Assembly: GCA_964016885.1 (NCBI GenBank)
Contig: CAXHJY010000105.1
Location: 682,001 to 746,000, forward strand
Direction of reading: 5' to 3'
Length of the DNA stretch: 64,000 nt
Origin: Eledone cirrhosa
Taxonomy: Eukaryota
Shown: positions 1 to 64,000 of the stretch, in pieces
Position numbering within the stretch: the stretch's first letter is position 1
How the letters are laid out: each line of letters opens with the position of its first letter
Translations under genes and position numbers: made by a program
The notes under the pieces: generated by a model
Databases searched by the model: none
What the model was told of the DNA's origin: nothing
What the model saw: the letters and a program-made list of their open reading frames with translations, nothing else

Positions 1-1407
1 TGAAGGTTTTAAAGGATGCAGTGTCTCGACAGCTAACAACTGATGCAGGGAGTTTGTTCCATGGAGGTTTTAAAGGATGCAGTGTCTCGACAGCTAACAA
101 CTGATGCAGGGAGTTTGTTCCATGGAGGTTTTAAAGGATGCAGTGTCTCGACAGCTAACAACTGATGCAGGTAGTTTGTTCCATGGAGGTTTTAAAGGAT
201 GCAGTGTCTCGACAGCTAACAACTGATGCAGGGAGTTTGTTCCATGGAGGTTTTAAAGGATGCAATGTCTCGACAGCTAACAACTGATGCAGGGAGTTTG
301 TTCCATGGAGGTTTTAAAGGATGCAGTGTCTTGACAGCTAATAACTGATGTAGGGAGTTTGTTCCATGGAGGTTTTAAAGGATGCAGTCTCTGGACAGCT
401 AACAACTGATGCAGGGAGTTTGTTCCATGAAGGTTTTAAAGGATGCAGTGTCTCGACAGCTAACAACTGATGCAGGTAGTTTGTTCCATGGAGGTTTTAA
501 AGGATGCAGTGTCTCGACAGCTAACAACTGATGCAGGGAGTTTGTTCCATGGAGGTTTTAAAGGATGCAGTGTCTTGACAGCTAACAACTGATGCAGGGA
601 GTTTGTTCCATGGAGGTTTTAAAGGATGCAATGTCTCGACAGCTAACAACTGATGCAGGTAGTTTGTTCCATGGAGGTTTTAAAGGATGCAGTGTTTTGA
701 CAGCTAACAACTGATGCAGGTAGTTTGTTCCATGGAGGTTTTAAAGGATGCAGTGTCTCGACAGCTCACAACTGATGCAGGTAGTTTGTTCCATGAAGGT
801 TTTAAAGGATGCAGTGTCTCGACAGCTAACAACTGATGCAGGTAGTTTGTTCCATGGAGGTTTTAAAGGGATGCAGTGTCTCGACAGCTAATAACTGATG
901 CAGGTAGTTTGTTCCATGGAGGTTTTAAAGGATGCAGTGTCTCGACAGCTAATAACTGATGCAGGTAGTTTGTTCCATGGAGGTTTTAAAGGGATGCAGT
1001 GTCTCGACAGCTAATAACTGATGCAGGTAGTTTGTTCCATGGAGGTTTTAAAGGGATGCAGTGTCTCGACAGCTAATAACTGATGCAGGTAGTTTGTTCC
1101 ATGGAGGTTTTAAAGGATGCAGTGTCTCGACAGCTAACAACTGATGAAGGTAGTTTGTTCCATGGAGGTTTTAAAGGATGCAGTGTCTCGACAGCTAACA
1201 ACTGATGTAGGTAGTTTGTTCCATGGAGGTTTTAAAGGGTGCAGTGTCTTGGTAGCTAATAACTGATGCAGATAGTTTGTTCCATGGAGGTTTTAAAGGA
1301 TGCAGTGTCTCGACAGCTACCAACTGATGCAGGTAGTTTGTTCCATTGAGGTTTTAAAGGATGCAGTGTCTCGACAGCTAACAACTGATGCAGGTAGTCT
1401 GTTCCAT
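1..1407 (-). repeat. 61-bp tandem repeat (~23 copies, runs off the left edge) derived from the CR1 ORF2 C-terminus
   Basis: Unit ATGGAGGTTTTAAAGGATGCAGTGTCTCGACAGCTAACAACTGATGCAGG(G/T)AGTTTGTTCC has a 61-bp period (a few 62-bp units). The reverse complement translates WNKLPASVVSCRDTASFKTSM, continuous with the CR1 sequence at 1408+ (..FFTLRVAEVWN). Confidence 0.95.
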
Positions 1408-3090
1408 ACTTCAGCAACTCTGAGCGTGAAAAATTGTTTCCGAAAGTCATGGGAACTGTGCTGTTTTCAGACTTTGTGGGCATGCCCACATGTGTTAGAC
1501 ACATGGAAATCAAAAAGGTACTCAGGGTTGTTGTTGGCAAGATGGTAAATAATTTTGTGAGTGTTTACCAAGTCAGTTGCCAGACGTCGGAGCTTCAATG
1601 TATCCATGCCCAGGGAAGCAAGGCGTTCAGAGTATGGTAGATACCTGATGGAGGGTATTCACTTGGTTGCACGTCTCTGAACAGTTTCCAGGCGGTCAAT
1701 GTTCTGAACAAGATAGGGATTCCAGACTGGTGATGTAATTTCAAAGTGTGGACACACCATAGCTATGTACAGCTTTAAATAGATAGCTGGAGAGCGGCTG
1801 ACAAAGGTCTTGCTGAGTGATGCTAAGACACCCTAGGCCTTCTTGACAATTTTAGAGACGTGCTTCGTCCAACGCAAATCACTGCTGACCGTAAAGCCCA
1901 GGTCACGTTCACAAGAAGACTTCTTGATATTAGTGTTGTGGAGGGAGTATGTGGAAGCTGGGTTTTTACTCCCAAAATGCATGGTGGTGCTCTTGTCCAC
2001 AGCTAGCTTGTGTTGCCAGTCTGTGATCCATTGTTGCATTGTGTCCAGGTCAGACTGCAAGCAAGATCTATAGTGTTCAGGATCTGTCCTTTTTATCTCA
2101 AGGTACAGCTTGATGTCATCGGCGTACTTTAGTACTGTGGCATTCTTTAAGTTGGCATCTATGTCATTAATATATGCCACAAACAAAAGGGGGCCAAGAA
2201 CAGATCCCTGTGGTACACCAGATGACATCTCATAGGGTGAAGAATGCTGTCCTAGAACCGTGACTACCTCTTTTCGACTGAGAATGAAGGATTCAACCAG
2301 TTAAAAAGATCATCCTTCACACCCATTGCAGAGAGTTTTGCCTTAAGTCTTTTGTGTGGCACAGAATTGAAAGCTTTAGCAAAGTCAAGGTGATCCGGGC
2401 GATGTCTTCAAGAAACTCGATAAACTGATCACAGCAGCTGGAGTTAGGGATAAATCCAAATTGCAAGGGCCGGATAAGACTGTCAGAGTTCCAGAAGTTC
2501 TAAAGTGTTTCTCTGACACAGGATTCCATCAGTTTGGCAATGCAGCTAGTAAGACTGACTGGACGATAGTTGACAGGTGATGTGCAGTCACCCTTTTTGA
2601 ACAGAGGAATGACGCTGGCAGTTTTCCACTGTTCTGGAGTAGCACCGTTGTTCAGACAGAATTGGAAGAAGTGTGATAGCTGGTGCAGAAGGAAGTACCC
2701 ACCACGTTTAAGAAGCAGGTACGTAACACCATCAATACCAGGAGGCATGGTTGCGTTTATTTTTAAGGTGACGTCGCAGCATTGCAGGTGTAAATTCCAT
2801 AGTTGTAATAGAATCCGGTGTCATATGTGGTGGAGACGGTACAGTCTGGTCTTCAATAGTGAAAATGCCTGCATAGCATTCAGCAATGAGCTCTGCGCAT
2901 TCCTTGGGGTCGTCAGTAACCTGGCTTGTGTGGGGATTGTGAAGAGGACCAACTGGAGAGTGAGGCCTCTGCTTTGAGTGAACATACTTCCAGAACACCT
3001 TACTGTCAGGGCTGGTTGCTATGCGCTGCTCAAATTGAAGCACTGCCTTTTTTGTCACCTGTTTGAGGTGGTTGGACGATTTATTTCACC
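1340..3090 (-). pseudogene. CR1 ORF2 reverse transcriptase region, disrupted by frameshifts and stops
   Basis: Fragments PPGIDG..WKTASVIPLFKKGD..NYRPVSLTSCIAKLME (2500-2748), LDFAKAFNSVPH (~2355-2390), and SGVPQGSVLGPLLF..YADD..ERDLG (1833-2228) lie in different frames. Confidence 0.92.
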
Positions 3091-4038
3091 TCAGCCTATT
3101 GATATCTGATTTATGCAGTTTGTACTCACGTTCAGCATTACAAAGTTCTTTTCTGGCAAGACGCACTGCTGCAAGCTCCCAAATTGTACTTTTGGGATTT
3201 TTTTATGCTTACATGGCACCGATGCTGCACATGCTGTCCATATTGAGCTCAGGATGTTCTGGAGTACAGTGTTGACATCTCCAGAGTCGTAGAACTCAAG
3301 CCAGTTTGGATGTTGCAACTCGGTGCAGTAACAGTTCCAGTCTGCTTTATTCCAGTCAAAGTGAGCAGTTTGGAGATGGTTGTGGTTCTTGTTACTGCCC
3401 ATGAGGGATAGATTGGCAATGATCATAGCATGATCAGAGTCAGCTAAAGATTCCTCAGCAGTAACACTAATAATCGTTTCAGTAGTGGTGAAGAATAGGT
3501 CCAAAGTGTTGTCACCTCTTGTTGGGGAGGTGACTACTTGGGACCAGTTCAAGTCCAGCACTAGCTCAAGGAAGTCATTTGCATTTGGCGGCCAATGAAA
3601 GGTTTCCCAGTCAATCTCAGGGTGATTGAAGTCCCCTGCAATGAAAACATAAGTGGCTGTTTTCCTGGCAGCAACTCTGAGGATTTCACAAAGTTGAGTG
3701 TCCTGATGGTAATTTGGGAGACGGTAAACGACTCCAAGTAGCAGTGTTGACATGGTCATACGTATATCGCAGAAAAATACTTCCTGCTGCGATTGGTTCA
3801 AATAAACACAAGGAATTGCCGACAAATTTGACCGAACGTAAACCATGACACCACCACCACCACGATTAATGCGGTCTTTATGAAACAAGTTGTAGCCAGT
3901 TATGCTGAAAACCCCATCACAGAGTAAGGGATGTGCCCAAGTTTCCGTGACTATAATGAAGTCAGATTTGATACTTTTGACGTAGGAGTCAAAAAGATGA
4001 ATCTTATTGCATAGACTACGTGCATTCAAGGACAACAA
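3091..4038 (-). pseudogene. CR1 ORF2 apurinic-like endonuclease (APE) domain
   Basis: Motifs LNARSL.NK, VTETW, DR..RGGGGV, GVVYR, AGDFNHP, PTRGDNTLDL and SDH in ORF 3091-4038; frameshifted near ~3200. Confidence 0.93.
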
Positions 4039-4094
4039 TTTGTACCTTGATTCCAGTATATGATTATGTGCAGGGGATGGCAGGTTGTTCTGAT

Positions 4095-5279
4095 TTAGTT
4101 TCCCAGAGTTTTTTCAGTTTTTTTATTGTCAGTTGTTGTGGGTACAGTGTTTTCAGACCAGCTGGTATCTCTTTTCCATGTTTCACCAGCCTTAACAAAC
4201 TTCCATATCTGCCCATCATCACGTAGGCTGAAGCTTTCATGTTCTGCCGAGCTGCGGTTTAAGGAAGCTGCAGCACGCAGCTTTGGGCGGACATCAGGTG
4301 GAAGACCAGGGCGTGTTCGGAAATTAATCAGACTTTCACGCCTAGCTTTACCAGAGGCTACAAGGTATGAACGTGCCTCAGTTGAGTTCGAAAAAGACAG
4401 TCTAATTAGCCTGGATTTTGAACCTGGTCGGCCAAGACGTAGAGCACCTTTAGCGGGAGCACAGCCCAAGTCTTTGGATGAACTGGCAGCAAATGCCTGA
4501 AGATCAACTATGTCTTCTGGTACACCAATGGCAATCACTTCGTGGTTTGCAGATTCAGTGGCATTCTCAATGCGTCTAGGTTCGACAAAAGGTACACAGA
4601 GATTTTTTAACAAGGTACTCTGGTAAGATCCCTCATTGTGAGGTTCTACACAAACGCTTGATTTTATTCCCGCTATTTCTCGGCTTAAAGCGGAAATCAT
4701 TTGCCGTATTTCCTCAAACTCCGTATTGACGGTCGATTTTTGTTGTTCTTCTCCTTCAAAAGGCATGGTAGGGGAAGACACAGTCGTCGGTTGTTGTTGT
4801 TGATGATGATGAAGTCCTTCAACGGGGGTAGTAGCAGAAGCTACGGTCGTTGGTATTTTGGTTTTTGCTGTTGTTCAGGAACAATGGTAGAGAAAGACAC
4901 AATCTTCGGTTTTTGTTGTTGTTCAGCAGCAATGGTAGAAGCAGACATACAGGCCAGGCACTGAAAGGACCAATTTGTTAGCTGGACCATCTCCCAGAGC
5001 CCATCCATCATAGAAGTATGGTGTCTCATTCTCTGATCCGGAATGAAAGTTTGTGGCACATTGAAAGCAAACAGAAACACGACATTTGCCAGATACGATC
5101 CATCGATTTCGGAAGGAGTTCTCTGGTTCTGTACATAGATGACAGACGTGATTTTCTGGGCAATGATCTATTTTGGAACATCGCTCAGTTTTATTGCACA
5201 CTTCATCCATGGATGTCACAATAGTTATAGAGTCCTGTCTGTCCATCCGTACAGTAGAACAAGATGTAAATGTAAACAA
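4095..5279 (-). pseudogene. CR1 ORF1 remnant: N-terminal PHD-like zinc finger, coiled-coil segment and RRM-like C-terminal part
   Basis: CHLC..GKC....CFQC (ORF 4923-5279) is followed after a frameshift by WSFQCLAC (ORF 4841-5080). ORF 4095-4781 has a heptad segment EFEEIRQMISALSREIAGIK and 'VIAIGVPE..LRLGRP..RLIRLSF', typical of CR1/L2 ORF1. It sits immediately upstream of the APE. Confidence 0.7.
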
Positions 5280-5422
5280 ATAAATATGCTGCGTAAGTTT
5301 AGCACATTTGTTAACGAGATAAATTTTTGTTTATGTTTTGTTTTTGTATTTCTGTTTCTGTTTTCCTGTGTATTATGTGTGTGAGTATGCAACAAGATCT
5401 GCACACCAATATATAATTATAT

Positions 5423-8290
5423 ATATCATCATCATCATCATCAACGTTTAACGTCCGTGTTCCACGCTTGCATGGGTTTGGACGGGGGTAGTCCCACTTG
5501 AGGCAAGAGTGATTGTCTTGCTCGCATAGGACTGTCTGGCAGGTTTTCTACAGTTGGATGCCCTTCCTAACACCAACCACATTTACAGTGTGGGTCTGGG
5601 AGGTTTTTACTGTGTTGCCTACACGGCCACATTACAGCGTGGACTGTGTGTTTTTTTGTCGTGACACCTACACGATCTCATTTGTTTCGGCCTCGATGGC
5701 GCGGCACCAACATAACTTTACATAGAACGGGGTGGTGTGGATGGGGTAGGGGTGGGGGTGGTGGGATGGGGTGTATTTTGTTAGGGATGCCTACTGGCTG
5801 GAGTAGGTTTTACTATATATTTAGGTAAGGCGGGTCTTCTCTGTTACTGAGTACCGCCAAAGGTCTCGGTCCAGTGACATTGTCTTGGAGAGGTGTAAGT
5901 GTGTGATGTCGGAGTTTATCAGCTCGTCCCAGGTTTTTCTAGGTCTGCCTATTCCGTGACTACCGTCTATCTTTATTGCCCTGCACTTTGTTATACAGCT
6001 ATCGACTTTCATGCGCATCACGTGTCCATACCAACGTAGCCTTCTCTCGAGTAAACAACATCTGATCCCTCTTATCTCTAATTTTTTCCTTAGTTCGTTT
6101 ATGCTTTGCCGTTCACGTATATTACTGTTACACATCCAGCGGAGCATGCAAGCTTCGTTCCTCTCTAGTCTGCGTATATCCTCTGCACACAATGCCCAGG
6201 TCTCACTGCCATGCAGCATTGCTGTTCATATGCAGGCATCGTACAACCTGCCTTTCATTTTTAGTGAGAACCCTTTAGCAGCTAATAGTGGTATAAGCTC
6301 TCTGAACTTTTTCCAACCAGTTCTGACTCTAGCTACAGTACTTTCAGAGCACCCTCCCCCACTGCTGATTTTATCGCCCAGGTAACGGAAGCTGTCCACT
6401 ATTTCTATAGAACCCTCTGCGCAATTGAAAGAGGTAGTAGCTTGTGGGCACTTGCTGCTACTTATTGCACCAGAGCACCGGCCACATGTAAAATCTATGT
6501 TCTTAGTTAGCTTACCTGTGATCCCACTACATCTTTTATGCACCCATACTTTGCATTTAGGACATAAAATGGAGTTTCTACCTACGCCTTTCCTACACAC
6601 CGAGCACGACCATTTCCCAGAAGGGACCGCCGCCTTGTTTTCTTTCCTACAAACTAGTACTTTGGTCTTAGCCAGGTTAATTTTAAGTCCTTTTGACTCT
6701 AGGCCGTGCTTCCATGTTTGGAATTTCTTCTCTAGCTCGGCCATTGATTCCGCTATGAGTGTCAGGTCGTCTGCGTATAGGAGTTCCCATGGGCAGCCTG
6801 TCTTGAACTCCTCTGTTATAGCCTGAAGGGCAATAATAAATAGTAGTGGGCTGAGAACAGAGCCCTGATGGACGCCAACTTTTACGCTAAACTCTTCACT
6901 ATATTCGTTGTTAATTCTAACCTTGCTGACTGTTTCTTTATACATGGCTTGTATAGCCCTCACAAGCCATTCGTCAACGCCTAGTTTTCTAAGAGCCCAC
7001 CAGATAATGGAGCGGGGGACTCTGTCGAAGGCTTTCTCCAAGTCGACAAAAGCTAAGTAGAGGGGTTTACCTTTAGCTAGGTACTTCTCCTGTAGTTGTC
7101 GTACTATGAAAAGAGCGTCTGTGGTACTTTTGCCTGACACAAACCCGAACTGCATTTCATCTAGGTCAATTCTCTCTCTGATTAGTTGCGCTATTACTTT
7201 TTCCGTGACCTTCATGACCTGGTCGATTAATTTAATGCCTCTATAGTTACTCCTATCTAGGGCGTCTCCTTTACCCTTATAACAGTTAACGATGATGCTG
7301 CTATGCCAGTCCTTCGGAACAACCCCATTCTGTACGACTTGGTTAACTATGCGGGTGACCATGGTGTGTCCCACCGTGCCAGATGCCTTCAGCATCTCAG
7401 CAACTATTTCCGAAGGCCCAGCCGCCTTACCCGTCTTCATATCCTTGATTGCCTTACTTATTATACTCCCCTCGACTAACACTGCTGGTCCCTCTATTGG
7501 GTCGATATGGGGGAGACTGCCTTTCTCCCAATTATTCTCCTCATTTAGTAGCCTTTCATAGTGACACTGCCAAGCTACCTTCTTATCAGCGTCGGTGATG
7601 GCAAGTACACCATCATCATTAAGGACACACTTCTCCCTGACAATATCACTGTTTTCCTTGACGCATTGCCTAGCAATCCTGAACACCTCACGTTTTTGGT
7701 CATCGCGTTGTAGAACATGCTTGAACTTTCTTTCCTCAGCTTCCCTTCTTGCTAAGTACACTTGTCTCCTAGCTTCCCTCCTGGCCACTTGATAGTCCTC
7801 TCTACTTCCCCCATCCCGCCATACTTTCCAAGCCTGCTTTTTGGCCTTAATTGACCCCTCCACCTTACTGTTCCACCACCATGTTACTCTCCTCCTGCCT
7901 ACAGGCCTGCTCCAGCCACAGACTTCGTCTGTCGCCAACAGCAGGTTTGCTTTCAGAAATTCCCACTCTCCCTCTATATTGTCCGACTCTAAATGTTCTT
8001 CCTTACTGTCGAAAGCATCAAGTAATATGCTTTGAAATTTATTCCTGGCTGTGGGGTCCTTTAGCTTCCATATTTTCCTCCTGAGGATAGCCCTCTTCTG
8101 TTGTCGAGTACGTCTCGTCCTGACTATGAGGTCGCTAATTATCAGTCTATGTTGGGAGGTGCATTCTTCATGGGGGAGGGATTTAGTGTTTACAACAGAC
8201 ACTCTGTCACGTCTTCTGGTAAGGATATAATCTACCTGGCTTGTGTGTTCCCCGGATCTATAGGTGATCAAGTGATTGTCACGTTTTTTG
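5423..8290 (-). mobile_element. 5'-truncated RTE-clade LINE with (GAT)n tail
   Basis: The ORF begins in the APE C-terminus (TYRSG..QVDYIL..QHRL) and has full RT motifs. The 3'UTR spans 5443-5820 and (ATC)n lies at 5423-5442 on the plus strand. A weak possible TSD ATATATAAT occurs at 5409-5417 and 8291-8299. Confidence 0.92.
5821..8271 (-). pseudogene. RTE APE(C-term)-RT ORF with embedded PHD finger; single in-frame TGA at 6226-6228
   Basis: NYRGIKL, QFGF, AFVDLEKAFDRVPR, GVHQGSVLSPLLF, LLYADD, FRYLG. ORFs 6226-8271 and 5821-6219 are in the same frame (YDACI*TAMLHGSETW) and end RRLRWYGHVMR..GRPRKTW. Confidence 0.92.
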
Positions 8291-8744
8291 ATATATAATA
8301 ATTAAAATGTGTATGTGGGTTAGAAGCGAAGTCAATGTTCAGAAATATTTTACAAATGTACGTAAGATTGGCCAGTATAGTGTCTCACACAAAATAGTGT
8401 GGTTTCTTTTCACTTGTGTGTATATGTGTGTGGTATGTATCTGTATATAGATTTGTGTGTATATTGTTGTTTATAGGTTTTGTGAAGTACTTACTAAGGG
8501 ATGTAGTGATTTTTTTTTTCCCCATCCATGTCCACACGTGGTTTGTTGGTGAAAATCAAATCAAATATACTTCGTTAAAATAATTCTATGTTGAAGCTGG
8601 TATTAGTTGTCAGGGAACAGTCAAAGTATTTGTAATAATGAATATTGTAATCCTTCTGACTTGTTTAAAGGGCAGTTTTTGGTGAAAATATATTTTGTTT
8701 GGTCAAGACATGGTCAAACGTCTTTCCTTGTCGCCATTTTGGAT

Positions 8745-8840
8745 GTATAATATAGAGTGTATATATAGTATAGAGTGTATATAGAGTATAGAGTGTATAT
8801 ATAGAGTGTATAGTGTATATATAGAGTATAGAGTGTATAT
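8745..8840. repeat. Low-complexity TATAGAGTG/TA repeat
   Basis: Degenerate (TATAGAGTG)/(TA)n run visible directly. Confidence 0.85.
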
Positions 8841-9094
8841 TTAATGTTGTGACATCCCTGGTGCCAAGCTGTATCAGCCATTACATTTCCGACAACATGG
8901 AGAGGGGAGATGGTCTGCCACAAACAACCCTGCCCGGACTTGTGTCGCTGAGGAGATCTCTCTAGGTCCACATCCCATGGTCATTTCTGACTGAAGGGAG
9001 TCTTTTTTGTAGATGGTCAGTAAGTTCAGAGAAGCAAAGGACAATACAAAGAGGTGACAATGTATGAGAGTAGGGTGGGTGATTGGGGTGTGTT

Positions 9095-9165
9095 GGAGAG
9101 AGAGGGAGAGAGATGGAGAGAGAGATGGAAAGAGATATGGAGAGAGAGACAGAGATAGAGAGAGA
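9095..9165. repeat. Degenerate (GA)n microsatellite
   Basis: GAGAGAGGGAGAGAGATGGAGAG.. run. Confidence 0.85.
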
Positions 9166-9229
9166 AGTTTGAAGATTTACATGTTTACATTATCAAATAA
9201 TCTTTCTTGAAGTATGTAAAGAGTCTTAC

Positions 9230-9343
9230 CTCGAAAGTAAAATATTAGAGTGATAGCATTATTAAAGAAGTTTGGTTCTTGTATTGCTTGTGTTAGGACC
9301 GTCTTGAGAATAAGGTTCAGTTTTTGGGTACTGGACAGTTCTC
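9230..9343 (-). CDS. Internal coding exon (114 nt, phase 1-1) of host gene; MIF4G/HEAT-like helix
   Basis: Minus strand: ttgtaactttatttcAG|GAGAACTG...TTTCGAG|GTAAGA. Translates (R)ELSSTQKLNLILKTVLTQAIQEPNFFNNAITLIFYFR with no stop, and the phase matches exon 10139-10214. Confidence 0.8.
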
Positions 9344-9715
9344 CTGAAATAAAGTTACAACAATGAAACCTATATTATGTCAGATAAGATTCTTAAAAAA
9401 ATAACTACAAATATGTAAGGTTAAAATGATGTCATGTGAACCAGAAAATCCACTGAATTGGTTCTCTATGGAGTCACTCAATTTGCTAAAAATATCAGCA
9501 AAATCTCTCTCAAATCACACGTTACCATTTTTTTTTTTAAATATAACAAAATGGTTAGTAAAGTCCTAGATACATTCATCATCACTGTTCAACATCTATT
9601 TTCTTCCATGTTGTCACATTATGTGACCAGACAGACCAGGCGACCACGTCTTGCTCATATGTTCCATTTGGTTTTCTACTCATGGAACAATAAATTGGTA
9701 CCACAATAAATTCAC

Positions 9716-10053
9716 CCAGTCCACCCTCTAAGATGATTGTGCTGGTGCCACAAAACAAAGCTCCCAGTCCACCCTGTAAAGTGGTTGTGCTGGTGCCACA
9801 AAAGTTCCCAGTCCACCCTGTAAAGTGGTTGTGCTGGTGCCACAAAACAAAGCTCCCAGTCCACCCTGTAAAGTGGTTGTGCTGGTGCCACAAAACAAAG
9901 CTCCTAGTCCACCCTGTAAAGTGGTTGTGCCACAAAACAAAGCTCCCAGTCCACCCTGTAAAGTGGTTGTGCTGGTGCCACAAAACAAAGCTCCCCGTCC
10001 ACCCTGTAAAGTGGTTGTGCTGGTGCCACAAAACAAAGCTCCTAGTCCACCCT
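9716..10053 (+). repeat. 48-bp minisatellite (~7 copies) derived from an RTE/SINE 3'UTR module
   Basis: Unit CCCAGTCCACCCTGTAAAGTGGTTGTGCTGGTGCCACAAAACAAAGCT with some shortened copies. It resembles CTGTAAAGTGGTCGTGGAGGTGCCACGGCAAAAAAGCACCCAG at 11519-11561. Confidence 0.9.
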
Positions 10054-10138
10054 AATGGTGAAGATTGCTATATTGACTAATGTGAAACGAACCCAACAAT
10101 TTCTCTAATGTGATGGAGTAAAATATGAGAAGACTTAC

Positions 10139-10214
10139 TGAAGTCCAAGAACAGCTGGTCCATTTCCCAGTATAACTGCGGCCAATGGACATTGGAATGG
10201 GCTGAAGGAAGGAC
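10139..10214 (-). CDS. Internal coding exon (76 nt, phase 0-1) of host gene
   Basis: Minus strand: ttttctgtaacttcAG|GTCCTT...GACTTCA|GTAAGT. Translates VLPSAHSNVHWPQLYWEMDQLFLDF+a and is phase-compatible with both neighbouring exons. Confidence 0.8.
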
Positions 10215-10453
10215 CTGAAGTTACAGAAAATAAAGTTAACACTAGAAAATGAAACATATATTAAAAACAATTAACAATTTCGAGCAAGATCCCGGTGAAC
10301 CACGGGAGCTTCGTCAGTTGGTAGGGTTGATTCAACATATCTCCCACATCCTCTGGAGTAACACCTCTTTATTCTGTCCACTGGGACCATGAGGTAGCAT
10401 GCCACTAGGGTCCTGCACATTGGACAGTAGTCTCACATATTGTCCAGACATCA

Positions 10454-10901
10454 TTGTGGTGGTGGAGGTGGTATGGTGGTGATGGTGGTGGTGGTGATGG
10501 TAGTGGTGGTGGTGGTGGTGATGGTGGTGGTGATAGTGGTGGTGGTGGTGGTGATAGTGGTAGTAGTAGTAGTATTAGTAGTAATGGCAGTAGTAGTGGT
10601 GGTGGTAGTAGTCGTGGTGGTGGTAGTAGTAGTAATAGTAGTATTAGTGGTGGTGGTGGTGGTAGTAGAGGTGGTGGTGGTGGTAGTAGAGGTGGTGGTG
10701 GTGGTAGTAGAAGTAGTGGTGGTTGTAGTAGTGGTAGTAATGGCAGTAGTAGTAGTGGTGGTGGTGGTGGTAGTAGTAGTAGTAATGGCAGTAGTAGTAG
10801 TAGTGGTAGTAGTAGTAGTGGCAGTAGTAGTAGTGGTGGTAGTAGTAGTAGTGGTGGTGGTAGTGGTAGTAGTAGTGGTGGTAGTAGTAGTGGTAGTAGT
10901 G

Positions 10902-10966
<65 letters not shown>

Positions 10967-10975
10967 AGTGGTGGT
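10454..10975. repeat. Compound (GGT)n/(AGT)n trinucleotide microsatellite, intronic
   Basis: About 520 bp of interspersed GGT and AGT triplets, with a pure (AGT)n run near 10905-10960. Confidence 0.95.
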
Positions 10976-11271
10976 CTGTGTATTATTCTAAGGGTTATTT
11001 GTGTCATTATTATTATTGTTCATACCTCGTAATAACTGAGTTAAATAAGAAAAAAAAGATATTTATATAAATAAAATATAAAGTGGCAGTGGAAGGAAGT
11101 TGCAGCAGAGCAAGACTTGGAGGTTATGAGAGCTGATCTCAAATTACTCAAGTACACAGATGTCAAAGGACTGCAGCAAATGAAATGATGCTGAAAAAAA
11201 ACTCATCCAACTCATTGTAAGGTTGGAAGAAGAGATGATAAAGAAGAGATGATAAAGAAGACATTGCCCAC

Positions 11272-11359
11272 CTGTTGGAGTTTCTGGGCTAATTCTGTTA
11301 AGTTGGTATCAATTATAGAACTACTAGAATTCGTTCCCCATGAAGATGACCAATTATTC
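11272..11359 (-). CDS. Internal coding exon (88 nt, phase 2-0) of host gene
   Basis: Minus strand: atttctcatttttgtAG|GAATAATTGG...CTCCAACAG|GTGGGC. Only one frame is open: (R)NNWSSSWGTNSSSSIIDTNLTELAQKLQQ. Confidence 0.72.
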
Positions 11360-11452
11360 CTACAAAAATGAGAAATCAATCACAACATAACAAATCAATA
11401 TTACTTATAAACAAATTCCTATATTCTCTATTTTAAATTATAAATATAGAGG

Positions 11453-11722
11453 AAGACCCGACCCCCTATGGGTACAAGCCGAAGCTGAAGCATATAGACA
11501 ATATGCCCCCCACCCCCACTGTAAAGTGGTCGTGGAGGTGCCACGGCAAAAAAGCACCCAGCACTCACTGTAAATGAGGTTGGTGTTAGGAAGGGTATCC
11601 AGCTGTAGAAATCAAGCCAGGATCAGTTCCCGTTTGAGCAAGACAAGGTCAGCTGACTGGACACTGCCTACAACAGGACAACCCGTCTAACACGTTAGTG
11701 TGGAAGAATGGATGTAAAACGG

Positions 11723-11753
<31 letters not shown>
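11453..11753 (+). mobile_element. 5'-truncated RTE 3' end (or RTE-tailed SINE) with (GAT)n tail
   Basis: Starts AAGACCCG, like the last codons of the RTE ORF at ~5830. Contains GGTTGGTGTTAGGAAGGG(T/C)ATCCA(G/A)CTGTAGAAA, shared with the RTE 3'UTR at ~5545-5577, and (GAT)10 at 11723-11753. Candidate TSD ATAGAGG at 11446-11452 and 11752-11758. Confidence 0.8.
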
Positions 11754-11959
11754 AGAGGTTATAATTTTCCTGCAGACCCCTCCCATCTGAACATAGCTCT
11801 GATATATTCTCAATTTGGTATTTATGCTGTAATATTGAGGTCTACATTGTCGAGCATTTTAAAGACATTTCTGGCTTTGTAGAGTCACTTTTTTATGTCC
11901 TAGCCGTCTCCTCCATCATTTGTAACAGTGCTACCCAGGTAAGTGAATTTTTCAGTTGT

Positions 11960-12330
11960 TCGTAGAATGCTAGAGAATGGGAGAGAATGACATGACCAAA
12001 CTGTCAGTCTTTTACATAAAGAATCTTAGAAGTTTTTGCCCTGAAAATATCTCCAATAAGGCGTTGCTAGGTAGGTGCCAACAGGAGAAAATGACAACCA
12101 TCCTTCTCAGAAGATGGCAGTGGATAGGGTATGTTCTCAGAAGAGAGACAGCATCCTAAGAACAGCCCTTCACTGGACACCAGAAGGAAAGTGAAAGAAC
12201 ACCTGGGGCAGAACAGTTGAGGGAGAAAAGAAGACCTGGCAACACATATGAGGTAGCATCTAGAAGCTGGTCCAGGGTAGACAAGAGTGGAGGATCTTCA
12301 TTGCTGCACTACATGTCAGAGAGATAAGCC
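11960..12330 (+). mobile_element. Old degenerate RTE-type LINE 3' fragment (different subfamily)
   Basis: Translates ..LRSFCPENISNKALLGRCQQE..LLRRWQWIGYVLRR, then in another frame TALHWTPEGK..TWGRTVE..RQEWRIFIAAL, which is the RTE ORF C-terminal signature. Confidence 0.75.
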
Positions 12331-12457
12331 CGAGATGTCAGTAGGTCGATCTGTAAAGACCCATTCAACCCTTGCTAGCTGGGAAAATGGATGTTGAATA
12401 AGGATGAAGATAAAATATGAAAAGAAACTCAGATCTGCAAATCTGACTGTTTGCTAC

Positions 12458-12583
12458 CTGGGCAGGTTAGGTTTTGGTTGGTCCATCTTGGAACTACTGT
12501 TGAACATTGAAGGTGGCACAAGTACAGGATTGGATTTCTGAGGCACTAACTTTAAATAGTTAGGGCTCAACGATGGTGGTTGG
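12458..12583 (-). CDS. Internal coding exon (126 nt, phase 2-2) of host gene; Pro/Ser-rich
   Basis: Minus strand: cttccttctctttcctttcAG|CCAACC...CTGCCCAG|GTAGCA. Translates QPPSLSPNYLKLVPQKSNPVLVPPSMFNSSSKMDQPKPNLP(R) and is in phase with exon 11272-11359. The donor is weaker than the others. Confidence 0.6.
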
Positions 12584-12707
12584 CTGAAAGGAAAGAGAAG
12601 GAAGCGGTTCAAATAGTTAGGGGTCAATGATGGTGGTTGGCTGAAAGAAAGAGAAGGGAGAGGTTCAAATAGTTAGGGCTCAATGATGGTGGTTGGTTGA
12701 AAGGAAG
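12554..12707. repeat. ~57-bp tandem repeat (2.7 copies) spanning the exon's 3' splice site
   Basis: AAATAGTTAGGG(C/G)TCAA(C/T)GATGGTGGTTGG(C/T)TGAAAG.. occurs three times (12554, 12611, ~12667). Confidence 0.9.
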
Positions 12708-12728
12708 GTCATTGCTTAACTTCAGTCT

Positions 12729-12997
12729 CATCATCATCATCATCATCATTTCATTTTATTTCCGCTTTTTCCCTGCTTGCAAGGGTCGGATGGGAACTGA
12801 TTCTGGCTCGATTTCTACAGCTGGATGCCCTTCCTAACACCAACCTCATTTAGAGTGAGTGTGGGGTGCGTTGTTGCCGTGGCGCCTCCACGACCACTTT
12901 ACAGTGGAATGATAGGGACCCCAGTCCCTATCATCTCATTTTTACAGCTGAGTAAACTGCAGCAAAGTGAAATAAAGTGTCTTGCTCAAGGAAACAA
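12729..12997 (-). mobile_element. CORE-like SINE with RTE-derived tail, 5' head absent (cut by the satellite)
   Basis: Minus strand CCTTGAGCAAGACACTTTATTTCACTTTGCTGCAGTTTACTCAGCTGTAAAAATGAG resembles the MIR/CORE consensus (ccttgggcaagtcactt..cagtttcctcatctgtaaaatg, from memory). It is followed by the RTE 3'UTR module and a (GAT)n tail (plus-strand (CAT)n at 12729-12749). Confidence 0.7.
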
Positions 12998-15900
12998 CAG
13001 CAACAAATGAAGTGTTTGTGGACAGTTGATACCAGGACATCACCACCAACAAATGATGTGTGACAACTGTCTGTGGACAGTTGATACCAGGACATCACCT
13101 CCAACAAGTGATGTGTGACAAGTGTTTGTGGACAGTTGATACCAGGATATCACCTCCAACAAGTGATGTGTGACAACTGTTTGTGGACAGTTGATACCAG
13201 GACATCACCTCCAACAAGTGATGTGTGACAACTGTTTGTGGACAGTTGATACCAGGACATCACCTCCAACAAGTGATGTGTGACAACTGTTTGTGGACAG
13301 TTGATACCAGGACATCACCTCCAACAAGTGATGTGTGACAACTGTTTGTGGACAGTTGATACCAGGACATCACCTCCAACAAGTGATGTGTGACAACTGT
13401 TTGTGGACAGTTGAAACCAGGACATCACCTCCAACAAGTGATGTGTGACAACTGTTTGTGGACAGTTGATACCAGGACATCACCTCCAACAAGTGATGTG
13501 TGACAACTGTTTGTGGACAGTTGATACCAGGACATCACCTCGAACAAGTGATGTGTGACAACTGTTTGTGGACAGTTGATACCAGGACATCACCTCCAAC
13601 AAGTGATGTGTGACAACTGTTTGTGGACAGTTGATACCAGGACATCACCTCCAACAAGTGATGTGTGACAACTGTTTGTGGACAGTTGATACCAGGACAT
13701 CACCTCCAACAAGTGATGTGTGACAACTGTTTGTGGACAGTTGATACCAGGACATCACCTCTAACAAGTGATGTGTGACAAGTGTTTGTGGACAGTTGAT
13801 ACCAGGACATCACCACCAACAAATGATGTGTGAAAAGTGTTTGTGGACAGTTGATACCAGGACATCACCTCCAACAAGTGATGTGTGACAACTGTTTGTG
13901 GACAGTTGATACCAGGACATCACCTCCAACAAGTGATGTGTGACAACTGTTTGTGGACAGTTGATACCAGGACATCACCTCCAACAAGTGATGTGTGACA
14001 ACTGTTTGTGGACAGTTGATACCAGGACATCACCTCCAAAAAATGATGTGTGACAACTGTTTGTGGACAGTTGATACCAGGACATCACCAGCAACAAGTG
14101 ATGTGTGACAAGTGTTTGTGGACAGTTGGTACCAGGACATCACCACCAACAGATGATGTGTGACAAGTGTTTGTGGACAGTTGATACCAGGACATCACCA
14201 ACAAGTGATGTGTGACAATTGTTTGTGGACAGTTGGTACCAGGACATCACCACCAACAAATGATGTGTGACAAGTGTTTGTGGACAGTTGATACCAGGAC
14301 ATCACCACCAACAAGTGATGTGTGACAATTGTTTGTGGACAGTTGATACCAGGAAATCACCACCAACAAGTGATGTGTGACAAGTGTTTGTGGACAGTTG
14401 ATACCAGGACATCACCTCCAACAAGTGATGTGTGACAAGTGTTTGTGGACAGTTGATACCAAGACATCACCAGCAACAAGTGATGTGTGACAAGTGTTTG
14501 TGGACAGTTGATACCAGGACATCACCTCCAACAAGTGATGTGTGACAAGTGTTTGTGGACAGTTGATACCAGGACATCACCAGCAACAAATGATGTGTGA
14601 CAAGTGTTTGTGGACAGTTGATACCAGGACATCACCAGCAACAAATGATGTGCGACAACTGTTGGTGGACAGTTGATACCAGGACATCACCACCAACAAG
14701 TAATGTGTGACAACTGTTTGTGGACAGTTGATACCAGGACATCACCACCAACAAATGTGTGACAAGTGTTTGTGGACAGTTGATACCAGGACATCACCAC
14801 CAACAAATGATGTGTGACAAGTGTTTGTGGACAGTTGATACCAGGACATCACCAGCAACAAATGATGTGTGACAACTGTTTGTGGACAGTTGATACCAGG
14901 ACATCACCTCTAACAAGTGATGTGTGACAAGTGTTTGTGGACAGTTGATACCAGGACATCACCAGCAACAAATGATGTGTGACAACTGTTTGTTGACAGT
15001 TGATACCAGGACATCACCACCAACAAGTGATGTGTGACAAGTGTTTGTGGACAGTTGATACCAGGACATCACCACCAACAAGTGATGGGTGACAATTGTT
15101 TGTGGACAGTTGATACCAGGACATCACCATCAACAAGTGATGTGTGACAGCTGTTTGTGGACAGTTGATACCAGGACATCACCACCAACAAGTGATGTGT
15201 GACAACTGTTTGTGGACAGTTGATACCAGGATATCACCACCAACAAGTGATGTGTGACAACTGTTTGTGGACAGTTGATACCAGGACATCACCAGTAACA
15301 AGTGATGTGTGACAACTGTTTGTGGACAGTTGATACCAGGACATCACCTCCAACAAGTGATGTGTGACAACTGTTTGTGGACAGTTGATACCAGAACATC
15401 ACCAGCAACAAGTGATGTGTGACAAGTGTTTGTGGACAGTTGGGACCAGGACATCACCACCAACAAATGTGTGACAAGTGTTTGTGGACAGTTGATACCA
15501 GGACATCACCACCAACAAATGATGTGTGACAAGTGTTTGTGGACAGTTGATACCAGGACATCACCTCCAACAAGTGATGTGTGACAAGTGTTTGTGGACA
15601 GTTGATACAAGGACATCACCTCCAACAAGTGATGTGTGACAAGTGTTTGTGGACAGTTGATACCAGGACATCACCACCAACAAGTAATGTGTGACAAGTG
15701 TTTGTGGACAGTTGATACGAAGACATCACCTCCAACAAGTGATGTGTGACAACTGTTTGTGGACAGTTGATACCAGGACATCACCACCAACACGTGATGT
15801 GTGACAAGTGTTTGTGGACAGTTGATACCAGGACATCACCTCCAACAAGTGATGTGTGACAACTGTTTGTGGACAGTTGATACCAGGACATCACCTCCAA

Positions 15901-18900
15901 AAAATGATGTGTGACAACTGTTTGTGGACAGTTGATACCAGGACATCACCAGTAACAAGTGATGTGTGACAACTGTTTGTGGACAATTGATACCAGGACA
16001 TCACCTCCAACAAGTGATGTGTGACAACTGTTTGTGGACAGTTGATACCAGGACATCACCAGCAACAAGTGATGTGTGACAAGTGTTTGTGGACAGTTGA
16101 TACCAGGACATCACCTCCAACAAATGATGTGTGACAACTGTTTGTGGACAGTTGATACCAGGACATCACCTCCAACAAATGATGTGTGACAAGTGTTTGT
16201 GGACAGTTGATACCAGGACATCACCTCCAACAAATGATGTGTGACAAGTGTTTGTGGACAGTTGATACCAGGACATCACCACCAACAAATGTGTGACAAG
16301 TGATACCAGGACATCACCACCAACAAATGATGTGTGACAAGTGTTTGTGGACAGTTGATACCAGGACATCACCTCCAACAAATGATGTGTGACAAGTGTT
16401 TGTGGACAGTTGATACCAGGACATCACCTCCAACAAATGATGTGTGACAAGTGTTTGTGGACAGTTGATACCAGGACATCACCACCAACAAATGTGTGAC
16501 AAGTGATACCAGGACATCACCACCAACAAATGATGTGTGACAACTGTTTGTGGACAGTTGATACCAGGACGTCACCTCCAACAAGTGATGTGTGACAACT
16601 GTTTGTGGACAGTTGATACCAGTACATCACCACCAACAAATGATGTGTGACAACTGTTTGTGGACAGTTGATACCAGGACATCACCTCCAACAAATGATG
16701 TGTGACAAGTGTTTGTGGACAGTTGATACCAGGACATCACCAGCAACAAGTGATGTGTGACAAGTGTTTGTGGACAGTTGATACCAGGACATCACCACCA
16801 GCAAATGATGTGCGACAACTGTTTGTGGACAGTTGATACCAGGACATCACCTCCAACAAGTGATGTGTGACAACTGTTTGTGGACAGTTGATACCAGGAC
16901 ATCACCTCCAACAAATGATGTGTGACAAGTGTTTGTGGACATTTGATACCAGGACATCACCTCCAACAAGTGATGTGTGACAACTGCTTGTGGACAGTTG
17001 ATACCAGGACATCACCAGCAACAAATGATGTGTGACAACTGTTTGTGGACAGTTGATACCAGGACATCACCTCCAACAAGTTATGTGTGACAACTGTTTG
17101 TGGACAGTTGATACCAGGACATCACCTCCATCAAGTGATGTGTGACAACTGTTTGTGGACAGTTGATACCAGGACATCACCTCCAACAAGTATGTGTGAC
17201 AACTGATTGTGGACAGTTGATACCAGGACATCACCTCCAACAAATGATGTGCGACAACTGTTTGTGGACAGTTGATACCAGGACATCACCAGTAATAAGT
17301 GATGTGTGACAACTGTTTGTGGACAGTTGATACCAGGACATCACCACCAACAGGTGATGTGTGACAACTGTTTGTGGACAGTTGATACCAGGACATCACC
17401 ACCACCAAATGATGTGTGACAAGTGTTTGTGGACAGTTGATACCAGGACATCACCTCCAACAAGTGATGTGTGACAACTGTTTGTGGAGAGTTGATACCA
17501 GGACATCACCTCCAACAAATGATGTGTGACAACTGTTTGTGGACAGTTGATACCAGGACATCACCAGTAACAAGTGATGTGTGACAACTGTTTGTGGACA
17601 GTTGATACCAGGACATCACCTCCAACAAGTGATGTGTGACAACTGTTTGTGGACAGTTGATACCAGGACATCACCAGCAACAAGTGATGTGTGACAAGTG
17701 TTTGTGGACAGTTGATACCAGGACATCACCACCAACAAATGATGTGTGACAAGTGTTTGTGGACAGTTGATACCAGGACATCACCTCCAACAAGTGATGT
17801 GTGACAAGTGTTTGTGGACAGTTGATACTAGGACATCACCAGCAACAAGTGATGTGTGACAAGTGTTTGTGGACAGTTGATACCAGGACATCACCACCAA
17901 CAAATGTGTGACAAGTGATACCAGGACATCACCACCAACAAATGATGTGTGACAAGTGTTTGTGGACAGTTGATACCAGGACATCACCTCCAACAAGTGA
18001 TGTGTGACAACTGTTTGTGGACAGTTGATACCAGGACATCACCTCCAACAAGTGATGTGTGACAACTGTTTGTGGACAGTTGATATCAGGACATCACCAC
18101 CAACAAATGATGTGTGACAACTGTTTGTGGACAGTTGATACCAGGACATCACCTCCAACAAGTGATGTGTGACAACTGTTTGTGGACAGTTGATACCAGG
18201 ACATCACCTCCAACAAGTGATGTGTGACAACTGTTTGTGGACAGTTGATACTAGGACATCACCAGCAACAAGTGATGTGTGACAAGTGTTTGTGGACAGT
18301 TGATACCAGGACATCACCACCAACAAATGTGTGACAAGTGATACCAGGACATCACCACCAACAAATGATGTGTGACAAGTGTTTGTGGACAGTTGATACC
18401 AGGACATCACCTCCAACAAGTGATGTGTGACAACTGTTTGTGGACAGTTGATACCAGGACATCACCAGTAACAAGTGATGTGTGACAACTGTTTGTGGAC
18501 AGTTGATACCAGGATATCACCTCCAACAAGTGATGTGTGACAACTGTTTGTGGACAGTTGATACCAGGACATCACCAGCAACAAGTGATGTGTGACAAGT
18601 GTTTGTGGACAGTTGGTACCAGGACATCACCACCAACAAATGATGTGTGACAAGTGTTTGTGGACAGTTGATACCAGGACATCACCTCCAACAAGTGATG
18701 TGTGACAAGTGTTTGTGGACAGTTGATACTAGGACATCACCAGCAACAAGTGATGTGTGACAACTGTTTGTGGACAGTTGAAACCAGGACATCACCTCCA
18801 ACAAGTGATGTGTGACAAGTGTTTGTGGACAGTTGGTACCAGGACATCACCAGCAACAAGTGATGTGTGACAAGTGTTTGTGGACAGTTGATACCAGGAC

Positions 18901-21900
18901 ATCACCACCAGCAAATGATGTGTGACAACTGTTTGTGGACAGTTGATACCAGGACATCACCTCCAACAAGTGATGTGTGACAACTGTTTGTGGACAGTTG
19001 ATACCAGGACATCACCTCCAACAAGTGATGTGTGACAACTGATTGTGGACAGTTGATACCAGGACATCACCTCCAACAAATGATGTGTGACAACTGTTTG
19101 TGGACAGTTGATACCAGGACATCACCAGTAATAAGTGATGTGTGACAACTGTTTGTGGACAGTTGATACCAGGACATCACCACCAACAGGTGATGTGTGA
19201 CAACTGTTTGTGGACAGTTTATACCAGGACATACATCACCAGCAACAAGTGATGTGTGACAACTGTTTGTGGACAGTTGATACCAGGACATCACCACCAA
19301 CAAATGATGTGTGACAAGTGTTTGTGGACAGTTGATACCAGGACATCACCTCCAACAAGTGATGTGTGACAACTGTTTGTGGAGAGTTGATACCAGGACA
19401 TCACCTCCAACAAATGATGTGTGACAACTGTTTGTGGACAGTTGATACCAGGAAATCACCTCCAACAAGTGATGTGTGACAACTGTTTGTGGACAGTTGA
19501 TACCAGTACATCACCACCAACAAATGATGTGTGACAACTGTTTGTGGACAGTTGATACCAGGACATCACCTCCAACAAATGATGTGTGACAAGTGTTTGT
19601 GGACAGTTGATACCAGGACATCACCACCAACAAATGTGTGACAAGTGATACCAGGACATCACCACCAACAAATGATGTGTGACAATTGTTTGTGGACAGT
19701 TGATACCAGGACATCACCTCCAACAAGTGATGTGTGACAAGTGTTTGTGGACAGTTGATACCAGGACATCACCAGCAACAAGTGATGTGTGACAAGTGTT
19801 TGTGGACAGTTGATACCAGGACATCACCACCAGCAAATGATGTGTGACAACTGTTTGTGGACAGTTGATACCAGGACATCACCTCCAACAAGTGATGTGT
19901 GACAACTGTTTGTGGACAGTTGATACCAGGACATCACCTCCAACAAGTGTTGTGTGACAACTGTTTGTGGACAGTTGATACCAGTACATCACCACCAACA
20001 AATGATGTGTGACAACTGTTTGTGGACAGTTGATACCAGGACATCACCTCCAACAAATGATGTGTGACAAGTGTTTGTGGACAGTTGATACCAGGACATC
20101 ACCAGCAACAAGTGATGTGTGACAACTGTTTGTGGACAGTTGAAACCAGGACATCACCTCCAACAAGTGATGTGTGACAACTGTTGGTGGACAGTTGATA
20201 CCAGGACATCACCACCAACAAGTGATGTGTGACAAGTGTTTGTGGACAGTTGATACCAGGACATCACCTCCAACAAGTGATGTGTGACAACTGTTTGTGG
20301 ACAGTTGATACCAGGACATCACCTCCAACAAGTGATGTGTGACAAGTGTTTGTGGACAGTTGATACCAGGACATCAGCTCCAACAAGTGATGTGTGACAA
20401 GTGTTTGTGGACAGTTGATACTAGGACATCACCACCAACAAGTGATGTGTGACAAGTGTTTGTGGACAGTTGATACCAGGACATCACCTCCAACAAGTGA
20501 TGTGTGACAACTGTTTGTGGACAGTTGATACCAGGACATCAGCTCCAACAAGTGATGTGTGACAAGTGTTTGTGGACAGTTGATACCAGGACATCACCTC
20601 CAACAAGTGATGTGTGACAACTGTTTGTGGACAGTTGATACCAGGACATCACCTCCAACAAGTGATGTGTGACAACTGTTTGTGGACAGTTGATACCAGT
20701 ACATCACCACCAACAAATGATGTGTGACAACTGTTTGTGGACAGTTGATACCAGGACATCACCTCCAACAAATGATGTGTGACAAGTGTTTGTGGACAGT
20801 TGATACCAGCACATCACCACCAACAGATGTGTGACAAGTGATACCAGGATATCACCACCAACAAATGATGTGTGACAAGTGTTTGTGGACAGTTGATACC
20901 AGGACATCACCTCCAACAAGTGATGTGTGACAAGTGTTTGTAGACAGTTGATACCAGGACATCACCAGCAACAAGTGATGTGTGACAAGTGTTTGTGGAC
21001 AGTTGATACCAGGACATCACCACCAGCAAATGATGTGTGACAACTGTTTGTGGACAGTTGATACCAGGACATCACCTCCAACAAGTGATGTGTGACAACT
21101 GTTTGTGGACAGTTGATACCAGTACATCACCACCAACAAATGATGTGTGACAACTGTTTGTGGACAGTTGATACCAGGACATCACCTCCAACAAGTGATG
21201 TGTGACAACTGTTTGTGGACAGTTGATACCAGGACATCACCTCCAACAAGTGATGTGTGACAAGTGTTTGTGGACAGTTGATACCAGGACATCAGCTCCA
21301 ACAAGTGATGTGTGACAAGTGTTTGTGGACAGTTGATACTAGGACATCACCTCCAACAAGTGATGTGTGACAAGTGTTTGTGGACAGTTGATACCAGGAC
21401 ATCACCTCCAACAAGTGATGTGTGACAACTGTTTGTGGACAGTTGATACCAGGACATCAGCTCCAACAAGTGATGTGTGACAAGTGTTTGTGGACAGTTG
21501 ATACCAGGACATCACCAGCAACAAGTGATGTGTGACAAGTGTTTGTGGACAGTTGATACCAGGACATCACCACCAGCAAATGATGTGTGACAACTGTTTG
21601 TGGACAGTTGATACCAGGACATCACCTCCAACAAGTGATGTGTGACAACTGTTTGTGGACAGTTGATACCAGGACATCACCTCCAACAAGTGATGTGTGA
21701 CAACTGTTTGTGGACAGTTGATACCAGTACATCACCACCAACAAATGATGTGTGACAACTGTTTGTGGACAGTTGATACCAGGACATCACCTCCAACAAA
21801 TGATGTGTGACAAGTGTTTGTGGACAGTTGATACCAGGACATCACCTCCAACAGGTGATGTGTGACAACTGTTTGTGGACAGTTGATACCAGGACATCAC

Positions 21901-24900
21901 CACCAACAGGTGATGTGTGACAACTGTTTGTGGACAGTTGACACCAGGACATCACCAGCAACAAATGATGTGTGACAACTGTTTGTGGAGAGTTGATACC
22001 AGGACATCACCTCCAACAAGTGATGTGTGACAACTGTTTGTCGAGAGTTGATACCAGGACATCACCTCCAACAAATGATGTGTGACAACTGTTTGTGGAC
22101 AGTTGATACCAGGACATCACCACCAACAGGTGATGTGTGACAACTGTTTGTGGACAGTTGATACCAGGACATCACCAGCAACAAATGATGTGTGACAACT
22201 GTTTGTGGACAGTTGATACCAGGACATCACCTCCAACAAGTGATGTGTGACAACTGTTTGTGGAGAGTTGATACCAGGACATCACCTCCAACAAGTGATG
22301 TGTGACAAGTGTTTGTGGACAGTTGATACCAGGACATCACCACCAACAAGTGAATGGTGACAATTGTTTGTGGACAGTTGATACCAGGACATCACCATCA
22401 ACAAGTGATGTGTGACAGCTGTTTGTGGACAGTTGATACCAGGACATCACCACCAACAAGTGATGTGTGACAACTGTTTGTGGACAGTTGATACCAGGAT
22501 ATCACCACCAACAAGTGATGTGTGACAACTGTTTGTGGACAGTTGATACCAGGACATCACCAGTAACAAGTGATGTGTGACAACTGTTTGTGGACAGTTG
22601 ATACCAGGACATCACCTCCAACAAGTGATGTGTGACAACTGTTTGTGGACAGTTGATACCAGAACATCACCAGCAACAAGTGATGTGTGACAAGTGTTTG
22701 TGGACAGTTGGGACCAGGACATCACCACCAACAAATGTGTGACAAGTGTTTGTGGACAGTTGATACCAGGACATCACCACCAACAAATGATGTGTGACAA
22801 GTGTTTGTGGACAGTTGATACCAGGACATCACCTCCAACAAGTGATGTGTGACAAGTGTTTGTGGACAGTTGATACAAGGACATCACCTCCAACAAGTGA
22901 TGTGTGACAAGTGTTTGTGGACAGTTGATACCAGGACATCACCACCAACAAGTAATGTGTGACAAGTGTTTGTGGACAGTTGATACGAAGACATCACCTC
23001 CAACAAGTGATGTGTGACAACTGTTTGTGGACAGTTGATACCAGGACATCACCACCAACACGTGATGTGTGACAAGTGTTTGTGGACAGTTGATACCAGG
23101 ACATCACCTCCAACAAGTGATGTGTGACAACTGTTTGTGGACAGTTGATACCAGGACATCACCTCCAAAAAATGATGTGTGACAACTGTTTGTGGACAGT
23201 TGATACCAGGACATCACCAGTAACAAGTGATGTGTGACAACTGTTTGTGGACAATTGATACCAGGACATCACCTCCAACAAGTGATGTGTGACAACTGTT
23301 TGTGGACAGTTGATACCAGGACATCACCAGCAACAAGTGATGTGTGACAAGTGTTTGTGGACAGTTGATACCAGGACATCACCTCCAACAAATGATGTGT
23401 GACAACTGTTTGTGGACAGTTGATACCAGGACATCACCTCCAACAAATGATGTGTGACAAGTGTTTGTGGACAGTTGATACCAGGACATCACCTCCAACA
23501 AATGATGTGTGACAAGTGTTTGTGGACAGTTGATACCAGGACATCACCACCAACAAATGTGTGACAAGTGATACCAGGACATCACCACCAACAAATGATG
23601 TGTGACAAGTGTTTGTGGACAGTTGATACCAGGACATCACCTCCAACAAGTGATGTGTGACAAGTGTTTGTGGACAGTTGATACCAGGACATCACCTCCA
23701 ACAAATGATGTGTGACAAGTGTTTGTGGACAGTTGATACCAGGACATCACCACCAACAAATGTGTGACAAGTGATACCAGGACATCACCACCAACAAATG
23801 ATGTGTGACAACTGTTTGTGGACAGTTGATACCAGGACGTCACCTCCAACAAGTGATGTGTGACAACTGTTTGTGGACAGTTGATACCAGTACATCACCA
23901 CCAACAAATGATGTGTGACAACTGTTTGTGGACAGTTGATACCAGGACATCACCTCCAACAAATGATGTGTGACAAGTGTTTGTGGACAGTTGATACCAG
24001 GACATCACCAGCAACAAGTGATGTGTGACAAGTGTTTGTGGACAGTTGATACCAGGACATCACCACCAGCAAATGATGTGCGACAACTGTTTGTGGACAG
24101 TTGATACCAGGACATCACCTCCAACAAGTGATGTGTGACAACTGTTTGTGGACAGTTGATACCAGGACATCACCTCCAACAAATGATGTGTGACAAGTGT
24201 TTGTGGACATTTGATACCAGGACATCACCTCCAACAAGTGATGTGTGACAACTGCTTGTGGACAGTTGATACCAGGACATCACCAGCAACAAATGATGTG
24301 TGACAACTGTTTGTGGACAGTTGATACCAGGACATCACCTCCAACAAGTTATGTGTGACAACTGTTTGTGGACAGTTGATACCAGGACATCACCTCCATC
24401 AAGTGATGTGTGACAACTGTTTGTGGACAGTTGATACCAGGACATCACCTCCAACAAGTATGTGTGACAACTGATTGTGGACAGTTGATACCAGGACATC
24501 ACCTCCAACAAATGATGTGCGACAACTGTTTGTGGACAGTTGATACCAGGACATCACCAGTAATAAGTGATGTGTGACAACTGTTTGTGGACAGTTGATA
24601 CCAGGACATCACCACCAACAGGTGATGTGTGACAACTGTTTGTGGACAGTTGATACCAGGACATCACCACCACCAAATGATGTGTGACAAGTGTTTGTGG
24701 ACAGTTGATACCAGGACATCACCTCCAACAAGTGATGTGTGACAACTGTTTGTGGAGAGTTGATACCAGGACATCACCTCCAACAAATGATGTGTGACAA
24801 CTGTTTGTGGACAGTTGATACCAGGACATCACCAGTAACAAGTGATGTGTGACAACTGTTTGTGGACAGTTGATACTAGGACATCACCTCCAACAAGTGA

Positions 24901-27900
24901 TGTGTGACAACTGTTTGTGGACAGTTGATACCAGGACATCACCAGCAACAAGTGATGTGTGACAAGTGTTTGTGGACAGTTGATACCAGGACATCACCAC
25001 CAACAAATGATGTGTGACAAGTGTTTGTGGACAGTTGATACCAGGACATCACCTCCAACAAGTGATGTGTGACAAGTGTTTGTGGACAGTTGATACTAGG
25101 ACATCACCAGCAACAAGTGATGTGTGACAAGTGTTTGTGGACAGTTGATACCAGGACATCACCACCAACAAATGTGTGACAAGTGATACCAGGACATCAC
25201 CACCAACAAATGATGTGTGACAAGTGTTTGTGGACAGTTGATACCAGGACATCACCTCCAACAAGTGATGTGTGACAACTGTTTGTGGACAGTTGATACC
25301 AGGACATCACCTCCAACAAGTGATGTGTGACAACTGTTTGTGGACAGTTGATATCAGGACATCACCACCAACAAATGATGTGTGACAACTGATTGTGGAC
25401 AGTTGATACCAGGACATCACCTCCAACAAGTGATGTGTGACAACTGTTTGTGGACAGTTGATACCAGGACATCACCTCCAACAAGTGATGTGTGACAACT
25501 GTTTGTGGACAGTTGATACTAGGACATCACCAGCAACAAGTGATGTGTGACAAGTGTTTGTGGACAGTTGATACCAGGACATCACCACCAACAAATGTGT
25601 GACAAGTGATACCAGGACATCACCACCAACAAATGATGTGTGACAAGTGTTTGTGGACAGTTGATACCAGGACATCACCTCCAACAAGTGATGTGTGACA
25701 ACTGTTTGTGGACAGTTGATACCAGGACATCACCAGTAACAAGTGATGTGTGACAACTGTTTGTGGACAGTTGATACCAGGATATCACCTCCAACAAGTG
25801 ATGTGTGACAACTGTTTGTGGACAGTTGATACCAGGACATCACCAGCAACAAGTGATGTGTGACAAGTGTTTGTGGACAGTTGGTACCAGGACATCACCA
25901 CCAACAAATGATGTGTGACAACTGTTTGTGGAGAGTTGATACCAGGACATCACCTCCAACAAATGATGTGTGACAACTGTTTGTGGACAGTTGATACCAG
26001 GACATCACCAGTAACAAGTGATGTGTGACAACTGTTTGTGGACAGTTGATACCAGGACATCACCTCCAACAAGTGATGTGTGACAACTGTTTGTGGACAG
26101 TTGATACCAGGACATCACCAGCAACAAGTGATGTGTGACAAGTGTTTGTGGACAGTTGGTACCAGGACATCACCACCAACAAATGATGTGTGACAAGTGT
26201 TTGTGGACAGTTGATACCAGGACATCACCTCCAACAAGTGATGTGTGACAAGTGTTTGTGGACAGTAGATACTAGGACATCACCAGCAACAAGTGATGTG
26301 TGACAAGTGTTTGTGGACAGTTGATACCAGGACATCACCACCAACAAATGTGTGACAAGTGATACCAGGACATCACCACCAACAAATGATGTGTGACAAG
26401 TGTTTGTGGACAGTTGATACCAGGACATCACCTCCAACAAGTGATGTGTGACAAGTGTTTGTGGACAGTTGATACCAGGACATCACCAGCAACAAGTGAT
26501 GTGTGACAAGTGTTTGTGGACAGTTGATACCAGGACATCACCACCAGCAAATGATGTGTGACAACTGTTTGTGGACAGTTGATACCAGGACATCACCACC
26601 AACAAATGTGTGACAAGTGATACCAGGACATCACCACCAACAAATGATGTGTGACAAGTGTTTGTGGACAGTTGATACCAGGACATCACCTCCAACAAGT
26701 GATGTGTGACAACTGTTTGTGGACAGTTGATACCAGGACATCACCACCAACAAATGATGTGTGACAACTGTTTGTGGACAGTTGATACCAGGACATCACC
26801 AGTAATAAGTGATGTGTGACAACTGTTTGTGGACAGTTGATACCAGGACATCACCTCCAACAAGTGATGTGTGACAACTGTTTGTGGACAGTTGATACCA
26901 GTACATCACCACCAACAAATGATGTGTGACAACTGTTTGTGGACAGTTGATACCAGGACATCACCTCCAACAAATGATGTGTGACAAGTGTTTGTGGACA
27001 GTTGATACCAGCACATCACCACCAACAAATGTGTCACAAGTGATACCAGGATATCACCACCAACAAATGATGTGTGACAAGTGTTTGTGGACAGTTGATA
27101 CCAGGACATCACCTCCAACAAGTGATGTGTGACAAGTGTTTGTAGACAGTTGATACCAGGACATCACCAGCAACAAGTGATGTCTGACAAGTGTTTGTGG
27201 ACAGTTGATACCAGGACATCACCACCAGCAAATGATGTGTGACAACTGTTTGTGGACAGTTGATACCAGGACATCACCTCCAACAAGTGATGTGTGACAA
27301 CCGTTTGTGGACAGTTGATACCAGTACATCACCACCAACAAATGATGTGTGACAACTGTTTGTGGACAGTTGATACCAGGACATCACCTCCAACAAGTGA
27401 TGTGTGACAACTGTTTGTGGACAGTTGATACCAGGACATCACCTCCAACAAGTGATGTGTGACAAGTGTTTGTGGACAGTTGATACTAGGACATCACCTC
27501 CAACAAGTGATGTGTGACAAGTGTTTGTGGACAGTTGATACCAGGACATCACCTCCAACAAGTGATGTGTGACAACTGTTTGTGGACAGTTGATACCAGG
27601 ACATCACCTCCAACAAGTGATGTGTGACAAGTGTTTGTGGACAGTTGATACCAGGACATCAGCTCCAACAAGTGATGTGTGACAAGTGTTTGTGGACAGT
27701 TGATACTAGGACATCACCACCAACAAGTGATGTGTGACAAGTGTTTGTGGACAGTTGATACCAGGACATCACCTCCAACAAGTGATGTGTGACAACTGTT
27801 TGTGGACAGTTGATACCAGGACATCAGCTCCAACAAGTGATGTGTGACAAGTGTTTGTGGACAGTTGATACCAGGACATCACCTCCAACAAGTGATGTGT

Positions 27901-30900
27901 GACAACTGTTTGTGGACAGTTGATACCAGGACATCACCTCCAACAAGTGATGTGTGACAACTGTTTGTGGACAGTTGATACCAGTACATCACCACCAACA
28001 AATGATGTGTGACAACTGTTTGTGGACAGTTGATACCAGGACATCACCTCCAACAAATGATGTGTGACAAGTGTTTGTGGACAGTTGATACCAGCACATC
28101 ACCACCAACAGATGTGTGACAAGTGATACCAGGATATCACCACCAACAAATGATGTGTGACAAGTGTTTGTGGACAGTTGATACCAGGACATCACCTCCA
28201 ACAAGTGATGTGTGACAAGTGTTTGTAGACAGTTGATACCAGGACATCACCAGCAACAAGTGATGTGTGACAAGTGTTTGTGGACAGTTGATACCAGGAC
28301 ATCACCACCAGCAAATGATGTGTGACAACTGTTTGTGGACAGTTGATACCAGGACATCACCTCCAACAAGTGATGTGTGACAACTGTTTGTGGACAGTTG
28401 ATACCAGTACATCACCACCAACAAATGATGTGTGACAACTGTTTGTGGACAGTTGATACCAGGACATCACCTCCAACAAGTGATGTGTGACAACTGTTTG
28501 TGGACAGTTGATACCAGGACATCACCTCCAACAAGTGATGTGTGACAAGTGTTTGTGGACAGTTGATACCAGGACATCAGCTCCAACAAGTGATGTGTGA
28601 CAAGTGTTTGTGGACAGTTGATACTAGGACATCACCTCCAACAAGTGATGTGTGACAAGTGTTTGTGGACAGTTGATACCAGGACATCACCTCCAACAAG
28701 TGATGTGTGACAACTGTTTGTGGACAGTTGATACCAGGACATCAGCTCCAACAAGTGATGTGTGACAAGTGTTTGTGGACAGTTGATACCAGGACATCAC
28801 CAGCAACAAGTGATGTGTGACAAGTGTTTGTGGACAGTTGATACCAGGACATCACCACCAGCAAATGATGTGTGACAACTGTTTGTGGACAGTTGATACC
28901 AGGACATCACCTCCAACAAGTGATGTGTGACAACTGTTTGTGGACAGTTGATACCAGGACATCACCTCCAACAAGTGATGTGTGACAACTGTTTGTGGAC
29001 AGTTGATACCAGTACATCACCACCAACAAATGATGTGTGACAACTGTTTGTGGACAGTTGATACCAGGACATCACCTCCAACAAATGATGTGTGACAAGT
29101 GTTTGTGGACAGTTGATACCAGGACATCACCTCCAACAGGTGATGTGTGACAACTGTTTGTGGACAGTTGATACCAGGACATCACCACCAACAGGTGATG
29201 TGTGACAACTGTTTGTGGACAGTTGACACCAGGACATCACCAGCAACAAATGATGTGTGACAACTGTTTGTGGAGAGTTGATACCAGGACATCACCTCCA
29301 ACAAGTGATGTGTGACAACTGTTTGTCGAGAGTTGATACCAGGACATCACCTCCAACAAATGATGTGTGACAACTGTTTGTGGACAGTTGATACCAGGAC
29401 ATCACCTCCAACAAGTGATGTGTGACAACTGTTTGTGGACAGTTGATACCAGGACATCACCTCCAACAAGTGATGTGTGACAAGTGTTTGTGGACAGTTG
29501 ATACTAGGACATCACCTCCAACAAGTGATGTGTGACAAGTGTTTGTGGACAGTTGATACCAGGACATCACCTCCAACAAGTGATGTGTGACAACTGTTTG
29601 TGGACAGTTGATACCAGGACATCACCTCCAACAAGTGATGTGTGACAAGTGTTTGTGGACAGTTGATACCAGGACATCAGCTCCAACAAGTGATGTGTGA
29701 CAAGTGTTTGTGGACAGTTGATACTAGGACATCACCACCAACAAGTGATGTGTGACAAGTGTTTGTGGACAGTTGATACCAGGACATCACCTCCAACAAG
29801 TGATGTGTGACAACTGTTTGTGGACAGTTGATACCAGGACATCAGCTCCAACAAGTGATGTGTGACAAGTGTTTGTGGACAGTTGATACCAGGACATCAC
29901 CTCCAACAAGTGATGTGTGACAACTGTTTGTGGACAGTTGATACCAGGACATCACCTCCAACAAGTGATGTGTGACAACTGTTTGTGGACAGTTGATACC
30001 AGTACATCACCACCAACAAATGATGTGTGACAACTGTTTGTGGACAGTTGATACCAGGACATCACCTCCAACAAATGATGTGTGACAAGTGTTTGTGGAC
30101 AGTTGATACCAGCACATCACCACCAACAGATGTGTGACAAGTGATACCAGGATATCACCACCAACAAATGATGTGTGACAAGTGTTTGTGGACAGTTGAT
30201 ACCAGGACATCACCTCCAACAAGTGATGTGTGACAAGTGTTTGTAGACAGTTGATACCAGGACATCACCAGCAACAAGTGATGTGTGACAAGTGTTTGTG
30301 GACAGTTGATACCAGGACATCACCACCAGCAAATGATGTGTGACAACTGTTTGTGGACAGTTGATACCAGGACATCACCTCCAACAAGTGATGTGTGACA
30401 ACTGTTTGTGGACAGTTGATACCAGTACATCACCACCAACAAATGATGTGTGACAACTGTTTGTGGACAGTTGATACCAGGACATCACCTCCAACAAGTG
30501 ATGTGTGACAACTGTTTGTGGACAGTTGATACCAGGACATCACCTCCAACAAGTGATGTGTGACAAGTGTTTGTGGACAGTTGATACCAGGACATCAGCT
30601 CCAACAAGTGATGTGTGACAAGTGTTTGTGGACAGTTGATACTAGGACATCACCTCCAACAAGTGATGTGTGACAAGTGTTTGTGGACAGTTGATACCAG
30701 GACATCACCTCCAACAAGTGATGTGTGACAACTGTTTGTGGACAGTTGATACCAGGACATCAGCTCCAACAAGTGATGTGTGACAAGTGTTTGTGGACAG
30801 TTGATACCAGGACATCACCAGCAACAAGTGATGTGTGACAAGTGTTTGTGGACAGTTGATACCAGGACATCACCACCAGCAAATGATGTGTGACAACTGT

Positions 30901-33900
30901 TTGTGGACAGTTGATACCAGGACATCACCTCCAACAAGTGATGTGTGACAACTGTTTGTGGACAGTTGATACCAGGACATCACCTCCAACAAGTGATGTG
31001 TGACAACTGTTTGTGGACAGTTGATACCAGTACATCACCACCAACAAATGATGTGTGACAACTGTTTGTGGACAGTTGATACCAGGACATCACCTCCAAC
31101 AAATGATGTGTGACAAGTGTTTGTGGACAGTTGATACCAGGACATCACCTCCAACAGGTGATGTGTGACAACTGTTTGTGGACAGTTGATACCAGGACAT
31201 CACCACCAACAGGTGATGTGTGACAACTGTTTGTGGACAGTTGACACCAGGACATCACCAGCAACAAATGATGTGTGACAACTGTTTGTGGAGAGTTGAT
31301 ACCAGGACATCACCTCCAACAAGTGATGTGTGACAACTGTTTGTCGAGAGTTGATACCAGGACATCACCTCCAACAAATGATGTGTGACAACTGTTTGTG
31401 GACAGTTGATACCAGGACATCACCACCAACAGGTGATGTGTGACAACTGTTTGTGGACAGTTGATACCAGGACATCACCAGCAACAAATGATGTGTGACA
31501 ACTGTTTGTGGACAGTTGATACCAGGACATCACCTCCAACAAGTGATGTGTGACAACTGTTTGTGGAGAGTTGATACCAGGACATCACCTCCAACAAGTG
31601 ATGTGTGACAAGTGTTTGTGGACAGTTGATACCAGGACATCACCACCAACAAGTGATGGGTGACAATTGTTTGTGGACAGTTGATACCAGGACATCACCA
31701 TCAACAAGTGATGTGTGACAGCTGTTTGTGGACAGTTGATACCAGGACATCACCACCAACAAGTGATGTGTGACAACTGTTTGTGGACAGTTGATACCAG
31801 GATATCACCACCAACAAGTGATGTGTGACAACTGTTTGTGGACAGTTGATACCAGGACATCACCAGTAACAAGTGATGTGTGACAACTGTTTGTGGACAG
31901 TTGATACCAGGACATCACCTCCAACAAGTGATGTGTGACAACTGTTTGTGGACAGTTGATACCAGAACATCACCAGCAACAAGTGATGTGTGACAAGTGT
32001 TTGTGGACAGTTGGGACCAGGACATCACCACCAACAAATGTGTGACAAGTGTTTGTGGACAGTTGATACCAGGACATCACCACCAACAAATGATGTGTGA
32101 CAAGTGTTTGTGGACAGTTGATACCAGGACATCACCTCCAACAAGTGATGTGTGACAAGTGTTTGTGGACAGTTGATACAAGGACATCACCTCCAACAAG
32201 TGATGTTTGACAAGTGTTTGTGGACAGTTGATACCAGGACATCACCACCAACAAGTAATGTGTGACAAGTGTTTGTGGACAGTTGATACGAAGACATCAC
32301 CTCCAACAAGTGATGTGTGACAACTGTTTGTGGACAGTTGATACCAGGACATCACCACCAACACGTGATGTGTGACAAGTGTTTGTGGACAGTTGATACC
32401 AGGACATCACCTCCAACAAGTGATGTGTGACAACTGTTTGTGGACAGTTGATACCAGGACATCACCTCCAAAAAATGATGTGTGACAACTGTTTGTGGAC
32501 AGTTGATACCAGGACATCACCAGTAACAAGTGATGTGTGACAACTGTTTGTGGACAATTGATACCAGGACATCACCTCCAACAAGTGATGTGTGACAACT
32601 GTTTGTGGACAGTTGATACCAGGACATCACCAGCAACAAGTGATGTGTGACAAGTGTTTGTGGACAGTTGATACCAGGACATCACCTCCAACAAATGATG
32701 TGTGACAACTGTTTGTGGACAGTTGATACCAGGACATCACCTCCAACAAATGATGTGTGACAAGTGTTTGTGGACAGTTGATACCAGGACATCACCTCCA
32801 ACAAATGATGTGTGACAAGTGTTTGTGGACAGTTGATACCAGGACATCACCACCAACAAATGTGTGACAAGTGATACCAGGACATCACCACCAACAAATG
32901 ATGTGTGACAAGTGTTTGTGGACAGTTGATACCAGGACATCACCTCCAACAAGTGATGTGTGACAAGTGTTTGTGGACAGTTGATACCAGGACATCACCT
33001 CCAACAAATGATGTGTGACAAGTGTTTGTGGACAGTTGATACCAGGACATCACCACCAACAAATGTGTGACAAGTGATACCAGGACATCACCACCAACAA
33101 ATGATGTGTGACAACTGTTTGTGGACAGTTGATACCAGGACGTCACCTCCAACAAGTGATGTGTGACAACTGTTTGTGGACAGTTGATACCAGTACATCA
33201 CCACCAACAAATGATGTGTGACAACTGTTTGTGGACAGTTGATACCAGGACATCACCTCCAACAAATGATGTGTGACAAGTGTTTGTGGACAGTTGATAC
33301 CAGGACATCACCAGCAACAAGTGATGTGTGACAAGTGTTTGTGGACAGTTGATACCAGGACATCACCACCAGCAAATGATGTGCGACAACTGTTTGTGGA
33401 CAGTTGATACCAGGACATCACCTCCAACAAGTGATGTGTGACAACTGTTTGTGGACAGTTGATACCAGGACATCACCTCCAACAAATGATGTGTGACAAG
33501 TGTTTGTGGACATTTGATACCAGGACATCACCTCCAACAAGTGATGTGTGACAACTGCTTGTGGACAGTTGATACCAGGACATCACCAGCAACAAATGAT
33601 GTGTGACAACTGTTTGTGGACAGTTGATACCAGGACATCACCTCCAACAAGTTATGTGTGACAACTGTTTGTGGACAGTTGATACCAGGACATCACCTCC
33701 ATCAAGTGATGTGTGACAACTGTTTGTGGACAGTTGATACCAGGACATCACCTCCAACAAGTATGTGTGACAACTGATTGTGGACAGTTGATACCAGGAC
33801 ATCACCTCCAACAAATGATGTGCGACAACTGTTTGTGGACAGTTGATACCAGGACATCACCAGTAATAAGTGATGTGTGACAACTGTTTGTGGACAGTTG

Positions 33901-36900
33901 ATACCAGGACATCACCACCAACAGGTGATGTGTGACAACTGTTTGTGGACAGTTGATACCAGGACATCACCACCACCAAATGATGTGTGACAAGTGTTTG
34001 TGGACAGTTGATACCAGGACATCACCTCCAACAAGTGATGTGTGACAACTGTTTGTGGAGAGTTGATACCAGGACATCACCTCCAACAAATGATGTGTGA
34101 CAACTGTTTGTGGACAGTTGATACCAGGACATCACCAGTAACAAGTGATGTGTGACAACTGTTTGTGGACAGTTGATACCAGGACATCACCTCCAACAAG
34201 TGATGTGTGACAACTGTTTGTGGACAGTTGATACCAGGACATCACCAGCAACAAGTGATGTGTGACAAGTGTTTGTGGACAGTTGATACCAGGACATCAC
34301 CACCAACAAATGATGTGTGACAAGTGTTTGTGGACAGTTGATACCAGGACATCACCTCCAACAAGTGATGTGTGACAAGTGTTTGTGGACAGTTGATACT
34401 AGGACATCACCAGCAACAAGTGATGTGTGACAAGTGTTTGTGGACAGTTGATACCAGGACATCACCACCAACAAATGTGTGACAAGTGATACCAGGACAT
34501 CACCACCAACAAATGATGTGTGACAAGTGTTTGTGGACAGTTGATACCAGGACATCACCTCCAACAAGTGATGTGTGACAACTGTTTGTGGACAGTTGAT
34601 ACCAGGACATCACCTCCAACAAGTGATGTGTGACAACTGTTTGTGGACAGTTGATATCAGGACATCACCACCAACAAATGATGTGTGACAACTGATTGTG
34701 GACAGTTGATACCAGGACATCACCTCCAACAAGTGATGTGTGACAACTGTTTGTGGACAGTTGATACCAGGACATCACCTCCAACAAGTGATGTGTGACA
34801 ACTGTTTGTGGACAGTTGATACTAGGACATCACCAGCAACAAGTGATGTGTGACAAGTGTTTGTGGACAGTTGATACCAGGACATCACCACCAACAAATG
34901 TGTGACAAGTGATACCAGGACATCACCACCAACAAATGATGTGTGACAAGTGTTTGTGGACAGTTGATACCAGGACATCACCTCCAACAAGTGATGTGTG
35001 ACAACTGTTTGTGGACAGTTGATACCAGGACATCACCAGTAACAAGTGATGTGTGACAACTGTTTGTGGACAGTTGATACCAGGATATCACCTCCAACAA
35101 GTGATGTGTGACAACTGTTTGTGGACAGTTGATACCAGGACATCACCAGCAACAAGTGATGTGTGACAAGTGTTTGTGGACAGTTGGTACCAGGACATCA
35201 CCACCAACAAATGATGTGTGACAACTGTTTGTGGACAGTTGATACCAGGACATCACCTCCAACAAGTGATGTGTGACAAGTGTTTGTGGACAGTTGATAC
35301 TAGGACATCACCAGCAACAAGTGATGTGTGACAACTGTTTGTGGACAGTTGAAACCAGGACATCACCTCCAACAAGTGATGTGTGACAAGTGTTTGTGGA
35401 CAGTTGGTACCAGGACATCACCAGCAACAAGTGATGTGTGACAAGTGTTTGTGGACAGTTGATACCAGGACATCACCACCAGCAAATGATGTGTGACAAC
35501 TGTTTGTGGACAGTTGATACCAGGACATCACCTCCAACAAGTGATGTGTGACAACTGTTTGTGGACAGTTGATACCAGGACATCACCTCCAACAAGTGAT
35601 GTGTGACAACTGATTGTGGACAGTTGATACCAGGACATCACCTCCAACAAATGATGTGTGACAACTGTTTGTGGACAGTTGATACCAGGACATCACCAGT
35701 AATAAGTGATGTGTGACAACTGTTTGTGGACAGTTGATACCAGGACATCACCACCAACAGGTGATGTGTGACAACTGTTTGTGGACAGTTTATACCAGGA
35801 CATACATCACCAGCAACAAGTGATGTGTGACAACTGTTTGTGGACAGTTGATACCAGGACATCACCACCAACAAATGATGTGTGACAAGTGTTTGTGGAC
35901 AGTTGATACCAGGACATCACCTCCAACAAGTGATGTGTGACAACTGTTTGTGGAGAGTTGATACCAGGACATCACCTCCAACAAATGATGTGTGACAACT
36001 GTTTGTGGACAGTTGATACCAGGAAATCACCTCCAACAAGTGATGTGTGACAACTGTTTGTGGACAGTTGATACCAGTACATCACCACCAACAAATGATG
36101 TGTGACAACTGTTTGTGGACAGTTGATACCAGGACATCACCTCCAACAAATGATGTGTGACAAGTGTTTGTGGACAGTTGATACCAGGACATCACCACCA
36201 ACAAATGTGTGACAAGTGATACCAGGACATCACCACCAACAAATGATGTGTGACAAGTGTTTGTGGACAGTTGATACCAGGACATCACCTCCAACAAGTG
36301 ATGTGTGACAAGTGTTTGTGGACAGTTGATACCAGGACATCACCAGCAACAAGTGATGTGTGACAAGTGTTTGTGGACAGTTGATACCAGGACATCACCA
36401 CCAGCAAATGATGTGTGACAACTGTTTGTGGACAGTTGATACCAGGACATCACCTCCAACAAGTGATGTGTGACAACTGTTTGTGGACAGTTGATACCAG
36501 GACATCACCTCCAACAAGTGTTGTGTGACAACTGTTTGTGGACAGTTGATACCAGTACATCACCACCAACAAATGATGTGTGACAACTGTTTGTGGACAG
36601 TTGATACCAGGACATCACCTCCAACAAATGTGTGACAAGTGTTTGTGGACAGTTGATACCAGGACATCACCAGCAACAAGTGATGTGTGACAACTGTTTG
36701 TGGACAGTTGAAACCAGGACATCACCTCCAACAAGTGATGTGTGACAACTGTTGGTGGACAGTTGATACCAGGACATCACCACCAACAAGTGATGTGTGA
36801 CAAGTGTTTGTGGACAGTTGATACCAGGACATCACCTCCAACAAATGATGTGTGACAACTGTTGGTGGACAGTTGATACCAGGACATCACCTCCAACAAG

Positions 36901-39900
36901 TGATGTGTGACAAGTGTTTGTGGACAGTTGATACCAGGACATCACCTCCAACAAATGATGTGTGACGAGTGTTTGTGGACAGTTGATACCAGGACATCAC
37001 CTCCAACAAGTGATGTGTGACAACTGTTTGTGGACAGTTGATACCAGGACATCACCTCCAACAAATGATGTGTGACAAGTGTTTGTGGACATTTGATACC
37101 AGGACATCACCTCCAACAAGTTATGTGTGACAACTGTTTGTGGACAGTTGATACCAGGACATCACCTCCAACAAATGATGTGTGACAAGTGTTTGTGGAC
37201 AGTTGATACCAGGACATCACCTCCAACAAATGATGTGTGACAAGTGTTTGTGGACATTTGATACCAGGACATCACCTCCAACAAGTTATGTGTGACAACT
37301 GTTTGTGGACAGTTGATACCAGGACATCACCTCCAACAAGTGATGTGTGACAACTGTTTGTGGACAGTTGATACCAGGACATCACCTCCAACAAGTGATG
37401 TGTGACAACTGATTGTGGACAGTTGATACCAGGACATCACCTCCAACAAATGATGTGTGACAACTGTTTGTGGACAGTTGATACCAGGACATCACCAGTA
37501 ATAAGTGATGTGTGACAACTGTTTGTGGACAGTTGATACCAGGACATCACCACCAACAGGTGATGTGTGACAACTGTTTGTGGACAGTTGATACCAGGAC
37601 ATCACCACCAACAAATGATGTGTGACAAGTGTTTGTGGACAGTTGATACCAGGACATCACCTCCAACAAGTGATGTGTGACAACTGTTTGTGGAGAGCTG
37701 ATACCAGGACATCACCTCCAACAAATGATGTGTGACAACTGTTTGTGGACAGTTGATACCAGGACATCACCAGTAACAAGTGATGTGTGACAACTGTTTG
37801 TGGACAGTTGATACCAGGACATCACCTCCAACAAGTGGTGTGTGACAACTGTTTGTGGACAGTTGATACCAGGACATCACCAGCAACAAGTGATGTGTGA
37901 CAAGTGTTTGTGGACAGTTGGTACCAGGACATCACCACCAACAAATGATGTGTGACAAGTGTTTGTGGACAGTTGATACCAGGACATCACCTCCAACAAG
38001 TGATGTGTGACAAGTGTTTGTGGACAGTTGATACTAGGACATCACCAGCAACAAGTGATGTGTAACAAGTGTTTGTGGACAGTTGATACCAGGACATCAC
38101 CACCAACAAATGTGTGACAAGTGATATCAGGACATCACCACCGACAAATGATGTGTGACAACTGTTTGTGGACAGTTGATACCAGGACATCACCTCCAAC
38201 AAGTGATGTGTGACAAGTGTTTGTGGACAGTTGATACCAGGACATCACCTCCAACAAGTGATGTGTGACAACTGTTTGTGGACAGTTGATACCAGGACAT
38301 CACCTCCAACAAGTGATGTGTGACAACTGTTTGTGGACAGTTGATACCAGTACATCACCACCAACAAATGATGTGTGACAACTGTTTGTGGACAGTTGAT
38401 ACCAGGACATCACCTCCAACAAATGATGTGTGACAAGTGTTTGTGGACAGTTGATACCAGGACATCACTACCAACAAATGTGTGACAAGTGATACCAGGA
38501 CATCACCACCAACAAATGATGTGTGACAAGTGTTTGTGGACAGTTGATACCAGGACATCACCTCCAACAAGTCATGTGTGACAAGTGTTTGTGGACAGTT
38601 GATATCAGGACATCACCAGCAACAAGTGATGTGTGACAAGTGTTTGTGGACAGTTGATACCAGGACATCACCACCAGCAAATGATGTGTGACAACTGTTT
38701 GTGGACAGTTGATACCAGGACATCACCTCCAACAAGTGATGTGTGACAACTGTTTGTGGACAGTTGATACCAGGACATCACCAGCAACAAGTGATGTGTG
38801 ACAACTGTTTGTGGACAGTTGAAACCAGGACATCACCTCCAACAAGTGATGTGTGACAACTGTTTGTGGACAGTTGATACCAGTACATCACCACCAACAA
38901 ATGATGTGTGACAACTGTTTGTGGACAGTTGATACCAGGACATCACCTCCAACAAATGATGTGTGACAAGTGTTTGTGGACAGTTGATACCAGGACATCA
39001 CCACCAACAAATGTGTGACAAGTGATACCAGGACATCACCACCAACAAATGATGTGTGACAAGTGTTTGTGGACAGTTGATACCAGGACATCACCTCCAA
39101 CAAGTGATGTGTGACAACTGTTTGTGGACAGTTGATACCAGGACATCACCACCAACAAATGATGTGTGACAACTGTTTGTGGACAGTTGATACCAGGACA
39201 TCACCTCCAACAAGTGATGTGTGACAACTGTTTGTGGACAGTTGATACCAGGACATCACCTCCAACAAGTGATGTGTGACAACTGCTTGTGGACAGTTGA
39301 TACCAGTACATCACCACCAACAAATGATGTGTGACAACTGTTTGTGGACAGTTGATACCAGGACATCACCTCCAACAAATGATGTGTGACAAGTGTTTGT
39401 GGACAGTTGATACCAGCACATCACCACCAACAAATGTGTGACAAGTGATACCAGGATATCACCACCAACAAATGATGTGTGACAAGTGTTTGTGGACAGT
39501 TGATACCAGGACATCACCTCCAACAAGTGATGTGTGACAAGTGTTTGTGGACAGTTGATACCAGGACATCACCAGCAACAAGTGATGTGTGACAAGTGTT
39601 TGTGGACAGTTGATACCAGTACATCACCACCAACAAATGATGTGTGACAACTGTTTGTGGACAGTTGATACCAGGACATCACCTCCAACAAATGATGTGT
39701 GACAAGTGTTTGTGGACAGTTGATACCAGGACATCACCAGCAACAAGTGATGTGTGACAACTGTTTGTGGACAGTTGATACCAGGACATCACCACCAACA
39801 GGTGATGTGTGACAACTGTTTGTGGACAGTTGATACCAGGACATCACCACCAACAAATGATGTGTGACAAGTGTTTGTGGACAGTTGATACCAGGACATC

Positions 39901-42900
39901 ACCTCCAACAAGTGATGTGTGACAACTGTTTGTGGAGAGTTGATACCAGGACATCACCTCCAACAAATGATGTGTGACAACTGTTTGTGGACAGTTGATA
40001 CCAGGACATCACCAGTAACAAGTGATGTGTGACAACTGTTTGTGGACAGTTGATACCAGGACATCACCTCCAACAAGTGATGTGTGACAACTGTTTGTGG
40101 ACAGTTGATACCAGGACATCACCAGCAACAAGTGATGTGTGACAAGTGTTTGTGGACAGTTGGTACCAGGACATCACCACCAACAAATGATGTGTGACAA
40201 GTGTTTGTGGACAGTTGATACCAGGACATCACCTCCAACAAGTGATGTGTGACAAGTGTTTGTGGACAGTTGATACTAGGACATCACCAGCAACAAGTGA
40301 TGTGTGACAAGTGTTTGTGGACAGTTGATACCAGGACAGCACCACCAACAAATGTGTGACAAGTGATATCAGGACATCACCACCGACAAATGATGTGTGA
40401 CAACTGTTTGTGGACAGTTGATACCAGGACATCACCTCCAACAAGTGATGTGTGACAAGTGTTTGTGGACAGTTGATACCAGGACATCACCAGCAACAAG
40501 TGATGTGTGACAAGTGTTTGTGGACAGTTGATACCAGGACATCACCACCAGCAAATGATGTGTGACAACTGTTTGTGGACAGTTGATACCAGGACATCAC
40601 CTCCAACAAGTGATGTGTGACAACTGTTTGTGGACAGTTGATACCAGGACATCACCTCCAACAAGTGATGTGTGACAACTGTTTGTGGACAGTTGATACC
40701 AGTACATCACCACCAACAAATGATGTGTGACAACTGTTTGTGGACAGTTGATACCAGGACATCACCTCCAACAAATGATGTGTGACAAGTGTTTGTGGAC
40801 AGTTGATACCAGGACATCACCTCCAACAGGTGATGTGTGACAACTGTTTGTGGACAGTTGATACCAGGACATCACCACCAACAGGTGATGTGTGACAACT
40901 GTTTGTGGACAGTTGACACCAGGACATCACCAGCAACAAATGATGTGTGACAACTGTTTGTGGAGAGTTGATACCAGGACATCACCTCCAACAAGTGATG
41001 TGTGACAACTGTTTGTCGAGAGTTGATACCAGGACATCACCTCCAACAAATGATGTGTGACAACTGTTTGTGGACAGTTGATACCAGGACATCACCACCA
41101 ACAGGTGATGTGTGACAACTGTTTGTGGACAGTTGATACCAGGACATCACCAGCAACAAATGATGTGTGACAACTGTTTGTGGAGAGTTGATACCAGGAC
41201 ATCACCTCCAACAAGTGATGTGTGACAACTGTTTGTGGAGAGTTGATACCAGGACATCACCTCCAACAAATGATGTGTGACAACTGTTTGTGGACAGTTG
41301 ATACCAGGACATCACCAGTAACAAGTGATGTGTGACAACTGTTTGTGGACAGTTGATACCAGGACATCACCTCCAACAAGTGATGTGTGACAACTGTTTG
41401 TGGACAGTTGATACCAGGACATCACCAGCAACAAGTGATGTGTGACAAGTGTTTGTGGACAGTTGGTACCAGGACATCACCACCAACAAATGATGTGTGA
41501 CAAGTGTTTGTGGACAGTTGATACCAGGACATCACCTCCAACAAGTGATGTGTGACAAGTGTTTGTGGACAGTAGATACTAGGACATCACCAGCAACAAG
41601 TGATGTGTGACAAGTGTTTGTGGACAGTTGATACCAGGACATCACCACCAACAAATGTGTGACAAGTGATACCAGGACATCACCACCAACAAATGATGTG
41701 TGACAAGTGTTTGTGGACAGTTGATACCAGGACATCACCTCCAACAAGTGATGTGTGACAAGTGTTTGTGGACAGTTGATACCAGGACATCACCAGCAAC
41801 AAGTGATGTGTGACAAGTGTTTGTGGACAGTTGATACCAGGACATCACCACCAGCAAATGATGTGTGACAACTGTTTGTGGACAGTTGATACCAGGACAT
41901 CACCACCAACAAATGTGTGACAAGTGATACCAGGACATCACCACCAACAAATGATGTGTGACAAGTGTTTGTGGACAGTTGATACCAGGACATCACCTCC
42001 AACAAGTGATGTGTGACAACTGTTTGTGGACAGTTGATACCAGGACATCACCACCAACAAATGATGTGTGACAACTGTTTGTGGACAGTTGATACCAGGA
42101 CATCACCAGTAATAAGTGATGTGTGACAACTGTTTGTGGACAGTTGATACCAGGACATCACCTCCAACAAGTGATGTGTGACAACTGTTTGTGGACAGTT
42201 GATACCAGTACATCACCACCAACAAATGATGTGTGACAACTGTTTGTGGACAGTTGATACCAGGACATCACCTCCAACAAATGATGTGTGACAAGTGTTT
42301 GTGGACAGTTGATACCAGCACATCACCACCAACAAATGTGTGACAAGTGATACCAGGATATCACCACCAACAAATGATGTGTGACAAGTGTTTGTGGACA
42401 GTTGATACCAGGACATCACCTCCAACAAGTGATGTGTGACAAGTGTTTGTAGACAGTTGATACCAGGACATCACCAGCAACAAGTGATGTGTGACAAGTG
42501 TTTGTGGACAGTTGATACCAGGACATCACCACCAGCAAATGATGTGTGACAACTGTTTGTGGACAGTTGATACCAGGACATCACCTCCAACAAGTGATGT
42601 GTGACAACCGTTTGTGGACAGTTGATACCAGTACATCACCACCAACAAATGATGTGTGACAACTGTTTGTGGACAGTTGATACCAGGACATCACCTCCAA
42701 CAAGTGATGTGTGACAACTGTTTGTGGACAGTTGATACCAGGACATCACCTCCAACAAGTGATGTGTGACAAGTGTTTGTGGACAGTTGATACTAGGACA
42801 TCACCTCCAACAAGTGATGTGTGACAAGTGTTTGTGGACAGTTGATACCAGGACATCACCTCCAACAAGTGATGTGTGACAACTGTTTGTGGACAGTTGA

Positions 42901-45900
42901 TACCAGGACATCACCTCCAACAAGTGATGTGTGACAAGTGTTTGTGGACAGTTGATACCAGGACATCAGCTCCAACAAGTGATGTGTGACAAGTGTTTGT
43001 GGACAGTTGATACTAGGACATCACCACCAACAAGTGATGTGTGACAAGTGTTTGTGGACAGTTGATACCAGGACATCACCTCCAACAAGTGATGTGTGAC
43101 AACTGTTTGTGGACAGTTGATACCAGGACATCAGCTCCAACAAGTGATGTGTGACAAGTGTTTGTGGACAGTTGATACCAGGACATCACCTCCAACAAGT
43201 GATGTGTGACAACTGTTTGTGGACAGTTGATACCAGGACATCACCTCCAACAAGTGATGTGTGACAACTGTTTGTGGACAGTTGATACCAGTACATCACC
43301 ACCAACAAATGATGTGTGACAACTGTTTGTGGACAGTTGATACCAGGACATCACCTCCAACAAATGATGTGTGACAAGTGTTTGTGGACAGTTGATACCA
43401 GCACATCACCACCAACAGATGTGTGACAAGTGATACCAGGATATCACCACCAACAAATGATGTGTGACAAGTGTTTGTGGACAGTTGATACCAGGACATC
43501 ACCTCCAACAAGTGATGTGTGACAAGTGTTTGTAGACAGTTGATACCAGGACATCACCAGCAACAAGTGATGTGTGACAAGTGTTTGTGGACAGTTGATA
43601 CCAGGACATCACCACCAGCAAATGATGTCTGACAACTGTTTGTGGACAGTTGATACCAGGACATCACCTCCAACAAGTGATGTGTGACAACTGTTTGTGG
43701 ACAGTTGATACCAGTACATCACCACCAACAAATGATGTGTGACAACTGTTTGTGGACAGTTGATACCAGGACATCACCTCCAACAAGTGATGTGTGACAA
43801 CTGTTTGTGGACAGTTGATACCAGGACATCACCTCCAACAAGTGATGTGTGACAAGTGTTTGTGGACAGTTGATACCAGGACATCAGCTCCAACAAGTGA
43901 TGTGTGACAAGTGTTTGTGGACAGTTGATACTAGGACATCACCTCCAACAAGTGATGTGTGACAAGTGTTTGTGGACAGTTGATACCAGGACATCACCTC
44001 CAACAAGTGATGTGTGACAACTGTTTGTGGACAGTTGATACCAGGACATCAGCTCCAACAAGTGATGTGTGACAAGTGTTTGTGGACAGTTGATACCAGG
44101 ACATCACCAGCAACAAGTGATGTGTGACAAGTGTTTGTGGACAGTTGATACCAGGACATCACCACCAGCAAATGATGTGTGACAACTGTTTGTGGACAGT
44201 TGATACCAGGACATCACCTCCAACAAGTGATGTGTGACAACTGTTTGTGGACAGTTGATACCAGGACATCACCTCCAACAAGTGATGTGTGACAACTGTT
44301 TGTGGACAGTTGATACCAGTACATCACCACCAACAAATGATGTGTGACAACTGTTTGTGGACAGTTGATACCAGGACATCACCTCCAACAAATGATGTGT
44401 GACAAGTGTTTGTGGACAGTTGATACCAGGACATCACCTCCAACAGGTGATGTGTGACAACTGTTTGTGGACAGTTGATACCAGGACATCACCACCAACA
44501 GGTGATGTGTGACAACTGTTTGTGGACAGTTGACACCAGGACATCACCAGCAACAAATGATGTGTGACAACTGTTTGTGGAGAGTTGATACCAGGACATC
44601 ACCTCCAACAAGTGATGTGTGACAACTGTTTGTCGAGAGTTGATACCAGGACATCACCTCCAACAAATGATGTGTGACAACTGTTTGTGGACAGTTGATA
44701 CCAGGACATCACCACCAACAGGTGATGTGTGACAACTGTTTGTGGACAGTTGATACCAGGACATCACCAGCAACAAATGATGTGTGACAACTGTTTGTGG
44801 ACAGTTGATACCAGGACATCACCTCCAACAAGTGATGTGTGACAACTGTTTGTGGAGAGTTGATACCAGGACATCACCTCCAACAAATGATGTGTGACAA
44901 CTGTTTGTGGACAGTTGATACCAGGACATCACCAGTAACAAGTGATGTGTGACAACTGTTTGTGGACAGTTGATACCAGGACATCACCAGCAACAAGTGA
45001 TGTGTGACAAGTGTTTGTGGACAGTTGGTACCAGGACATCACCACCAACAAATGATGTGTGACAAGTGTTTGTGGACAGTTGATACCAGGACATCACCTC
45101 CAACAAGTGATGTGTGACAAGTGTTTGTGGACAGTAGATACTAGGACATCACCAGCAACAAGTGATGTGTGACAAGTGTTTGTGGACAGTTGATACCAGG
45201 ACATCACCACCAACAAATGTGTGACAAGTGATACCAGGACATCACCACCAACAAATGATGTGTGACAAGTGTTTGTGGACAGTTGATACCAGGACATCAC
45301 CTCCAACAAGTGATGTGTGACAAGTGTTTGTGGACAGTTGATACCAGGACATCACCAGCAACAAGTGATGTGTGACAAGTGTTTGTGGACAGTTGATACC
45401 AGGACATCACCACCAGCAAATGATGTGTGACAACTGTTTGTGGACAGTTGATACCAGGACATCACCACCAACAAATGTGTGACAAGTGATACCAGGACAT
45501 CACCACCAACAAATGATGTGTGACAAGTGTTTGTGGACAGTTGATACCAGGACATCACCTCCAACAAGTGATGTGTGACAACTGTTTGTGGACAGTTGAT
45601 ACCAGGACATCACCACCAACAAATGATGTGTGACAACTGTTTGTGGACAGTTGATACCAGGACATCACCAGTAATAAGTGATGTGTGACAACTGTTTGTG
45701 GACAGTTGATACCAGGACATCACCTCCAACAAGTGATGTGTGACAACTGTTTGTGGACAGTTGATACCAGTACATCACCACCAACAAATGATGTGTGACA
45801 ACTGTTTGTGGACAGTTGATACCAGGACATCACCTCCAACAAATGATGTGTGACAAGTGTTTGTGGACAGTTGATACCAGCACATCACCACCAACAAATG

Positions 45901-48900
45901 TGTGACAAGTGATACCAGGATATCACCACCAACAAATGATGTGTGACAAGTGTTTGTGGACAGTTGATACCAGGACATCACCTCCAACAAGTGATGTGTG
46001 ACAAGTGTTTGTAGACAGTTGATACCAGGACATCACCAGCAACAAGTGATGTGTGACAAGTGTTTGTGGACAGTTGATACCAGGACATCACCACCAGCAA
46101 ATGATGTGTGACAACTGTTTGTGGACAGTTGATACCAGGACATCACCTCCAACAAGTGATGTGTGACAACCGTTTGTGGACAGTTGATACCAGTACATCA
46201 CCACCAACAAATGATGTGTGACAACTGTTTGTGGACAGTTGATACCAGGACATCACCTCCAACAAGTGATGTGTGACAACTGTTTGTGGACAGTTGATAC
46301 CAGGACATCACCTCCAACAAGTGATGTGTGACAAGTGTTTGTGGACAGTTGATACTAGGACATCACCTCCAACAAGTGATGTGTGACAAGTGTTTGTGGA
46401 CAGTTGATACCAGGACATCACCTCCAACAAGTGATGTGTGACAACTGTTTGTGGACAGTTGATACCAGGACATCACCTCCAACAAGTGATGTGTGACAAG
46501 TGTTTGTGGACAGTTGATACCAGGACATCAGCTCCAACAAGTGATGTGTGACAAGTGTTTGTGGACAGTTGATACTAGGACATCACCACCAACAAGTGAT
46601 GTGTGACAAGTGTTTGTGGACAGTTGATACCAGGACATCACCTCCAACAAGTGATGTGTGACAACTGTTTGTGGACAGTTGATACCAGGACATCAGCTCC
46701 AACAAGTGATGTGTGACAAGTGTTTGTGGACAGTTGATACCAGGACATCACCTCCAACAAGTGATGTGTGACAACTGTTTGTGGACAGTTGATACCAGTA
46801 CATCACCACCAACAAATGATGTGTGACAACTGTTTGTGGACAGTTGATACCAGGACATCACCTCCAACAAATGATGTGTGACAAGTGTTTGTGGACAGTT
46901 GATACCAGCACATCACCACCAACAGATGTGTGACAAGTGATACCAGGATATCACCACCAACAAATGATGTGTGACAAGTGTTTGTGGACAGTTGATACCA
47001 GGACATCACCTCCAACAAGTGATGTGTGACAAGTGTTTGTAGACAGTTGATACCAGGACATCACCAGCAACAAGTGATGTGTGACAACTGTTTGTGGACA
47101 GTTGATACCAGGACATCACCTCCAACAAATGATGTGTGACAAGTGTTTGTAGACAGTTGATACCAGGACATCACCAGCAACAAGTGATGTGTGACAAGTG
47201 TTTGTGGACAGTTGATACCAGGACATCACCACCAGCAAATGATGTGTGACAACTGTTTGTGGACAGTTGATACCAGGACATCACCTCCAACAAGTGATGT
47301 GTGACAACTGTTTGTGGACAGTTGATACCAGGACATCACCTCCAACAAGTGATGTGTGACAAGTGTTTGTGGACAGTTGATACCAGGACATCAGCTCCAA
47401 CAAGTGATGTGTGACAAGTGTTTGTGGACAGTTGATACTAGGACATCACCTCCAACAAGTGATGTGTGACAAGTGTTTGTGGACAGTTGATACCAGGACA
47501 TCACCTCCAACAAGTGATGTGTGACAACTGTTTGTGGACAGTTGATACCAGGACATCAGCTCCAACAAGTGATGTGTGACAAGTGTTTGTGGACAGTTGA
47601 TACCAGGACATCACCTCCAACAAGTGATGTGTGACAACTGTTTGTGGACAGTTGATACCAGGACATCAGCTCCAACAAGTGATGTGTGACATTTTTTTTT
47701 GTGGACAGTTGATACCAGGACATCAGCTCCAACAAGTGATGTGTGACAAGTGTTTGTAGACAGTTGATACCAGGACATCACCTCCAACAAGTGATGTGTG
47801 ACAACTGTTTGTGGACAGTTGATACCAGTACATCACCACCAACAAATGATGTGTGACAACTGTTTGTGGACAGTTGATACCAGGACATCACCTCCAACAA
47901 ATGATGTGTGACAAGTGTTTGTGGACAGTTGATACCAGCACATCACCACCAACAGATGTGTGACAAGTGATACCAGGATATCACCACCAACAAATGATGT
48001 GTGACAAGTGTTTGTGGACAGTTGATACCAGGACATCACCTCCAACAAGTGATGTGTGACAAGTGTTTGTAGACAGTTGATACCAGGACATCACCAGCAA
48101 CAAGTGATGTGTGACAACTGTTTGTGGACAGTTGATACCAGGACATCACCTCCAACAAATGATGTGTGACAAGTGTTTGTAGACAGTTGATACCAGGACA
48201 TCACCAGCAACAAGTGATGTGTGACAAGTGTTTGTGGACAGTTGATACCAGGACATCACCACCAGCAAATGATGTGTGACAACTGTTTGTGGACAGTTGA
48301 TACCAGGACATCACCTCCAACAAGTGATGTGTGACAACTGTTTGTGGACAGTTGATACCAGTACATCACCACCAACAAATGATGTGTGACAACTGTTTGT
48401 GGACAGTTGATACCAGGACATCACCTCCAACAAGTGATGTGTGACAACTGTTTGTGGACAGTTGATACCAGGACATCACCTCCAACAAGTGATGTGTGAC
48501 AAGTGTTTGTGGACAGTTGATACCAGGACATCAGCTCCAACAAGTGATGTGTGACAAGTGTTTGTGGACAGTTGATACTAGGACATCACCTCCAACAAGT
48601 GATGTGTGACAAGTGTTTGTGGACAGTTGATACCAGGACATCACCTCCAACAAGTGATGTGTGACAACTGTTTGTGGACAGTTGATACCAGGACATCAGC
48701 TCCAACAAGTGATGTGTGACAAGTGTTTGTGGACAGTTGATACCAGGACATCACCTCCAACAAGTGATGTGTGACAACTGTTTGTGGACAGTTGATACCA
48801 GGACATCAGCTCCAACAAGTGATGTGTGACATTTTTTTTTGTGGACAGTTGATACCAGGACATCAGCTCCAACAAGTGATGTGTGACAAGTGTTTGTGGA

Positions 48901-51900
48901 CAGTTGATACCAGGACATCACCTCCAACAAGTGATGTGTGACAACTGTTTGTGGACAGTTGATACCAGGACATCAGCTCCAACAAGTGATGTGTGACAAG
49001 TGTTTGTGGACAGTTGATACTAGGACATCACCTCCAACAAGTGATGTGTGACAAGTGTTTGTGGACAGTTGATACCAGGACATCACCTCCAACAAGTGAT
49101 GTGTGACAACTGTTTGTGGACAGTTGATACCAGGACATCAGCTCCAACAAGTGATGTGTGACATTTTTTTTTGTGGACAGTTGATACCAGGACATCAGCT
49201 CCAACAAGTGATGTGTGACAAGTGTTTGTGGACAGTTGATACCAGGACATCACCTCCAACAAGTGATGTGTGACAACTGTTTGTGGACAGTTGATACCAG
49301 GACATCAGCTCCAACAAGTGATGTGTGACAAGTGTTTGTGGACAGTTGATACTAGGACATCACCTCCAACAAGTGATGTGTGACAAGTGTTTGTGGACAG
49401 TTGATACCAGGACATCACCTCCAACAAGTGATGTGTGACAACTGTTTGTGGACAGTTGATACCAGGACATCACCTCCAACAAGTGATGTGTGACAACTGT
49501 TTGTGGACAGTTGATACCAGGACATCACCTCCAACAAGTGATGTGTGACAACTGTTTGTGGACAGTTGATACCAGTACATCACCACCAACAAATGATGTG
49601 TGACAACTGTTTGTGGACAGTTGATACCAGGACATCACCTCCAACAAATGATGTGTGACAAGTGTTTGTGGACAGTTGATACCAGGACATCACCACCAAC
49701 AAATGTATGACAAGTGATACCAGGACATCTCCACCAACAAATGATGTGTGACAAGTGTTTGTGGACAGTTGATACCAGGACATCACCTCCAACAAGTGAT
49801 GTGTGACAACTGTTTGTCGACAGTTGATACCAGGACATCACCTCCAACAAGTGATGTGTGACAACTGCTTGTGGACAGTTGATACCAGTACATCACCACC
49901 AACAAATGATGTGTGACAACTGTTTGTGGACAGTTGATACCAGGACATCACCTCCAACAAATGATGTGTGACAAGTGTTTGTGGACAGTTGATACCAGCA
50001 CATCACCACCGACAAATGTGTGACAAGTGATACCAGGATATCACCAGCAACAAGTGATGTGTGACAAGTGTTTGTGGACAGTTGATACCAGGACATCACC
50101 TCCAACAAGTGATGTGTGACAAGTGATATCAGGACATCACCAGCAACAAGTGATGTGTGACAAGTGTTTGTGGACAGTTGATACCAGGACATCACCTCCA
50201 ACAAGTGATGTGTGACAAGTGTTTGTGGACAGTTGATACCAGGACATCACCACCAGCAAATGATGTGTGACAACTGTTTGTGGACAGTTGATACCAGGAC
50301 ATCACCTCCAACAAGTGATGCGTGACAACTGTTTGTGGACAGTTGATACCAGGACATCACCTCCAACAAGTGATGTGTGACAACTGTTTGTGGACAGTTG
50401 ATACCAGTACATCACCACCAACAAATGATGTGTGACAACTGTTTGTGGACAGTTGATACCAGGACATCACCTCCAACAAATGATGTGTGACAAGTGTTTG
50501 TGGACAGTTGATACCAGGACATCACCAGCAACAAGTGATGTGTGACAACTGTTTGTGGACAGTTGATACCAGGACATCACCACCAACAGGTGATGTGTGA
50601 CAACTGTTTGTGGACAGTTGATACCAGGACATCACCACCAACAAATGATGTGTGACAAGTGTTTGTGGACAGTTGATACCAGGACATCACCTCCAACAAA
50701 TGATGTGTGACAACTGTTTGTGGACAGTTGATACCAGGACATCACCAGTAACAAGTGATGTGTGACAACTGTTTGTGGACAGTTGATACCAGGACATCAC
50801 CTCCAACAAGTGATGTGTGACAACTGTTTGTGGACAGTTGATACCAGGACATCACCAGCAACAAGTGATGTGTGACAAGTGTTTGTGGACAGTTGGTACC
50901 AGGACATCACCACCAACAAATGATGTGTGACAAGTGTTTGTGGACAGTTGATACCAGGACATCACCTCTAACAAGTGATGTGTGACAAGTGTTTGTGGAC
51001 AGTTGATACTAGGACATCACCAGCAACAAGTGATGTGTGACAAGTGTTTGTGGACAGTTGATACCAGGACATCACCACCAACAAATGTGTGACAAGTGAT
51101 ACCAGAACATCACCACCAACAAATGATGTGTGACAAGTGTTTGTGGACAGTTGATACCAGGACATCACCTCCAACAAGTGATGTGTGACAAGTGTTTGTG
51201 GACAGTTGGTACCAGGACATCACCACCAACAGATGATGTGTGACAAGTGTTTGTGGACAGTTGATACCAGGACATCACGAGCAACAAGTGATGTGTGACA
51301 AGTGTTTGTGGACAGTTGGTACCAGGACATCACCACCAACAAATGATGTGTGACAAGTGTTTGTGGACAATTGATACCAGGACATCACCTCCAACAAGTG
51401 ATGTGTGACAAGTGTTTGTGGACAGTTGATACCAGGACATCACCACCAACAAATGATGTGTGACAAGTGTTTGTGGACAGTTGATACCAGGACATCACCT
51501 CCAACAAGTGATGTGTGACAAGTGTTTGTGGACAGTTGGTACCAGGACATCACTACCAACAAATGATGTGTGACAAGTGTTTGTGGACAGTTGATACCAG
51601 GACATCACCAGCAACAAGTGATGTGTGACAAGTGTTTGTGGACAGTTGATACCAGGACATCACCACCAGCAAATGATGTGTGACAACTGTTTGTGGACAG
51701 TTGATACCAGGACATCACCTCCAACAAGTGATGTGTGACAACTGTTTGTGGACAGTTGATACCAGGACATCACCTCCAACAAGTGATGTGTGACAACTGT
51801 TTGTGGACAGTTGATACCAGTACATCACCACCAACAAATGATGTGTGACAACTGTTTGTGGACAGTTGATACCAGGACATCACCTCCAACAAATGATGTG

Positions 51901-54900
51901 TGACAAGTGTTTGTGGACAGTTGATACCAGGACATCACCACCAACAAATGTGTGACAAGTGATACCAGTACATCACCACCAACAAATGATGTGTGACAAG
52001 TGTTTGTGGACAGTTGATACCAGGACATCACCTCCAACAAGTGATGTGTGACAACTGTTTGTGGACAGTTGATACCAGGACATCACCACCAACAAATGAT
52101 GTGTGACAACTGTTTGTGGACAGTTGATACCAGGACATCACCTCCAACAAGTGATGTGTGACAACTGTTTGTGGACAGTTGATACCAGGACATCACCTCC
52201 AACAAGTGATGTGTGACAACTGTTTGTGGACAGTTGATACCAGTACATCACCACCAACAAATGATGTGTGACAACTGTTTGTGGACAGTTGATACCAGGA
52301 CATCACCTCCAACAAATGATGTGCGACAAGTGTTTGTGGACAGTTGATACCAGCACATCACCACCAACAAATGTGTGACAAGTGATACCAGGATATCACC
52401 ACCAACAAATGATGTGTGACAAGTGTTTGTGGACAGTTGATACCAGGACATCACCTCCAACAAGTGATGTGTGACAAGTGTTTGTAGACAGTTGATACCA
52501 GGACATCACCAGCAACAAGTGATGTGTGACAAGTGTTTGTGGACAGTTGATACCAGGACATCACCACCAGCAAATGATGTGTGACAACTGTTTGTGGACA
52601 GTTGATACCAGGACATCACCTCCAACAAGTGATGTGTGACAACTGTTTGTGGACAGTTGATACCAGGACATCACCTCCAACAAGTGATGTGTGACAACTG
52701 TTTGTGGACAGTTGATACCAGTACATCACCACCAACAAATGATGTGTGACAACGGTTTGTGGACAGTTGATACCAGGACATCACCTCCAACAAGTGATGT
52801 GTGACAACTGTTTGTGGACAGTTGATACCAGGACATCACCACCAACAGGTGATGTGTGACAACTGTTTGTGGACAGTTGATACTAGGACATCACCAGCAA
52901 CAAGTGATGTGTGACAAGTGTTTGTGGACAGTTGATACCAGGACATCACCAGCAACAAGTGATGTGTGACAACTGTTTGTGGACAGTTGATACCAGGACA
53001 TCACCAACAACAGGTGATGTGTGACAACTGTTTGTGGACAGTTGATACCAGGACATCACCACCAACAAATGATGTGTGACAAGTGTTTGTGAACAGTTGA
53101 TACCAGGACATCACCTCCAACAAGTGATGTGTGACAACTGTTTGTGGACAGTTGATACTAGGACATCACCAGCAACAAGTGATGTGTGACAAGTGTTTGT
53201 GGACAGTTGATACCAGGACATCACCTCCAACAAGTGATGTGTGACAAGTGTTTGTGGACAGTTGATACTAGGACATCACCAGCAACAAGTGATGTGTGAC
53301 AAGTGTTTGTGGACAGTTGATACCAGGACATCACCACCAACAAATGTGTGACAAGTGATACCAGGACATCACCACCAACAAATGATGTGTGACAAGTGTT
53401 TGTGGACAGTTGATACCAGGACATCACCTCCAACAAGTGATGTGTGACAAGTGTTTGTGGACAGTTGATACCAGGACATCACCAGCAACAAGTGATGTGT
53501 GACAAGTGTTTGTGGACAGTTGATACCAGGACATCACCACCAGCAAATGATGCGTGACAACTGTTTGTGGACAGTTGATACCAGGACATCACCTCCAACA
53601 AGTGATGTGTGACAACTGTTTGTGGACAGTTGATACCAGGACATCACCTCCAACAAGTGATGTGTGACAACTATTTGTGGACAGTTGATACCAGTACATC
53701 ACCACCAACAAATGATGTGTGACAACTGTTTGTGGACAGTTGATACCAGGACATCACCTCCAACAAATGATGTGTGACAAGTGTTTGTGGACAGTTGATA
53801 CCAGGACATCACCACCAACAAATGTGTGACAAGTGATACCAGGACATCACCACCAACAAATGATGTGTGACAAGTGTTTGTGGACAGTTGATACCAGGAC
53901 ATCACCTCCAACAAGTGATGTGTGACAACTGTTTGTGGACAGTTGATACCAGGACATCACCTCCAACAAGTGATGTGTGACAACTGTTTGTGGACAGTTG
54001 ATACCAGGACATCACCACCAACAAATGATGTGTGACAACTGTTTGTGGACAGTTGATACCAGGACATCACCTCCAACAAGTGATGTGTGACAACTGTTTG
54101 TGGACAGTTGATACCAGGACATCACCTCCAACAAGTGATGTGTGACAACTGTTTGTGGACAGTTGATACCAGTACATCACCACCAACAAATGATGTGTGA
54201 CAACTGTTTGTGGACAGTTGATACCAGGACATCACCTCCAACAAATGATGTGTGACAAGTGTTTGTGGACAGTTGATACCAGCACATCACCACCAACAAA
54301 TGTGTGACAAGTGATACCAGGATATCACCACCAACAAATGATGTGTGACAACTGTTTGTGGACAGTTGATACCAGGACATCACCTCCAACAAGTGATGTG
54401 TGACAAGTGTTTGTAGACAGTTGATACCAGGACATCACCAGCAACAAGTGATGTGTGACAAGTGTTTGTGGACAGTTGATACCAGGACATCACCACCAGC
54501 AAATGATGTGTGACAACTGTTTGTGGACAGTTGATACCAGGACATCACCTCCAACAAGTGATGTGTGACAACTGTTTGTGGACAGTTGATACCAGGACAT
54601 CACCTCCAACAAGTGATGTGTGACAACTGTTTGTGGACAGTTGATACCAGTACATCACCACCAACAAATGATGTGTGACAACTGTTTGTGGACAGTTGAT
54701 ACCAGGACATCACCTCCAACAAATGATGTGTGACAAGTGTTTGTGGACAGTTGATACCAGGACATCACCAGCAACAAGTGATGTGTGACAACTGTTTGTG
54801 GACAGTTGATACCAGGACATCAGCTCCAACAAGTGATGTGTGACAACTGTTTGTGGACAGTTGATACCAGGACATCACCAGCAACAAGTGATGTGTGACA

Positions 54901-57900
54901 ACTGTTTGTGGACAGTTGATACCAGGACATCACCTCCAACAAGTGATGTGTGACAACTGTTTGTGGATAGTTGATGCCAGGACATCACCAGCAACAAGTG
55001 ATGTGTGACAACTGTTTGTGGACAGTTGATACCAGGACATCACCACCAACAAGTGATGTGTGACAACTGTTTGTGGACAGTTGATACCAGGACATCACCT
55101 CCAACAAGTGATGTGTGACAACTGTTTGTGGACAGTTGATACCAGGACATCACCTCCAACAAGTGATGTGTGACAAGTGTTTGTGGACAGTTGATACCAG
55201 GACATCACCACCAGCAAATGATGTGTGACAACTGTTTGTGGACAGTTGATACCAGGACATCACCTCCAACAAGTGATGTGTGACAACTGTTTGTGGACAG
55301 TTGATACCAGGACATCACCTCCAACAAGTGATGTGTGACAACTGTTTGTGGACAGTTGATACCAGTACATCACCACCAACAAATGATGTGTGACAACTGT
55401 TTGTGGACAGTTGATACCAGGACATCACCTCCAACAAATGATGTGTGACAAGTGTTTGTGGACAGTTGATACCAGGACATCACCACCAACAAATGTGTGA
55501 CAAGTGATACCAGTACATCACCACCAACAAATGATGTGTGACAAGTGTTTGTGGACAGTTGATACCAGGACATCACCTCCAACAAGTGATGTGTGACAAC
55601 TGTTTGTGGACAGTTGATACCAGGACATCACCACCAACAAATGATGTGTGACAACTGTTTGTGGACAGTTGATACCAGGACATCACCTCCAACAAGTGAT
55701 GTGTGACAACTGTTTGTGGACAGTTGATACCAGGACATCACCTCCAACAAGTGATGTGTGACAACTGTTTGTGGACAGTTGATACCAGTACATCACCACC
55801 AACAAATGATGTGTGACAACTGTTTGTGGACAGTTGATACCAGGACATCACCTCCAACAAATGATGTGCGACAAGTGTTTGTGGACAGTTGATACCAGCA
55901 CATCACCACCAACAAATGTGTGACAAGTGATACCAGGATATCACCACCAACAAATGATGTGTGACAAGTGTTTGTGGACAGTTGATACCAGGAAATCACC
56001 TTCAACAAGTGATGTGTGACAAGTGTTTGTAGACAGTTGATACCAGGACATCACCAGCAACAAGTGATGTGTGACAAGTGTTTGTGGACAGTTGATACCA
56101 GGACATCACCACCAGCAAATGATGTGTGACAACTGTTTGTGGACAGTTGATACCAGGACATCACCTCCAACAAGTGATGTGTGACAACTGTTTGTGGACA
56201 GTTGATACCAGGACATCACCTCCAACAAGTGATGTGTGACAACTGTTTGTGGACAGTTGATACCAGGACATCACCTCCAACAAGTGATGTGTGACAACTG
56301 TTTGTGGACAGTTGATACCAGTACATCACCACCAACAAATGATGTGTGACAACTGTTTGTGGACAGTTGATACCAGGACATCACCTCCAACAAATGATGT
56401 GTGACAAGTGTTTGTGGACAGTTGATACCAGGACATCACCACCAACAAATGTGTGACAAGTGATACCAGTACATCACCACCAACAAATGATGTGTGACAA
56501 GTGTTTGTGGACAGTTGATACCAGGACATCACCTCCAACAAGTGATGTGTGACAACTGTTTGTGGACAGTTGATACCAGGACATCACCACCAACAAATGA
56601 TGTGTGACAACTGTTTGTGGACAGTTGATACCAGGACATCACCTCCAACAAGTGATGTGTGACAACTGTTTGTGGACAGTTGATACCAGGACATCACCTC
56701 CAACAAGTGATGTGTGACAACTGTTTGTGGACAGTTGATACCAGTACATCACCACCAACAAATGATGTGTGACAACTGTTTGTGGACAGTTGATACCAGG
56801 ACATCACCTCCAACAAATGATGTGCGACAAGTGTTTGTGGACAGTTGATACCAGCACATCACCACCAACAAATGTGTGACAAGTGATACCAGGATATCAC
56901 CACCAACAAATGATGTGTGACAAGTGTTTGTGGACAGTTGATACCAGGACATCACCTCCAACAAGTGATGTGTGACAAGTGTTTGTAGACAGTTGATACC
57001 AGGACATCACCAGCAACAAGTGATGTGTGACAAGTGTTTGTGGACAGTTGATACCAGGACATCACCACCAGCAAATGATGTGTGACAACTGTTTGTGGAC
57101 AGTTGATACCAGGACATCACCTCCAACAAGTGATGTGTGACAACTGTTTGTGGACAGTTGATACCAGGACATCACCTCCAACAAGTGATGTGTGACAACT
57201 GTTTGTGGACAGTTGATACCAGTACATCACCACCAACAAATGATGTGTGACAACGGTTTGTGGACAGTTGATACCAGGACATCACCTCCAACAAGTGATG
57301 TGTGACAACTGTTTGTGGACAGTTGATACCAGGACATCACCACCAACAGGTGATGTGTGACAACTGTTTGTGGACAGTTGATACTAGGACATCACCAGCA
57401 ACAAGTGATGTGTGACAAGTGTTTGTGGACAGTTGATACCAGGACATCACCAGCAACAAGTGATGTGTGACAACTGTTTGTGGACAGTTGATACCAGGAC
57501 ATCACCAACAACAGGTGATGTGTGACAACTGTTTGTGGACAGTTGATACCAGGACATCACCACCAACAAATGATGTGTGACAAGTGTTTGTGAACAGTTG
57601 ATACCAGGACATCACCTCCAACAAGTGATGTGTGACAACTGTTTGTGGACAGTTGATACTAGGACATCACCAGCAACAAGTGATGTGTGACAAGTGTTTG
57701 TGGACAGTTGATACCAGGACATCACCTCCAACAAGTGATGTGTGACAAGTGTTTGTGGACAGTTGATACTAGGACATCACCAGCAACAAGTGATGTGTGA
57801 CAAGTGTTTGTGGACAGTTGATACCAGGACATCACCACCAACAAATGTGTGACAAGTGATACCAGGACATCACCACCAACAAATGATGTGTGACAAGTGT

Positions 57901-60900
57901 TTGTGGACAGTTGATACCAGGACATCACCTCCAACAAGTGATGTGTGACAAGTGTTTGTGGACAGTTGATACCAGGACATCACCAGCAACAAGTGATGTG
58001 TGACAAGTGTTTGTGGACAGTTGATACCAGGACATCACCACCAGCAAATGATGCGTGACAACTGTTTGTGGACAGTTGATACCAGGACATCACCTCCAAC
58101 AAGTGATGTGTGACAACTGTTTGTGGACAGTTGATACCAGGACATCACCTCCAACAAGTGATGTGTGACAACTATTTGTGGACAGTTGATACCAGTACAT
58201 CACCACCAACAAATGATGTGTGACAACTGTTTGTGGACAGTTGATACCAGGACATCACCTCCAACAAATGATGTGTGACAAGTGTTTGTGGACAGTTGAT
58301 ACCAGGACATCACCACCAACAAATGTGTGACAAGTGATACCAGGACATCACCACCAACAAATGATGTGTGACAAGTGTTTGTGGACAGTTGATACCAGGA
58401 CATCACCTCCAACAAGTGATGTGTGACAACTGTTTGTGGACAGTTGATACCAGGACATCACCTCCAACAAGTGATGTGTGACAACTGTTTGTGGACAGTT
58501 GATACCAGGACATCACCACCAACAAATGATGTGTGACAACTGTTTGTGGACAGTTGATACCAGGACATCACCTCCAACAAGTGATGTGTGACAACTGTTT
58601 GTGGACAGTTGATACCAGGACATCACCTCCAACAAGTGATGTGTGACAACTGTTTGTGGACAGTTGATACCAGTACATCACCACCAACAAATGATGTGTG
58701 ACAACTGTTTGTGGACAGTTGATACCAGGACATCACCTCCAACAAATGATGTGTGACAAGTGTTTGTGGACAGTTGATACCAGCACATCACCACCAACAA
58801 ATGTGTGACAAGTGATACCAGGATATCACCACCAACAAATGATGTGTGACAACTGTTTGTGGACAGTTGATACCAGGACATCACCTCCAACAAGTGATGT
58901 GTGACAAGTGTTTGTAGACAGTTGATACCAGGACATCACCAGCAACAAGTGATGTGTGACAAGTGTTTGTGGACAGTTGATACCAGGACATCACCACCAG
59001 CAAATGATGTGTGACAACTGTTTGTGGACAGTTGATACCAGGACATCACCTCCAACAAGTGATGTGTGACAACTGTTTGTGGACAGTTGATACCAGGACA
59101 TCACCTCCAACAAGTGATGTGTGACAACTGTTTGTGGACAGTTGATACCAGTACATCACCACCAACAAATGATGTGTGACAACTGTTTGTGGACAGTTGA
59201 TACCAGGACATCACCTCCAACAAATGATGTGTGACAAGTGTTTGTGGACAGTTGATACCAGGACATCACCAGCAACAAGTGATGTGTGACAACTGTTTGT
59301 GGACAGTTGATACCAGGACATCAGCTCCAACAAGTGATGTGTGACAACTGTTTGTGGACAGTTGATACCAGGACATCACCAGCAACAAGTGATGTGTGAC
59401 AACTGTTTGTGGACAGTTGATACCAGGACATCACCTCCAACAAGTGATGTGTGACAACTGTTTGTGGATAGTTAGTTGATGCCAGGACATCACCAGCAAC
59501 AAGTGATGTGTGACAACTGTTTGTGGACAGTTGATACCAGGACATCACCACCAACAAGTGATGTGTGACAACTGTTTGTGGACAGTTGATACCAGGACAT
59601 CACCTCCAACAAGTGATGTGTGACAACTGTTTGTGGACAGTTGATACCAGGACATCACCTCCAACAAGTGATGTGTGACAACTGTTTGTGGACAGTTGAT
59701 ACCAGGACATCACCTCCAACAAGTGATGTGTGACAACTGTTTGTGGACAGTTGATACCAGGACATCACCTCCAACAAGTGATGTGTGACAACTGTTTGTG
59801 GAAAGTTGATACCAGGACATCACCTCCAACAAGTGATGTGTGACAACTGTTTGTGGACAGTTGATACCAGGACATCACCTCCAACAAGTGATGTGTGACA
59901 ACTGTTTGTCGACAGTTGATACCAGGACATCACCTCCAACAAGTGATGTGTGACAACTGTTTGTGGACAGTTGATACCAGGACATCAGCTCCAACAAGTG
60001 ATGTGTGACAAGTGTTTGTGGACAGTTGATACTAGGACATCACCTCCAACAAGTGATGTGTGACAAGTGTTTGTGGACAGTTGATACCAGGACATCACCT
60101 CCAACAAGTGATGTGTGACAAGTGTTTGTGGACAGTTGATGCCAGGACATCACCTCCAACAAGTGATGTGTGACAACTGTTTGTGGACAGTTGATACCAG
60201 GACATCACCTCCAACAAGTGATGTGTGACAACTGTTTGTGGACAGTTGATACCAGGACATCACCAGTAACAAGTGATGTGTGACAACTGTTTGTGGACAG
60301 TTGATACCAGGACATCACCTCCAACAAGTGATGTGTGACAACTGTTTGTGGACAGTTGATACCAGGACATCACCTCCAACAAGTGATGTGTGACAACTGT
60401 TTGTGGACAGTTGATACCAGGACATCACCAGTAACAAGTGATGTGTGACAACTGTTTGTGGACAGTTGATACCAGGACATCACCTCCAACAAGTGATGTG
60501 TGACAACTGTTTGTGGACAGTTGATACCAGGACATCACCAGCAACAAGTGATGTGTGACAAGTGTTTGTGGACAGTTGGTACCAGGACATCACCACCAAC
60601 AAATGATGTGTGACAACTGTTTGTGGACAGTTGATACCAGGACATCACCTCCAACAAATGATGTGTGACAAGTGTTTGTGGACAGTTGATACCAGGACAT
60701 CACCACCAACAAATGTGTGACAAGTGATACCAGTACATCACCACCAACAAATGATGTGTGACAAGTGTTTGTGGACAGTTGATACCAGGACATCACCTCC
60801 AACAAGTGATGTGTGACAACTGTTTGTGGACAGTTGATACCAGGACATCACCACCAACAAATGATGTGTGACAACTGTTTGTGGACAGTTGATACCAGGA

Positions 60901-63900
60901 CATCACCTCCAACAAGTGATGTGTGACAACTGTTTGTGGACAGTTGATACCAGGACATCACCTCCAACAAGTGATGTGTGACAACTGTTTGTGGACAGTT
61001 GATACCAGTACATCACCACCAACAAATGATGTGTGACAACTGTTTGTGGACAGTTGATACCAGGACATCACCTCCAACAAATGATGTGCGACAAGTGTTT
61101 GTGGACAGTTGATACCAGCACATCACCACCAACAAATGTGTGACAAGTGATACCAGGATATCACCACCAACAAATGATGTGTGACAAGTGTTTGTGGACA
61201 GTTGATACCAGGACATCACCTCCAACAAGTGATGTGTGACAAGTGTTTGTAGACAGTTGATACCAGGACATCACCAGCAACAAGTGATGTGTGACAAGTG
61301 TTTGTGGACAGTTGATACCAGGACATCACCACCAGCAAATGATGTGTGACAACTGTTTGTGGACAGTTGATACCAGGACATCACCTCCAACAAGTGATGT
61401 GTGACAACTGTTTGTGGACAGTTGATACCAGGACATCACCTCCAACAAGTGATGTGTGACAACTGTTTGTGGACAGTTGATACCAGTACATCACCACCAA
61501 CAAATGATGTGTGACAACGGTTTGTGGACAGTTGATACCAGGACATCACCTCCAACAAGTGATGTGTGACAACTGTTTGTGGACAGTTGATACCAGGACA
61601 TCACCACCAACAGGTGATGTGTGACAACTGTTTGTGGACAGTTGATACTAGGACATCACCAGCAACAAGTGATGTGTGACAAGTGTTTGTGGACAGTTGA
61701 TACCAGGACATCACCAGCAACAAGTGATGTGTGACAACTGTTTGTGGACAGTTGATACCAGGACATCACCAACAACAGGTGATGTGTGACAACTGTTTGT
61801 GGACAGTTGATACCAGGACATCACCACCAACAAATGATGTGTGACAAGTGTTTGTGAACAGTTGATACCAGGACATCACCTCCAACAAGTGATGTGTGAC
61901 AACTGTTTGTGGACAGTTGATACTAGGACATCACCAGCAACAAGTGATGTGTGACAAGTGTTTGTGGACAGTTGATACCAGGACATCACCTCCAACAAGT
62001 GATGTGTGACAAGTGTTTGTGGACAGTTGATACTAGGACATCACCAGCAACAAGTGATGTGTGACAAGTGTTTGTGGACAGTTGATACCAGGACATCACC
62101 ACCAACAAATGTGTGACAAGTGATACCAGGACATCACCACCAACAAATGATGTGTGACAAGTGTTTGTGGACAGTTGATACCAGGACATCACCTCCAACA
62201 AGTGATGTGTGACAAGTGTTTGTGGACAGTTGATACCAGGACATCACCAGCAACAAGTGATGTGTGACAAGTGTTTGTGGACAGTTGATACCAGGACATC
62301 ACCACCAGCAAATGATGCGTGACAACTGTTTGTGGACAGTTGATACCAGGACATCACCTCCAACAAGTGATGTGTGACAACTGTTTGTGGACAGTTGATA
62401 CCAGGACATCACCTCCAACAAGTGATGTGTGACAACTATTTGTGGACAGTTGATACCAGTACATCACCACCAACAAATGATGTGTGACAACTGTTTGTGG
62501 ACAGTTGATACCAGGACATCACCTCCAACAAATGATGTGTGACAAGTGTTTGTGGACAGTTGATACCAGGACATCACCACCAACAAATGTGTGACAAGTG
62601 ATACCAGGACATCACCACCAACAAATGATGTGTGACAAGTGTTTGTGGACAGTTGATACCAGGACATCACCTCCAACAAGTGATGTGTGACAACTGTTTG
62701 TGGACAGTTGATACCAGGACATCACCTCCAACAAGTGATGTGTGACAACTGTTTGTGGACAGTTGATACCAGGACATCACCACCAACAAATGATGTGTGA
62801 CAACTGTTTGTGGACAGTTGATACCAGGACATCACCTCCAACAAGTGATGTGTGACAACTGTTTGTGGACAGTTGATACCAGGACATCACCTCCAACAAG
62901 TGATGTGTGACAACTGTTTGTGGACAGTTGATACCAGTACATCACCACCAACAAATGATGTGTGACAACTGTTTGTGGACAGTTGATACCAGGACATCAC
63001 CTCCAACAAATGATGTGTGACAAGTGTTTGTGGACAGTTGATACCAGGACATCACCAGCAACAAGTGATGTGTGACAACTGTTTGTGGACAGTTGATACC
63101 AGGACATCAGCTCCAACAAGTGATGTGTGACAACTGTTTGTGGACAGTTGATACCAGGACATCACCAGCAACAAGTGATGTGTGACAACTGTTTGTGGAC
63201 AGTTGATACCAGGACATCACCTCCAACAAGTGATGTGTGACAACTGTTTGTGGATAGTTGATGCCAGGACATCACCAGCAACAAGTGATGTGTGACAACT
63301 GTTTGTGGACAGTTGATACCAGGACATCACCACCAACAAGTGATGTGTGACAACTGTTTGTGGACAGTTGATACCAGGACATCACCTCCAACAAGTGATG
63401 TGTGACAACTGTTTGTGGACAGTTGATACCAGGACATCACCTCCAACAAGTGATGTGTGACAAGTGTTTGTGGACAGTTGATACCAGGACATCACCACCA
63501 GCAAATGATGTGTGACAACTGTTTGTGGACAGTTGATACCAGGACATCACCTCCAACAAGTGATGTGTGACAACTGTTTGTGGACAGTTGATACCAGGAC
63601 ATCACCTCCAACAAGTGATGTGTGACAACTGTTTGTGGACAGTTGATACCAGTACATCACCACCAACAAATGATGTGTGACAACTGTTTGTGGACAGTTG
63701 ATACCAGGACATCACCTCCAACAAATGATGTGTGACAAGTGTTTGTGGACAGTTGATACCAGGACATCACCACCAACAAATGTGTGACAAGTGATACCAG
63801 TACATCACCACCAACAAATGATGTGTGACAAGTGTTTGTGGACAGTTGATACCAGGACATCACCTCCAACAAGTGATGTGTGACAACTGTTTGTGGACAG

Positions 63901-64000
63901 TTGATACCAGGACATCACCACCAACAAATGATGTGTGACAACTGTTTGTGGACAGTTGATACCAGGACATCACCTCCAACAAGTGATGTGTGACAACTGT
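12998..64000. repeat. 55-bp satellite array, ~51 kb, roughly 930 monomers, with higher-order duplications; runs off the right edge
   Basis: Consensus GTTTGTGGACAGTTGATACCAGGACATCACC(TC/AC/AG)CAACAA(G/A)TGATGTGTGACAA(C/G)T, uninterrupted and in one orientation. Length variants of 38, 41, 52, 54, 57 and 59 bp occur. Confidence 0.98.

What the first reader, a model, noticed from the sequence alone, without database searches (positions are those of the whole stretch)
12998..64000. A >51-kb satellite apparently forming a giant intron of a protein-coding gene
Seen: the rightmost detected exon (12458-12583) begins with an acceptor and an open frame from its first codon. Between it and the window end lie only a short repeat, a SINE and the uninterrupted satellite. 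Inference: the upstream exon lies beyond 64000, so Pol II would transcribe about 930 double-hairpin units in each pre-mRNA. This parallels the satellite-filled giant introns of Drosophila Y-linked fertility genes, and could act as a transcription timer, an RNA-binding-protein scaffold or a small-RNA source. It is the strongest candidate for an undescribed system here.
Basis: inference. Interest (0 to 1): 0.75.

Follow-up and report, generated by a model that had tools for sequence, protein, structure and literature searches.

The report
Private satellites inflate octopod gene introns
In an octopus-like animal, one intron of a gene for a predicted RNA-binding protein is 105,000 bases long and consists of about 1,870 copies of a 55-base repeat found nowhere else in the assembly, and one transcript-like contig is spliced cleanly across it; because other introns and the next gene are swollen by different, unrelated repeats, this is likely runaway local copying that the cell tolerates, not a purpose-built timer or scaffold.

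Summary
The giant intron is real. The 55-bp array runs 102.6 kb (window 13013 to 51.6 kb beyond the window's end). The upstream exon lies just beyond it and matches in phase and in the Octopus bimaculoides orthologue. One contig of run X3 joins that exon directly to window 12583, across a 105,135-bp intron. The host is an intact 19-exon Tudor / MIF4G-like / zinc-knuckle gene spanning 477 kb (0.7% coding); its last intron (277 kb) holds an unrelated 27-bp array.

A dedicated function is not supported. The unit is private to this intron, its hairpins fold no better than dinucleotide shuffles, and stems mutate as freely as loops. The neighbouring 3-beta-HSD-family gene has a 204-kb intron filled with other units, and 5 of 40 chromosome samples are wholly tandem.

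Best reading: local repeat expansion like avian 'sequence stuttering', at sizes approaching Drosophila Y-loop proportions. The scan noted this pattern before at other loci of this genome. I found no description for cephalopods in print. Tissue, polymorphism and orthologue intron size are untested.

The parts
13013..64000 (.). 55-bp tandem array, part inside the window (888 anchored monomers). It continues beyond the window to G000:C132:797623; 102,611 bp in all; private to this locus.
   Evidence: 1,792 genome-wide hits of a 26-base pattern at up to 3 mismatches, all inside this array
12584..64000 (-). Intron 9 of the host gene, part inside the window. The whole intron is G000:C132:694584-799718 (105,135 bp, GT-AG, phase 2; 558 bp not tandem).
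   Evidence: spliced contig of X3 (exon 9 at contig positions 393-576)
12458..12583 (-). Coding exon 10 (126 bp, phase 2 to phase 2)
   Evidence: X3 contig positions 576-703
12554..12706 (-). 56-bp repeat, 2.7 copies, duplicating the acceptor and first ~30 bases of exon 10 (exon stuttering). It creates a second in-frame acceptor at 12641, which the X3 contig does not use.
   Evidence: X3 depth 0 over 12587-12724; loose end matches the exon copy
12729..12999 (-). High-copy SINE-like element with an (ATG)n tail, truncated on the side that abuts the array
   Evidence: summed contig depth above 10^6 and loose ends at 12999 continuing into the missing part; fuller copies near C132:832600-833300
11272..11359 (-). 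Coding exon 11
   Evidence: X3 contig positions 704-792
10139..10214 (-). Coding exon 12 (start of the MIF4G-like helical domain)
9230..9343 (-). Coding exon 13; 37 of 37 residues identical to P0002

Best explanation
This is a real 105-kb intron of an intact, spliced protein-coding gene, and it likely grew from an ordinary intron of about 0.5-1.3 kb by local runaway copying of a 55-bp stretch, which the cell likely tolerates without using it. Shown: exon order, phase, GT-AG ends, one spliced contig across the intron, a unit unique to this place, and multi-kilobase blocks of units copied within the array. Inferred: (1) a short local stretch was first duplicated head to tail by slippage or repair; (2) the array then grew by unequal exchange or gene conversion of whole blocks; (3) it persists because the transcribed strand carries no AATAAA/ATTAAA and no GT[AG]AG donor, and the true splice sites are intact, so Pol II would read through and the spliceosome would pair the real sites; (4) the same process acts independently on other introns and genes of this genome.
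For: Splice: one X3 contig (1,353 nt, depth 7.81) lies on exon 9 at positions 393-576, and its loose end is window 12554-12583; positions 576-703 and 704-792 lie on exons 10 and 11. Gene intact: 19 exons, 1,138 codons, 957 of 1,130 aligned residues identical to P0002; one copy found. Local origin: all 1,281 exact and all 1,792 near matches in the genome are inside this array; none of 11 array units from this scaffold matched another. Without repeats, introns 9 and 18 keep 558 and 650 bp, and 10 of 18 introns are under 1.4 kb. Block growth: a 5.7-kb block recurs 9,303 bp away with 97% of units identical, a 2,018-bp block is doubled in tandem, and a 93-bp composite monomer occurs 94 times. No stem constraint: 45 alleles over 28 stem sites against 51 over 27 other sites, p 0.48. 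Regional and general: the neighbouring PF01073 gene has introns of 203,899 and 22,432 bp filled by 41-, 44- and 27-bp units; 92% of C132:42001-899844 is tandem; 5 of 40 non-terminal 10-kb chromosome samples are wholly tandem, each with a different unit.
Against: The splice rests on one contig from one sample of one study, and that run's kind is not on record. Neutrality is inferred from lack of sequence constraint, and length could matter without sequence mattering (PMC6508621 introduction makes this argument for dystrophin). The host has Tudor and zinc-knuckle domains, which suggest an RNA-regulatory and possibly germline role (recalled knowledge; tissue unknown). Folding is better than mononucleotide shuffles on both strands. 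The ancestral intron size is inferred from within this gene; no orthologous intron could be measured. The 40 background samples were placed at round coordinates, not drawn at random, and are not known to be intronic.
Confidence: 0.72

Rival explanations
1. Y-loop-like giant gene: intron length is selected as a transcription delay, or the nascent satellite RNA is a scaffold that needs dedicated RNA-binding proteins, probably in the germline.
For: 99.3% of the 477-kb coding span is non-coding and 91% of intron bases are tandem repeat, near the 'over 99%' of kl-3 and kl-5 (PMC6508621 abstract, introduction). The splice across the array implies it is transcribed. At a recalled elongation rate of 1-4 kb/min the gene would take 2-8 h. 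The orthologue carries a Tudor domain.
Against: Units are private and unrelated between introns, so one scaffold protein could not read them all by sequence. A 3-beta-HSD-family enzyme gene next door has the same anatomy. Large arrays with differing units are common across chromosomes. Stems are unconstrained.
Confidence: 0.12
2. The array is a source of small RNAs or of structured RNA (double hairpin processed by Dicer-like or piRNA machinery, or edited by ADAR).
For: Two 7-bp inverted repeats per unit; the trimer folds better than mononucleotide shuffles (z -2.45 to -2.79). About 1,870 copies would be made per transcript.
Against: Not better than dinucleotide shuffles (monomer z -0.16, dimer -1.27, trimer -1.07). 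Both stems are perfect in only 44% of unit pairs. Stems of 7 bp are short for such processing (recalled knowledge). No Rfam match at E 1. All units face one way (0 reverse matches), so there is no long perfect duplex and no sequence target elsewhere in the assembly.
Confidence: 0.05
3. Assembly artefact: the array's length is inflated, or it was joined into this intron wrongly.
For: C132 is a 0.9-Mb scaffold, far smaller than the chromosome-sized contigs. Exact multi-kb internal repeats can be mis-counted by assemblers.
Against: The flanking exons are on one gap-free stretch (0 N) in the right order, strand and phase. The array occurs nowhere else in the assembly. It holds 202 distinct monomers in a structured pattern. 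A false insertion would need two misjoins inside one short intron.
Confidence: 0.06
4. The scaffold is centromeric or pericentromeric, and the array is a structural satellite that happens to sit in an intron.
For: 92% of the scaffold read is tandem repeat, with five arrays of 75-277 kb, and it appears unplaced.
Against: Each array has its own unit, mostly bounded by exons of intact genes. The 55-bp unit occurs at one locus only, whereas centromeric satellites are usually shared between chromosomes (recalled knowledge).
Confidence: 0.05

Closest known systems
Avian 'sequence stuttering' on dot chromosomes (Hron et al. 2026, PMC12954441; read: abstract, section 7, part 1 of section 8, discussion)
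   Same: [quoted passage not shown] Blocks stay between exons and coding sequence is intact. Some expansions copy an exon edge with its splice site. Neighbouring genes are affected alike.
   Different: Scale: their exon-stuttering spans are 112-23,555 bp (median 1,751) and their example intron is 1.6-2.9 kb; here arrays reach 102.6, 113 and 276.5 kb. The units here are more regular (3.1% from consensus), the array is 45% GC, and SINE- and LINE-like pieces are present, whereas dot euchromatin is described as GC-rich and devoid of interspersed repeats. Invertebrate. Length variation within the species, one of their three main features, was not testable.
Drosophila Y-loop fertility genes kl-3, kl-5, ks-1 (Fingerhut et al. 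2019, PMC6508621: abstract and introduction; Fingerhut et al. 2024, PMC11207136: abstract)
   Same: More than 99% of the locus is non-coding, the introns are satellite-filled, and exons are spliced across them.
   Different: Y-loop introns reach megabases and consist of simple satellites such as (AATAT)n; the genes are Y-linked, expressed only in spermatogenesis, and need Blanks and Heph. Here the introns are 0.1-0.28 Mb, the large units are 27-57 bp and differ between introns, a neighbouring enzyme gene looks the same, and no tissue restriction or helper protein is shown.
Amphioxus 'mirages' (Ebner et al. 2010, PMC3087553: abstract and section 16)
   Same: Tandem copies of an intron-exon boundary that do not disturb splicing. 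This fits the 56-bp repeat at exon 10 and the 22-kb 42-bp array at exon 17 of this gene.
   Different: The 55-bp array itself contains no exon edge. The mirage cluster counted in that paper has 3-6 units, against about 1,870 units here.

Membership tests
Avian-type sequence stuttering | Introns filled with locally expanded, intron-private motifs; coding exons intact | tested here: met
   All genome-wide hits lie in the one array; no match among 11 units; ORF intact, 85% identical to P0002
Avian-type sequence stuttering | Occasional expansion of an exon edge with its splice site | tested here: met
   56-bp repeat at the exon 10 acceptor; 42-bp array at exon 17 with 491 copies of the exon start, 6 of which keep the acceptor
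Avian-type sequence stuttering | Extensive intron length variation within the species | not testable with these tools
   Only contigs of at most two samples were available
Avian-type sequence stuttering | Context: GC-rich dot chromosomes devoid of interspersed repeats | tested here: not met
   Array GC 0.45; SINE- and LINE-like pieces in the introns; wholly tandem samples also on 379-Mb and 135-Mb chromosomes. This is context in the paper, not one of its three main features.
Drosophila Y-loop-type giant genes | Over 99% of the locus non-coding, introns mostly satellite | tested here: met
   3,417 coding of 476,741 bp; 91% of intron bases tandem
Drosophila Y-loop-type giant genes | Megabase introns of simple satellite | tested here: not met
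   105 and 277 kb; 55- and 27-bp units
Drosophila Y-loop-type giant genes | Satellite transcribed as part of the pre-mRNA | tested here: inconclusive
   Follows from the spliced contig, but nascent satellite RNA was not seen directly; contigs cannot show strand or level
Drosophila Y-loop-type giant genes | Sex-chromosome linkage and spermatocyte-only expression | not testable with these tools
   Scaffold apparently unplaced; tissue of X3 not given
Drosophila Y-loop-type giant genes | Dedicated RNA-binding proteins and lampbrush-like loops | not testable with these tools
   Needs cytology and genetics
Amphioxus mirages | Repeat unit spans an exon-intron boundary | tested here: not met
   The 55-bp unit has no match in the non-tandem part of C132:242001-899844, exons included. 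The feature is met only by the 56-bp and 42-bp repeats.
MIF4G-domain proteins (host gene, residues ~462-693 of P0002) | Helical MIF4G fold | tested here: inconclusive
   Pfam has no MIF4G hit. The predicted model (pLDDT ~60-88 there, 4-sequence alignment) matches chains of spliceosome and translation-initiation complexes and the MIF4G domains of DAP5, UPF2 and Paip1 at Z 12.4-14.2, rmsd 3.8-5.3 over 189-213 residues, and Atlas features score 0.93; helical bundles can reach Z ~13 by chance

The most novel reading that the evidence does not exclude
This octopod has a genome-wide class of giant genes in which ordinary genes, not only sex-linked fertility genes, are transcribed through 100-280-kb introns of private satellite. 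Handling them would need a dedicated elongation and splicing programme, possibly recursive cutting at the 8,828 TAG|GT motifs in the 27-bp array of the last intron. Array length would then act as a fast-evolving, heritable control of transcription time.
Probability: 0.12. Interest if true: 0.8.

Novelty: new variant of a known kind. Interest (0 to 1): 0.45.

Why it matters
It shows, with a spliced contig, that an animal gene is expressed across more than 100 kb of near-homogeneous satellite outside the Drosophila Y paradigm, and that stuttering-type expansion can reach arrays 4-12 times longer than the largest exon-stuttering span reported in birds. Because this array is private to one intron, probes and read mapping are locus-specific. 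That makes an open question directly testable: does intron gigantism need a function or special machinery, or is it simply tolerated? It also warns that such genes will be split or lost in short-read cephalopod assemblies.

Tried and rejected
Pfam on the three window exons alone found nothing at E 10 (0 of 3). A protein search with the 37-aa exon was too short to run; the 46-aa Tudor exon found four relatives.

The run search listed no holder on record as RNA. That blank is no evidence either way; X3 is treated as transcript-like only because its contig skips introns at their GT-AG ends.

Summed contig depth over the bin holding the first 48 bases of the array was about 10,000-23,000 in X1, X2 and X4, against 4-10 on unique sequence. 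The tool states this is not a copy number, and these runs may be the assembly's source, so I do not count it as support. X3 depth of 48 on that bin cannot show satellite transcription.

I considered that the unit derives from a SINE, because of a by-eye likeness near window 8845-8880. blastn against the non-tandem part of C132:242001-899844 and 60 background loci found no match, so the seed is unidentified.

Hairpins as a general trigger of expansion: of 34 array units folded on both strands, 2 had z below -2 on one strand and 1 on the other by the script's count, so not supported. The stronger result (z -2.79) used mononucleotide shuffles and weakened under dinucleotide shuffles. Absence of AATAAA in the unit is permissive but uninformative, since few random 55-mers carry it, and intron 4, which holds a small array, has 10 sense copies.

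A processed pseudogene as the source of the spliced contig is unlikely: the search with P0002 found no intronless copy (stricter first look). Orthologous intron sizes could not be obtained with the tools.

Literature: searches listed no paper on satellite-filled introns in cephalopods (listings and abstract starts only). Term look-ups in three cephalopod genome papers (10.1101/2025.08.29.672809, PMC13218726, PMC12682272; passages only) found 0 uses of 'tandem repeat' or 'satellite'. No supplements were read, and subscription papers are not in the library, so a prior description cannot be excluded.
Full report
Observation. The window holds a 55-bp tandem array from 13013 to its end. The window is G000:C132:682001-746000, on an 899,844-bp scaffold. 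Neighbouring stretches show the array ends at C132:797623, so it is 102,611 bp long with no N. It splits into 1,798 anchored monomers, among them 1,674 of 55 bp and 94 of a 93-bp composite. The 55-bp ones average 3.1% from the consensus, and no monomer is longer than 114 bp. One correction: the exon opens in phase 2.

The gene. An exon beyond the array encodes part of a Tudor domain and found four relatives, including Octopus bimaculoides LOC106867702 (P0002). Relatives are also listed from O. sinensis, Argonauta hians and a cuttlefish. P0002 maps exon by exon along the minus strand of C132, from 832001 to 355264, as one copy. The model has 19 coding exons, all introns with GT/AG ends, and one open frame of 1,138 codons, 957 of 1,130 aligned residues identical to P0002. 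It spans 476,741 bp, 0.7% coding. For P0002, Pfam gives Tudor (E 1e-14) and a zinc knuckle below its cut-off. The middle helical part is predicted to be MIF4G-like; this is a lead, because Pfam does not call it.

The intron is real. Exon 9 (C132:799719-799902) ends in phase 2, exon 10 (window 12583-12458) begins in phase 2, and P0002 reads straight across the joint. One contig of run X3 (1,353 nt, depth 7.81) lies on exon 9 at its positions 393-576; the loose ends are the start of exon 10 on one side and the end of exon 8 on the other. A contig of the same length and depth lies on exon 10 at 576-703 and on exon 11 at 704-792, and X3 has zero depth over most unique intron bins that the other three runs cover. 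Intron 9 is therefore 105,135 bp and is spliced out at the predicted sites. The duplicated acceptor at 12641 is not used in that contig. Limits: one contig, one sample, one study; the run's kind and tissue are not on record. That Pol II transcribes the satellite follows from cis-splicing but was not seen directly.

The unit is private and grew in place. A 25-base pattern has 1,281 matches in the genome and a 26-base pattern 1,792 at up to 3 mismatches. All are forward, and the same counts are found inside the held stretch of this array. Without tandem repeats, intron 9 keeps 558 bp, and 10 of the gene's 18 introns are under 1.4 kb. Inside the array, multi-kb blocks recur: 5.7 kb at an offset of 9,303 bp with 97% of units identical, 3.2 kb at 4,501 bp with all units identical, and a 2,018-bp tandem doubling. 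This fits growth by unequal exchange or conversion of blocks (inference). The transcribed strand has no AATAAA, ATTAAA or GT[AG]AG, though it has 1,191 YAG, which would let transcription and splicing pass (inference).

The double hairpin is weak. Two 7-bp inverted repeats exist per unit, but both are perfect in 44% of 1,552 unit pairs. Substitution alleles fall on stems as often as elsewhere (45 over 28 sites against 51 over 27, p 0.48). Folding beats mononucleotide shuffles (2 of 150) but not dinucleotide shuffles (21 of 150). Rfam has no match at E 1 over window 12400-16000.

The pattern is regional and widespread. In the same gene, intron 18 is 277,141 bp and holds an unrelated 27-bp array of 276.5 kb; introns 13, 14 and 16 hold 71-, 61-, 57- and 42-bp arrays; 91% of intron bases are tandem. 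The next gene, on the opposite strand, is a four-exon 3-beta-HSD-family gene (PF01073 on 4 of 4 exons with successive profile positions; 365-codon frame). Its introns of 203,899 and 22,432 bp are filled with 41-, 44- and 27-bp units; no spliced contig was laid on this gene. Over C132:42001-899844, 92% is tandem; the first 42 kb were not read. Of 40 non-terminal 10-kb samples from 10 chromosomes, placed at round coordinates, 5 were wholly tandem, each with its own unit; of the first 10 kb of 11 chromosomes, 4 were. Very long arrays with differing units are thus a common feature of this genome.

Comparison with what is known. It works like avian sequence stuttering (PMC12954441; sections read as listed under Closest known systems). 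Two of that paper's three main features are met, local intron-private expansion and occasional exon-edge copies; the third, length variation within the species, could not be tested. The arrays are much longer than the spans reported there (at most 23,555 bp for exon stuttering), and the context is not GC-rich. In proportion it resembles Drosophila Y-loop genes (PMC6508621), but it fails the megabase and simple-satellite features, and nothing shows testis-only expression or helper proteins. Exon-edge repeats in the same gene match amphioxus mirages (PMC3087553). The stuttering and mirage leads came from earlier scan notes on other loci of this genome; I read the papers but did not check those loci. 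Seven searches and three term look-ups found no description for cephalopods; supplements were not read.

Verdict. The proposed functions are unsupported. Most likely (0.72) this is tolerated local repeat expansion at unusual scale. A Y-loop-like length or scaffold function remains possible (0.12). New variant of a known kind; interest 0.45.

Noticed in passing
G000:C132:356635-633125 (intron 18 of the same gene): A 276.5-kb array of a 27-bp unit (about 10,240 units). Its transcribed strand carries 8,828 TAG|GT motifs behind a pyrimidine-leaning stretch, 264 GT[AG]AG and no AATAAA: thousands of possible decoy acceptors or ratchet-like points. The splice across this intron was not checked in reads.
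   Followed up: partly
G000:C132:118492-346537, + strand: Four-exon 3-beta-HSD-family gene with a 203,899-bp intron (113-kb 41-bp array plus ~90-kb 44-bp array) and a 22,432-bp intron. It converges tail to tail with the Tudor gene.
   Followed up: partly
G000:C132:635243-657675 (intron 16): 22-kb, 42-bp array grown from the acceptor and first bases of exon 17: 491 copies of the exon start, of which 6 keep the acceptor.
   Followed up: partly
window 1-1407 (C132:681206-683407); also C132:347207-348627 and L093: A 61-bp array at the end of a LINE-like element. The same 61-bp unit forms separate arrays at two other places, so one spot of this element seems to seed arrays repeatedly.
   Followed up: partly
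window 1400-5300 and 5700-8300: Two LINE-like elements on the minus strand in intron 13, read by eye from reverse-transcriptase-like open stretches; not classified with a tool.
   Followed up: no
window 11760-12340: Two pieces resembling the end of a LINE reverse transcriptase in opposite orientations inside the 1.1-kb intron 10 (by eye). One mimics a plus-strand exon with good splice signals.
   Followed up: no
G000:C132:814000-826000 (intron 2): A GC-richer segment occurs twice about 7.2 kb apart, with near-identical open stretches at 825678-825444 and 818513-818279, separated by 72-bp arrays.
   Followed up: no
G000 contigs C1-C25: Four very large chromosomes (379-443 Mb) beside smaller ones of 29-135 Mb (11 sampled). 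C10 begins with 10 kb of a 6-bp telomere-like repeat.
   Followed up: no
P0002 residues 9-120, ~462-693, 1115-1131: The host protein family (Tudor, MIF4G-like helical domain, C-terminal zinc knuckle) is uncharacterized in the source records; the named relatives from the one short-query search made are all cephalopod. Its function is open.
   Followed up: partly
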